The position numbers and the translations under genes are program-made. Below, in pieces: positions 1 through 45,689 of a DNA stretch of 45,689 nucleotides. The stretch lies in assembly GCA_900770075.1 (NCBI GenBank), contig CAAGIZ010000208.1:1-45689 (forward strand). Reading direction: 5' to 3'. The notes beneath the pieces are model-generated. The model did not search any database. It saw only the letters and a list, made by a program, of their open reading frames with translations, and had not been told where the DNA came from. The number at the start of each line of letters is the position of its first letter. Position 1 is the stretch's first letter. The stretch comes from Spirochaetia bacterium. Its GTDB lineage: Bacteria > Spirochaetota > Spirochaetia > Treponematales > Treponemataceae.

Positions 1-132
1 AAATACAATCGAGAAATAAAAAATACATTTTTTGACAACTGCATAAACACAATTCACCCTATTAGAAATCTGAAACTCTTTCTGAAAGCTAAACAAGACG
101 CTGAAGTTTTTATAGAAGGACTTTCAAAATGA
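1..132 (+). CDS. 3' end of an upstream gene (partial), product unknown, probably part of the glycan locus
   Basis: Frame 1 is open from base 1 (KYNREIK...IEGLSK*). TGA at 130-132 overlaps the next ATG (ATGA). Confidence 0.6.
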   Translation, partial: KYNREIKNTFFDNCINTIHPIRNLKLFLKAKQDAEVFIEGLSK

Positions 133-1070
133 AACTTACCCCACTCATTTCAATCCTCATGCCCACATACAATCACGAAAAATACATTGCACAGGCAATA
201 AAATCTGCACTCATGCAGAAAACTGATTTTGAATGGGAGCTTTTAATTCACGATGACTGTTCGACTGATTCAACTCTGACTATAGCCCGATTATATTCTG
301 AAAAACACCAGGACAAAATAAAACTTTTGACGGAAACAAAAAATCAGGGACTTATGAAAAGTTATAAGAAACTGATAGAAGCTTCAAAAGGAAAGTATCT
401 TGCGGTTCTTGAAAGCGATGATTACTGGCTGGATGAAAACAAACTTCAAATGCAGGTTGATTTTCTGGAAAATAATCCAGATTTTGGGATTTCTGCCACT
501 GATATCATAAAGGTTGATAAAGATGGAAAAGAGATTTCTTCATCAAAAACCTTCAACAATCATATCATAAACACGGAACGCTGGTATGAAAACCTTTTGG
601 GAACAAACGGAATCCACGGAGCCTGCTCAGTTGTATTCAGAAAGTCAGATTATGAAAAATTCTGCAACATAGACGACTGGATTAAATTCGGCTTTAAAAC
701 CTTTGACCATCCGGCATGGCTTTCAATTTCATTCAATAAAAAATGCAAATTTTTGCAGAAAACTACTTCTGCATATCGGGTTTTGGAGTCTTCAATCTCA
801 AATAATGAAAATCGCAAAAAAAATATGTTTTTTAACATCTCCTGTGCAGAAATTGAAGAATACATTATTTCAAAATTCGGTTACGGTTCGCTGACCCCAA
901 AAGAATACAACCAGAGAATTTGTCTATGCCTAATGGCCAGAGCCTTAAAACTACATCAAAAAGAGGCTTTTTATAAATATGCAAGAAGATTGATTCCGCA
1001 GTCTTTTAAGCAGAAAATAATGCACTGCCTGCCTTCTTTTTATTACTGGCAGTTTATTTTCCGACATTAA
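129..1070 (+). CDS. Glycosyltransferase family 2
   Basis: ISILMPTYNHEKYI, HDDCSTD, NQG and LESDDYW (DxD-like) motifs of the GT-A/GT2 fold. Confidence 0.92.
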   Translation: MKLTPLISILMPTYNHEKYIAQAIKSALMQKTDFEWELLIHDDCSTDSTLTIARLYSEKHQDKIKLLTETKNQGLMKSYKKLIEASKGKYLAVLESDDYWLDENKLQMQVDFLENNPDFGISATDIIKVDKDGKEISSSKTFNNHIINTERWYENLLGTNGIHGACSVVFRKSDYEKFCNIDDWIKFGFKTFDHPAWLSISFNKKCKFLQKTTSAYRVLESSISNNENRKKNMFFNISCAEIEEYIISKFGYGSLTPKEYNQRICLCLMARALKLHQKEAFYKYARRLIPQSFKQKIMHCLPSFYYWQFIFRH

Positions 1071-1089
1071 AAATACTGCATTTGACCAT

Positions 1090-1130
1090 ACGGTTTACAG
1101 GCACTTTTTAGAACTGCCCCTGTAAACTGT
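1090..1130. other. Intergenic stem-loop
   Basis: ACGGTTTACAGG ... CCTGTAAACTGT imperfect inverted repeat, with no U-run on the + strand. Confidence 0.4.
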
Positions 1131-1182
1131 TGAAAAAAAAATTACATTACTTTACTGTAATATTAAAAAGAGTAACGGAAAT

Positions 1183-2640
1183 ATGGTTCAAAAATCACTA
1201 AAAAAGAATGCGGTTTATGGTTTTATAAGGGCTCTTATGAACCTTGCTTTTCCGCTCATATCTTTTCCTTATGCCTCCAGGATTCTTCTTCCTGCCGGCA
1301 TTGGAAAGGTCAATTTTGCAAATTCCGTAATTGAATATTTTACCCTTGCAGCAAGCCTCGGTATTTTCAGTTATGCAGCAAGGGAAGCTGTAAGAGTCCG
1401 GGATGACAAGCATGCACTGAACAAAATTTTCCGCGAAATTCTTACAATAAACTTGATTTCAACGGCTGTTTCCTACATTCTGCTCTTTTTTGCACTTGTC
1501 TTCGTAAGCAAATTTTCTGAATACCGTGTACTTTTAATCGTCTGTGCCTCAAAAATCCTTTTTACAACAATCGGCGTGGACTGGATTTTCAATGTACATG
1601 AAGAATACAAATATGTAACGGTTCGCTCTGTCATTTTTCAGATAATAAGCCTTGTTCTTTTGTTTGTCTTTGTAAGCACCCCTGACGATTACATATTTTA
1701 TGCCTTTATGGGAGTTTTCTCCAGTGTAGGCTCAAATATCTGCAACATTTTCTATTCCCGTAAATTCGTCAATTTCTTTGACAGGACAAAAATCGAAATA
1801 AAAAGGCACTTAAATCCTATTTTCACTTTCTTTGGAATGTCCGTTGCCTCAAAAATGCATACCGCCATCGACTCGGTTATGCTCGGTTTTATGCTGACGG
1901 ACAGCGCTGTAGGCTATTATTCTGCAGCAAACAAAATCAAGGGGCTTGTAGTCGGTCTTATAACAGCGATTCTTGCTACGCTTCTTCCCCGCTCTTCCTA
2001 CTATCTGGGACAGAACAAAAGTGATGAATATCAGAAAATTGTTTCAAAGTCCTTGAATTTTGCCCTGTTTTTTTCCTTTCCAGCTACGATTGGAATAATG
2101 CTGGTTGCAAAACCGCTCATACTTCTTTTCAGCGGGGAGGACTTTCTTGAAGCGCTCCCTTCCATGCTCATAATGTCGCCTGTAATAGTTTTCATAGCAA
2201 TCGCCTCTTTTTCTGACAATATGGTTTTAATTCCTCAGAGGCTGGAAAAAGTTTCCCTTCAATCCCAAATCATAGGATGTGCACTGAATGTAACACTGAA
2301 TCTCATTCTTATTCCTGTCTGGGGCGTTTTTGGAGCAGCCTTCTCAACCTTTGCCGTAGAAGGTGTCATCACCTTTTACAAAGTATTGTTCAGCCTTAAA
2401 TACATAAAACACTGCGGATTTTTAAAAAATCTTGCAAAAGTCTGCTTTTCAAGTCTTTTGATGACAGGTACAGTTTTGCTGATTCTACATTTTATTAAAA
2501 ACGCTTTTTTCCAGCTTGTAGCAGGAATTACGGCAGGAGCCTTTGTATACGGTCTTTCCGCACTGCTTCTCCAGGCCGACACCGCAATAATGCTTTCAGA
2601 GACAATAAAAAGCAGAATTAAAACACGGAAAAAAATATAG
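1183..2640 (+). CDS. wzx: Wzx-type polysaccharide flippase (MOP/PST family)
   Basis: SLKKNAVY...FPLISFPYASRIL...GIGKVNFA N-terminus, IDSVMLG...VGYYSAA motif, many hydrophobic helices. Confidence 0.9.
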   Translation: MVQKSLKKNAVYGFIRALMNLAFPLISFPYASRILLPAGIGKVNFANSVIEYFTLAASLGIFSYAAREAVRVRDDKHALNKIFREILTINLISTAVSYILLFFALVFVSKFSEYRVLLIVCASKILFTTIGVDWIFNVHEEYKYVTVRSVIFQIISLVLLFVFVSTPDDYIFYAFMGVFSSVGSNICNIFYSRKFVNFFDRTKIEIKRHLNPIFTFFGMSVASKMHTAIDSVMLGFMLTDSAVGYYSAANKIKGLVVGLITAILATLLPRSSYYLGQNKSDEYQKIVSKSLNFALFFSFPATIGIMLVAKPLILLFSGEDFLEALPSMLIMSPVIVFIAIASFSDNMVLIPQRLEKVSLQSQIIGCALNVTLNLILIPVWGVFGAAFSTFAVEGVITFYKVLFSLKYIKHCGFLKNLAKVCFSSLLMTGTVLLILHFIKNAFFQLVAGITAGAFVYGLSALLLQADTAIMLSETIKSRIKTRKKI

Positions 2641-2653
2641 GAATTCAAGTAGA

Positions 2654-3793
2654 ATGATTTTAATCGATACAACTTTTTTTGCCCATTCAGAAGCAAAAAA
2701 CAAAAAACTCACCTATTCAACTTCCATTTTTACGGCAGATTTGTTGGATGCCTTTTCTGAACTTGCCATGGCTGACAGGTTCTGCCTTCTTGTAAATTTC
2801 AATCACCTGGACTTTTTTAAAGAAAGATTTCCAAATTATAAAATCATAGTTGCAAAATGGTGGCCTGTTACCCTGCTGCATAAACTCACAAAAGGAAAAA
2901 AAACAGCAAACAGACTTATAAAAAGCTCCGGTGCCTTCAGAAGAATTGCCGAAAATAGCGGTGCAGATGCAATCTGGTTTCCATATGCAATGAACGAAAC
3001 TTTTGTGCGCACAAAATTAAAGACTTTTGCAACAATCCACGACATTTACAGAATTCACAACGGAACAAAAAAAGAGGCTGAAATTTTCCGCCGCTTTATA
3101 AATGATGAATCAGTTCCCCTTATTTCAATCAGCAATTACACCAAAAATGACATCGTAAAAACAACAAGCTGCAAAAAAAATATTCCTGTAATTCCAAACT
3201 CAATTGTTTTTGATGTTTCAAAACAGCAGAAAATTCCGGAACTTACTTCAAAAAAATACATTCTCGACCTGAACGCATACGTTTTAAAGAAAAATCCCAT
3301 GACGCTTTTAAAAGCCTTTGCGCTCATAAAGGACAAAACCGACCTTGATCTTGTGTTCTGCGGCGGCTACAAGGAAGAATTGCTCTGGAACGAAATGCAG
3401 CAGTTCATAAAAGACAACAGACTTTCAAATCGGGTAAAAATGCTTTTCAGGGTAACGGACGAAGAGCGCAACTGGCTTTTATCAAATGCAGCCCTTTTTG
3501 TAACTCCGTCACTTTTTGAAGGATTCGGGCGCACTCCTGTAGAGGCTGCAATATGCGGAATTCCAGTCATTTCCACAAAGGAAACTTCACTTTACGAAGC
3601 GACACAGGGACTTTGCATCTATGTGGAAAACCCGACGGACGAAAAAGAACTGGCAGATAAAATCCTTGGATTGACAGAAAATTATCCTTCAGAAAAAACG
3701 CTTTCCGAAATTGCCCAGAAACTTGAAGAACGCTATAAAAAAGAAAACTGCGCAAAGTTGTATTTAAGGCTTTTTTGTGATATAATCCGATAA
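2654..3793 (+). CDS. Glycosyltransferase family 4 (GT-B)
   Basis: TIHD, SNYTK, KKN and FVTPSLFEGFGRTPVEA (EX7E) motifs. Confidence 0.9.
   Translation: MILIDTTFFAHSEAKNKKLTYSTSIFTADLLDAFSELAMADRFCLLVNFNHLDFFKERFPNYKIIVAKWWPVTLLHKLTKGKKTANRLIKSSGAFRRIAENSGADAIWFPYAMNETFVRTKLKTFATIHDIYRIHNGTKKEAEIFRRFINDESVPLISISNYTKNDIVKTTSCKKNIPVIPNSIVFDVSKQQKIPELTSKKYILDLNAYVLKKNPMTLLKAFALIKDKTDLDLVFCGGYKEELLWNEMQQFIKDNRLSNRVKMLFRVTDEERNWLLSNAALFVTPSLFEGFGRTPVEAAICGIPVISTKETSLYEATQGLCIYVENPTDEKELADKILGLTENYPSEKTLSEIAQKLEERYKKENCAKLYLRLFCDIIR
3758..3786 (+). promoter_or_regulatory. Sigma-70 promoter for the adenylation/decarboxylase/carrier operon, lying inside the 3' end of GT4
   Basis: TTGTAT (3758-3763), 17-nt spacer, TATAAT (3781-3786), with extended -10 TGn. 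Confidence 0.6.
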
Positions 3794-3849
3794 ATTGTCT
3801 TATTTTGACATTTTATCATTATTTACAAAAAATTTATATGAGTGAGTTT

Positions 3850-5346
3850 ATGAAATACACAGTACTCGATTATCTTGAAGAAACTGCAGGGAAATTTCCA
3901 CAGAAAAATGCTTTTGCTGATGTTCAGTCGTCCGTAAACTGGAGTGATTTTGTTAAACGCTCAAAGGAACTTTCGGCAATCATTTCAAAATACTTTGAAC
4001 CGGGTAATGCCGTTCCCGTAATGATAGACAAAAGCGTGCGCACTCTGGAATATTTTTTTGCAGCCCTCTATTCAGGCTGTTTCTATTCCTATTTTGATGC
4101 AACTTTCCCGGACAGCCGCCTGAATTCCATGATTGAAACCCTGGGCGTAAAATACATAATCTGCGACCGCCGCTTTGAAAAAAAAGTTTCCGCACTCAAT
4201 GTAACGCCAATTTTTGCCGACGAACTTGAAAAACTTGCAGGAACGGAAGAATATTCGGACACAAGGCGCAAAAAGATTATTGACACCGATCCTGTCTATG
4301 CAAACTTTACCTCTGGCTCCACAGGAACTCCAAAGGCTGTTGTCGTAGCTCATCGTTCGGTAATTGATTTCATCACCTGCTTTACGGAAATTTTCGGCAT
4401 AACTTCAGAAGACAGCATTGCAAATCAGGCTCCCTTTGATTTTGACGTGTCCGTAAAGGATATTTTTTCCGGAGTGTTCACCGGTGCGACCGTTCATCTT
4501 GTTCCAAAAATGTTCTTCAGTTTTCCGACAAAACTTCTTGACTATCTTGAAGAGCGGGAAATCACCACAATCATCTGGGCTGTAAGCGCAATGTGCATTC
4601 TTTCAACTTTAAACGGCTTTGACTATAAGGTGCCTTCAAAACTGAATAAAATCATGTTCAGCGGAGAAGTCATGCCCTGCAAGCAGCTTGAAATATGGCG
4701 GAAATTTATTCCAAATGCAAAATATGTAAACCTTTACGGTCCTACAGAAATTACATGCAACTGTTCTTATTACATAATTCCGGACGGCACTTTACCTGAG
4801 TCAATTCCCATTGGAATTCCTTTCCCGAACGAGCGCATCATTCTTCTTGACGAAGACAATCATCCTGTTACAGAAAAAAATATTGAAGGCGAACTTTGCG
4901 TAAGCGGAACATGCGTTGCAATAGGCTATTACAATTCCCCGAAAACTGCCGAAGTGTTCGTTCAAAATCCTTCACAGCCTTGCAGATACGAACGCATTTA
5001 CAGAACCGGAGACCTTGCAAAATACGGCGATGACGGACTTTTATATTACGTCGGACGGAAAGACACCCAGATAAAGCACATGGGGCACAGAATTGAACTT
5101 GGAGAAATTGAGGGAGCTGTTTCAAAGCACGAACAAATCACAAGATGCTGCTGCGTATTCAGCGAAAACAAAATCACGGCTTTCTACACGGGAAGCGAAA
5201 CCGACAAAAAAGAAATCGTTTCCATGCTCCGCATAACGCTTCCTTCTTATATGATACCAAGCGACTTTGTTTTTATAAAAGAATTTCCGCTTACCAAAAA
5301 CGGAAAAATCGACAAAAAATCCCTTATGGAGTCCGTGAATGTTTGA
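3850..5346 (+). CDS. Stand-alone amino-acid adenylation enzyme (DltA-like)
   Basis: A-domain cores FTSGSTGTPK, FDFDVSV, NLYGPTE, YRTGDL, GRKDTQIKHMGHRIELGEIE, LPSYMIP, NGKIDK. Start placed at ATG 3850 (alternative 3838) rather than TTG 3805. Confidence 0.88.
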   Translation: MKYTVLDYLEETAGKFPQKNAFADVQSSVNWSDFVKRSKELSAIISKYFEPGNAVPVMIDKSVRTLEYFFAALYSGCFYSYFDATFPDSRLNSMIETLGVKYIICDRRFEKKVSALNVTPIFADELEKLAGTEEYSDTRRKKIIDTDPVYANFTSGSTGTPKAVVVAHRSVIDFITCFTEIFGITSEDSIANQAPFDFDVSVKDIFSGVFTGATVHLVPKMFFSFPTKLLDYLEEREITTIIWAVSAMCILSTLNGFDYKVPSKLNKIMFSGEVMPCKQLEIWRKFIPNAKYVNLYGPTEITCNCSYYIIPDGTLPESIPIGIPFPNERIILLDEDNHPVTEKNIEGELCVSGTCVAIGYYNSPKTAEVFVQNPSQPCRYERIYRTGDLAKYGDDGLLYYVGRKDTQIKHMGHRIELGEIEGAVSKHEQITRCCCVFSENKITAFYTGSETDKKEIVSMLRITLPSYMIPSDFVFIKEFPLTKNGKIDKKSLMESVNV

Positions 5347-6505
5347 CCTTGCACAAAAATTCGGTTCACCCCTTTACATTTTTGATTCACAGAAAGCAAA
5401 GGACAGGATAAATGCCATAAAAGGTCGCCTTCCAAAAAACGCAAGGCTCTGCTATGCAATCAAGGCAAATGCCTTTTTAGTTGATTCCTTAAAATACGAA
5501 GATTTGCTTTTTGAAGTTTGTTCACCGGGGGAACTTTCCATCTGCGAAGAAAAAAAACTTCCGCCTGAAAAAATCGTCTTCAGCGGCGTGATGAAAACTC
5601 AGGAAGACGTAAGCCGCGCATACAAGCTCAACGTAAACACCATAACGCTGGAATCCGTTACCCACTGTAAATACCTGGTCAATGCAGTCGGTCAGGAAAA
5701 AGAACACGCACAGGATGTTATAATCCGGCTGACAGGTAACAATCAGTTTGGAATGTTGGAAAAAGACGTAAAAAAGTGCATTGAACTTTTAAAGCCCTAC
5801 AAAAACATTCATATCCGGGGAATTCACTTCTTTACGGGAACTCAGAAAAAACTCAAAAAAATTGCAGAAGAAATTTCATTTATTGAAGACTTCTGCACAA
5901 AACTTCAAAAGGAAACCGGCATCACTTTTAAAAGCATTGAATACGGTCCCGGCTTAAGCTACGAATATTTTTCAAATCAGGAGCAAAGCGATAATTTTTG
6001 TGAACTTGAAGAATTTTCAAAACTCATAGCAAATTCAAATTATGACTATGTAATAGAACTCGGCCGCTATATTGCTTCCCCATGCGGAAAATACATTACG
6101 AAAATAATGGACATAAAGGGCGACGAAAAAAGCCGCTACATAATAATCGACGGCGGAATAAAACACATAAACTATTACGGCCAGATGATGGGAATGAAAA
6201 CTCCTAAGGTTCAGCACATAAAAAGCGGACTTAATGCAGAAAACTCAGGCGAAGAAAATACAGGCACAGCCGATTACACAATTGCTGGTTCCCTTTGCAC
6301 GACGGCAGACATCGTATTGCGCAAACTTACGCTGACTTCTCCCCGCATCGGCGACCTTCTTGTTTTTTCCGACATAGGAGCCTATTCCGTTACGGAAGGA
6401 ATCTACCTGTTTTTAAGCCACCCTCTTCCTGCAGTCGTGATGTTTGACGGCAAAAATTATTTAACCTTGAGAAAACCTCAGGAAACATATATAATTAACT
6501 CATAA
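5339..6505 (+). CDS. Fold-type III PLP-dependent decarboxylase (LysA family, BtrK/VinO-like)
   Basis: YAIKAN (PLP Lys), SPGEL, ELGRY, GSLCTTAD, GAYS. Overlaps the preceding gene by 8 nt. Confidence 0.85.
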   Translation: MFDLAQKFGSPLYIFDSQKAKDRINAIKGRLPKNARLCYAIKANAFLVDSLKYEDLLFEVCSPGELSICEEKKLPPEKIVFSGVMKTQEDVSRAYKLNVNTITLESVTHCKYLVNAVGQEKEHAQDVIIRLTGNNQFGMLEKDVKKCIELLKPYKNIHIRGIHFFTGTQKKLKKIAEEISFIEDFCTKLQKETGITFKSIEYGPGLSYEYFSNQEQSDNFCELEEFSKLIANSNYDYVIELGRYIASPCGKYITKIMDIKGDEKSRYIIIDGGIKHINYYGQMMGMKTPKVQHIKSGLNAENSGEENTGTADYTIAGSLCTTADIVLRKLTLTSPRIGDLLVFSDIGAYSVTEGIYLFLSHPLPAVVMFDGKNYLTLRKPQETYIINS

Positions 6506-6525
6506 ATTGACAAAAAGGAAAGAAA

Positions 6526-6747
6526 ATGGACGAACTTTTAGACATTCTTAAAGAACTTAAACCGGATGTAGATTTTGAAACAGAAAAATCGCTGATCGAC
6601 AATGCAATCCTCGACTCATTTGACATTGTCCAACTTGTAACGCAGCTGAAAGATGCCTTTGACATCGACATAACACCGGCTGACCTTATTCCGGAAAATT
6701 TCAATTCCGCAGAAGCTCTTTGGGCGATGATTCAGAAGCTTCAGTAA
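6526..6747 (+). CDS. Acyl/aminoacyl carrier protein (DltC-like)
   Basis: 73 aa, acidic; ILDSFDIV phosphopantetheine Ser motif; PENFNS C-terminal motif; AGGA SD. Confidence 0.9.
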   Translation: MDELLDILKELKPDVDFETEKSLIDNAILDSFDIVQLVTQLKDAFDIDITPADLIPENFNSAEALWAMIQKLQ

Positions 6748-6772
6748 ATGCAGGTGCAATGATTTTTAACAA

Positions 6773-6815
6773 AAAAAAACTGATTTACGAGTCCGGCTCA
6801 CAAATCAGTTTTTTT
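6773..6815. terminator. Bidirectional intrinsic terminator between convergent carrier-protein and MBOAT genes
   Basis: AAAAAAACTGATTT ... AAATCAGTTTTTTT inverted repeat with A and T tails. Confidence 0.8.
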
Positions 6816-6831
6816 ATTTTACAATTCTTGG

Positions 6832-8385
6832 CTAATACTGCGCATACATAAAGCCTGCATCGCCAGAACTGAAAGTAAAAGAAAGGATTATAATAATCAG
6901 AAGCACATAGTATGCTCCCCATCTGAAAGCTATGTTCTTTTTTTGAATTGCTGCATATACATCTATTTTATTCTCTCTTAAGAGGCTTACGACAAAAATT
7001 ATAAAAGTACCAATAAAAACCAAAATTATATGAGATTCAAAATTTGATATCGGTCCCAAAAAAAGTTTAAGATATTCTTTTGAAGCAAGCAGTAGAGGAT
7101 TTCCAAAATTAACAAAGGTATCTTTCAGATAGATAAAACTTTGCCTGACATCTGCAATCCTGTCAAAATACCAGCCGATATTTACAAGAATAAAAGTTCT
7201 GACAATCCTGAAAATGTGAAACCATTTAGCATTTTCGTTTATATGCAAAAATCCGTTTAATTTTTTGAAAGCAGGTTTTAAAATATCACTCAAAGCGATT
7301 AACAAACCGTTGTAAAGTCCCCAGACAAAAAAATGAAGTTCCGGACCATGCCATACACCAACAAGCATAAAAACAACTATATTTGCAATACAGGCAGGTA
7401 AAACCCGTCCAAAATGCTTTCCGAAGTGATTTGTACACCATTTTCCAAGCTTAGTCATTCCTTCAGTCAAAGCAAGAGGATAAAAGACATAATCACGCAT
7501 CCACTGTCCGAGGCTTATATGCCACCTCTGCCAGAAATTAGCTATGCTTACAGAAAAATACGGCTGCTTGAAATTCGGCTGCATTTTTATGCCAAAAAGT
7601 TCTGCAACTCCAAGGAACATATCTATTCCGCCGGAAAAATCTGCATACTGATAAAGTGAATACATCAAAATAGCAAAAAGAATTACACACCCCGGAATCC
7701 CCTCATAGTTCTTGTCTAAAATTGATGAAATTCTGGTAACAAGAAGGTTTGCCACGACATATTTTTTCATTGCCCCAAAAAGAATGAGCATTACTCCGTG
7801 CTTTATGTTTTCAAAATCAAATTCATGCTCTTCTTTCAGTTGTTTTCCTTGAATTCCATAACGGTTAATAGGTCCCATTATAAGCTGCGGGAAAAACGAA
7901 ATGAAAAGGAAAAACCTCGCAAAATTTGTTTCCCTTTCAATCTTGGAATTATATACATCCATGAAATAACCGATTGCCTGAAGCGTATAATAAGAAATTC
8001 CAAGAGGTAAAAGAAGGGTTTTTGAACCTATTAACACCCTCCAATATTTTAGATAGAAAAGAATTCCAATATTAAGAAAAAGCATTCCGACAAGAACAAG
8101 CCTCTTTTTGTTTTGGGTCTGCTTTTTCATGTTTTTAAATGTTTCTTTATCGACCAAAGCCTTTTTTTGCACCAAATTTTCGTTAAAATGAGAAACTGCA
8201 CTTGCTGCAATAAAAGTCACTAAAGAGGATCCCGTTATAAACAGAAAATTACCGATTCCGCTGAAGGCATAAAAAACTGCACTGGAACAAAGAAGACATA
8301 TCCATTGAATTTTTTTTGGACACAGATAATAAACAAATAGACTCAGTAGAATAAAAATAGCAAATGTATTAGAAAGTAATGACAT
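6832..8385 (-). CDS. MBOAT family O-acyltransferase (AlgI/DltB-like)
   Basis: LPLGISYYT, FFPQLIMGPI, YADFSG, NFKQPY, FWQRWHISL, catalytic GVWHG; C-terminal FMYAQY. Confidence 0.92.
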   Translation of the reverse strand: MSLLSNTFAIFILLSLFVYYLCPKKIQWICLLCSSAVFYAFSGIGNFLFITGSSLVTFIAASAVSHFNENLVQKKALVDKETFKNMKKQTQNKKRLVLVGMLFLNIGILFYLKYWRVLIGSKTLLLPLGISYYTLQAIGYFMDVYNSKIERETNFARFFLFISFFPQLIMGPINRYGIQGKQLKEEHEFDFENIKHGVMLILFGAMKKYVVANLLVTRISSILDKNYEGIPGCVILFAILMYSLYQYADFSGGIDMFLGVAELFGIKMQPNFKQPYFSVSIANFWQRWHISLGQWMRDYVFYPLALTEGMTKLGKWCTNHFGKHFGRVLPACIANIVVFMLVGVWHGPELHFFVWGLYNGLLIALSDILKPAFKKLNGFLHINENAKWFHIFRIVRTFILVNIGWYFDRIADVRQSFIYLKDTFVNFGNPLLLASKEYLKLFLGPISNFESHIILVFIGTFIIFVVSLLRENKIDVYAAIQKKNIAFRWGAYYVLLIIIILSFTFSSGDAGFMYAQY

Positions 8386-8394
8386 TTTAAATCC

Positions 8395-9708
8395 TTATAA
8401 TGCAACAAAATGCTGCGAAGCTTCGTTAGTTCTGACCCCATTAAGACTGGCAGTCACCTTTATCTTTCCGCTCTTACCTTTAGGAAGTTCTATAAAAGTA
8501 TCAGTCGTCTGTGTTTTCAAGATCTCTTCCTTTCCGTCATAAAAAACTGATACATCATAACGAATGCTTTCCATATCAACGGCAGGATTCACCATTGGCG
8601 TAATTGTTACCGCTTTTTTGTTCTCTGTAGGTTTTATTACAAGTCCAAAAATTCTGGCTTCCTGTGTTTTGATTTTTTCTGCATAGGAGTCATGAAACAT
8701 TTCCTCTTTGGGAACATTGCCGGTAAAATACTCGCACATGACCTTTGTATATTTATAGACTCCCTGAGCACTTAAATGATTGTCATCATGAAAATCCTCG
8801 TCTAAAAGCCTCAGGTATTTTTCTTTTGCAAGATTAAAGTCGTAGTATTCAAAACCCCGGTCATTACAGAATTTTTTTACAAAACTGTAATACTCATCAT
8901 AGTTTCCTTTTTCTGCAAGATAAAAATCTGAACATGGCATGGAATACATTGTAAGTTCAATGCCGTGTTCTTTGCAAAGTGCAATTATTCTGTCAATATC
9001 ATCCTTCCATTCATCACTTATCTTCCCTATCTGAATAGGACCTTCATCATAATAATTTGAAAAAGTACCGTTTTTTACAGGTCTTTTATCAAGAAGACAG
9101 CCTTTTCCGTCATAATCAGCATCTTTGTCTTTGTAAACGTAATTGAAATAATCACCGTTAAAGAAAGATTTGTACCTTGCTGCAAGATCTTTTGGATTGA
9201 GGCTCATGTGCTTGTCTTTTCCAATCGGAAGAAGTGAATTGATGTAATACTTAGGAGTAGACATTGTGCGGTAATAGTCAAATTTTATCTTCGGATCCCG
9301 AATATAATGGGCAATTGAGTATTCAGATTTAAAACCTTTTTTTTCTTTTACCGGCTGGTAAGTTGCAACAGCAAAATCGAGTTCAAGAAAAACCCTTTCA
9401 ATTTTGTGGAGTTTTACCGCCTGTCTTAAAACTGCATAAGTTCCGCCTATATGCTGTCCTGCAGAACCTGTGGAAAAATTATTCTTTTTCCATATTTCGT
9501 CTGCAACCTTTGGAGTAATTCCATGGCTTACGTGAGATGCACCGCAATAAAGAATTTCAACATTATCCTGCTCAAACAGTTCGTTCATCCAAATTCTTGT
9601 GTAAGCACTGGTTTCATCCCTGATTAAAAAAGCAAGGACTGTAGTGATTATAAAAAAGACAGCAATAAACAATGCTATCTTAACCGGTATTCTGACTTTG
9701 TCAGACAT
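8395..9708 (-). CDS. Membrane-anchored SGNH-fold protein (DltD/AlgJ-like partner of the MBOAT)
   Basis: N-terminal hydrophobic anchor, block I CGASH (GxS), block V FHDDNHLS (DxxH); directly upstream of the MBOAT. Confidence 0.7.
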   Translation of the reverse strand: MSDKVRIPVKIALFIAVFFIITTVLAFLIRDETSAYTRIWMNELFEQDNVEILYCGASHVSHGITPKVADEIWKKNNFSTGSAGQHIGGTYAVLRQAVKLHKIERVFLELDFAVATYQPVKEKKGFKSEYSIAHYIRDPKIKFDYYRTMSTPKYYINSLLPIGKDKHMSLNPKDLAARYKSFFNGDYFNYVYKDKDADYDGKGCLLDKRPVKNGTFSNYYDEGPIQIGKISDEWKDDIDRIIALCKEHGIELTMYSMPCSDFYLAEKGNYDEYYSFVKKFCNDRGFEYYDFNLAKEKYLRLLDEDFHDDNHLSAQGVYKYTKVMCEYFTGNVPKEEMFHDSYAEKIKTQEARIFGLVIKPTENKKAVTITPMVNPAVDMESIRYDVSVFYDGKEEILKTQTTDTFIELPKGKSGKIKVTASLNGVRTNEASQHFVAL

Positions 9709-9801
9709 TGTTCCTCCTGTATATTATTTTCTTCCATCTAAGTTGAGCATTTCTGCCTGTTTTGCAGACAGTAAAAAAATCTTTTTAAAAATCAAATCCA
9801 T

Positions 9802-11037
9802 CTAGGACTGCTTTTCTAGAATATCCATAAGAATCCTGTATACTTCAGATGAGGCTTTTCCCCTATTCTCCCAGGCTTCATCTCTTATCCGGTTTCTTGC
9901 AGCTTCCAGTTCAGTGCTTTCAATGGTCTTGTCGATAATGCTTTTTATGCCGGAAAAATCTTCTCTCTTTAACTGAACTCCAATTTTCCCAAGAATCTGC
10001 ATTTCCCATAAAGGTTCTTCCAGCCAGTCTATGTCGTAAGGTGATTTGTCAAAATTTGTATCCGCATAGATAAAAGGCCTGTCAAAGACAAGCGCATAAT
10101 CAAACATTACCCCGGAAAAATCAGTAATCATTATGTCAGCATTTTTCAAAACTTCAAAATTGTCGTTGTCGTAATTCCATTCAAAACAGGCATATTTTTC
10201 CTGAAGCGGTTTTAAAATATGCTGTTCGCTTACAACAGACTGGGGATGAGGCCGCACAATAACCTTGTAGCCAGTATTTTTCAGTGCATTTAAAAACTCA
10301 TCACCGAATTTAGAAAGAATGCTGCTTTTTCCCCAGGAAGGTGCAACAAGGACAATCTTTTCGCCTTTTTTTTGTGTGTTCGGCGACTCATCAAGCCGTT
10401 TTTTCATGGCATCAAGATAAGTACAGCCTGCAGCAAAAAACTCTTTTTGTTTTATGGAAGGACGAAGCTCTTCAATCTTTCTCATGGAAGAAAGCTGATT
10501 TATTCCTGTTCCCAAAACCACATCGTAATGGTCAAGACCAAACATTCTGTAACCCGCCAAATCTGAAACTGAATGAGGTATGTGAACATAAGTTTTTACA
10601 AATTTGCTTCTCTTCCATTGATAGACATCGAGCCCAGGTGTCGTTGCAAGCACTATGTCGGCATGCAGAAAATTGAGCTTTGCAAACCCCTTGTTTCCTT
10701 CGCCGATGAATTCTGTCTCTACAAATTTGTAATCCTGAGACAACGCAGGATCGTCCTTGCTCTGGGTCAGATACAATATTTTAACGCCGTGGTTCTCAAA
10801 CTCATCGCAAACAGGCTTAAAAACATTCCAATAACGCTTGTGATCGCTAAAGACAACTATCGAAACAGTTTTTGAATCGGATCCCCCTTCTTTTTTTCCA
10901 CCGGAAAGCAGAAACTTAACTTTCAAGAACAGAGCCCTAAAACCAAAGGTCGCAGCCGCAGCAATTCCTATAAAAAGAGAAAAAAGCATACTTCCCGTAC
11001 CAGGGTCAATGTAAAGCGGAAGAAACTGCAAAGCCAT
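9802..11037 (-). CDS. CDP-glycerol:glycerophosphotransferase (TagF/TagB)-like protein with an N-terminal YIDPGTGS membrane helix
   Basis: VLVAPSWG, VRPHP and ADIMITDFSGVMFDY motifs typical of the family; His in VHIPHS. TAATG overlap with the upstream gene. Confidence 0.8.
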   Translation of the reverse strand: MALQFLPLYIDPGTGSMLFSLFIGIAAAATFGFRALFLKVKFLLSGGKKEGGSDSKTVSIVVFSDHKRYWNVFKPVCDEFENHGVKILYLTQSKDDPALSQDYKFVETEFIGEGNKGFAKLNFLHADIVLATTPGLDVYQWKRSKFVKTYVHIPHSVSDLAGYRMFGLDHYDVVLGTGINQLSSMRKIEELRPSIKQKEFFAAGCTYLDAMKKRLDESPNTQKKGEKIVLVAPSWGKSSILSKFGDEFLNALKNTGYKVIVRPHPQSVVSEQHILKPLQEKYACFEWNYDNDNFEVLKNADIMITDFSGVMFDYALVFDRPFIYADTNFDKSPYDIDWLEEPLWEMQILGKIGVQLKREDFSGIKSIIDKTIESTELEAARNRIRDEAWENRGKASSEVYRILMDILEKQS

Positions 11038-13775
11038 TATTTTACATCCCCAACATTATTTTCTTTCCACTGCAAAAGAGGAATCCAGTTTTCAGGAATA
11101 AAGATGTCATCTTTTACAAACCATCCTCTTTTTTCATCAAGGGTAAACTGAGTCTTCCTTAAAAGCTGATCAGCATGATGCTCGCCGTTAGAGAGTGGGA
11201 AAAGAACTATACCGTTGTACCCCCCCCCTTCAATTTTTTTCCGCACAAGTTCTTTGCCAGTAAATGGATTTACCTTTACTGCTTCCGATATGTTTTCCAG
11301 TGCAAGAAGAGGAACATCAGCATTAGTCATAAAGGCATAATCATTTTTCAATTCAGACTTAGAACCAAAATCCTTGAACAAAAGAAGCGGATTGTAGGCT
11401 GCAGGAATTCCTGGATTTTCAAAACTGCTAAAAGCATCTGTCTTAACTGCTGCACCGTGGTCAGCAACGATGATTATTCTTGAATTGTCGTAAACATCAT
11501 TTTCCTTCAGAAAATCCAAAAACTTTGCAACCTGTGTAAGGGCGGCGGCATTAACCTTGTAATGTGACTGCTCAAAACCAGCTTTTTCTTCTGAAATTCT
11601 CAGCAAATCATCAGTCAGGTTGTGGGGTTCGTGAGGAGTATCCGAATCAATAAAAAGGTAATTGTCCGTTTCTGAAGAAAAGTCGGTCTGCTTGTCCAGA
11701 TAGTAAAGACTTGAGAAAATGTTGTAATAGTTTCTGTCGTCCCTCTGGTCAAATGCTATGCAGAGCCTGTAGAAAGTTGAACGCAGCGGCGGATAAAGGG
11801 TTTGCAGAACCAGAAAGTTTCTTATCTCTTTACGGCAAACCTTGTCAGCCTCATTGTTTACAACCCCGCCTTTCATACCGATTTCCTTAAAATAACAATC
11901 AGTATATTTTCCGAAAGTTGAATAAGCCTTCATCTGAGGATATTTTTCAAAAGGAGTCAAATCCTGTTCGTGAGCATAGTTGCACCATGGAGGGTCAGAA
12001 ACGGTAACCGAAAATCCTGCATCCTCAAAAATTTTAGGAAGCATCAGAATTGCCTCGTTATGTTTTTCTCTCAGAAGCTCACTTCTTCTCACGTTCATTT
12101 CCGAAGGAGAATACTCGTAGCCACCCATCATTGCAGGAGCCGCAAGAGAAGTATGGGTCGAAAAACTCAATGTATTAGGGTAATAGGTAAAGCCAGAAAA
12201 AGATTTCTTTTTTTCAGGGTATTCATCAAGAAATTTAGGAAAATAGGAACTTATTGCCCTGTCTAAAAACAAAACGATTACGTTTTTCCTATTTTTTGAA
12301 AGATGATAGATTTTTTCAAATTTTTCAGGGCTGTTCGTATCGGAAGAAGAAACAATGCTTTTTTCGTGGTTTTCACGGTGAACAGCAAAGGCCTTTTTTA
12401 TGTAATTTGTTTTCGTTATGCCGAAAGCGACTTCTGCCAGAACGATGGAAAATATACAGACATTCAGAATGGAAATTTTCTTCATTCTTGAAGCCAAAAC
12501 ATAAACGGCAAATGCCGCAGCAGGTACAAGCAATGGCAAAAAAACAAAGAAAGAAGAAAAATTCTTCAATACTTTGTCATTCTCAAGGGTAAACCCTACG
12601 CTTAAATTTCCGTAGGCATATTTAAAAATGTAGACGTTGGCAAGTGCACATGCAAGCAGGATAAAAAAAAGTCCCGGTAAAACCCGCTTTACTTTTTCGC
12701 CAAACATCCTGTAAACCGCACCCGGCCAAAAGACAAAAAAGCCTGCAAAAACAAAAAAAGAAGACCATATATAGCTTACGGGACTTTCCGTATCTCCCAA
12801 AAAGGAAAATTCAACAGGACTTGAAGCGATGATACTTGAAGAAAGCGTAAATCCCAAAAGAACAGCCAGAGCAGTTCCAGAAAGGGCAAGCAAAGGATAT
12901 CCAGAAAGAACAGTTTTTTCATCTGTTTCAAAACGCATAAAAAAACGTTTGTATAATAATGGAAGAAAAGTAACAAAAAGCGAAAAAACTACAATGCACA
13001 GTTTTTTTGCCGGATTCCCATGCCTGGAAAGTATGAACAAGGTAACAAGCCAGCACAGAAGGCTTATGGCACCATGCGCTATTCTTCCCGGATTTTTCAT
13101 TTTCATAACAATATTCTTAAATAACGAAAACGTGTTATTCAAAATCCAGTATATAACCAGTCCGCTGGGAGAATTGTACAAGAGAACAAGAAAAATCACG
13201 GCAACAACATAAAGCTGTGCCTTCTCCCTGAAAGGAGCTTCTTTCGTATAGATTGCACCGCTTACAAAGTTAATCAGCGTCATCAAAACGGGAAGAATGT
13301 GAATTCCGAAAACAAAGGACCCCAGTTTTATCGAAAAAAACTCATCAGGGGCGCCAAGATCACTAAAAATCCAAAAACTTGCCCCTCGAAGAGCCTCATT
13401 ATTGCTTAGATAGTGATAGGCTGCAATAAAAAAAGGAATTTCAATAAGGATTGAAAGAGAACTTCTCAGAACATAAAGAGGATGATAGTTATTCTGCCTG
13501 TAATACTCAGAAAGCATCATAAACTGCTCGTCACCCTTAAAAGTCTTTTTTATTCTTTTAACACGGAATTCAAGAGCTTTTGCAATTTTCCGTTCCTTTT
13601 CCTGTAGACGATCGGCAATGTTGTAAAGAGGGAGTGCCAGAAAATTTATAGCAAGGCTTACTCCAAGAACCGCCCCCATAACACCGATTGAACTTATTTT
13701 GTTAAGGATAAAGTTAAACACCCAGTCTACAATGGTTTCAATTGGGGAAATAATGACATAATATAAAAAATTCAA
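11037..13775 (-). CDS. Fusion of a YidC/Oxa1-like domain, extra TM helices and an alkaline-phosphatase/sulfatase-superfamily (LtaS-like) domain
   Basis: N-terminal ALPLY...YYRQNNYHPL...IEIPFF...SFWIFSDLGAPD...ILPVLM...PSGLVIYW. C-terminal NVIVLFLD, STHTS, TPHEP, IIVADHG, TNADVP. TTG start with GAGG SD. Confidence 0.8.
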   Translation of the reverse strand: MNFLYYVIISPIETIVDWVFNFILNKISSIGVMGAVLGVSLAINFLALPLYNIADRLQEKERKIAKALEFRVKRIKKTFKGDEQFMMLSEYYRQNNYHPLYVLRSSLSILIEIPFFIAAYHYLSNNEALRGASFWIFSDLGAPDEFFSIKLGSFVFGIHILPVLMTLINFVSGAIYTKEAPFREKAQLYVVAVIFLVLLYNSPSGLVIYWILNNTFSLFKNIVMKMKNPGRIAHGAISLLCWLVTLFILSRHGNPAKKLCIVVFSLFVTFLPLLYKRFFMRFETDEKTVLSGYPLLALSGTALAVLLGFTLSSSIIASSPVEFSFLGDTESPVSYIWSSFFVFAGFFVFWPGAVYRMFGEKVKRVLPGLFFILLACALANVYIFKYAYGNLSVGFTLENDKVLKNFSSFFVFLPLLVPAAAFAVYVLASRMKKISILNVCIFSIVLAEVAFGITKTNYIKKAFAVHRENHEKSIVSSSDTNSPEKFEKIYHLSKNRKNVIVLFLDRAISSYFPKFLDEYPEKKKSFSGFTYYPNTLSFSTHTSLAAPAMMGGYEYSPSEMNVRRSELLREKHNEAILMLPKIFEDAGFSVTVSDPPWCNYAHEQDLTPFEKYPQMKAYSTFGKYTDCYFKEIGMKGGVVNNEADKVCRKEIRNFLVLQTLYPPLRSTFYRLCIAFDQRDDRNYYNIFSSLYYLDKQTDFSSETDNYLFIDSDTPHEPHNLTDDLLRISEEKAGFEQSHYKVNAAALTQVAKFLDFLKENDVYDNSRIIIVADHGAAVKTDAFSSFENPGIPAAYNPLLLFKDFGSKSELKNDYAFMTNADVPLLALENISEAVKVNPFTGKELVRKKIEGGGYNGIVLFPLSNGEHHADQLLRKTQFTLDEKRGWFVKDDIFIPENWIPLLQWKENNVGDVK

Positions 13776-14051
13776 AATTAGTCCTCAAAGATGTAACTTT
13801 TTCATAATATTTTTTGTTTAAATTTTTTAAACACTTTTTTTATACTACATCAAAGACTATAAAATTAAAAGTGAAATTTATCTTGAATTTGTCAATTTTG
13901 TACAAAAAAACAATTTTCAGATTTTTTATCAAAAAAAATAAAAATTCCGCTCAGAAAGCCCCAAACTGCCTGAAAACTTACATTTTTAGTGTCATCCCAA
14001 CTACAATCCCTTCCTCCCTATTCAGCCACCAAACTCCCCCCCACACAAACA

Positions 14052-14804
14052 TCATCCACCAAACACTCTCTGAGCCTCCTCCAGACTCTCCAAATTCCCA
14101 ATGTCGTGCCTTTTCCCCGGCATAAGCCAGGCATGCACGGTCTTTTCCCTGCAAAACCAGGAAATAAAGTCGCCGGGTGCATCCGTTCCGCATGGAATTT
14201 TTCCCTCTGCGTCTTTTGTACAGGCTTTTTTTATAAAAGGCAAATCTTCCTTCCTGTAAACATAAAATGGAGGTACCGCCCAATGACTTTCAGGTTCCGC
14301 CGGTTTTTCCTGCATCTTTAGAACCCGGTCATCGCTGTCAATTACAGCAACCCCAGTCCGCCTGAGCCTTTCCCGGCTTTCCTCAAAATGTCTCATTATG
14401 CAGGCAGATTTTTTTTCATTAAAATAATCCACAAAGCCCTTCAGAGAAAAGTCCAGAATATTATCCCCCGCAAGAACCAGAACATCCTCATTTAAAGCAC
14501 ATTTTTCAATTGCAAAAAGTATGTCACGGACAGCCCCGATTCGGTTTTCATTTTCCGTAGAACCGTCGTCAATCACAGTAACAGCGTGCTTGAAAGAACG
14601 GTTGTTTTTCCATTCTTCAAAAATTGTAACAAATTTATGGTTAGAAACAATAATGTGCTCATCAATTCCGTCAATACAATCTATGTCGTCAATCAGCCTG
14701 TCCAAAATAGTGGTTTTTCCAACTTTCAGCAGGGGTTTTGGAAAATTTTCAGTCAAAGGATAAAGCCGGGTGGCATAGCCTGCAGCAAGTATTATGGATT
14801 TCAT
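14052..14804 (-). CDS. Sugar-1-phosphate nucleotidyltransferase
   Basis: ILAAGYATRLYPLT..PKPLL, LAGDN, EKP and DIG motifs. Confidence 0.88.
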   Translation of the reverse strand: MKSIILAAGYATRLYPLTENFPKPLLKVGKTTILDRLIDDIDCIDGIDEHIIVSNHKFVTIFEEWKNNRSFKHAVTVIDDGSTENENRIGAVRDILFAIEKCALNEDVLVLAGDNILDFSLKGFVDYFNEKKSACIMRHFEESRERLRRTGVAVIDSDDRVLKMQEKPAEPESHWAVPPFYVYRKEDLPFIKKACTKDAEGKIPCGTDAPGDFISWFCREKTVHAWLMPGKRHDIGNLESLEEAQRVFGG

Positions 14805-14828
14805 TTTTCAACTCCAGATTGATTTTTT

Positions 14829-14965
14829 ACGGGCGTTTCCCCTCACATCCGTTCGGGACCGCTATGTCCGCCCTTCGCTTTGCGCTCATTCAGGAGATTT
14901 CTGAGTTTCCTTCGCAAACTCAGAAATCTCCTGAACGCCTTCGGCGGGGCTACCAGCGCTAACGC
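14829..14965. repeat. Structured intergenic element, copy A (four-way junction in a Flavo-1-like frame)
   Basis: ACGGGCGTT...TCC-GCCC-TTC-GC(tttgc)GC-TCA-[perfect 20-bp stem 14889-14935]-CGCC(ttc)GGCG-GGGC-TACC...AACGC. Confidence 0.8.
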
Positions 14966-14973
14966 AAACTCCG

Positions 14974-16149
14974 TCAGTTTATTCCGTCTGCTGTCTTGCA
15001 GAAAACAATGTTAAACCGGGAAGTAAGTTCCGGAAACCTCTTTAAATATTCAGACCGTATTTTCGCTTCCACAGCGACTTTTTTTGCAGGATCCACAATA
15101 GCCATGGCACAGCCGTTAAAGCCGGCACCGCTAAAGCGTCCGCCGTAAATTCCATCTGTATCTTCCATTATATCCTGCAAAACTTTCAATTCATCGCTTC
15201 CAGTTTCATATTTTTCTATGGAAGACCTTCCGCTTTCAAAAATCAGCCTGCCGAACTCTTTCAAATCTCCGCTCTGAAAAGCCTTAACACCTTTTTTTAC
15301 CCGCTCATTTTCCGAATAAAAATGATCAGCCCTCTTTGCCCAGTTGGCAGGAAGCCTGTCCCTGTACTGCAAAAAAACACCGTAAGGCACATCCCTCAAA
15401 AAAGAATCAGCGAATTTTCCGTATTCAATATGGGAAAAACCTTTTAGAGCATAGCTGGCAGCCTTGCACTCATCCACCCGCATATTATAGGCAGAACTGG
15501 CAAGTTTTCTTTCCAACCCGGAAAAAATCACCGCAATTTCAAAATCCGGCATAGATTCCGGGATTTTTATCAGTTTTGCAGAATCAGTTTTTGTGTCCAG
15601 ATAAAGCAGGTTGTTTTTTCTGGAAAAAATTTCGCAGCTTTGATCCAGCTTGCCTACATTTACGCCAATAAAATTTCTCTCTGCATCCAGAGCAAGGTTT
15701 AAAAGTTCTACAGAAGTAAGGTTTATGTCGTTTACAAAAGCCAAAGCTTTTAGATATGTTAAAAGCACGCTGGCAGAAGAAGAAAGTCCTCCCCCCAAAA
15801 CAGCACCCGAAACAACCCCCTTAACACCTTTTGTCAGGATGTATGATTTTTTTAACACGTAAGCGGCTGCAAAAAGATAATCCGCCCAGGTATACTGTCT
15901 TTCATACTCTTCGTTGAAATTTCCTAAGGCAGAGCCTTCAAAATTTTCAGAATAAACTTCTACTTCACAGTTATCTGCCTCAAAAAAAGAAAATTTTGTT
16001 CCCTTGTCAATTGCAAAACCAGTAACAAGCCCCAGCTGGTGATCTACATGGGCACCTAAAGGGCAAACCCTGTAAGGACAGAAAAAATCATGAACTTTTT
16101 CAGCATTTTCATTATTTTTGATAAATGACTTTATTTCTTCTTTGGACAT
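14974..16149 (-). CDS. GHMP sugar-1-kinase, galactokinase family, most like plant galacturonokinase
   Basis: PYRVCPLGAHVDHQ, GGGLSSSAS, GKLDQ and GGRFSGAGFNGC motifs. Confidence 0.8.
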   Translation of the reverse strand: MSKEEIKSFIKNNENAEKVHDFFCPYRVCPLGAHVDHQLGLVTGFAIDKGTKFSFFEADNCEVEVYSENFEGSALGNFNEEYERQYTWADYLFAAAYVLKKSYILTKGVKGVVSGAVLGGGLSSSASVLLTYLKALAFVNDINLTSVELLNLALDAERNFIGVNVGKLDQSCEIFSRKNNLLYLDTKTDSAKLIKIPESMPDFEIAVIFSGLERKLASSAYNMRVDECKAASYALKGFSHIEYGKFADSFLRDVPYGVFLQYRDRLPANWAKRADHFYSENERVKKGVKAFQSGDLKEFGRLIFESGRSSIEKYETGSDELKVLQDIMEDTDGIYGGRFSGAGFNGCAMAIVDPAKKVAVEAKIRSEYLKRFPELTSRFNIVFCKTADGIN

Positions 16150-16171
16150 ACTTCCATTATATCATTATAAT
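16143..16171. promoter_or_regulatory. Back-to-back overlapping sigma-70 promoters for the kinase (-) and GT8 (+), both probably leaderless
   Basis: Minus strand: TGaTATAAT (16156-16164), 6 nt before ATG 16149. Plus strand: TGGACA-17-TATAAT (16143-16171), 7 nt before ATG 16179. Confidence 0.65.
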
Positions 16172-16178
16172 TTCAAAT

Positions 16179-17198
16179 ATGAAATATGTTTACGTTTTAA
16201 CCTCAACTGCAGCAGACCTGTACTACGAACAGGCATTGATGTCCGCCTATTCCCTCAGAAAACAGATGCCGGATTCCGAAATAATCTTTCTTGTAGACGA
16301 CAAGACTGAAAAATCCTTTACAGAAGAAAACAGACGCCTTGCCCTAAAAAATTACGCTTCCAGAATAATCTCAGTTCCTTTTGAGGCGGACGTTCCAAAC
16401 ATCGACCGTTCCCGCCTCATCAAAACTTCAATTCCACAGTACGTAGAAGGCTCTTTTCTTTACATCGACTGCGATACCATAATCTGCGAGGATTTAAGCG
16501 ACATAGAAAAGGAACAGGCTGTAACAGCCGGTGTTCTGGACGGACACTGCCTGCTAGATGAGCATATTCACAAAAAGTACTTTCTCCAGAGAGACAAAAA
16601 ACTGGGCTTTTCCGGTACAAAAAAAGCCGGCTATAACATAAACGGCGGGCTGATTCTGGCAAAGGCAGATACACCGGAACAAAAAGAGCAGACAGTTTCT
16701 CTTTTCAAAGAATGGAACCAGTGCTGGAAGTATTCGGCCTACCAGAAAAAAGACAAGCACGACCAGTCCGCCCTCAACGAAGCAAATTTCAGGACAGGAT
16801 TAAAGATGCAGCTTCTGGACGGAAAGTGGAACTGTCAGCTGAGCCACGGCGGTCTAGCCTTCTTAAAAGATGCAAAGATAATCCATTACTATTCAAGCGA
16901 GTTTTCAGGAAAAAGCTATCTGCCGTATTACAGGCTTGCAGACAAAAAAATTCTAGAACAGATAAAAGAATGTGGTGACATTCCCGAGGAAATAAAGGAA
17001 ATGATAGACAATCCAAAGTTTCAGTTCAACAGTGTACACCTAATAAATGACCAGCGGGTTGTAAGCATAATGCAATCACCACTGCTTTTTACCATTGCCG
17101 ACCTGAAAGCCCATTGCCCGACCCTCTTCAATTTTCTGGAAGCCGTCTGTGCCAGTTTACGCAGGCTGGGTAAACTTCTAAAAGGCAATAAAAAATAA
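16179..17198 (+). CDS. Glycosyltransferase, GT8-like
   Basis: LYIDCDT (DxD), NGG, DQSALN, WNCQ, IIHY. Start moved to ATG 16179 (MKYVYVLTS). Confidence 0.75.
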   Translation: MKYVYVLTSTAADLYYEQALMSAYSLRKQMPDSEIIFLVDDKTEKSFTEENRRLALKNYASRIISVPFEADVPNIDRSRLIKTSIPQYVEGSFLYIDCDTIICEDLSDIEKEQAVTAGVLDGHCLLDEHIHKKYFLQRDKKLGFSGTKKAGYNINGGLILAKADTPEQKEQTVSLFKEWNQCWKYSAYQKKDKHDQSALNEANFRTGLKMQLLDGKWNCQLSHGGLAFLKDAKIIHYYSSEFSGKSYLPYYRLADKKILEQIKECGDIPEEIKEMIDNPKFQFNSVHLINDQRVVSIMQSPLLFTIADLKAHCPTLFNFLEAVCASLRRLGKLLKGNKK

Positions 17199-17214
17199 CT
17201 TCCCACCACCACAA

Positions 17215-17254
17215 AAAAAAATGCTGATTGCACCGACACAATCAGCATTTTTTT
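17215..17254. terminator. Bidirectional intrinsic terminator (GT8 / cimA)
   Basis: AAAAAAATGCTGATTG ... CAATCAGCATTTTTTT. Confidence 0.85.
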
Positions 17255-18859
17255 CTAAATTATCTTGGAGTATTTTCTCTCCAAATCTTTTATAAGTTTG
17301 TATTCAAAGGAATCTGCCAGGGCAATGTAGGAAGCCTGAATTATGTCGCTGGCAACGCCCATGGTGCTCCAGGTGTTTTCCCCGTCGCTGGATTCAATCA
17401 AAACCCGCACGGAACTGGCCGTAGCCCCCTTTCCGTCAAGAACGCGAACCTTATAGTCAGTAAGGTGGATTTTTGCCACCGCAGGATAAAACTGCACCAA
17501 AGCCTTTCTCAGTGCCGTATCCATGGCATTTACAGGACCATCCCCTTCACCCGCAGTTATAACCGCATTTCCGTCCACATCAAGCTTTACCTGAGCAAAG
17601 GCACTCTGGTCGTCCGAAAATCTCGGAAACTCTCCGCTGGTCTTGTAATAATGCAGGTTGAAAAAAGGCTCGTATTTTCCCATGGTTTTTCTCACGAGAA
17701 TTTCAAAACTGGCATCCGCACCTTCAAACTGGTAGCCTTCATGTTCCAGTTCCTTAACCCTCTTTACGATTTCTGCAACAACCGGACTGTTTTTTGTCAG
17801 CGTTCTGTCGAATTTCTGGACTTTTTCAACAATCATGCTCTTTCCGGCAACTTCGCTCATAAGGAACACCCGTTCATTTCCCACAGTTTCCGGCTCAATG
17901 TGCTCGTAGGCAAAAGGATTCTTTATAACCGCATCAATGTGCATTCCAGCCTTGTGGGCAAAGGCACTGGCACCAACAAAAGGCATTCCCGGTTCAAGGG
18001 CAATATTTGTAATCTCTGCAATTTTCTTACAGATTGGAGTCAAAAGCTTCATATTTTCTTCAGGAATACAGTCAAATCCAAGCTTCAGCTGCAAATCTGC
18101 AATAATCGTCGAAAGATTGGCATTGCCCGTCCGTTCACCGAACCCCAAAAGAACCCCCTGAACATGAGAAGCACCGGCTTCAACGGCAATTAGCGAATTT
18201 GCTACGGCAAGACCGCAGTCGTTATGGGTGTGAATTCCAATCTCAACGGCATTTCCAAAGCGTCCGTAAACCGCTTCAACAGCCTGCCTGCATTCAGAAG
18301 GCATGGCTCCCCCCTTGGTTTCACAGAGGGAAAGGCAAACCGCCCCTCCTTCAACAGCCGCTTCCAGAGACTTGAGGGCATATTCAGGATTAGCCTTGTA
18401 CCCGGTAAAAAAATGTTCTGCGTCAAAAATTACGTTTTTTCCTTTGGATTTAAGGTAAGAAACAGTATCCCGAATCATTTCGAGGTTTTCGTCCAAAGTT
18501 GCATGCAGGATTTCCGTCACCTGAAAATCCCATGTCTTTCCGAAAATGCACACATATTCAGTATCGGCGGACAAAAGGCTCTGCAAATTTACGTCCTCTG
18601 CACAAGCCAGATCCCTGCGCCTCGTAGAGCCAAAGGCAACGATTTTTGAGTTTTTAAGCTTCAATTTTTTTGCTTCTAAAAAAAACTCCATGTCCTTAGG
18701 ATTGCTTCCGGGATTTCCTGCTTCAATAAAGGTTATTCCCAGTTCGTCCAAAGCCAAAACAATGTTTATTTTATCCTGAACCGAATAACTTATTCCTTCT
18801 CCCTGAGAACCGTCGCGTAAAGTTGAATCCAAAACCGAAATTTTTTTTCTATCTGCCAT
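17255..18859 (-). CDS. cimA: Citramalate synthase (DRE-TIM, LeuA/CimA family)
   Basis: DSTLRDGSQGEG, FGSTRR, DAEHFF, HTHND, GERTGNA, SAFAHKAGMH, and C-terminal regulatory GDGPVNAMD. Confidence 0.88.
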   Translation of the reverse strand: MADRKKISVLDSTLRDGSQGEGISYSVQDKINIVLALDELGITFIEAGNPGSNPKDMEFFLEAKKLKLKNSKIVAFGSTRRRDLACAEDVNLQSLLSADTEYVCIFGKTWDFQVTEILHATLDENLEMIRDTVSYLKSKGKNVIFDAEHFFTGYKANPEYALKSLEAAVEGGAVCLSLCETKGGAMPSECRQAVEAVYGRFGNAVEIGIHTHNDCGLAVANSLIAVEAGASHVQGVLLGFGERTGNANLSTIIADLQLKLGFDCIPEENMKLLTPICKKIAEITNIALEPGMPFVGASAFAHKAGMHIDAVIKNPFAYEHIEPETVGNERVFLMSEVAGKSMIVEKVQKFDRTLTKNSPVVAEIVKRVKELEHEGYQFEGADASFEILVRKTMGKYEPFFNLHYYKTSGEFPRFSDDQSAFAQVKLDVDGNAVITAGEGDGPVNAMDTALRKALVQFYPAVAKIHLTDYKVRVLDGKGATASSVRVLIESSDGENTWSTMGVASDIIQASYIALADSFEYKLIKDLERKYSKII

Positions 18860-18873
18860 ACCCCATTATACAA

Positions 18874-18910
18874 AAAAAAATCCCGATTTTTCAAGAACCG
18901 GGATTTTTTT
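18874..18910 (-). terminator. Intrinsic terminator downstream of the che operon
   Basis: AAAAAAATCCCG ... CGGGATTTTTTT inverted repeat. Confidence 0.75.
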
Positions 18911-18924
18911 AGATTTTTTATGAT

Positions 18925-19062
18925 ACGGGCGGCTTTTTTGCCGTCACGCCGGCAAAAAAACAGGTGTTCCGTACTTCGCCGTCTTCGCGGCTCATCGTAA
19001 AAACAGCGTGCTGAAGCCCGCTGTTTTCACGACTGCTACGCAGGTACTACACCCCTTGCCGC
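18925..19062. repeat. Structured intergenic element, copy B
   Basis: ACGGGCGGC...TTCC-GTAC-TTC-GCCG(tcttcg)CGGC-TCA-[14-bp stem 18995-19032]-CTGC(tac)GCAG-GTAC-TACA...GCCGC. Confidence 0.8.
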
Positions 19063-19071
19063 AGAAAACTT

Positions 19072-19506
19072 TTATTTTACTGCAGCACCGATGCGCTCAA
19101 GAACCTTCTTGCGGTCAAGAGGCTTTACGATATAATTTTTTGCCCCAAGTAAAAGAGATTTTTTTACAAGTTCTTCTTTTCCCAAAGCAGAAACCATTAC
19201 GACCCTCGCATTTTTGTCAAAAGCCATAATCTGTTCCAAAGCCGTAATACCGTCCATACGCGGCATGGTTATATCCATCGTAACCAAATCCACATTCGGA
19301 CAAAGTTCCTTATATTTATCCACACCGTCCTTACCATCAACTGCCGTTGCCACAACTTCATAACCTTCAGACGTAAGAATCTGTCCAAGCTGTTTTGCAA
19401 CAAAGATTGAGTCATCAACGATAAGTACACGGATTTTCGTGCCGTCAACTCTTACACCCTCTGGCGGACGTTCATTGATTGATGGGAAATCCTGTTTAGT
19501 TTTCAT
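19072..19506 (-). CDS. cheY: Chemotaxis response regulator CheY (spirochete type with N-terminal extension)
   Basis: VLIVDDS, TMDITMPRMDG, VSA, IVKP; last gene of cheAWXY. Confidence 0.92.
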   Translation of the reverse strand: MKTKQDFPSINERPPEGVRVDGTKIRVLIVDDSIFVAKQLGQILTSEGYEVVATAVDGKDGVDKYKELCPNVDLVTMDITMPRMDGITALEQIMAFDKNARVVMVSALGKEELVKKSLLLGAKNYIVKPLDRKKVLERIGAAVK

Positions 19507-19525
19507 GTTGCTGCCTCCTCAATAT

Positions 19526-20008
19526 CTACATACGTTCGCGGATTGCGACGTTAATTTCCACTTTGCCACACTCTGTAATAAGAGGAACAATCAGTGCTTC
19601 TACAGTATCTGCCTGTCCGCCCAATGCAGCAATTTCCATTTTTTCCCCTGCAAAAAGAGCAGGAGGAGTCAAGTCAAACTTAAATCCCAGTTCGTGCAGT
19701 TTTGTTACGGCCTGAGCAGTGATAAGGTTAGCCAGTTCACTGATTGTTGCCTTTGCCAGTTCATCAAAGGAAGCGAGGGTTTCGCCGTTCATCTTTGAAG
19801 CAATGTTCAAGGCAGTTTCGTAAGACATATCAAAAAGAACACGTCCTTCTACATCACCTGCAAGACCTACAAGTGCTGCTACACCCATCACAGGCATAGC
19901 CGTTGATTTCAAGTACAAATCACCACGTTTTACATCGGCACCACCAAGAACTTCCTTAAGGATTTGGAAAGAAGTTTCAACAAACGGGTTGATATATTCT
20001 ACTCTCAT
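19526..20008 (-). CDS. cheX: CheY-P phosphatase CheX
   Basis: MRVEYINPF, GLAGDVEGRV, ISELANLI (ExxN), DLTPP. Confidence 0.92.
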   Translation of the reverse strand: MRVEYINPFVETSFQILKEVLGGADVKRGDLYLKSTAMPVMGVAALVGLAGDVEGRVLFDMSYETALNIASKMNGETLASFDELAKATISELANLITAQAVTKLHELGFKFDLTPPALFAGEKMEIAALGGQADTVEALIVPLITECGKVEINVAIRERM

Positions 20009-20043
20009 AATTTTCTCCCTGTCTATATTTTATTTTGTAAAAA

Positions 20044-21489
20044 TTACTTTGCAAAAACGGTAACGGCACCGTCTTTTCTGGCTGACCAGTTACCATTTCC
20101 CTCCAATGTTTCATTCTGCCCGAGAATGATTACACCGTTTCCTTTCAGTTTTTCGTCAAAATCATTTATGAGATTTTTCTGAGAACTTTCAGGAAGGAAT
20201 GAAATCAAATCCCTTGCAAAAATTATATCACAAACCGGCAAAGAATTCGTATTGGCACAGTCGTGATACTCAAACATAATACTGTTTTTTATATCGGAAG
20301 TAAAAGTAAAATCAGAATTTGCCTTATTTGTCAGATAAGGGGCATACCAGCCGTTTGCAACTTCTGCAGGAACACTCAGCAGAGGTGCATTGGATACATT
20401 GAGCAAATCAATGTCATGGGCATAAATCCTGATTTTTGCCTCAGGATAACGTTTTTTCAGTATGCAGGCAAGGGAATAGGTTTCCATACCCTTTCCGCAT
20501 CCAGGATTCCAGACCGTAATCTGTTTTGCAGCGTTGTCCGGCAGAACTTTTAAAATTGAATCTGCATACTCTTTTGTCCACCAGTTGCCAGAACACGGAG
20601 AATAAAAACTCTTCAGGAACTCTTCTGCATCCTCAGTAGAAGAAAACTGGATTTTATCCTCGTCCCGTTCTTTCTGCCATGAAGCAAAACGATCTTTTAC
20701 CCAATTTTCGTTTACGCTGCTGACTGTAAACTTACGCATCTGGGCAAGGGATTCTGCAATAAACTTAAGCTCGCTTCCTTCTGTTTTTCCGCTTTTTTGC
20801 TCAGAAGAACCGGCTGAAAAATCAGAAACACTAAGCTTCTCGACTGGAGCGGCTTTTGCAGTGATTTTTGCGTTATGAGCCATGTTTGCACGGGCTGTTT
20901 CTTCTTCTATCGCCTGCGCTTCGGTTTTTGAACCAAAAATCTTTTCTATATCGAGAAGAATGTAAAGCCTGTTGTTTACCTCTACAACACCCTGAATATA
21001 CTTTATGTTGATGTCACCAAAGAGAGGATGCGGCGGCTGAATTGTAGCCTTCTGGATTCCAACAACCTTGTCGATGACATCTACAACTATACCGAAAGTC
21101 TGCTCACCGATAGAACAGATCAGCATATTTTCCAAGGAACCTTCCTGCCTTTCTTCTACTTCAATGTTGAAAAAAAGCCTCAGATCAAAAATAGGAATTA
21201 TATCGCCCCTGAGATTGTATACTCCAAGGACAAAAGGAAGGGTATTTGGAACATAGGTAAAACGTCCTGCTTTTGCGATTTCCTTTATCTTCATTATGTC
21301 GATGGCATAGTCTTTTCCTGCCAGAGAAAAAGTTACCATCTTGTAGTCAATCTGAGCGAGTTTTTCTTTTTTTTCTGCAGAGTCCTGGGCAGCATCCGGC
21401 ACAATGCTGGCATATGCTCCCAAATTCTGAGCCAAAGCCGAATTTATGGTCTTTTCTTCCGTGTTATTCTGAATATTTTCATTAGCCAT
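20044..21489 (-). CDS. cheW: CheW with a C-terminal CheR-like domain
   Basis: VTFSLAGKDYAIDI...GVYNLRGDIIP (CheW); WNPGCGKGMETYSLA (CheR-like). Confidence 0.88.
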   Translation of the reverse strand: MANENIQNNTEEKTINSALAQNLGAYASIVPDAAQDSAEKKEKLAQIDYKMVTFSLAGKDYAIDIMKIKEIAKAGRFTYVPNTLPFVLGVYNLRGDIIPIFDLRLFFNIEVEERQEGSLENMLICSIGEQTFGIVVDVIDKVVGIQKATIQPPHPLFGDINIKYIQGVVEVNNRLYILLDIEKIFGSKTEAQAIEEETARANMAHNAKITAKAAPVEKLSVSDFSAGSSEQKSGKTEGSELKFIAESLAQMRKFTVSSVNENWVKDRFASWQKERDEDKIQFSSTEDAEEFLKSFYSPCSGNWWTKEYADSILKVLPDNAAKQITVWNPGCGKGMETYSLACILKKRYPEAKIRIYAHDIDLLNVSNAPLLSVPAEVANGWYAPYLTNKANSDFTFTSDIKNSIMFEYHDCANTNSLPVCDIIFARDLISFLPESSQKNLINDFDEKLKGNGVIILGQNETLEGNGNWSARKDGAVTVFAK

Positions 21490-21506
21490 GATAAACCTCT
21501 TTTGCC

Positions 21507-23876
21507 TTATTCAATAGCCCCATATTCAGAGCGTGCTTCAATCTCCTGACGAACTCCCAGTTCAAGGAGCTGGCTTACATCGATAATCAGCGAAACGGAA
21601 CCGTCACCCAATATTGACGCACCGGCTATTCCCGGAGACTGGGTAAGCTGGTCGCGCAAAGGCTTGATTACCACGTCTTCCTCACCAATCAGGGCATCAA
21701 CCATAATGCCTATTTTCTTATCCTGAGTTCCTACTATTACGACAAAGCAGTATTCTCCGTCTTCCGTATTGCGGATATTGAAAAGCCTGCTGAGCCTAAG
21801 CACGGATATAACCTCGTTGCGGACGTTGAGGACTTCGTAGTTGTCGATGGTGTTTATTTCTCCACGTTTTATGCGGTGGCTTTCGATAACGGATGCGATA
21901 GGAATGGAATAAACCTCCTTTCCGACACGCACCAAAAGCCCCTGAATAATCGCCAGTGTAAGGGGAAGCCTGATTGAAAACTTTGAACCCCTGCCCTTTT
22001 CTGTGGTTACGTTTACGGTTCCGTTGAGCTTGTCAATCATGGTTTTTACCACATCAAGCCCGACACCCCGACCGGAAACATTTGTTATTTTGCTTGCCGT
22101 TGAGAAGCCTGGCATGAAGATAAGGTTTGCTGCTTCCTGATCCGTAAGGACTTTGTTCGGATGAATAAGCCCCTTTTCCACAGCCTTTTTCCGGACTTTT
22201 TCCGTATCGATTCCGCCACCGTCATCAACTATATCGATGATAATCATATTACCTTCGTTGGCAGCCTTTAAGAGAACCGTACCTGTATCGCTCTTTCCTG
22301 CCGCTTTGCGGGCTTCCGGAGACTCGATTCCGTGGTCTACGGAGTTACGGACACAGTGCATTATAGGATCCATAAGGTCATCGATAACAGTCTTGTCCAG
22401 TTCTGTTTCTTCACCTTCAATCTGAAGATTTACCTTTTTACCCAAATCTTTCTGCAAATCCCGGACTACTCTCGGGAAACGGTCGAAAATCTGACTGATA
22501 GGAACCATTCGGATTTTCATTACGCCTTCCTGCAGTTCTCCGGCAATGCGGCCGAGGTTTTGGGTTGCAGAATGGAATTTTGTATTCAAGTCCTTAAATT
22601 TTGCTTCGAAAGAGGCAAAATATTCCGGAAGTTCTCCATATTCCTGCATGATATTGTTTCTTATGTCTTTTACAGAAACACCGTTTTGAATTTCTTCCAG
22701 GAACTGCGGAAGCTGTTCAAACATCTTGCGGATTTTTTCCCTAAAGGAAGAATCGAGAGCCTGAAACTGAACCAGCATGTCAGACTGCTGCTGGGCACTC
22801 TGGTTGAAGGACGCTTTCGTGATTACGGTTTCGGACACCAGATTCATAAGGGTGTCTATGCGCTTTGAATCCACCCGGAGGATTGAACTCTGCTGTGCAT
22901 GACCAGAAGCCGGAGCATTTTTTGCAGCCGGCGCTTTTTTTGCCGCCTGTAAATTTTCCCTGCCTTCATCTTTAGGTTCGTCCTGTTTTGCCGGCTGGGT
23001 TGCAGGCTGTTCGGGTTCAGCAGAAACTGCAGGTTTTTCCAGCTGATCCTGCACTGCGCTTTCCTTTGCAACAGCATTATCCAGACACTGGGCATCAACG
23101 CTTAATGTTACGTCGTCCAGAAAAGCTGCGTCTTCCAGCTGTTCCTGTGTATTTGAGGAAGCCACATAATATACTACATCCCGGTGGAATTCGTCTTCGT
23201 AAAGGACGTCAAAATCAGGAACGGTTTTAAGGACAGTTCCGCTTGCTTTAAGGGCTGCAAAAACCTGAATGCCGCCGACGCTGTTCATAGGGTTATTTTC
23301 GTCAAAGACAACACTGACTGACCAAAGTTTTTGACCGGACTGGCAGCTCTGCTTGAGTTCCAGAAGTTCAAATTCAGACATATCCACTGTCTTTGCGTTT
23401 GCAGCAGGCGCAGAGGCGGAGGGTACCGAAACAGGAGCAGGTTTTGGTGCAGGAGAAGCCTTTTCTGCCTTTCCGCCCTTTCCTGGAATCATTGACTTTA
23501 TCTTGTTAGAAATTTCTTCTACGCTTTCGCCGTAAACAGAACCGTTCTGTCTGGCTTCCAGCATAGCTTTTATGATATCGAGGGAATTGAGAAGCGTGTC
23601 TACTACATCTTCAGTTACTTTTACACGATCCGAGCGCACTTCATCAAGAAGATCTTCCATAGTGTGGGCAAAAGTTGAAATTTCTGAAAATTCAACGGTA
23701 GCCGAGTTGCCTTTTAAGGTGTGGGCAGCACGGAAAATCTCATCGATGGCATCATGATTGTTCGGGTCATTCTCTATTGCAAGGATATTGCTTTCGAGAT
23801 TATCCACCATGAGTTCGGCTTCAGAAAAATAGTCTTTAAGCAGTTCTTCGTTGTTAGCGTCAAGAAAATCACTCAT
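21507..23876 (-). CDS. cheA: Chemotaxis histidine kinase CheA
   Basis: IFRAAHTLKG (Hpt), RNSVDHGIE, DDGGGI, FMPGFST, SGRGVGLDVV, C-terminal CheW domain. Start at ATG 23876 (MSDFLD). Confidence 0.96.
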   Translation of the reverse strand: MSDFLDANNEELLKDYFSEAELMVDNLESNILAIENDPNNHDAIDEIFRAAHTLKGNSATVEFSEISTFAHTMEDLLDEVRSDRVKVTEDVVDTLLNSLDIIKAMLEARQNGSVYGESVEEISNKIKSMIPGKGGKAEKASPAPKPAPVSVPSASAPAANAKTVDMSEFELLELKQSCQSGQKLWSVSVVFDENNPMNSVGGIQVFAALKASGTVLKTVPDFDVLYEDEFHRDVVYYVASSNTQEQLEDAAFLDDVTLSVDAQCLDNAVAKESAVQDQLEKPAVSAEPEQPATQPAKQDEPKDEGRENLQAAKKAPAAKNAPASGHAQQSSILRVDSKRIDTLMNLVSETVITKASFNQSAQQQSDMLVQFQALDSSFREKIRKMFEQLPQFLEEIQNGVSVKDIRNNIMQEYGELPEYFASFEAKFKDLNTKFHSATQNLGRIAGELQEGVMKIRMVPISQIFDRFPRVVRDLQKDLGKKVNLQIEGEETELDKTVIDDLMDPIMHCVRNSVDHGIESPEARKAAGKSDTGTVLLKAANEGNMIIIDIVDDGGGIDTEKVRKKAVEKGLIHPNKVLTDQEAANLIFMPGFSTASKITNVSGRGVGLDVVKTMIDKLNGTVNVTTEKGRGSKFSIRLPLTLAIIQGLLVRVGKEVYSIPIASVIESHRIKRGEINTIDNYEVLNVRNEVISVLRLSRLFNIRNTEDGEYCFVVIVGTQDKKIGIMVDALIGEEDVVIKPLRDQLTQSPGIAGASILGDGSVSLIIDVSQLLELGVRQEIEARSEYGAIE

Positions 23877-23883
23877 AAATAAT

Positions 23884-23911
23884 ATTTTAACCTTTAACAC
23901 CCCAAAGTCAA
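23884..23911 (-). promoter_or_regulatory. Sigma-70 promoter of cheA (probably leaderless)
   Basis: TTGACT, 16-nt spacer, TAAAAT, 7 nt, then ATG; no SD. Confidence 0.6.
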
Positions 23912-23970
23912 GCAATAAAAAAAAATTTTATACGAGAGGCAAGCAGAAGCCCCGCATTACAGGAAGAGCC

Positions 23971-24069
23971 AGCCCGGATTGAAAAGGCGGCACAGCCGTT
24001 TCAGGGGAACACAGGAAATTCCTGTGTTCCCCTGAAATGAAGGCGAAAGCCGGAACCTTGGAAAGCCGG
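23971..24069. repeat. Structured intergenic element, copy C (inverted relative to A, B and D)
   Basis: AGCCCGGATTGAA-AAGG-CGGC(aca)GCCG-[perfect 19-bp palindrome 23999-24037]-TGA-aGGC(gaaa)GCCg-GAA-CCTT-GGAAAGCCGG. Confidence 0.8.
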
Positions 24070-24159
24070 TTAAGGAGAAGACAAGGTGCAGGCAAAAAAA
24101 GCTTAAATCTTCCCTATAATATGCTGCCTTAAAAAAAAACACACATTTTGATTTTTTAT

Positions 24160-24187
24160 TAAAGTACAGTTCCTTTCATGCCGATAA
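24160..24187 (+). promoter_or_regulatory. Sigma-28 (FliA/SigD) promoter
   Basis: TAAA (24160-24163), 16-nt spacer, GCCGATAA (24180-24187): full consensus, 35 nt upstream of the ATG. Confidence 0.8.
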
Positions 24188-24222
24188 TAAAAAGCAGGGT
24201 TTTAACCTGCGGAGAAAAGACT

Positions 24223-25446
24223 ATGAAACTGATAAAAAGACTGTTTTTTACTGCTGCCGCTTTTTGTGTTTTTGCTGCTTCGGGCTCTGTCTGGGCAACT
24301 TCTTTTAACGGTTATGCGGGAATGAAAGGCGACTTAAAATCTGCTGAGGCCTCGGATTATTTTGACCCTGTAATGAATTTGACTGGATTTTTCAAGGGTC
24401 AGTTTAATTTTTCGGACAGTCTTTTTTTTAACACGGAAGTGAGCATTTCGACCGGGGATGTAATCGATACTAAACTGACGGATGACACTGAGGCTGTTTT
24501 CTGTTTTGATGAACTTTCGCTTACCTACAGGAAGAATTTTCTGGGCAAGACTCAGTTTTTCAGCATTTTTAAGGGAAATTTCTGTTCCCTGGGCTCAAAC
24601 CAGTTTTTGACACAGCAGTTTGGCATTGCTCCCGTTACCAGCATGCTGACGGAAAGTTTTTTCGGCAATAAGACGGCTTCTCCCTGTCAGATAAACGGGC
24701 TGGGTTTTTCTTATGCACTGAAGCTTAATTCAAAACCTGTTTCTTTTGCAGGCTATGTCTACAAAAATTACGAAAATGAAAGCGGAATGAAGCAGTATAA
24801 TTTTGATTTCAGGCTTGCTGCCGTGAACAGATTCCTGACGGTGGACTTTCTGGCTGGTTTTGGTGCGCCTTCAAAGGATCAGAAAGACGGAAGTGACGTT
24901 TTTCTTTTGATTGACGAAATATACCTGCACAGCGGTATTGACCTTCTTCTGGGGAGCGAATGGCGGACTTCCCTTTTTGTTCAGGCGGGGTTTGCTTCCC
25001 TTCCTTTAAGCAGTTATAATTCAAAAATTGAAATTTCCGACGAAAGCCTGTTCCTGCTCCTTGAACCCCGATTCAGACTGAACAATTCCCGGCTGCACGT
25101 TTCGCTGTTCAATATTCCTAAAGATCAGATTAAAAAGACTGACTTTGCTGACGGAACAATGGGTCTTTCCATCAACATCTTTACCGACAGTCTGTTTTTC
25201 CGAAATAAAAACATAAAATTCGGCTTTAACCTGTCTTTCAGCTATGAAGACCGTTATCTGATGGATTTGTCCGAATTTGATGACTTTTTTGCGGACAGCT
25301 GTTCCGTACAGGCAACCCCTTATTTCGGTTTTCCTGTATTTTCCGGAAACCTAACCATGATGTTCCAGACTAAGGTGAGCGAATTTCCTTCAGGCCACCT
25401 GTCCAAAAACATAAACTTTACGCTGGGCTACAAGTCTTATTTTTAA
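24223..25446 (+). CDS. Hypothetical exported protein, putative outer-membrane beta-barrel
   Basis: GGAG SD, signal peptide MKLIKRLFFTAAAFCVFAASGSVWA, alternating aromatic/hydrophobic strands, C-terminus FTLGYKSYF. Confidence 0.6.
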   Translation: MKLIKRLFFTAAAFCVFAASGSVWATSFNGYAGMKGDLKSAEASDYFDPVMNLTGFFKGQFNFSDSLFFNTEVSISTGDVIDTKLTDDTEAVFCFDELSLTYRKNFLGKTQFFSIFKGNFCSLGSNQFLTQQFGIAPVTSMLTESFFGNKTASPCQINGLGFSYALKLNSKPVSFAGYVYKNYENESGMKQYNFDFRLAAVNRFLTVDFLAGFGAPSKDQKDGSDVFLLIDEIYLHSGIDLLLGSEWRTSLFVQAGFASLPLSSYNSKIEISDESLFLLLEPRFRLNNSRLHVSLFNIPKDQIKKTDFADGTMGLSINIFTDSLFFRNKNIKFGFNLSFSYEDRYLMDLSEFDDFFADSCSVQATPYFGFPVFSGNLTMMFQTKVSEFPSGHLSKNINFTLGYKSYF

Positions 25447-25476
25447 AAAGACATAAGGTCGCAGGGAACCCTGAAA

Positions 25477-25556
25477 AAAAAGGGCTGTTCCGAAAGTATC
25501 TGTTCAGATGCTGAAAACAAGTTCAGCATGACAATACTTATCGGTCAGCCCTTTTT
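25477..25556. terminator. Long imperfect hairpin / bidirectional terminator containing a TGTC-type REP-like core
   Basis: AAAAAGGGCTG..CCGA.AAGTAT...ATACTT.TCGG.CAGCCCTTTTT enclosing AGATGCTGAAAACAAGTTCAGCATGACA. Confidence 0.65.
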
Positions 25557-25576
25557 AAATTTTGAGTGACACTTTT

Positions 25577-26800
25577 TTACAGTTTCAGCATCGAAAGCCT
25601 GCGGCAGGCTTCTTCAATGTCTGAGCGGTGTCCGAAAGAACTGAAACGTATAAAACTTTCTCCGGCCGGTCCGAAACCTGACCCCGGCGTGGTTACCACA
25701 TGGCACTCGTCGAGGATTTTGTCAAAAACGTCCCAGCTGGTCTTTCCCGGGAACTTTGCCCAGACATAAGGACCGTTTCCGGTAAAATAGGCAGTAACTC
25801 CGGCTGTCTTAAAGTTTTCCTTTTCCAGAGCGGCTTTTATGAGGCGGCCGTTTTCCAGATAGTAATCCACCTGGGCCGTCATGTCTTTAAGTCCCTGCTG
25901 GTCAAGGGCTGCCAGTCCCCCAGCCTGTGCGATGTTTGAAGCACCGTTAAAGAGAGTTGTCATTACCCTGTTCCAGTCCCGGTTTACGCTTGAGCCGTCT
26001 TCAAATTTAAGCTCGTTGGGCACCACAGACCAGCCGAGGCGGACTCCCGTAAAACCTGCCGGCTTTGAAAATGAATTTACTTCGATTGCGCAGGTTTTTG
26101 CTCCCGGTATTTCGTAAATCGTTTTAGGCAGATTTTCATCGCGGATAAAGGCAAAATAAGCCGCATCGTAGATAATTATGCAGCCGTTTTCGTTTGCAAA
26201 ATCTACTAATTTTTGTAACTGTTCTTTTGTTGCCGTAGCTCCAGTTGGATTGTTTGGCGAACAGAAGTAAATCAAGGTATTTTTTTCTATTTTTGACAGA
26301 TCTGGAAAAAAATCGTTCTCTGGAGTACACGGAAGGTAGGAAATTCCTTCGTAACCTTTGCCGTTGTTTTTTCCGGCGGCTCCCGTCACCACAGAACCGT
26401 CCACATAGACCGGGTATGCCGGATCCTGAACCGCTACGTTTACCTGTGAACCGAACAGGGTCTGGATGCGGGCAATGTCGCATTTTGCACCGTCAGAGAT
26501 GAAAATTTCGTCTGCATCTGCCATTCCCGGGTAAAATACTTCGGCAATTTTTGCGCGCAGGGCGGAATTTCCCTGTTCATCTCCATAACCTGAGTATTCT
26601 TCCGGGGTTGCAAGGGCAAGGGCATAATCTGCCATCGCTTTTGCAATATATGGTGAAAGGGGCTCGGTTGTGTTTCCGATTCCGAGGCTGATTATCTTTG
26701 CCTCCGGATGAGCTGCCGCATATTCCCTACGGCGACGGGCTACTTCCGGAAAAAGATATCCGGCAGTAAGATTTGAAAAACCTGTATTTCTTTTTATCAT
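25577..26800 (-). CDS. dapL: LL-diaminopimelate aminotransferase
   Basis: GYLFPEV, ISLGIGNTTEPL, SDGAKCD, DPAYPVY, CSPNNPTG, SFSKPAGFTGVRLGW, TPGSGFG. Confidence 0.93.
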   Translation of the reverse strand: MIKRNTGFSNLTAGYLFPEVARRRREYAAAHPEAKIISLGIGNTTEPLSPYIAKAMADYALALATPEEYSGYGDEQGNSALRAKIAEVFYPGMADADEIFISDGAKCDIARIQTLFGSQVNVAVQDPAYPVYVDGSVVTGAAGKNNGKGYEGISYLPCTPENDFFPDLSKIEKNTLIYFCSPNNPTGATATKEQLQKLVDFANENGCIIIYDAAYFAFIRDENLPKTIYEIPGAKTCAIEVNSFSKPAGFTGVRLGWSVVPNELKFEDGSSVNRDWNRVMTTLFNGASNIAQAGGLAALDQQGLKDMTAQVDYYLENGRLIKAALEKENFKTAGVTAYFTGNGPYVWAKFPGKTSWDVFDKILDECHVVTTPGSGFGPAGESFIRFSSFGHRSDIEEACRRLSMLKL

Positions 26801-26890
26801 AATAAAGAGATTTTACTGAAGGAAGAGGGTTGTTTCAAGATAAAGGGCGGGTAAATGCAGGGTAAAGGCAGAACCAAACAACAGTTCTTT

Positions 26891-28861
26891 TTACGAATTT
26901 GAATAGCCCTCAGGGCCCTTTACATCTTCAAAATCGGGTTTTTCATATTTTCCCCGGCGGACAAAACCTTCATCGTAATAGAAGGTAACGCTTTTTACGT
27001 TTGCCCTTACTTCATCTTTTTCATCCCGCACAAAGATTTTTACACCGGCATAGACCGTTCCCGAAACATAAACCTTGCCGATGTTTTTAAGTTCCCTCAG
27101 GTGGGCAAGAATCTCTTCGATTTCCTTATTGAATTCGTCGTTTTCTCGGCTGAGTTCATTTTTTCTCAGGTTAAACCTCTTCAGGCTTTCTTCTTTTTCG
27201 GCAGGCAAAACCCTGCGCACCTTTTTTGTATTTTCAAGAGTCTGTATGTTAAGTTCCAGTTCATCCAGTTCTTTGAGCGCCTTCTCCTGCATTTCCCGCA
27301 GATCTTCAAGCCTGTGCTTTGCCCGCGGGTCGATGCCAACTTCGATGACAGTTTCCGTACCTCCACCGGCAGAACCGATATTCTTTGCCAGAACGGTTTC
27401 CGTTGCAAAAAGATGACCGCCCGTAATCTGGGCACGCTTTCCCTGAAGGATTATCCTGTGCTGGGCCGAAACTTCGCAGTTCATTATGGAATCCTGAACG
27501 ATTACGTTTTCTTCAACCTCCACCCTTGAGTTCTGTATGAATTTTGCCCAAAGAGAGCCGCCGCAGAGAATTTTACATTCATCCCTGCCCACTATTCCGT
27601 GGCTTACGATTATATCACCGTCGCTTTCCAGAGTGCTGGCTCCCACTTCTCCATTGACTTCGATATTTCCGCTGGCCTTTACATTGTATCCGTCTTCTAC
27701 GTTTCCGTTCACGATTACAGTGCCCAGGAACGTTATGTTTCCTGATTTGATGTTTACCCCGTCTATTTCCATAATCGGTTCAACATTTATTTTATCGTTT
27801 ATAAGAAGAACCTGTCCGTTGCAGGCAGCAAGGATTGTCCTTCCGTCGGAATCCAGAGTAACGTTTTTACCGAGAGGGAGATTGATATCTTTTCCGTTTT
27901 TTGCTTCAAGATAGCGTCCGAAAAGGGTTTTACCAGACTTACCCCGTTCAGGCAACATTTTTTGGGCAAGGGGCTGACCTTCGACAACGTTCTGGATAAG
28001 GTTGAGTTCCTTAAAATCGACTTGTCCATTGGCAGCCTCTTTTGCCCGCATTTTTGAACGGTCGGTTTCAAAATTATAGGCGATGTAGGCATCCCTTCCG
28101 TCTACAGGAAGCACAGCCTCCGCTACGACAACAGGAACGTTATAGGAAGGCCTGTCCACAAGAGCTTCAATTTTTTCGTCAGAAATTCCGGCAACCACTC
28201 CCTGTCCTTTCAGGGCTGTTTCTATCTGGCTGTGGCTTACATCAGCACCGCCCAAAGCCGGAGGATTTATGGTACAAGTTGCCTTGAGTTCGTCTTTTGA
28301 AATATCCACAACAAAAATTGCATCGGCCGCTGGATTTCTTGAATAATGACCGACAGTTTCGTAGACCCCGCCTGTTCCCTTTGCTGCAAATTTTTTTATA
28401 AGATTTTCGTCAAAATCCACAGTATCGGGGCGTTTTATGTCGTTTAAAATGTCCGCAAGATTTACAGGCTTACCTTCGCCCACAGGAAGATTGACCTTCA
28501 GGCAAATATCCGTTCCAAAGTGGTGCAGGAAAAACTCTCCGTCCCTGTCGATGTTTTCGATTTCTTCGTCCATGTCCATAAGACCGGATTTCTGAAGTTC
28601 CTTAAATTTAGCACTTTTGGCAACAGATTCGGCATTCTGATATACGGTTATGAACCAGGGTCTTTTTGCAATTCCAAAAAAACCGTCAAAACCTTTTTCT
28701 TTTACTTCATACTCCAGATTTGAAACTTTTGTATTCAGCTGAACGGCCGCATCGGCAAGGGCTTCATCGAGGGTATCAGCGTGAACTTCTACGCTCCTTA
28801 CGCTCTGATCCAGTTTTTGAAGTTCAGCCATGTCCAGCCGGATTTTATCAAGTGTTACCAT
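26891..28861 (-). CDS. FapA/DUF342 family protein with an N-terminal Jag_N-like domain
   Basis: EALADAA...EVKEKGFDGFFGIAK (Jag_N-like); VDFKELNLIQNV, GNITFLGTVIVNGNV beta-helix and a coiled coil; follows fliA. Confidence 0.8.
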   Translation of the reverse strand: MVTLDKIRLDMAELQKLDQSVRSVEVHADTLDEALADAAVQLNTKVSNLEYEVKEKGFDGFFGIAKRPWFITVYQNAESVAKSAKFKELQKSGLMDMDEEIENIDRDGEFFLHHFGTDICLKVNLPVGEGKPVNLADILNDIKRPDTVDFDENLIKKFAAKGTGGVYETVGHYSRNPAADAIFVVDISKDELKATCTINPPALGGADVSHSQIETALKGQGVVAGISDEKIEALVDRPSYNVPVVVAEAVLPVDGRDAYIAYNFETDRSKMRAKEAANGQVDFKELNLIQNVVEGQPLAQKMLPERGKSGKTLFGRYLEAKNGKDINLPLGKNVTLDSDGRTILAACNGQVLLINDKINVEPIMEIDGVNIKSGNITFLGTVIVNGNVEDGYNVKASGNIEVNGEVGASTLESDGDIIVSHGIVGRDECKILCGGSLWAKFIQNSRVEVEENVIVQDSIMNCEVSAQHRIILQGKRAQITGGHLFATETVLAKNIGSAGGGTETVIEVGIDPRAKHRLEDLREMQEKALKELDELELNIQTLENTKKVRRVLPAEKEESLKRFNLRKNELSRENDEFNKEIEEILAHLRELKNIGKVYVSGTVYAGVKIFVRDEKDEVRANVKSVTFYYDEGFVRRGKYEKPDFEDVKGPEGYSNS

Positions 28862-28888
28862 CCGAAACTCCTGAAAACCCGCCGGAAG

Positions 28889-29686
28889 CTAGATGATTCC
28901 CTTTCGGAAATTCGTAAGCTTTGCCCGAAGCCGGAGGTTTGCCTTTGTATGGAGCTGTGAAATTCTGGATTCGCTTACTTCAAGAACCTGTCCAATTTCC
29001 TTAAAAGTCAAGTCTTCGTGGTAGTAAAGGACAATGACCATCTTTTCTTTTTCCGGAAGTTCGTTTATTGCCTGCAATATTACCTTTTTTATTTCTTCAC
29101 GCTCAACCTGAACATCAGGATTAAGGATTGACGGAGCTTCTATGGTATCCCCTATGGAAAGGCGGTCGCTGTCGTCTCCAGAATTCCATACATCGTTCAG
29201 GGAAACTATGCTTGAGGCGCTGACCTTCATTATGGTCTGATGGTACTCTTCTTCCGAAAGGTTCATCTGCCTGGCAATCTCTGCATCCGTTGCAGTCCTT
29301 CCCAGCCTTGATTCCAGTTCGCTTATGGTTTCTTCGATTTCCCTTGATTTCTGCCGGACTGACCTCGGAACCCAGTCAAGTTGCCTCATTTCGTCAAAAA
29401 TCGCTCCGCGGATTCTCGTAACGGCATAGGTTTTAAACTTTACGCCCTTTTCTAGATCGTATTTATGGATAGCATCGAGGAGCCCGAACTGACCAAAACC
29501 TACAAGGTCGTCAAACTCCATGCTGGCAGGAAGACCTACAGAAACCTTACCGGCAACGTATTTTACAAGGGGCATATACTGCCTTATAAGCCTGTCGCGC
29601 AGTTGAGCAGATTTAGTCTTTTTGTATTCACTCCAGAGTTTATCCTCTTCTTCGCTGTTGATTACTAACGTCTGTTCTGTATTCAT
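28889..29686 (-). CDS. fliA: Flagellar sigma factor sigma-28 (FliA/WhiG)
   Basis: GLLDAI, KFKTYAVTRIRGAIFDEMRQLDWVPRSVR, LTFKEIGQVLEVSESRISQLH. Confidence 0.95.
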   Translation of the reverse strand: MNTEQTLVINSEEEDKLWSEYKKTKSAQLRDRLIRQYMPLVKYVAGKVSVGLPASMEFDDLVGFGQFGLLDAIHKYDLEKGVKFKTYAVTRIRGAIFDEMRQLDWVPRSVRQKSREIEETISELESRLGRTATDAEIARQMNLSEEEYHQTIMKVSASSIVSLNDVWNSGDDSDRLSIGDTIEAPSILNPDVQVEREEIKKVILQAINELPEKEKMVIVLYYHEDLTFKEIGQVLEVSESRISQLHTKANLRLRAKLTNFRKGII

Positions 29687-29777
29687 ATCTTCCTTATCTC
29701 TTATATATTAGTGTTTTTTTCAAAACTCTAAATAGAGCCTGCTTACGGAAACTCCGGAAACAAAGTTTTCAGGGTTC

Positions 29778-30545
29778 CTAATGCCGGTCTTTTTCCAGCA
29801 GGGTGCGGACAGCCTGAGCCATTATATCCGCATTCTGAGAACCAGGTTCTGCTCCGCCTGAAAAAGCATTTCCTCCAAAGCCGCTTCCCCTGACGGATGC
29901 AAAATCACTGTCTTTTATTATATCACCACTTAAATTATTTTTCACGCTGTCTGACAAATCTTCGATTTCGGGCAATTCGTCCACATCATCGATTGTCGAA
30001 CCGTCAGAAAAAACATTCACCTTGTTTGAAGAATCTCCCGCATTTGAAGGAATGTCTTTTGTAAGCGTAGAATCCTGCCGTTCAGCTTCAGGAGTTTTTG
30101 CAGAAATATCCTGTATTCCGGCCGGAACAAAGGCAGGAGAGGCTTCTTCTGCAGGAGCAGGATTTTGTTTTTCAGGAGAATTGTACTTGTGCAGTTCTTC
30201 CCCGGAAATTCCCTGACGGTTGTTTTCTACAAAGAATTTGGGACTTTCCTCTTCATCTTCCAGACCGTCATCGGAGATAACGATATTTACGTTGTCCCCA
30301 GATTTCTGCTTTGATTCCCTGTCAGATAAACCGTTTTCCCCTTCTAAAGCGATGTTTTTTGAATTTTCCGCCAGAAATTTGGCAAAAAGGAAGGATACCC
30401 CAAATGCAAGAGCAGTAAAGACAGCCGAAAAAATCAAAGACCGGGTAAAAACCGAAAGCAGGGGATTTTTTGCAGCTATTCCTATAAGAAATGACAAAAC
30501 AAAACCGCAAACAGCCGCATAACCGATGGACTTTTTGTTCATCAT
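29778..30545 (-). CDS. Hypothetical membrane protein (2 N-terminal TM helices, acidic disordered tail)
   Basis: ORF co-oriented between flhG and fliA; GGGAGG SD before the ATG-ATG at 30545; C-terminal MAQAVRTLL. Confidence 0.7.
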   Translation of the reverse strand: MMNKKSIGYAAVCGFVLSFLIGIAAKNPLLSVFTRSLIFSAVFTALAFGVSFLFAKFLAENSKNIALEGENGLSDRESKQKSGDNVNIVISDDGLEDEEESPKFFVENNRQGISGEELHKYNSPEKQNPAPAEEASPAFVPAGIQDISAKTPEAERQDSTLTKDIPSNAGDSSNKVNVFSDGSTIDDVDELPEIEDLSDSVKNNLSGDIIKDSDFASVRGSGFGGNAFSGGAEPGSQNADIMAQAVRTLLEKDRH

Positions 30546-30623
30546 ATCTCCTCCCACCTAAAAGATTAAGGCAAAAAAGCCACAAGGTCAAGTTTTTTAA
30601 ACCTGAGCACATCCACCGTCTCG

Positions 30624-30720
30624 CCGGCTTTCCGCCCTTCGCCGTCTTCCGCGGCTCATCCATAACAACGGCCCGAAAGCCGTTGTTATGGACTGCCTTG
30701 CAGGGGCTCCAATCCGGGCT
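30624..30720. repeat. Structured intergenic element, copy D
   Basis: CCGGCTTTCC-GCCC-TTC-GCCG(tcttccg)CGGC-TCA-[perfect 14-bp stem 30659-30692]-CTGC(ctt)GCAG-GGGC-TCCAATCCGGGCT. Confidence 0.8.
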
Positions 30721-30769
30721 AAGTCCGCCGGAAATAACGGCAAAGACCAGTCTTCCCTAGGGTTTCCTT

Positions 30770-31657
30770 TTACTTTTTCCTCAAAAATTTCTTTAGAAAG
30801 CCAGAAACTCCGTCACTGGACTCAAAATCAGTCTTTTCAATCCGTCCGACGATGTGCTTTATGCACTGGGCAGGTTTTGAAGAAGGATTTACAATCATAA
30901 AAGGTTTCTGACGGATTACGGAAGCGGAAACTACAGAGTCATCATAAACAAAACCTATGTAATCCACCTTGTAATTTAAAAACTGTCCTACGATTGTGAT
31001 TATCCTGTCTGAAATTTTCTTGCCTTCTTCCGCAGAATGAACCCGGTTTACCAGAAGCTTTATGTTTATATTTCTATCCCCCAGTTCAGTCGTTATGATT
31101 TTTATCATTCCATAGGCATCCGTAATTGCAGTAGGCTCAGGAGTCGTAACCACATAAACCTCGTCAGCAGCGGCAACAAATTGAAGTACATTGTTTGCAA
31201 TTCCTGCCCCCGTGTCGATTATGATTATGTCGGCATTTCCAAGCTGGGCAAACTGTTTTGCAAAATAGTCCAGTTCTTCCACAGAAAGGTTTGCAATTTT
31301 TGAAAACCCGTTGGCTCCGGCTATAAATTTTATTCCCACCTCCGTGTCGAGGATTATCTCAGACATGGTGCGCTGCCTGTTTATCACCTGCATCAGGTTG
31401 TATTGAGGAACAACATTCAGAAGGACATTTACGTTTGCCATTCCCAAATCACCGTCTATGAGAATAACTTTCTTTCCAAGCTGGGCATAGGCAATCGCCA
31501 TATTGACTGCCATATTTGTCTTGCCGACGCCGCCCTTTCCGCTGGTAACCGCAATTATCCTGGTCTTGTGGGGTGAATTTGCAGGATTTTCTTCTTTTTG
31601 ATTCGATGAAAGCGTGTTTCCCATCAATTCACGCAATTCTTCAGCTTGATCTTCCAT
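30770..31657 (-). CDS. flhG: MinD-like ATPase FlhG/FleN
   Basis: N-terminal DQAEELR, SGKGGVGKT, DTGAG, TTPEPTAITDAY. Confidence 0.92.
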   Translation of the reverse strand: MEDQAEELRELMGNTLSSNQKEENPANSPHKTRIIAVTSGKGGVGKTNMAVNMAIAYAQLGKKVILIDGDLGMANVNVLLNVVPQYNLMQVINRQRTMSEIILDTEVGIKFIAGANGFSKIANLSVEELDYFAKQFAQLGNADIIIIDTGAGIANNVLQFVAAADEVYVVTTPEPTAITDAYGMIKIITTELGDRNINIKLLVNRVHSAEEGKKISDRIITIVGQFLNYKVDYIGFVYDDSVVSASVIRQKPFMIVNPSSKPAQCIKHIVGRIEKTDFESSDGVSGFLKKFLRKK

Positions 31658-31659
31658 AA

Positions 31660-32862
31660 TTAGTCATCCTCCGGAAACATGTCATCTATATGTACTTTAC
31701 TAACCGTAAAATCTGTAAGCTTGTATAAAAATTCCCTGACAGAGGCCTTTTTTATATCGTTGGGAACCTTTTGTCCGTCAGTTATGTAGGCAATTGTCTT
31801 ATTCGCCTCGTGCAGAACGCTGAGCACATTTCCGTAAGAGGTGGTTTCATCGCATTTCGTAATTATAACTGAGTTAAAGTTGAACAGGGAAAAATTTTCT
31901 ATGGTTTTAACCAAATCCCTTGCCTTAGTAGAAGCAGAAACTACGAGGTAAGTGTCCAGAGATACCCCCGGCAAATTGAGTATGTTGCGCATTTTTGCAA
32001 TGTTGTCGTAGTCGTTGGGACTGAATCCAGAGGTATCTATAAAGATATAGTCTGCCGTATCCTTACATTCCTGAAGGGTCATATTCAGGTCGTCCGGAGT
32101 TTCTGCCTTATCGACCCGCACGTGCATAAGTTCCCCGAATTTCCTCAACTGCGCTTCGGCACCGACTCTGGTGTGGTCAATGGTAATAAGGCGCACGTTC
32201 GGTAAAGCCTCCCCTTTTTTCCTTGCATCCAGAATCAGTTTTGCAGCCATCTTGCTGATTGTGGTGGTTTTTCCAAGACCGGTAGGTCCCACCAGAACTA
32301 TTATATGAGGGATTTTATAGTAAACTTCCGGTGCAATCTTTATGGACTGACCTATCCAGTCCATAACCTTCTCCTGAACAAGATTAAAGTCGTTCAAATC
32401 ATCAAGGGTTGATTCATTCATCAGCCGGGAAGAAACATAATTTATAAAACTGCGGGTAAATTCGTTGTCTTCAAGAAGCTTCTCCATCTTTGCAATGGAG
32501 GGGTGCTTTTTTTCCACAGAGGTCGTTTTCAAATCCTCAATCTGGCTGTTCATCTGAGCCATCATATCCGTAAGGGCACTGTACTGTTTTGCAACTATTT
32601 TAGAATAATCAACCCCTGAATTTTTGAGGATATTTTCTTTTACAGTGGAAAAGTTTTCCTGTTCCTGACGCTGCCGTTCCTTTACGACGTAGGAAATTTC
32701 GATAAGACTCTTTTGAAAAAGTCCCAGAAATCCCCCCTGAAGGACAGTCCTCTGATCGATTATCTGGTAATCGTTTCCGTAGTTCTGCCAGAGCCTCTCC
32801 TTTATTTCGCTGTAGGATTTTCCCCTTATGGTCAGTTTTGTCGGAGTATATTCGCTGTTCAC
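31660..32862 (-). CDS. flhF: SRP-family GTPase FlhF
   Basis: GGFLGLF, GPTGLGKTTT, DTSG, TKCDET, DGQKVPNDI; GTG start. Confidence 0.9.
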   Translation of the reverse strand: MNSEYTPTKLTIRGKSYSEIKERLWQNYGNDYQIIDQRTVLQGGFLGLFQKSLIEISYVVKERQRQEQENFSTVKENILKNSGVDYSKIVAKQYSALTDMMAQMNSQIEDLKTTSVEKKHPSIAKMEKLLEDNEFTRSFINYVSSRLMNESTLDDLNDFNLVQEKVMDWIGQSIKIAPEVYYKIPHIIVLVGPTGLGKTTTISKMAAKLILDARKKGEALPNVRLITIDHTRVGAEAQLRKFGELMHVRVDKAETPDDLNMTLQECKDTADYIFIDTSGFSPNDYDNIAKMRNILNLPGVSLDTYLVVSASTKARDLVKTIENFSLFNFNSVIITKCDETTSYGNVLSVLHEANKTIAYITDGQKVPNDIKKASVREFLYKLTDFTVSKVHIDDMFPEDD

Positions 32863-34986
32863 CTATTCTATGTCTCCTAAAATTTCAAGATTTATCGAAC
32901 TGCCTGCCGCCAGGACTTCATTAAGCGAGATAACTACTGTTCCGGGCAGTTCCCGTTCAATCAGGTTATGCACCAGCTGCCTGACCTCCGGAGTCGGAGC
33001 CAGAATGACAGGGAAGATATTTCTGTCCCGAAGAGCCGCAATGCTGGAACTTACGGAACTGATGAATTTCCTGAAATCCACCTGATCAAAGGCAACATTC
33101 GGTGCCGAACCGTCATTCATGTCCACTACATTTGCAATGATTTTCTCAGACCAAGCCTGACTAAGCTGAACAACGGAAAGTTTTTTCTGTTCATCGTTTG
33201 GATCAACGTACTGAAGGCATATCTGCATGCCTAAAGCTTCCCTAACTTTTTCGATAAGAAGATAATGGGAGTGCACCATGCCACCATAATTTGCCAGAGT
33301 TTCCAAAATCGTAACTATATTTCTTATGGAAACGTTTTCCCTTAAAAGCCCCTGAAGAATTTTTTCTATTTCTCCGTAGGTGTACTTATAGGTATCCATA
33401 ACTTCTTCAACAACTACAGGATTTGTTTCCTTAATTTTGGTGATTATTGCGCTTACTTCCTGCCTTCCGAGAATTTCCGCAGCGTGACGGCGGATGATTT
33501 CTGTTATGTGGGTTGCGATTATGGAAGGAGGGTCAATTACAGAATAGCCTTTTCTTTCTGCTTCCAGCCGGTGTTCTTCACTTACCCATATTGCAGGGAG
33601 CCCGAAGGCTGGGTCTTTTGTTGGTTCACCGTTGATTTTTTCCATTACGGAACCGGTATCAAGGCACATGTAATAGCCAATCTTTATCTTTGCCCGACCG
33701 GCCTCTATCCCGCGGATTTTAAAACAGTATTCCTGAGGATCCAGCGTAAGGTTATCGATAATTCTTATTCTTGGAACCACAAGCCCCAGATCCACGGCAG
33801 CTTCCCGGCGAATTCTCGTTATCCGTTCAAGGAGTTCTGCACCTTTTTCTTTATTTACAAGGTCGATTAAGGCCACACCTATTTCAAGACAGAGAGGATC
33901 CAAAGGCACCACAGGGCTTATTTCCTCAGGAGCTGCGGACTGTTTTTTTGCTTTTGCAGCAGCTTCTTCTTCCATTTTTTTTGCAAAAGACAGTTTTTCT
34001 TTTTTCTGAATGGAATAGCCGAAGTATATGAGCGCACCGCCAAAGAGTATAAGCAGAACCACAAGAAAAGGCGACGTATGGAAGATGAGTGCCATGGCCA
34101 TAAGGATTCCGCCGGAGATGGTGAATACAGACCCGCTGATGCTGAACTGCTTTTTTATTTCCTCTCCTAAAACTTCGTTAGAATTGCTTCCTGTTACAAG
34201 GACTGCCGTAGCAACTGAAAGTATCAGCGAAGGAAGCTGACTTAAAAGACCGTCTCCTATTGTAAGCATTGGAAATGTTGCAATGGCAGAACTAAAATCC
34301 ATACCATGTTTGATTACAGCATACAAAATTCCGCCTACCAGGTTTATGGCTGTGATAAAAATACCTGCCTTTACGTTTCCGCTTACAAACTTTGAGGAAC
34401 CGTCCATTGTAGAGTAAAAGTCACACTCCCTCTGAATGTCGGCCTTTTTTTGCCGTGCCTGTTCATCGGTAATGGAACCGGAATTCAGTTCTGAATCCAC
34501 TGCAAACATCTTTGAGTTCATGGAATCGAGGGCAAAACGGGCCTGAACTTCTGTAACCCGTCCGGCACCTTTCGTGATTACGATTACCTGAATTATTATG
34601 ATTATCAGAAAGATTATGAAACCTATGGCAGGCTGCCCTTGTGCGACTACATTTGCAAAGGATTTTATCATGGTTCCCTCAAAACTATCAAAGCCCACAT
34701 GACCGTATCTGAGAATATATCTGGTTGAACAGACGTTAAGAGCAAGACCGAACACTGTTGCAAAAAGAATAACCCTGGGAAAAGAGGAAAGTTTTGACGC
34801 TTTTGGAGTGTATAAAACCACAAGAAAGATTATCAGGGAAATGGATATATTTAAAATCATCAGAAAATCCAGAACCCCGCCGGTTACTGGTATGAGGAGC
34901 ATAAAGACAATGAAAATTCCAAAAACAGCGGCAAGAGAATTCGATACTTTTGTCCTGTTTAAAAATTCAGTTAAACGGTTAGCCAC
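32863..34986 (-). CDS. flhA: Flagellar export gate FlhA
   Basis: ITKGAGRVTEVQARFALD, FYSTMDGSSKFV, GDGLLSQLPSL; GTG start. Confidence 0.95.
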   Translation of the reverse strand: MANRLTEFLNRTKVSNSLAAVFGIFIVFMLLIPVTGGVLDFLMILNISISLIIFLVVLYTPKASKLSSFPRVILFATVFGLALNVCSTRYILRYGHVGFDSFEGTMIKSFANVVAQGQPAIGFIIFLIIIIIQVIVITKGAGRVTEVQARFALDSMNSKMFAVDSELNSGSITDEQARQKKADIQRECDFYSTMDGSSKFVSGNVKAGIFITAINLVGGILYAVIKHGMDFSSAIATFPMLTIGDGLLSQLPSLILSVATAVLVTGSNSNEVLGEEIKKQFSISGSVFTISGGILMAMALIFHTSPFLVVLLILFGGALIYFGYSIQKKEKLSFAKKMEEEAAAKAKKQSAAPEEISPVVPLDPLCLEIGVALIDLVNKEKGAELLERITRIRREAAVDLGLVVPRIRIIDNLTLDPQEYCFKIRGIEAGRAKIKIGYYMCLDTGSVMEKINGEPTKDPAFGLPAIWVSEEHRLEAERKGYSVIDPPSIIATHITEIIRRHAAEILGRQEVSAIITKIKETNPVVVEEVMDTYKYTYGEIEKILQGLLRENVSIRNIVTILETLANYGGMVHSHYLLIEKVREALGMQICLQYVDPNDEQKKLSVVQLSQAWSEKIIANVVDMNDGSAPNVAFDQVDFRKFISSVSSSIAALRDRNIFPVILAPTPEVRQLVHNLIERELPGTVVISLNEVLAAGSSINLEILGDIE

Positions 34987-35007
34987 ATCCCACCCCTGGT
35001 AAACCTT

Positions 35008-36105
35008 CTACTTTTTTTTATTGAGATAACCTATCTGACTATAAACGATTGCAATCGCCTGTATATATATATCAGGTATTATATCACCAACTTCAACATT
35101 TGAATAGAGTGCCCGGGCAAGAGGAACGTTTTCTACCCGCGGAATTCCATTTTCGTCTGCCAGATCCCTGATTCTCTTTGCAATCAAATCCTCACCCTTT
35201 GCATTTACTACAGGACGGTCAGTTTTTGCCGCATCGTATTTCAGTGCAACTGAATAATGGGTTGGGTTTGTAATAACTACATCGCTTTCCGAAACCGCTT
35301 TAGGCAGATTCTGGGACAAAAGTTCCCTCTGAGCCTGCTGAAGTTTTCCCTTAACTTCCGGATCTCCTTCTTCTTCCTTAAATTCCTGCTTTACGTCCTG
35401 CTTCGTCATCTTCAACTGTTCCATAAATTCATGACGCTGCATAAAATAGTCAGGAATGGAAACAGCAAGAAAGATAACGGCACAGAAAGCAAGTATCTGA
35501 GCAGCACACCTGCCTACAAGACCAGCAGCCAGCCGTATGGAGCCGGTATTCAGCAGGGCAAGGATATCGGCAATATTCATTTTTATAACGATGACCGCCG
35601 TAATGACCACAGCCGTTATTTTTACCAGTGACTTTACCACATTGAGGGCACCGGCAGCAGAAAAAACGGTCTTTCTAAGGTACTGCCCGATTTTTGGAAC
35701 TATGTTGGAAAACTTGAATTGAATGGGCTCCAGGGAAAAAATAAATCCCCGGTTTTGAATAAGGTTTCCCGCAACCCCGGCAACCACACCGCAAAAAGAC
35801 AGCGGCAGCACCATCTTTGCAAAATTCTGAAGAAAAAACACAAAAAACTGAGATGCACTGACATTTTCCTCTGAACATCTGGAAAAATAAAACACCAGAA
35901 TCTGCTCGCACATCCTCAGACAGGAAGGTGCTGCAATTATCAGGACGATTACACACATAAGCATGACTATTGCACTGGTAAGTTCCTGACTCTTTGCCAC
36001 ACGGCCTTTTTTCCGTTCCCGCCTCAGCCTGGACTCTGTAGGGTCTTCTGTACGGCCTTCGTCTTCTGCTGCAAACCACTGAAGGTCAATCTGCTCAAAA
36101 CTCAT
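35008..36105 (-). CDS. flhB: Flagellar export switch protein FlhB
   Basis: RTEDPT, EGDPEVK, autocleavage motif TNPTH. Confidence 0.95.
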   Translation of the reverse strand: MSFEQIDLQWFAAEDEGRTEDPTESRLRRERKKGRVAKSQELTSAIVMLMCVIVLIIAAPSCLRMCEQILVFYFSRCSEENVSASQFFVFFLQNFAKMVLPLSFCGVVAGVAGNLIQNRGFIFSLEPIQFKFSNIVPKIGQYLRKTVFSAAGALNVVKSLVKITAVVITAVIVIKMNIADILALLNTGSIRLAAGLVGRCAAQILAFCAVIFLAVSIPDYFMQRHEFMEQLKMTKQDVKQEFKEEEGDPEVKGKLQQAQRELLSQNLPKAVSESDVVITNPTHYSVALKYDAAKTDRPVVNAKGEDLIAKRIRDLADENGIPRVENVPLARALYSNVEVGDIIPDIYIQAIAIVYSQIGYLNKKK

Positions 36106-36921
36106 CTAGTGCCCTCCCCCTGTTCCATAAAAGGCAAAAAGGTTCTCCAAGGCCTTAAAGCCCGACGCAAAGGACGAGATAAAATAATCGCAAAGGCTTC
36201 CCATAAGGCTCATTATTATGAAGAAGGAAAGCAAAATCAAAACAGGAAAACCTTCCGAAAGCAGGTTCATCTGCGGGGCTGCTTTTCCCAAAATTCCCGT
36301 AGTTATTGAAACGAGAATAAGGGTTCCCATAATAGGAAGGGCAATCACAAAGGCACAGGCAAAAAGCCGGGTAAGGGATCCCAGCATAAAGGAAATCATC
36401 TCCTGTCTTGAAGCGGCCATCACAAGATTAACGGCATTCAGGGCATCAAAACTTGCAGTAAGGGCCTTTCCAAAAAGCAGCTGAGCCCAATGCCCCTGCA
36501 GAAAAATCAGCATGGCTATAAGGTTAAAGAACTGTCCCATAAGCGGGTTTTCAACCTGACTGAGTGCATCGTAGACTTCAGAAGCAGAAAAGCCCATCTG
36601 AAAGGCAAAAAACTGACCGGCCGTACTGAAAGCACTGAAAATTATGCTGATGAAAAAACCGGTGATTATGCCGATCATTCCCTCTCCTGCAAGAAGAAGA
36701 ATGTAATCGATTGAAAAGGCTGCATCTTCGGAAATATAGGGAAGATAAAGTCCCGTGTCTATGTGTGGAAAAATCAGATAAGCCATGTAGCCTGCAAGAG
36801 AAATCTTTGCAATTCTGGAAATCGTCCGCATGGAAAAAAGAGGCATTGTCATCACCATTGCAAAACACCTGACGGCTGCCAGAAGATAAAACGGAGCCTG
36901 CCAGATAATTCTTTCAAGCAT
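36106..36921 (-). CDS. fliR: Flagellar export protein FliR
   Basis: AGQFFAFQMGF, KAAPQMNL; position between fliQ and flhB. Confidence 0.92.
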   Translation of the reverse strand: MLERIIWQAPFYLLAAVRCFAMVMTMPLFSMRTISRIAKISLAGYMAYLIFPHIDTGLYLPYISEDAAFSIDYILLLAGEGMIGIITGFFISIIFSAFSTAGQFFAFQMGFSASEVYDALSQVENPLMGQFFNLIAMLIFLQGHWAQLLFGKALTASFDALNAVNLVMAASRQEMISFMLGSLTRLFACAFVIALPIMGTLILVSITTGILGKAAPQMNLLSEGFPVLILLSFFIIMSLMGSLCDYFISSFASGFKALENLFAFYGTGGGH

Positions 36922-36938
36922 AGGACTTCACTCCACGT

Positions 36939-37208
36939 TTATCTGGCAAGATCAGGAATCATTCCGAAAAGATTCAAGGTGTATCCGCGAAGGGATGCAA
37001 ACATCCAGCCGCCAAGCAGTGCAAGCATGGCAAGGATGACAAGCATTTTTGGGAGAAAAGTAAGGGTCTGCTCCTGAATTGAAGTCGTAGCCTGAAAAAT
37101 TGCAACGATAAGGCCGATTATCAGGGCAGCTCCCAGAATCGGGGCGGTCATGACAAAAACCTGAAAAACAGCCCCCCTTACGAGGGAAACCAAATCACCG
37201 ATGCTCAT
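36939..37208 (-). CDS. fliQ: Flagellar export protein FliQ
   Basis: IFQATTSIQEQTLTFLPK. Confidence 0.95.
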   Translation of the reverse strand: MSIGDLVSLVRGAVFQVFVMTAPILGAALIIGLIVAIFQATTSIQEQTLTFLPKMLVILAMLALLGGWMFASLRGYTLNLFGMIPDLAR

Positions 37209-37222
37209 CTAATCCACCTCCC

Positions 37223-38080
37223 TTAATGCAGAACCGAAGAAAAAAGCTGCTGAGTCAAAAGTCCCCAGCCGTCTACCAGAACAAAAAGCATGAGTTTAAA
37301 AGGCATTGAAATCTGAACAGGCGGAAGCATCATCATACCCATGCTCATGAGAATGCTGGCAACCACCATATCTATGACTATAAACGGAATATACAAAATA
37401 ATTCCGATTTTAAACGCAACGGTAAGTTCGTGAAGAATATATGAAGGAACAAGCACATACATCGGAACATCATCCAGTGTTTCTGGAGTATCAAGCTTTG
37501 CCATTCCCATAAAAGTCTGAATATAGGAAGTGTCTTTATACATCTGAGAGTACATGAAATTTTTCAAGGGCTTTTCTGCTTCCCTGTAAGCCTGCTCGAT
37601 AGTCACCTGGCCGTCGTTCAAAGGTTTAAAAGAAGCTGAATAAATCTGCCGGAAAACAGGCCACATGACAAAAAGCGTCATAAAAAGCGCAATACCGTTC
37701 AGCACGGAGGTAGGAGGAACCTGCTGAAGGGAAAGGGCCCTTTTTATGAAATCCAGAACGATGGAAAACCTTAAAAAACAGGTCATTAAAATCAATATGC
37801 TTGGAGCCAGGGAAAGAAGTGTCAGAAGGAGAAGCAGCTGAAAGTTAAAGGCAATCTGGGAGCCGGTTCTTGGACGGGTTATGCTTATGTCTATGTTAGG
37901 AAAATCAAGGGGCCTGACAGAAGGGTTCATCTGCGTAGTGCCCTGTACAGAGCCGCCGGGAAAATTCTGATTTTGAGAAGACTGGGAAGCTACCGGCAGC
38001 AGGCAAAAAGAAAGCAGCAGACCCAAAAAAGCAGGCTTTAAAAATTTTTTTACCTTAAAGAATGTAAAACTTTTTTTCAT
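37223..38080 (-). CDS. fliP: Flagellar export protein FliP
   Basis: LAPSILILMTCF, QQVPP, MSMGMMMLPP, FKLMLFVLVDGW. Confidence 0.95.
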   Translation of the reverse strand: MKKSFTFFKVKKFLKPAFLGLLLSFCLLPVASQSSQNQNFPGGSVQGTTQMNPSVRPLDFPNIDISITRPRTGSQIAFNFQLLLLLTLLSLAPSILILMTCFLRFSIVLDFIKRALSLQQVPPTSVLNGIALFMTLFVMWPVFRQIYSASFKPLNDGQVTIEQAYREAEKPLKNFMYSQMYKDTSYIQTFMGMAKLDTPETLDDVPMYVLVPSYILHELTVAFKIGIILYIPFIVIDMVVASILMSMGMMMLPPVQISMPFKLMLFVLVDGWGLLTQQLFSSVLH

Positions 38081-38102
38081 ATACGAAGTCCCTTTAAAAG
38101 TT

Positions 38103-38750
38103 TCAAGAGTTTTGATTTTCAGAATTGAATTTTTCTCTCTGTTTTTTTATTTCTTCCACTGGATTTGAAAGGTTTTCTTCGTAAATATTCACCTCAGGTT
38201 CCTTGCTGGATCCCGGCATAAAGATGTCAAGAATTTCACGGAAAGAACGGGGCTTTTCAACTTTTGAATTCGTATCGGCATAAAGATTCATGGCATTTAC
38301 CAGTTCTTTATCTTCGATTTTTCCAATAAGGTTAATCTGCTCGTCGCTTACCCCGATTAAAAAGGCATTGTCCTGAAGGGTAATTACCTGCACTGATTTG
38401 CCGGGACTCAGAGTCAATTGACTCACTTTCCGCAAAAAAGGGTCGCTGTCGTTTTCTGATTTTATGCTTTTTTTCAAAAAGTGAAAGATTCCCCAGGAAA
38501 TTCCTATTACCACGGCCAAGGCAAAAATCATCTTTACGAAAATCCACACCGTAGAAAGGGCACCGGAAGATTTTTCAGTTTGAACTGCTTCAGGAAGGTT
38601 AAGCTGAATTTGAGAAGGATCCGTATCTATGCTGAAAGACTGATTTTTGGAAACGTTTTCCGGAAAAGAATCCTTATTCTGAGAAAAGACCGCCAGATTA
38701 CAACACAAAAACAAAACTGCAGCGGCAGCCAAGAGAGTTAATTTTTTCAT
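38103..38750 (-). CDS. fliO: Flagellar protein FliO/FliZ
   Basis: TM helix followed by LSPGKSVQVI...FLIGVS...INLI; located between fliY and fliP. Confidence 0.75.
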   Translation of the reverse strand: MKKLTLLAAAAVLFLCCNLAVFSQNKDSFPENVSKNQSFSIDTDPSQIQLNLPEAVQTEKSSGALSTVWIFVKMIFALAVVIGISWGIFHFLKKSIKSENDSDPFLRKVSQLTLSPGKSVQVITLQDNAFLIGVSDEQINLIGKIEDKELVNAMNLYADTNSKVEKPRSFREILDIFMPGSSKEPEVNIYEENLSNPVEEIKKQREKFNSENQNS

Positions 38751-38835
38751 TTTTTCCCACCCGTTTTTATCTGTCAGCTAAAAGGCAGGCTGCAGAAAAG
38801 AATGGATAAATCCTCTGCTGCAGACCGCCATAAAG

Positions 38836-40029
38836 CTAGTGTAAATCCGACACCCTTTCCATCGGCGAAAGGATTTCAGTTACACGAACACCAAAGTTTT
38901 CGTCGATTACTACAACTTCTCCTTTGGCAATAGGTTTATGATTTACGAGAATGTCTACAGGTTCACCGGCCAGTTTGTCCAGTTCGATGATCGTACCCTC
39001 TCCCATTCCCAAAATTTCTTTTATCTGCTTCTTTGTCCGTCCAAGTTCTACGGTCATCTCCATGAATACGTCCATGATAAGACCGATGTTTCCCTGCTCA
39101 GCAGAACCACTTCCGCCCATAAGGTTAGGGAACTGAATTGACTGAACGTTCGGCATATTCATACCCAGAATCTGGCCGCCAGGCATCTGAGGCTGCATGC
39201 CCATCCCCATATTCGGCATTGCACCCATTCCCATCTGAGGCTGCTGCATTCCCATATTCGGCATTGCTCCCATGCCCATCTGAGGCTGCATGCCCATTCC
39301 CATGTTAGGCATACCGCCCATCTGCTGCTGAGGCTGTCCCATAAAGCCTCCAAGCCCGCCGCCAGCAGCGGAAACAGGGTCAAGTTCTGCAACTCCGCCG
39401 CCGAGAGCCTTTACCATTTCCTCGGCAACGCCGCTTGCCACAGCCTCCCAGAGGACATAGTTCTGAGAATCAAGGGAATAAGTGTAGGTAAAAAGGCAGA
39501 ATTTTCCCTGAGGAATACGAACCATAGCTTTCGGCACGTGAACTGCTTCCGGTGGATTTGCAGCAAGACCGGGAAGTTTTCCTTCTTTGCTCAGTTCCGT
39601 TATTTCAGAACCTGAGTGGTTCGATACGACTTCCGAAATTACGGAAAGAGCCATATCATCAAGTTCCGCCTGTTCTTCTTTGTTGATGAGCCCGGTCAGT
39701 TTCTGGGCAAATTCTGTAGAAAGCACGAAAAGATGATCACCTTTCAGACCTGTGGAAAAATCAGCCATAACCGCAACTACCATTTCCGGCAGTTTTGCAA
39801 GCAGCTGATCCCGGTCGATAACCTCCACAGACGGAGTTTCCACAGAAAAATCACTGCCTGTCATGGAATTGAGTTTTGACTTCAGTTCGTCTTTTATGCC
39901 GTCCGCAAATTTTTCAAGAACGGAAGTATCGATATTCAGGGAAGGAGAACTCCCTCCAGCAATTCCGCCCATATCTACGCCTGACAGCAGAGCGTCAATT
40001 TCGTCCTGAGAAATAGCACCGTCACTCAT
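38836..40029 (-). CDS. fliY: Flagellar switch protein FliY (CheC-like plus FliN domain)
   Basis: [11 protein letters not shown]-terminus; C-terminal VELGRT...[14 protein letters not shown]...[13 protein letters not shown]. Start at ATG 40029, overlapping the fliM stop. Confidence 0.9.
39184..39330 (-). repeat. In-frame tandem repeat in the fliY linker (about 3 x MPNMGM(GM/Q)QPQMGMG)
   Basis: CATCTGAGGCTGC occurs three times (about 39184, 39232 and 39277) with similar intervening sequence. Confidence 0.8.
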
Positions 40030-41056
40030 AAGATTCATCTCCTTCTACGGATAATTCTTCAAAATCTTCTGTTTCGCTGTCATCAATTTTTCCAATCACC
40101 TGAACAGCCATCTTTTTTCCAACAACGCCGGGCTGACAATAAAACTTTTTCTTATTGCCTACGCTGAGGGAAAGTGGATCCCCTACCCGCACGGTTGAAA
40201 GCCTTACAACATCACCGACACGCAGTGCAAGCACGTCCCGAATCGGCATATTGATAGTTCCAATTTCAGCAACAACATCCATATCCACGTCTGCAAGTTT
40301 TTCCTTCAGCGTTCCAAGATATTGTGTCGTCGAACTTCTCCGCACAGAACTGAACCAGAACTGTGACGAAAGTTTTGAAATAATCGGTTCTATGGTGAGG
40401 TACGGGATGCAGAAATTCATCATTCCCTCTTCTTCACCGACTTTTGTTTCCAAAGTTACAAGAACGACCATTTCAGAGGGAGGAACAATCTGCGCAAACT
40501 GAGGATTTGTTTCAATCTGACCAAGACGGGGCCTTAAATCTATAACCTGAGTCCAGGCTTCCCTCATATTTGCAAGAATTCTTACGATGATTCCTTCCAT
40601 TACCGACTGTTCGATATCGGTTAAATCCCGGCTTACCTTTGCCCCCTGACCCGTACCTCCAAAAAGTCGGTCAATCATGCTGAAAGTGATGGCCGGATCT
40701 ATTTCCAGAACAGCGTTTCCCTTCAGCGGATCCATATTGATTACTGCAAGAGTAGTAGGTGTAGGTATGGAACGGATGAATTCCTCATAAGTCAGCTGAT
40801 CTACAGAGGCTACGTGAACGTGAACCAGCGAACGAAGCTGTGCTGACAGTGAAGTAGTAGTAAGACGCGCAAAAGTTTCATGCATGATTGAAACGGTACG
40901 GATCTGTTCCTTAGAAAACTTATCCGGACGCTTAAAATCATAAATTTTTATCTTACGCGTATCATTTACAGGCTTAAAATCAGCATCTTCCGTATCGCCG
41001 GAACTTATAGCCTGCAGGAGCTGGTCAATTTCATCTTGTGACAGAACTTCGTTCAT
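40022..41056 (-). CDS. fliM: Flagellar switch protein FliM
   Basis: [32 protein letters not shown]. Confidence 0.96.
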
Positions 41057-41083
41057 GCCTGTTCCACCTTACAATTCGCTTCT

Positions 41084-41644
41084 TTACTGCTGAATGACAT
41101 CCAGCTGCATAAAACGCACGTCTTTTATTTTTGAACTGCTCAAAATAGAATCGTTAATCGCATTCCGTATTTCAATTCTCAGTTCTTCTTCGTTTTGAGG
41201 TCTCAGCTCATCGGCAGACTTCTGGGTAAAATACCGCCGCAAAAAATCCTTAAGTTCAACGGTGCGCTGGGTTATTTCAGTGGAAGTAGCCTTGTCGTCC
41301 TTTTTATACCCCAAAACAACGTCTACAATAACAGAAGAAGGATTTACATCGCTGGTCTTCGTTCTGATTACTCCCAGGGAATTGTACCAGTCCAGTATTT
41401 CCTTTGTTGAACTGTACTCTTCAGTTACGGGAATTACGGCAGCCTGAGTTTTACTTCCGCCCATAACCTTCATCGTAATCACGACTACAGTAACAATCAG
41501 TATAATCGCAACAAGACCGATTGCCACCCACTTCAAGAGCATTGGAAGAAGCCCTCCCATCCCCTTTCTTTTTGAAGATGCTGATGAAAGGTCGTCTGAA
41601 CCACCAGCATCATCGTTAAGGTCTAAATCGTTATCATCAGCCAT
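41084..41644 (-). CDS. fliL: Flagellar basal-body-associated protein FliL
   Basis: Single TM helix, periplasmic domain ending IKDVRF; located between motB and fliM. Confidence 0.85.
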   Translation of the reverse strand: MADDNDLDLNDDAGGSDDLSSASSKRKGMGGLLPMLLKWVAIGLVAIILIVTVVVITMKVMGGSKTQAAVIPVTEEYSSTKEILDWYNSLGVIRTKTSDVNPSSVIVDVVLGYKKDDKATSTEITQRTVELKDFLRRYFTQKSADELRPQNEEELRIEIRNAINDSILSSSKIKDVRFMQLDVIQQ

Positions 41645-41663
41645 AAGTTACTCCATGTTATAC

Positions 41664-41700
41664 ATAAAAAATTCCTTGTTCTGCCAGGCACAACAGGGAA
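41664..41700 (-). terminator. Possible internal terminator/attenuator between motB and fliL
   Basis: Minus strand: TTCCCTGTTGTGCCTGGCAGAACAAGGAA followed by TTTTTT. Confidence 0.5.
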
Positions 41701-41803
41701 CTCCGCATTTTCAAAGTTCTCTCCGCTTTTATCTTCGGCAAAAAACAGGTTCAACTTAAGGAAAGACACAAAACTAAAAATCAGGTTTCTATTTTCTGTC
41801 TGC

Positions 41804-42541
41804 CTAAAAGTGACCCTCATCCAGAATTACTATATCAACCCTTCGGTTATAAGCCTGACCTTCCCTTGTATCATTGGAAAAAACAGGCCGGGTATCTGCA
41901 TAACCTGCAACCGAAAATTTTTCTTCATCCACGCCAAAATCGGCAAGATAATGAAGGGTATTCAGGGCCCTTGCTACAGAAAGTTCCCAGTTTGAAGGAT
42001 ACTGTCCGCCGGAAACCGGGGTGTTGTCCGTATGTCCTTCAATCCTGAACCTTCTCTTCTGAAGTTCCGGTTCCTGAAAAAACTTTGACAGTTTCAGCAG
42101 AATTTCCCTTGTTTCTTCGATGTCAAGTTCGGCACTCCCTTCTTCAAAAAATGCGTCGGAAGCCAAAGTGATTACAAGCCCCCTCTCATCGGAGGAAATC
42201 GTAATTTTTGCAGAGTGAATTTCAGGCGCAAAGAGGGAAATGGCCTTTTTTTTGGCAAGTCCCAGAGATTTTGCCTTTTCTATTGACGGAAGGCTGTTTA
42301 CCGTATTTCCCAAATCCGCAAGCCGCCCTGCCGTAAGGGACATACCGCCGGTTGGAGTGGGATTTTCCATGGACTCGTCCTGAATTGCAAGGGATGCCTG
42401 AATTTGAGAAAGGGTCGTCGTATCAACTTCGGAGGGGTCGTAGAGCATGACGAAGAAGCAGAGCATCAGGGTAATCATGTCTCCGTAGGTGCCCTGCCAA
42501 GCGGTTGAAGGCTTCTGTGGTTCTTTAGACTTTTTCGACAT
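41804..42541 (-). CDS. motB: Flagellar stator MotB
   Basis: [19 protein letters not shown] (conserved Asp); OmpA-like [21 protein letters not shown]. Confidence 0.95.
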
Positions 42542-42549
42542 CTTCTTTC

Positions 42550-43332
42550 CTAATCCTTCAGGACATCCGCTTCAATAACCTTGCGGGTTTTCGGATCCAG
42601 ATAAGTGAGGAGTTTCATTGCAAGGATGCGGGGGTTGTCTCCGGCCTGAATTGAAAGTACCCCCTCCAGAACCATTTCCCTAGAACGGAGCTCTGCACTG
42701 TTCTGGGCAATGAGTTTCTGAGCCATAGGTCCGAAAAGCCAGTTGGCAAGCATGGAACCGTAAAGCGTAGTAACAAGGGCTACGGCCATGTTAGGACCTA
42801 GAGAAGACTTGTCCTCCAGGTTGTTAAGCATACCGATAAGACCGATTACAGTACCAAGCATACCAAAACCAGGACCAAAACCAGCCCACTGGGTAACAAG
42901 GTTTATTCCGACCATGTGCCGGGCTTCCATCTGATTCATTTCGTTTTCGAGAATGGAACGGATAACGTTGCCGTCGGTACCGTCTACTACCATCCTCAGC
43001 CCGGATTTAAGGAAAGCATCGTCCAGATCGTCAAGACCTTCTTCCAGCGCAAGGATTCCCTCCCTGCGGGCTTTTTCTGCAAGGGCTACCATGTTCTGTA
43101 TGAGATTTTTTTCGCCATAGTCAAAGGTCTTAAAACAGCGTCCCATTACCTTGAAGGTACCGAGAACGTTTTTCATGGAATCACAGAAAAACAGGGCAAA
43201 AAATGAACCTCCAACCGTTACGAGGATGGACGGAATGTCGATGATACCGCCGATTGAACCGCCTGATGTAAGGACGCCCAAAAAGATTACACCTATACCA
43301 CCGCCAACGGCTATAAGCGACGCAATATCCAT
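42550..43332 (-). CDS. motA: Flagellar stator MotA
   Basis: [42 protein letters not shown]. Confidence 0.95.
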
Positions 43333-43368
43333 AAAATGTTTCCTCCCGTAAAACCGCCGGACTTTCTG

Positions 43369-43566
43369 CTAAAGTTCCTGACTTGAGATTTCAAGCCTGC
43401 GCCTGTAAGATACAATCCGCTGAATCAGTTCTTCCGGCGAATCCTTCACCACGACTTTCTTGCCGGACAAAAAAGTGATGGTAAGATCGGGAGTTTTTTC
43501 CATGCTTTCTATCATGTGAGGATTTATCCAATATATATTCCCATCCAACCGCGTAACTGAAATCAT
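43369..43566 (-). CDS. flbD: Flagellar protein FlbD (SwrD family)
   Basis: MISVTRLDG...INPHMIESME.TPD.TI...SGKK.VV. Confidence 0.88.
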   Translation of the reverse strand: MISVTRLDGNIYWINPHMIESMEKTPDLTITFLSGKKVVVKDSPEELIQRIVSYRRRLEISSQEL

Positions 43567-43749
43567 CTTCTTATTTTTACTTCTAATTTGTTTATCGTCA
43601 AGTGCAAAGAGAAATTATGCACTTTTGAATACTTGATTTTACAACTATTTTTAAAAGAATTCCAAAAAATTTAACGAATTGTTATAAAAAATCTTGCATT
43701 TTTCCCTGTTTGTGATAATTTAAAAGCAAAAAAAAAGGAAATTGAAAAA

Positions 43750-44445
43750 ATGAACTCAAAAATTCTTGTTGTTGAAGACGTTCCTGAAATGGCAGAACTT
43801 GCCTCAATGTACCTGACAAAATCAGGAATGAAGGTTGAAGCAGTAGGTTCTGCGGAAGAAGCACTTGAATACATACAGAAGCAACTTCCTGATTTGATAA
43901 TTCTGGATCTGAATCTTCCCGGAATGAGTGGTTTTGACTTTCTGAAAAAATTCCGGGATGAATACAATGCTTCACTGCCGGTAATCATAGTTTCTGCAAG
44001 GGATGCAGACGAAGACATAATAAAGGGACTTGGAAACGGTGCAGACGAGTTTGTAACGAAACCTTATTCACCGAAAGTCCTTACGGCAAGGGTTGAAGCG
44101 ATTCTCCGCCGTCAGGCTAAGGTTACGGCTGCAGCAGAAGCCTCATACGAATTTGGTCCTTATACGGTTCTCCTTAACAGCTGCGTCCTGAAAAAAGGAC
44201 CGGAAAAAATTCCTCTTTCCACAAAAGAATACGAAGTTCTGGAGTTTTTGATTTCCCACGAAAACGAAACTTTAGGACCGGAAAAAATTTACCGGGAAGT
44301 ATGGAAGGCTCAGTACGGAGACATAACGGCAGTTGCAGTATACGTACAGCGGCTTAGAAAAAAAATTGAAGAAGATCCTTCCGCCCCTAAGTACATCAAG
44401 ACTGTATTCGGAATGGGCTATAAATTCGAAAAAGGCACAGAATAA
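43750..44445 (+). CDS. OmpR/PhoB-family response regulator
   Basis: ILVVED, LDLNLPGMSG, ADEFVTKPY; winged-helix VYVQRLRKKIE...IKTVFGMGYKF. Confidence 0.93.
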   Translation: MNSKILVVEDVPEMAELASMYLTKSGMKVEAVGSAEEALEYIQKQLPDLIILDLNLPGMSGFDFLKKFRDEYNASLPVIIVSARDADEDIIKGLGNGADEFVTKPYSPKVLTARVEAILRRQAKVTAAAEASYEFGPYTVLLNSCVLKKGPEKIPLSTKEYEVLEFLISHENETLGPEKIYREVWKAQYGDITAVAVYVQRLRKKIEEDPSAPKYIKTVFGMGYKFEKGTE

Positions 44446-45495
44446 ATGAAGATAAAACGCCAGCTCCGCATATTTCTTCTTCTTGTGGTACTTATTCCGC
44501 TGGTTGCCTTCGCAACGATTCCCATAAACAGACGGCTTGCAGCCCAAGGCGTAAGTTTTGAAAAGCTTATCTGCATTTCGCTGCTGGTTGCCTCCGTCAT
44601 TGAACTTGCCTGCATAATGTTTACGATTCACATTTCAAGCACAATTTCAAAATCCATAACTTTCCTTCAGCGTTCCACCAAGCGCATTGCAGACGGGGAA
44701 CTGGCCAGACCACTGGAGAGGAGAAAGAGTCACCGCGGAGAGAACGAAATAACAGATTTAATCGTAAATTTGGACAAGATGCGGCTGACACTTCTGGAAA
44801 ATGACGAGAGGCGGAAGCGTTTCATAATGGGCATGAGCCACGATTTAAGGACACCGGTTGCAGTCATAAAGGGCTATCTTGAAGCCATAGACGATGGAGT
44901 CGTAAGCGGAGAAAAAGAAATATCAAAATCCGTAAACATAATACTGAACAAGACAAGGCAGCTGGAAGCCATGCTCAATTCCCTGATAAACTTTGTAAAA
45001 CTGGAGACAACGGAGCAGAAAAACAACCTGCACCTCCAGCCCCTTCTCCCGATTGTTCAGGAATTTGCAGAATCAAGCATCAACACAGGGAAAATCTTCA
45101 ACAGGAACGTTCAGGCAGAAATAAGCCTTTCCCCGGACACCAAGGTAATGCTGAACAGGGAACTTGTGCTCAGGGCTTTGGACAATCTCTATTCAAATGC
45201 CCAGAGATACACAAAGGATAAGGGTGTCATAACCATAAAGGCTGAGGAAACGGAAACTGAAGCAAAAATCTCCGTTGAAGATTCAGGAATCGGCATAAAC
45301 GACAAGGACATTCAGTTTATTTTTGACATCTTTTACAGGGCTTCAAACAGCCGCACGGAACCGGGGCACGGAATAGGCCTTTCCGTTGTAAAAAACATAA
45401 TGGATTCCCACGGCTGGAAGATAGACGTAAAATCCCAGGTCGGAGTGGGAAGCAACTTTACAATAACGATTCCAAAAAGGGATTTAAAAGCATGA
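44446..45495 (+). CDS. HAMP-domain sensor histidine kinase
   Basis: Two close TM helices, HAMP, MSHDLRTP, NLYSNA, EDSGIGI, FYRA, GHGIGL. Confidence 0.92.
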   Translation: MKIKRQLRIFLLLVVLIPLVAFATIPINRRLAAQGVSFEKLICISLLVASVIELACIMFTIHISSTISKSITFLQRSTKRIADGELARPLERRKSHRGENEITDLIVNLDKMRLTLLENDERRKRFIMGMSHDLRTPVAVIKGYLEAIDDGVVSGEKEISKSVNIILNKTRQLEAMLNSLINFVKLETTEQKNNLHLQPLLPIVQEFAESSINTGKIFNRNVQAEISLSPDTKVMLNRELVLRALDNLYSNAQRYTKDKGVITIKAEETETEAKISVEDSGIGINDKDIQFIFDIFYRASNSRTEPGHGIGLSVVKNIMDSHGWKIDVKSQVGVGSNFTITIPKRDLKA

Positions 45496-45688
45496 TTCCC
45501 TTTTCGGTAAGGGCATAACGTTTTTTTCCGCCATCCATGTAAACGCAGCCAAGCCCCTTTCCGCACCACTGGCTGAAAATGCCGTTTTCTGCCCCTATGC
45601 GCTTTTCAAGACTTTTCCCAAACCGTTCCCTAAAAACTTCCGGACTGACTCCTTCCAAAAGCCGGAATCCCATCATAAGCCATTCAAA
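45458..45688 (-). CDS. C-terminal part of a HemN/HemW radical-SAM family protein (partial)
   Basis: Frame is open to the window edge; LMMGFRLLEGV...FRERFG...YALTEKG...LN resembles the HemN C-terminal domain. Overlaps the kinase 3' end by 38 nt. Confidence 0.7.
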   Translation of the reverse strand, partial: FEWLMMGFRLLEGVSPEVFRERFGKSLEKRIGAENGIFSQWCGKGLGCVYMDGGKKRYALTEKGIMLLNPFLESLL

Positions 45689-45689
45689 T

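Follow-up and report, generated by a model that had tools for sequence, protein, structure and literature searches.

The window, that is, the whole stretch of 45,689 nucleotides analyzed here, contains on its minus strand two overlapping genes encoding a YidC-like::LtaS/EptA-like fusion protein and a TagF-like partner preceded by a YIDPG peptide. The features assigned to the pair are the following:

11037..13775, minus strand, YidC-like::LtaS/EptA-like fusion gene (912 aa, TTG start)
13101..13775, minus strand, YidC-fold core, aa 1-225 (five membrane helices and a cytoplasmic coiled coil)
13644..13646, minus strand, Asn44, the groove position (Arg/Lys in housekeeping YidC)
12924..13100, minus strand, two-helix variable linker, aa 226-284 (helices from the model; 0/59 columns at least 95% conserved)
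12351..12923, minus strand, LtaS/EptA/PbgA-type five-helix membrane domain, aa 285-475 (from the PbgA alignment and loop charges)
11040..12293, minus strand, alkaline-phosphatase-superfamily catalytic domain, predicted to face outward, aa 495-912 (D505, T542, H715, D772, H773)
12150..12152, minus strand, Thr542, predicted nucleophile
11035..11039, minus strand, TAATG stop/start overlap of the two genes, with one base in common
9802..11037, minus strand, YIDPG-peptide::TagF-like gene (411 aa)
10993..11013, minus strand, YIDPGTG motif, aa 9-15, with the candidate covalent shuttle Tyr9
10930..10992, minus strand, membrane helix of weak hydrophobicity, aa 16-36, with a basic stretch behind it (from sequence and a hydrophobicity estimate)
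9823..10875, minus strand, TagF-like PF04464 phosphotransferase domain, predicted to be cytoplasmic, about aa 55-405

Both reading frames and their overlap had been described in an earlier sequence-only reading of this DNA and are present, as are the motifs that it quoted, namely AINFLALPL (residues 42-50), SSLS (105-108), STHTS (539-543), TPHEP (713-717), and ADHG (771-774). The fusion protein was modeled by AlphaFold with a mean pLDDT of 91.5 and a pTM of 0.86. An assembly artefact is ruled out by the length of its relatives (1667 among 8000 scored candidates, the best 120 of these being mostly full length) and by intact copies of the fusion in the single-contig genomes G015, G040, and G074.

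The N-terminus, proposed earlier to be YidC/Oxa1-like, indeed folds as YidC. Residues 1-225 of the model match B. halodurans YidC (3wo7) with Z 17.1 and an rmsd of 3.0 over 199 aligned residues, and the scores for PF02096 (78.5 bits, cut-off 35) and TIGR03592 (91.3 bits, cut-off 84.3) exceed their thresholds; in a full-length equivalog test, all PRK01318 models remained far under cut-off. The domain has in common with the YidC/Oxa1/Alb3 proteins (PF02096; B. halodurans YidC2 3WO7, E. coli YidC 3WVF) this fold, the coiled coil and the PSGLxxYW helix, but differs from known YidC in the absence of the groove Arg/Lys, the replacement of GCLP, the lack of a periplasmic P1 domain and a set of invariant polar residues of its own (S40, Y51, Y120, N169, Y176, N213, and S217), as well as in being fused to an enzyme and additional to a housekeeping gene. 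The latter was found on another contig (C172), in a context which we take from the translations to be rnpA-yidD-yidC-jag; this copy rules out that the fusion is the sole yidC of the genome, and the fusion YidC itself lies outside the rnpA-yidC operon context.

Positive charge in the hydrophilic groove is a feature of YidC/Oxa1 insertases. At position 44, equated by alignment with the groove Arg of E. coli YidC, Arg or Lys occurs in 0/257 members of the fusion family, and Lys is present in 19/19 housekeeping copies. The loss of the groove Arg and of GCLP, on which the YidC part had been called degenerate, is thus real, but the term does not hold: this part is the best conserved region of the fusion protein (44 of its 225 columns are at least 95% conserved; 0.67 vs 0.49 for the catalytic domain) and for that reason it is better read as specialized. 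The groove charge need not be lost, since YidC-TagF fusions keep Lys/Arg in 11/11 cases. An adaptation of the groove to cationic cargo was rejected, as at locus L204 Lys is kept next to an NTP-transferase/CobD-like gene, and at L200 the charge is absent next to phosphonate genes and an alcohol dehydrogenase, a set of genes that points to a neutral group.

The C-terminal domain was correctly assigned to the alkaline-phosphatase superfamily, its structure matches, among them sulfatases, LtaP, and YejM, going up to a Z of about 20, even though PF00884 scores 23.3 bits on it, under the cut-off of 25. Z values of 18-20 were obtained to LtaP, LtaS, MCR-1, and EptA, residue equivalences being taken from motifs and not from superposed coordinates, and the best Foldseek matches are PbgA, MCR-1, and EptA. 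The candidate Thr nucleophile in STHTS and the metal ligands proposed with it (D505, T542, H715, D772, H773) are invariant in 257/257 members, and the Thr and Asp ligands are kept in 20/20 aligned peptide-linked enzymes. The predicted role of Thr542 follows that of its counterpart in LtaS and EptA, enzymes that use lipid donors (bulk phospholipid). An alignment with full-length PbgA (6xlp) spans residues 285-912, the high rmsd (14.3) indicating that domain placement differs. The five-helix membrane domain at residues 285-475 belongs to the enzyme itself and fell outside the earlier division of the protein into YidC and phosphotransferase parts. Charges alternate from loop to loop, the short TM6-TM7 loop excepted, and the catalytic domain is predicted from this pattern to lie outside. 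Five membrane helices, an outer alkaline-phosphatase fold and a Thr nucleophile are common to LtaS/LtaP, EptA/MCR-1, PbgA/YejM, and the fusion enzyme, at 11-15% identity to LtaS/EptA/PbgA; unlike the known enzymes, which work with bulk phospholipid and need neither, the fusion enzyme always comes with both a loader in the cytoplasm and a YxDP peptide.

The partner matches PF04464 (57.1 bits, cut-off 22.1) and, weakly, the structure of S. epidermidis TagF (E 7e-4). It has the conserved His motifs of TagF/TarF, H152, H155, and H264 being present in 116/116 TagF-like proteins and H152, H155, RPHP (262-265), D306, and S308 being invariant in the domain. It differs from TagF/TarF in its score against the TarF equivalog (17.7 bits against a cut-off of 550), in its N-terminal YIDPG membrane anchor and in neighbors that mostly supply other donors than the CDP-glycerol of teichoic acid synthesis, namely aminoalkyl phosph(on)ates. 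This anchor, consisting of the YIDPG motif and a membrane helix, constitutes a fourth part of the system that the sequence-only reading had not recognized. YIDPGTG is invariant in 116/116 TagF-like proteins, and elsewhere the same unit stands alone as a peptide some 70 residues long, in most cases with a signal-peptide-like leader that ends just before the Tyr (the residue directly before Tyr is Ala in 48/56 of these free peptides, and 42/56 pass a crude signal-peptide rule). Only Tyr1 and Asp3 are unchanging across architectures, so that Tyr is the sole fixed hydroxyl of the peptide; a Thr or Ser carrier is disfavored by the variation of positions 5-8. The helix, whose hydrophobicity was estimated only roughly, against seven approximate controls, one of them badly windowed, would be oriented N-out, C-in. 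No Pfam family matched more than 1/21 peptides, searching the Atlas with this region yielded no feature match of use, and the 48 proteins returned by a search for shorter proteins were mostly on short contigs and did not include the free peptides. The YxDP microproteins are a family without a Pfam model, often missed in annotation.

Linkage between the fusion and TagF-like genes, which had been anticipated, is tight: among 121 spirochaete genomes both families occur in the same 22, and in a second class both occur in the same 7 of 200 genomes, the 2 additional genomes with TagF-like genes carrying YidC-TagF fusions. This linkage, the YidC fold and the separate housekeeping yidC were the points on which the sequence-only reading had staked itself beforehand, and none of the three turned out against it. 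The parts are found either fully split, as in the operons at L061, L128, and L142, or as YidC-LtaS, YidC-TagF, peptide-TagF, and peptide-LtaS (L207) fusions. YidC-TagF fusions occur at 11 loci, at 10 of which a YxDP peptide adjoins; none was found in the plasmid sequences searched. A tree in which a single YidC clade was rejected (p-AU 0.003) suggests that YidC was recruited twice into the machine. At four TagF loci (L085, L130, L134, and L148) no YidC-like gene was seen in the locus sequence covered. An MBOAT/SGNH pair lies near 10 and 11 of 56 loci, which amounts to local synteny only; the pair was therefore discarded as a functional partner. The adjoining nucleotidyltransferase and galactokinase-like genes were likewise rejected as a donor supply, as the kinase recurs at only 1 other locus. 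Scans for promoters and terminators gave counts no better than chance (21 vs 19.4 and 8 vs 7.3).

The same peptide, as YLDPGTGS, is encoded directly upstream of noeA in Sinorhizobium/Ensifer, between nodL and noeA-noeB. In Sinorhizobium meliloti it has 71 residues. It was present at 7/7 NoeA loci found by protein search, a NoeA-type kinase-methyltransferase lies beside the peptide in 25/56 loci, and NoeB matches the profile of the peptide-linked enzymes (E 2e-30). A conserved three-gene neighborhood including Lani_1193-1195 has been reported, with no shuttle and no YidC or TagF link proposed (PMC9758233); from its size, Lani_1193 would be the peptide. The loader in nodL-noeA-noeB and Lani_1193-1195 is a kinase-methyltransferase and not TagF, and no dedicated YidC was seen. 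At NoeA-type loci in general a dedicated YidC was found in 0/25 metagenome loci (11 of them at least 6 kb) and 0/7 plasmid loci, counts from a YidC profile that detects YidC-TagF-type domains weakly and may miss some; not every peptide system, accordingly, requires a YidC of its own. The putative kinase fold of NoeA is proposed from motifs and a published description (PMC9758233): fold searches were dominated by the methyltransferase domain, the N-terminal profile matched no solved structure, comparing it with a choline-kinase-like neighbor did not bring out the fold and the Atlas gave unnamed clusters only.

Taken with the gene content of the loci, these data very probably describe a four-part machine that transfers small phosphate or phosphonate groups out of the cytoplasm onto surface sugars, composed of a cytoplasmic TagF-like loader, a YxD(P) microprotein that spans the membrane once, a YidC paralogue dedicated to the system and an outward Thr-type LtaS/EptA-like transferase. 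LicC/PntC-like cytidylyltransferases, PEP mutase, and phosphonopyruvate decarboxylase are encoded beside many loci, and the donors look mostly like aminoalkyl phosphates or phosphonates. The TagF-like loader and LtaS/EptA-like transferase of the relay envisaged earlier are retained; its polyol/sugar-phosphate cargo has to be revised, and for its carrier, to which it gave no name, the YxDP peptide is the best candidate. In the proposed cycle, a LicC/PntC-type cytidylyltransferase would make a CDP- or CMP-activated head group (in the source genome probably CDP-ethanolamine or CDP-aminopropanol, via an NTP-transferase/CobD-like gene on contigs C133/C11), which the TagF-like domain would attach to the Tyr of the peptide, forming an activated aryl phosphodiester. 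The YidC groove would then bring the loaded N-tail, which is short, to the outside and would have to let it return for turnover; in one lineage the groove Lys/Arg would suit an acidic peptide tail. Finally, Thr542 would take over the group and pass it to a glycan or glycolipid at the surface, with a single loader serving several fusion paralogues with different acceptors. Since Tyr faces outward and the loader is inside, the N-tail must cross in both directions, and reverse operation of a YidC is not known to us. That the carrier is such a Tyr-peptide shuttle moved by YidC we consider an evenly balanced proposition. Both loader types would make a phosphodiester; a general scheme in which a recyclable microprotein Tyr-phosphodiester shuttled by YidC replaces the lipid carrier, with interchangeable TagF-like (CDP/CMP donors) and NoeA (methyl phosphate) loaders feeding Thr-type transferases, is offered more tentatively, its chances falling somewhat short of even.

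The reading nearest to the earlier relay is that the loader charges a membrane lipid, the YidC fold scrambles it outward and the LtaS/EptA-like enzyme draws on it much as EptA does on phosphatidylethanolamine, the peptide serving only for docking, a role that its invariant N-terminal Tyr would fit equally well. Lipid scrambling in vitro has been reported for E. coli YidC (10.1101/2023.09.01.555937). The enzyme retains the five-helix domain with which lipid-using transferases bind their donors, and the groove charge is absent in the fusion clade (0/257). A lipid carrier appears nonetheless unlikely, as two recruitments of a dedicated YidC would need another reason if any YidC scrambles lipids and a fixed Tyr right after a predicted cleavage site, combined with two unrelated loaders, would be left unexplained.

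The build of M13 procoat is leader, loop, helix and basic tail. The free peptide has this same build and procoat is a YidC substrate (PMC7618853), consistent with the YidC paralogue being a private insertase or chaperone for the peptide or complex while head groups cross otherwise; the Lys/Arg kept in YidC-TagF fusions and the NoeA-type loci without a dedicated copy agree with this. A role in biogenesis only is nevertheless improbable: in the source genome 3/3 paralogous transferases keep their own YidC domain, better conserved than the catalytic one, which suggests use in each catalytic cycle, and no other transporter was seen to recur among the loci.

Least probable of all, and by our estimate very unlikely, is a C-terminal hydrolase or LtaS-like polymerase acting on bulk phospholipid independently of a TagF-like enzyme that modifies a glycan in the cytoplasm, for although sulfatases and phosphonate monoester hydrolases stand level with LtaP among the best structural matches and 7/28 loci of at least 16 kb have no TagF-like gene, the invariant Thr542 has variable neighbors and no Cys/Ser-x-Pro-x-Arg (the nucleophile motif of formylglycine sulfatases), co-occurrence at the genome level is exact and each of the two enzymes has the peptide fused to it once.

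DltX and PatA provide a precedent for a membrane microprotein with a Tyr as its shuttle (PMC12148441). The Tyr-peptide machine proposed here resembles DltABCDX and PatAB (MBOAT-SGNH) only in its manner of working (cytoplasmic activation, a membrane step, Tyr on a microprotein, and an outer transferase). The two are not homologous, and the machine further differs in that it would carry a phosphodiester, that its membrane part has an insertase fold without a known catalytic residue and that the Tyr lies in an N-terminal YxD(P) motif, the feature of DltX being a C-terminal FxYxxF with an MBOAT partner. If correct, it would be a third way for bacteria to modify surface glycans across the membrane and would tie an Oxa1-family insertase, apparently twice, into a biosynthetic pathway. 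With the Lic (phosphocholine) and Pnt (CMP-aminoethylphosphonate) pathways it has in common the LicC/PntC-like cytidylyltransferases, PEP mutase, and phosphonopyruvate decarboxylase. The steps that follow activation of phosphonates and aminoalkyl phosphates are stated to be unknown (PMC6697681), and the machine is a candidate for these unnamed steps of Lic/Pnt tailoring, providing named genes for the route to surface glycans; it could thereby supply the missing transfer step of phosphonate/phosphoethanolamine tailoring in gut anaerobes and spirochaetes, and give noeA and noeB, genes for nodulation host range, a function that can be tested directly in a genetic model organism. The combination of fusion family, TagF-like enzyme and peptide is widespread and unstudied: literature searches listed nothing about the fusion, its motif or the four-part system. 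Thousands of relatives are annotated merely as YidC or CDP-glycerol glycerophosphotransferase, labels that hide the machine in annotation.

The two genes under study were found in the window together with their TAATG overlap and each of the motifs that the sequence-only reading had quoted. Among named relatives the 411-aa protein is closest (99%) to one labelled T. berlinense, and the window is Treponema DNA.

9802-11037, minus strand: 411-aa partner, a YIDPG peptide fused to a TagF-like enzyme
11037-13775, minus strand: 912-aa fusion of a YidC-like domain with an LtaS/EptA-like transferase

In HMM searches the 912-aa protein scored above the cut-offs of PF02096 and TIGR03592 and just below that of PF00884. 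An AlphaFold model built on an 80-row alignment (mean pLDDT 91.5) supported the YidC-like N-terminus proposed earlier, the modelled residues 1-225 matching YidC 3wo7 (Z 17.1, rmsd 3.0). PbgA, MCR-1 and EptA took the top Foldseek ranks, the PbgA alignment covering residues 285-912 with a high rmsd (14.3). The protein therefore consists of a YidC core, a variable linker of two helices and a complete LtaS/EptA-type enzyme with five membrane helices. In an alignment of 257 sequences (the query plus the 256 proteins of 820-1050 aa among 267 fetched) loop charges alternate as expected, the short TM6-TM7 loop excepted, placing the catalytic domain outside; D505, T542 (the predicted nucleophile), H715, D772 and H773 are invariant (257/257).

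The YidC part had been described as degenerate; on the contrary, it is the most conserved region of the fusion (mean conservation 0.67 vs. 0.49 for the catalytic domain). A positive charge in the groove matters for insertion by YidC. At this position Arg or Lys was never found in the fusion family (257 sequences), Lys is present in 19/19 housekeeping copies, and Lys or Arg in all 11 TagF-fused YidC domains. Four PF02096 matches occur in the window's own genome, three being fusions and the fourth a yidC of 577 aa in its normal context, confirming a separate housekeeping copy elsewhere. A tree of 51 rows placed YidC domains of the LtaS-fused and the split type in one clade (100/99), with a 525-aa YidC retaining the groove Lys at its base, and the TagF-fused domains with the sole Bacillota housekeeping YidC included. 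A single origin was rejected (p-AU 0.003; 38 rows, 13 near-redundant ones having been removed) with a constraint group chosen after viewing the first tree, long branches and thin outgroup sampling; these sequence comparisons do no more than suggest that YidC was recruited twice into the system. The basal 525-aa form (L098:1220-5831, minus strand) has a periplasmic domain and is neighbored by a PbgA/YejM-like gene (DUF3413), a TagF-like gene and a peptide.

The TagF-like gene is present in 36 of 56 related loci, directly adjoining a fusion in 31; many of these loci are truncated, and in loci of at least 16 kb the count is 21 of 28. Among 121 spirochaete genomes the TagF-like family occurs in 22. 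The fusion profile (E 1e-30) matched 68, of which 46 had weak N-terminal housekeeping-type matches only and the other 22, including one (G082) placed there after inspection of its locus, are the very genomes of the TagF-like set. Both families occur in 7/200 genomes of a second bacterial class (one genome unscored), with a TagF-like match only in 2 more. The proposed co-occurrence is observed in both groups; no statistics are given because related genomes are not independent. Fusions are often several per spirochaete genome and the TagF-like gene mostly single; at L198:5895-14262 three tandem fusion paralogues lie behind one TagF gene. Fusion copies in pieces, seen in some assemblies (as at L070:13363-16057), may be errors or decay.

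YIDPGTG is invariant in the aligned TagF-like partners (116/116). In G082 the parts are separate genes of one operon: transferase (611 aa), peptide with leader and YLDP (59 aa), TagF-like protein (370 aa), YidC-like protein (224 aa) and cytidylyltransferase. A metagenome pattern scan gave at least 119 stretches; 80 loci among the matches listed divide into 21 where the peptide is fused to TagF, 56 where it is free and 3 that match by chance, motif invariance in this set being by construction, and the residue before Tyr is Ala in 48/56 of these listed free peptides. The two TagF-like-only genomes of the second class join YidC to TagF. This third form passes the cut-offs of both PF02096 and PF04464, and its TagF part belongs to the same subfamily. 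Used as query against 201 genomes, it gave 11 matches including itself, the other ten being nine YidC-TagF fusions and one housekeeping locus without peptide. YxDP peptides, found here independently of the pattern, adjoin 10/11 of the YidC-TagF set and a transferase gene (profile search) 7/11; at L207 the transferase itself carries a fused peptide. Four pairwise fusions and a split form argue that the parts belong to one machine. Across the 2.35 Mb of the own genome the loose peptide rule used for these loci matched only two places, each a TagF fusion. YIDPG-TagF copies of one spirochaete family (L065, L066, L071, L072, L074, L075) have a long leader up to the Tyr, and Treponema copies only 2-8 residues.

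A candidate second loader accompanies many of the free peptides. A 460-aa protein adjoins 25 of the 56 among the metagenome matches listed, and alkaline-phosphatase-fold genes adjoin 24; equivalents of the Asp, Thr and Asp are kept in all 20 sequences aligned (17 of these 24 enzymes, seven truncated or divergent ones being omitted, plus the window protein and two others). In Sinorhizobium and Ensifer the 460-aa protein is known as NoeA, and a 71-aa YLDPGTGS peptide gene sits there between nodL and noeA. The peptide was found in 7/7 NoeA plasmid loci examined from 65 records (three near-identical rhizobial copies), one reading YLDA. Fold searches gave a clear methyltransferase domain and no support for the kinase domain, which has DxxxxN and Asp motifs and is also backed by PMC9758233. 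A YidC-like gene is present at 20/26 TagF loci, whereas none was seen at the NoeA loci, 25 from metagenomes and 7 from plasmids. At L201:5405-7066 (plus strand) NoeB carries a YIDP of its own, located behind the first hydrophobic segment. At L078:2164-7289 and L129:529-6833 a YxDP peptide adjoins VTC-domain and DUF4956 genes, possibly a third, polyphosphate-based loader class; TagF, NoeA and sulfatase-like genes were looked for at both loci and none was recognized.

Following the precedent of DltX and PatA, which act as Tyr shuttles (PMC12148441), we infer that a head group would be loaded onto the peptide Tyr, that the loaded peptide would pass via the YidC groove, and that the group would be handed to Thr542 and thence to a glycan. 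Since the Tyr faces outward, turnover needs the tail to return, and topology is the model's weak point. A lipid carrier scrambled by YidC is a less likely alternative, lipid scrambling by YidC being reported in bioRxiv 10.1101/2023.09.01.555937; that the YidC part serves biogenesis only seems less likely again.

The donor in the own genome would be an aminoalkyl phosphate, inferred from neighboring genes. Across loci, those scoring above cut-off are PEP mutase, phosphonopyruvate decarboxylase, a PntC-aminotransferase fusion and EutH; NTP-transferase/CobD-like fusions and a binding protein of PhnS2-like type stayed below it. In the own genome (89% completeness) the other two fusions flank an NTP-transferase/class I PLP enzyme, and PEP mutase and decarboxylase queries had no match. 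One NTP-transferase/PLP gene is divided between its contigs C133 and C11, with an end on each, so that a single locus probably holds the second YIDPG-TagF gene together with the second and third fusions; a 419-aa gene after the C11 fusion seems CotH-like. At L061:4260-8322 (minus strand) the split operon is followed by an ABC transporter whose binding protein is PhnS2-like, suggesting import of the phosphonate donor; the permease has a weak LicD-like C-terminal match.

The system is real, widespread and uncharacterized: its enzyme domains are all of known folds, and no described counterpart of the set of parts was found. The literature within reach held no description of fusion, motif or system; subscription papers and bioRxiv supplements lay outside it and may bear on this.

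The window also holds a complete Dlt-like acyl relay (3805-9708; the first five entries below) and, apart from it, the two regions listed last.

3805-5346: AMP-ligase
5339-6505: PLP decarboxylase
6526-6747: carrier-like ORF of 73 aa with LDSFD, no Pfam match at 1e-5
within 3805-9708: MBOAT whose last residues, FMYAQY, are similar to the FxYxxF shuttle motif
within 3805-9708: DltD-like protein
14052-16149, minus strand: nucleotidyltransferase and galactokinase-like GHMP kinase, directly upstream of the fusion gene
19072-43332: chemotaxis and flagellar genes, a cluster of the usual spirochaete kind

The nucleotidyltransferase/GHMP kinase pair probably serves sugar salvage and is rarely linked to the fusion in relatives.

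Follow-up and report, generated by a model that had tools for sequence, protein, structure and literature searches.

Four intergenic segments that share a branched fold rather than a sequence raise the question of whether the conserved entity is an RNA or a structured piece of DNA. They lie in a window (the whole stretch of DNA analysed, 45,689 nucleotides) of a Treponema-like genome, for which a sequence-only reading had proposed four copies of an element with the plan P1-TTC-P2-TCA-P3-P4-P1'. All four were found where it had placed them, P1 and P4 pairing as described and P3 forming a long palindrome:

14831..14965, minus strand: copy A; its frame is of type 1, with a CC tail and an outer three-way junction that helix P0 closes; the four-way core spans 14870-14950 and the variable arm P3 14889-14935; between galactokinase (14974-16149, minus) and nucleotidyl transferase (14052-14804, minus).
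18927..19062, minus strand: copy B, type-1 frame; core 18971-19047, P3 18995-19032; between cheY (19072-19506, minus) and citramalate synthase (17255-18859, minus).
23970..24069, plus strand: copy C; the frame is of type 2 and the junction strands measure 4 nt; core 23984-24059, P3 23999-24037; 24069 is a provisional 3' end, and the true end may extend further; between the divergent cheA (21507-23915, minus) and a 422-aa ORF (24178-25446, plus).
30604..30721, minus strand: copy D, type-2 frame; core 30634-30707, P3 30659-30692; between the stop of an FlhG/MinD-like ATPase gene (30770-31657, minus) and, upstream of an ORF (29778-30557, minus), a segment that is conserved among the closest relatives.

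Model R2 scored copies A to D at 47.1, 59.0, 61.7 and 58.8 bits, respectively. Under DNA parameters, none of 200 shuffles folds as well as the copy it was made from, and the margin is wide on both strands (z −4.4 to −7.6). Sites without the element in relatives, anticipated by the sequence-only reading, were found for all four. Galactokinase and nucleotidyl transferase adjoin directly, without copy A, in 4/4 relatives shown. At the site of copy B, genomes G196 and G221 have no element, G272 has a copy of type 2, and in G023 a variant adjoins cheY; the site of copy C is empty in G196, G221 and G023 and falls into a gap of N bases in G272. Copy D is missing from 29/29 relatives examined. None of the four copies is terminator-like, and a terminator reading was rejected; a weak Thr_leader match in the window turned out to be a terminator-like palindrome beside copy B.

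The element belongs to a large family, as had been expected. At least 275 (about 300) intergenic copies, approximately 1.5% of the sequence, were detected in this genome (G000), compared with none in shuffled or reversed controls, and a repeat finder did not pick up the family. The plan as originally written already has 19 matches in the genome, against 1, 0 and 0 in three shuffles and 0-1 for each of 13 other pairs of junction words. Of 150 genomes from the genus, 143 contain the repeat; pattern matches number 0-175 per genome (median 4), and copy number varies more than 100-fold. Cultured treponeme strains hold from 12 (T. parvum ATCC 700773) to at least 127 copies (T. pectinovorum ATCC 33768). 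Neighbouring genes are mostly housekeeping genes in either orientation. No neighbour gene family is common to the copies; the neighbours of 52 parsed copies in other genomes have only one family in common, with an ABC-transporter member. Genes between neighbouring copies are mostly ordinary. Some copies form direct repeats flanking single genes (G115, G221 C9, L192-L194), and composite arrays of the repeat and a companion unit occur. Replication-strand bias is not significant, and the folding strand is weakly linked to GC skew (73:54, p 0.11). Copy D had no match in plasmid and phage collections, three viral pattern matches were due to chance, and the 17 metagenomic matches of the companion pattern have no gene in common. 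Matches were also seen in bins labelled Parabacteroides, Collinsella and Lachnospiraceae, one containing flagellar rod genes and another 140 copies; these bins look like mislabelled or mixed treponemal DNA.

In order to read the fold, 184 copies were parsed. The strand given in the sequence-only reading has to be reversed. The opposite strand folds: isolated P3 mismatches there are G·T far more often than A·C (40 versus 9, p 9e-6) and the Rfam Flavo-1 matches fall on it. It is also lower in energy in 181/184 copies with DNA parameters and in 171/184 with RNA parameters. We conclude that the folding strand is the Flavo-1 strand, of which there is hardly any doubt. On this strand, the supposed junction words pair with each other through T-A and sheared G·A pairs, resulting in a four-way junction without unpaired bases. 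Further, TTC and TCA are not invariant but restricted to the 27 copies with 3/3-nt junction strands; 157 copies, among them copy C, have 4/4-nt strands, and mixed lengths do not occur. In this architecture, an outer stem interrupted by an internal GNA/GNA loop leads into the perfect junction of P1, a short GNA-capped hairpin, the freely exchanged long palindrome P3 and a G·A-bearing arm, which starts with a T-A or C-G pair and continues with tandem G·A or GNA/GNA. The closing T-A pair of the junction is replaced by C-G in one subfamily and in family f17.

Conservation of fold rather than sequence, claimed from four copies, is borne out by covariation. All outer pairs (5/5) change on both sides. 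Next to the outer loop stands a Watson-Crick pair, of one of four types, in 184/184 copies, and the purine mismatch flips between A·G (112) and G·A (54). None of these pairs was imposed by the search. The covarying outer helix noticed in copies A and B is closed in 128 of 149 type-1 copies, while shuffled arms close it in a mean of 58 (maximum 70). Loop middles vary freely, G/G being the commonest (101/184 outer, 97/157 inner), and in one subfamily the outer loop is replaced.

The suspected kinship with Flavo-1 was confirmed at the level of the frame. Flavo-1 (Rfam RF01705) was described by Weinberg et al. 2010 and rated a probable RNA (PMC2864571). An Rfam scan of the window yielded no family reaching its cut-off and reported no Flavo-1; copy D matches model positions 1-76 at 30617-30724 with 19.4 bits. 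Genome-wide, 40 matches were obtained with 150 of 699 candidates scored, on the folding strand as noted, the best score (30.6 bits) staying below the Rfam cut-off of 42. Comparison of the frames, using alignments to the model ends, the original alignment rows and 29 classic copies parsed from 30 loci, showed that strand and both frame types agree and that the outer stem of either form carries the covarying pair, the A·G mismatch and the GNA/GNA loop; an outer helix and CC tail outside the Rfam model are likewise shared. Flavo-1, too, is multi-copy and dispersed. One row of the original alignment derives from NC_002967, which we take to be Treponema denticola. Among the groups searched, the junction form was found only in spirochaetes: the junction model had no match in 150 genomes from the phylum of a Bacteroidales bin and none in 11 classic Flavo-1 loci. 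The element had been called possibly undescribed, which is true of the junction domain and its expansion; the outer frame was already known as Flavo-1.

Whether the molecule that folds is RNA or DNA was approached by a loop census. On the folding strand, cGNAg caps P4 in 111/184 copies, on the other strand in none. P2 loops comprise cGNRAg (44, the commonest 4-nt P2 loop), cGNYAg (19) and cGNABg (17). In-register cUNCGg loops are rare (3 on the folding strand, 6 on the other); 31 apparent cUNCGg words on the originally proposed strand shrink to those 6 when hairpin arms of the 184 parsed copies alone are counted. GNA triloops closed by C-G are reported as unusually stable in DNA (PMC3201870), cGNNAg/cGNABg are named as stable DNA tetraloop classes in the title of a work cited there, and GGA/GGA loops are described as forming DNA guanine zippers (PMC11014236). 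With fair confidence, the loops point to folded single-stranded DNA rather than to RNA as catalogued. Of the two functions originally offered, an ssDNA substrate is favoured by the census, and the presumed status of Flavo-1 itself as a non-coding RNA would be questioned by the same argument.

Nevertheless, an RNA module deserves to be weighed, even if we regard it as unlikely: the fold might serve as a small RNA or function within mRNA leaders, trailers or spacers (by stability, nuclease block or protein binding), its copies having spread through recombination or along an RNA-based route. Of the copies between co-oriented genes, 60 have the folding strand in sense and 23 in antisense (p 6e-5), the three window copies in such positions are all sense, and this bias keeps an RNA role open. 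The frequent cGNRAg loops fit as well, and G·T wobbles and tandem G·A pairs are compatible with RNA too. Added to the published rating of Flavo-1, some 5' transcribed regions of F. psychrophilum coincide with Flavo-1 according to PMC9723704, which also describes classic copies in either orientation relative to transcription as well as outside transcribed regions. On the other hand, P4 is dominated by a DNA-type triloop, P2 accepts GNYA and GNAB, UNCG is rare, 23 of the 83 co-oriented cases are antisense, the window copies are not terminator-like, and the repeat has no neighbour gene family in common. The sole reverse transcriptase of G000 has no copy within about 1.7 kb.

Comparison across Treponema shows copies gained and lost between genes, and orthologous copies kept in the same orientation over long distances. 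Since a copy lying between genes that abut in relatives requires insertion without homology, the repeat very probably spreads by insertion, as judged from orthologous empty sites; all three sites where G221 lacks a copy of G196 are partial deletions rather than clean empty sites. At eight orthologous sites (72 pairs), 13 compensatory changes stand against 3 others, a count biased upward because the search required most of those pairs. Between two close genomes, substitutions amount to 2.4% in copies compared with 5.8% in upstream flanks. Judging from these changes, old common copies keep their pairing through compensatory change. Position and end profiles and locus comparisons gave no target duplication, fixed guide tetranucleotide or cleavage site, target-site duplications being unreadable because the relatives are too diverged.

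Persistence of this kind would also suit a host DNA site without a dedicated mobiliser. In this reading, a host protein that binds junctions or ssDNA (of the nucleoid, of replication restart, or a topoisomerase) would occupy an extrudable branched structure; recombination, gene conversion and template switching would have multiplied it, and selection would keep it. The presence of the repeat in 143/150 genomes agrees with this, as do the chimeric copies, the 8/27 close nearest neighbours lying on the same contig, the scarcity of decayed copies (most of 48 extra profile matches are intact variants or clipped by contig ends) and the lack of a linked enzyme gene in any search. However, insertion without homology and a copy-number range unusual for an essential site argue against such a site, which we hold to be decidedly improbable.

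We favour, with moderate confidence, the view that the element is a REP-like member of the Flavo-1 family, dispersed and non-autonomous, whose active form is folded single-stranded DNA. The folding strand would be freed transiently, by negative supercoiling behind RNA polymerase or during replication; P3 would nucleate extrusion, and a protein would recognise shape and G·A loops, not sequence. An ssDNA-processing enzyme supplied in trans might have made new copies, the likeliest being an HUH/Y1 transposase from the IS200/RAYT superfamily. Both the enzyme and the function of the repeat are what we infer, and a Y1 enzyme as mobiliser is a tentative candidate only.

Linked RAYT/HUH or GIY-YIG genes, proposed for checking in the sequence-only reading, did not turn up in Y1 and GIY-YIG searches. 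No Y1 gene exceeded the cut-off in G000 (89% complete), G221, G272 or G156, and none is listed for G238 and G312. Y1 occurs in 46/150 relatives without an overall link to copy number, and Y2 in 1/150. No intact copy was parsed in 28 Y1 loci of relatives, though one IS200 has a partial copy roughly 400 nt upstream. Flavo-1 is present in 4/20 Bacteroidota Y1 loci and never flanks the gene on both sides. In the best 28-30 Y1 loci per search, with G000 89% complete, no tnpA-REP gene flanked by the repeat (REPtron) was found. G000 encodes a single GIY-YIG protein (734 aa) and only one reverse transcriptase, with the nearest copy at least about 1.7 kb away. Altogether, Y1, Y2, integron integrase, GIY-YIG and reverse transcriptase show no consistent physical link to the repeat. 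A hint comes from IS200 ends, which function as ssDNA (PMC6006769). In one treponemal IS200 clade, the left end contains the arm T-GNA-GC-loop-GC-GNA-A of the repeat (9/10 loci keeping the left-end hairpin); 0/10 other Y1 loci have it (3 of these with less than 100 nt upstream), and a tandem-G·A version of the arm precedes the right end in the same clade. Genomes with this clade, membership being read from 28 loci only, have a median of 12 copies versus 4 (p 0.004; post hoc, one of three tests, among kin). However, the four relatives with at least 100 matches are all outside this set, and the clade's transposase gene was not found in G000.

Two further readings fare worse. Like the repeat, attC sites are structure-conserved ssDNA folds with a variable terminal hairpin; one of four tyrosine recombinase matches in G000 is a C-terminal IntI remnant adjoining a copy, and single genes are in some cases flanked by copies in direct repeat. 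Nevertheless, chromosomally scattered attC-like sites recombined by an integron integrase are a very improbable and largely refuted reading, as end profiles contain no conserved RYYYAAC/GTTRRRY boxes in attC order, only 2/30 IntI loci have a copy, genomes with full IntI hold fewer (median 3 versus 5), and the neighbours are mostly housekeeping genes in either orientation. A self-cleaving ribozyme was considered because the perfect junction has internal loops on two neighbouring arms, and the natural hairpin ribozyme uses a four-way junction to bring two such loops together. This reading is barely credible given the freely varying loop middles, the outer loop replaced in one subfamily, the DNA-type loops and the lack of any ribozyme family among Rfam matches to the window or six loci.

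Since 2010, Flavo-1 has been carried in Rfam as an RNA without a known function, and this 15-year-old question is now testable: with several hundred diverged copies in one genome, natural variation suffices to read the fold in detail, and it points to DNA. If the ssDNA reading is right, a repeat that sequence-similarity tools largely miss makes up about 1.5% of some treponeme genomes and inserts within core operons for flagella and metabolism; among the other catalogued "RNA motifs", some may likewise turn out to be REP-like DNA. More speculatively, and quite doubtfully, Flavo-1 and the junction form might be one shape-defined class of chromosomal ssDNA in two phyla with its own mobiliser rather than RNAs, the spirochaete form being Holliday-junction-like with G·A zipper loops, and the upstream companion unit's inverted copy of each target's 5' end serving as a DNA base-pairing guide for targeting.

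Among known systems, IS200/IS605 ends have only the G·A-loop arm in common with the repeat, through the one treponemal clade; their two subterminal hairpins and fixed target tetranucleotide are absent from it. attC sites resemble it in conserving structure over sequence, in the variable terminal hairpin and in the folding of one strand, but the repeat lacks R/L boxes and an IntI link, is branched and is dispersed among core genes. With REP/BIME/REPIN it shares intergenic location, hundreds of copies, lineage-specific expansion, a strand-specific fold and composite arrays. However, those are hairpins of 21-65 nt and the spirochaete repeat is a multi-junction fold of 100-180 nt; the REP foot GTAG/GTGG is not fixed in it, as the position profile and end lists vary, covarying with the 3' end, copies within one genome differ widely in sequence, and no REPtron was found. 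Classic Flavo-1 has a 2-bp stem followed by one unbranched hairpin, whereas a 4-bp stem leads into the four-way junction that replaces this hairpin in the 184 parsed copies. On sequence evidence, the repeat is a new branched variant of Flavo-1, and probably a REP-like repeat of folded single-stranded DNA.

The window, contig C208 of assembly G000 (2.35 Mb, 258 contigs, 89% complete), contains chemotaxis and flagellar genes, and Treponema accounts for the majority of named records bearing the same motif; on both grounds the source is probably a treponeme. All four copies of the repeat found here are intergenic:

14831 to 14965, minus strand: copy A
18927 to 19062, minus strand: copy B
23970 to 24069, plus strand: copy C
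30604 to 30721, minus strand: copy D

The helices described in the sequence-only reading were confirmed at their places in all four copies, which fold far better than shuffled sequences. Applied as a genome search, its plan returned 19 places, against 0-1 in each of 16 controls. A grammar for the opposite strand detected 184 distinct copies in G000 (none in two shuffles and the reversed sequence), and a second grammar extended this to 275, both controls once more giving 0. A profile search yielded 48 matches outside these 275, chiefly intact variants or copies truncated at contig ends. We conclude that the repeat, which makes up approximately 1.5% of the assembly, is real, genome-wide and conserved in structure.

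The strand originally proposed was wrong, as the Rfam Flavo-1 motif (RF01705) matches the opposite one. On the Flavo-1 strand, isolated mismatches in the long variable palindrome P3 (11-126 nt) comprise 40 G·T, 9 A·C, 15 G·G, 13 A·G and 6 others, and the fold energy, calculated with DNA parameters, is lower in 181 of 184 copies. The junction elements TCA and TTC read TGA and GAA on the folding strand, where TGNA and GNAA are the commoner form. Their supposed invariance does not hold, the junction strands being 4/4 nt long in 157 copies and 3/3 in 27. Since the two lengths match without exception, the strands are taken to pair with each other, which therefore gives a four-way junction without unpaired bases; the covariation suggests one Watson-Crick pair plus sheared G·A pairs. 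The closing pair switches to C-G in one subfamily and in the spirochaete family f17. The outer stem shows this GNA/GNA loop again. Full covariation is also seen at pairs not demanded by the first grammar, with a Watson-Crick pair beside the outer loop (184/184) and an A·G/G·A swap (112/54). In 40 chosen copies, 97.2% of cells are paired and 17 of 19 pairs show changes on both sides, in a search that itself demanded four of the six helices. The type-1 outer frame was assigned to 149 of the 264 copies with full flanks; a further helix closes in 128 of these 149, and CC follows in 104. In a subfamily (G000 C166:18414, C236:6, C129:2048, C240:10012 and approx. 18 more), a pyrimidine-rich internal loop replaces the outer GNA/GNA while the junction is kept. 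In many copies (C7, C10, C13, C66, C90, C184, C219), the outer hairpin P5 contains a second short palindromic repeat, presumably of the kind present in Bacteroidota REP-like repeats.

A 3'-half pattern, with 148 hits in G000, matched 143 of the 150 genomes searched within the genus (median 4 hits, maximum 175; at least 30 in 16 genomes; reversed-pattern controls 0-4). With 150 candidates scored in each, the covariance model identified a minimum of 144, 139 and 112 copies in the three nearest relatives; it also found at least 127 in T. pectinovorum ATCC 33768, 44 in T. ruminis RU1 and 12 in T. parvum ATCC 700773. In a set of 150 genomes from the phylum, it detected the repeat in 8 of 10 from the home family, 6 of 16 from f17 (3.9-4.5 Mb, presumably Leptospira-like) and 0 of 124 others. 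Bins labelled Parabacteroides distasonis (L119/L151; 140 copies in this genome, G315), Collinsella (L174/L188) and Lachnospiraceae (L154/L196) carry the repeat together with treponeme-like genes and are probably mislabelled or mixed.

Empty sites were found in relatives. Copy D is missing from all 29 best-matching of 148 relatives, and at site A the flanking genes abut in the 4/4 relatives shown, with a stop/start overlap in two. Comparison with 400 kb of the relative G196 scored 24 syntenic sites as empty, at least one of them in fact holding a diverged copy, and 5 as occupied. At shared sites, orientation is always and frame type mostly kept, while P3 is exchanged; 72 pairs from eight such sites show 13 compensatory versus 3 other changes, a count that detection biases upward. 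G196 and a second relative, G221, have 14 of 17 syntenic copies in common, the other three being partly deleted in G221. Copies are thus gained by insertion, maintained by selection acting on the fold and lost by deletion. Identical or nearly identical copies also occur as direct repeats around one to three genes in a cassette-like arrangement (G115 C43:2549-4150, L103 and L111; G221 C9:238-3319, L311 and L316; L192-L194). The 421-aa ORF in G115 has no match in Pfam or NCBIfam.

Flavo-1 is catalogued as RNA, but the loops make it probable that the repeat works as DNA. On the folding strand, cGNAg caps P4 in 111 of the 184 copies, as against 0 on the other strand, and the P2 loops are cGNRAg (44), cG(N3)Ag (36), cGNYAg (19), cGNABg (17) and approx. 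68 others, mostly longer bulged forms; in-register cUNCGg is scarce (3 on the folding strand, 6 on the other). GNA triloops closed by C-G are unusually stable in DNA (PMC3201870), and the title of a reference cited there names cGNNAg and cGNABg as stable DNA tetraloop classes. In DNA, GGA/GGA loops form guanine zippers (PMC11014236). IS200 ends have to act as ssDNA (PMC6006769), and one treponemal IS200 clade, described below, has the repeat's arm in its left end. Counted against DNA are GNRA being the commonest 4-nt loop and a sense bias: where neighbouring genes are co-oriented, 60 copies are sense and 23 antisense, the context being unresolved for 49 of 184. This bias is not decisive, because a displaced non-template strand would produce it as well. 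The likeliest reading, held with a little better than even confidence, is folded ssDNA with REP-like behaviour. The analysis establishes the fold, its strand, the spread and the kinship with Flavo-1; enzyme, reader protein and function are inferences.

The linked mobilising gene suspected earlier was looked for among Y1, Y2, integron integrase, GIY-YIG and reverse transcriptase genes, and none was found. The best lead is a treponemal IS200 clade, owing to a shared arm and higher copy number. The arm equals that of the repeat and is present in 9 of 10 loci keeping the left-end hairpin:

L366, L060, L403, L406, L408, L414, L420, L421, L424: arm located upstream of the Y1 match, at a distance of approx. 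170-220 nt

Genomes with this clade have a median of 12 copies versus 4, and at least 30 hits in 5/17 versus 11/133, in a post hoc comparison among kin; G000 and the four richest relatives do not belong to the genomes with the clade. We regard a Y1 enzyme as a possible, though not a probable, mobiliser. The left end of the clade is longer than the usual single hairpin and holds a P2-like G·A-loop arm; before the right end lies a series of hairpins that includes tandem G·A pairs. Elsewhere in G000, a C-terminal remnant of an integron integrase adjoins a copy (C2:27193-27363), IntI exceeding the NCBIfam cut-off in 36 of 150 relatives, and a reverse transcriptase gene (341 aa) lies at C180:26275-26811.

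Some copies are preceded by a companion unit:

G000 C24:4-240, C33, C117, C176, C204:11846-12134, C225 and others: companion unit at the 5' end of some copies, often in tandem arrays

Of 258 copies with sufficient flanking sequence, 23 have their own first nine or more bases repeated upstream (shuffled mean 0.9), and 22 are directly preceded by an inverted copy of their 5' end (shuffled mean 1.3). Between these repeats sits a three-hairpin unit of approx. 100 nt, whose loops are of DNA type, with GNA/GNNA read on the opposite strand (54 vs 11). Its profile gave 71 matches, 43 directly before a copy; many of the 22 others are further tandem-array units. The unit, absent from all four window copies, may be a guide-like device or a template-switching product.

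Next to copy B, a terminator-like palindrome (18872-18911), conserved in G196 and G221, overlaps a promoter-like site preceding the citramalate synthase gene and accounts for a weak Thr_leader match. The ORFs beside copy C (24178-25446, plus strand) and copy D (29778-30557, minus strand) match nothing in Pfam or NCBIfam; the latter still follows flhG in 28 of the 29 relatives (25-57% identity). Imperfect 21-24-nt coding repeats (39184-39336) within a 400-aa FliN/FliY-like ORF (38836-40038, minus strand) encode a low-complexity Gln/Pro/Met/Gly linker.

Sub-threshold matches to Acido-Lenti-1 (26-31 bits, cut-off 37) flank Y1 transposase genes on both sides in two Bacteroidota-side genomes (L465:1229-1956, L466:932-1933), an arrangement resembling REPtrons; this Rfam "RNA" may be a REP-like DNA repeat, too. 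A search of 150 genomes from the phylum to which a Bacteroidales bin belongs did not reveal the junction form, and the literature searched, which lacked most subscription papers, held no account of it, of the treponemal expansion or of Flavo-1 as DNA. Concerning the suggested kinship with Flavo-1, the outer frame is that of Flavo-1. The alignment first published for the motif (PMC2864571, supplementary file 5) and 29 classic copies, parsed from 30 loci on the Bacteroidota side, show the same two frame types, covarying pair, A·G mismatch and CC tail. The inner domain, however, is not that of Flavo-1 and the score lies below the Rfam cut-off; for these two reasons, we file the repeat not as a member but as a new branched variant of Flavo-1.
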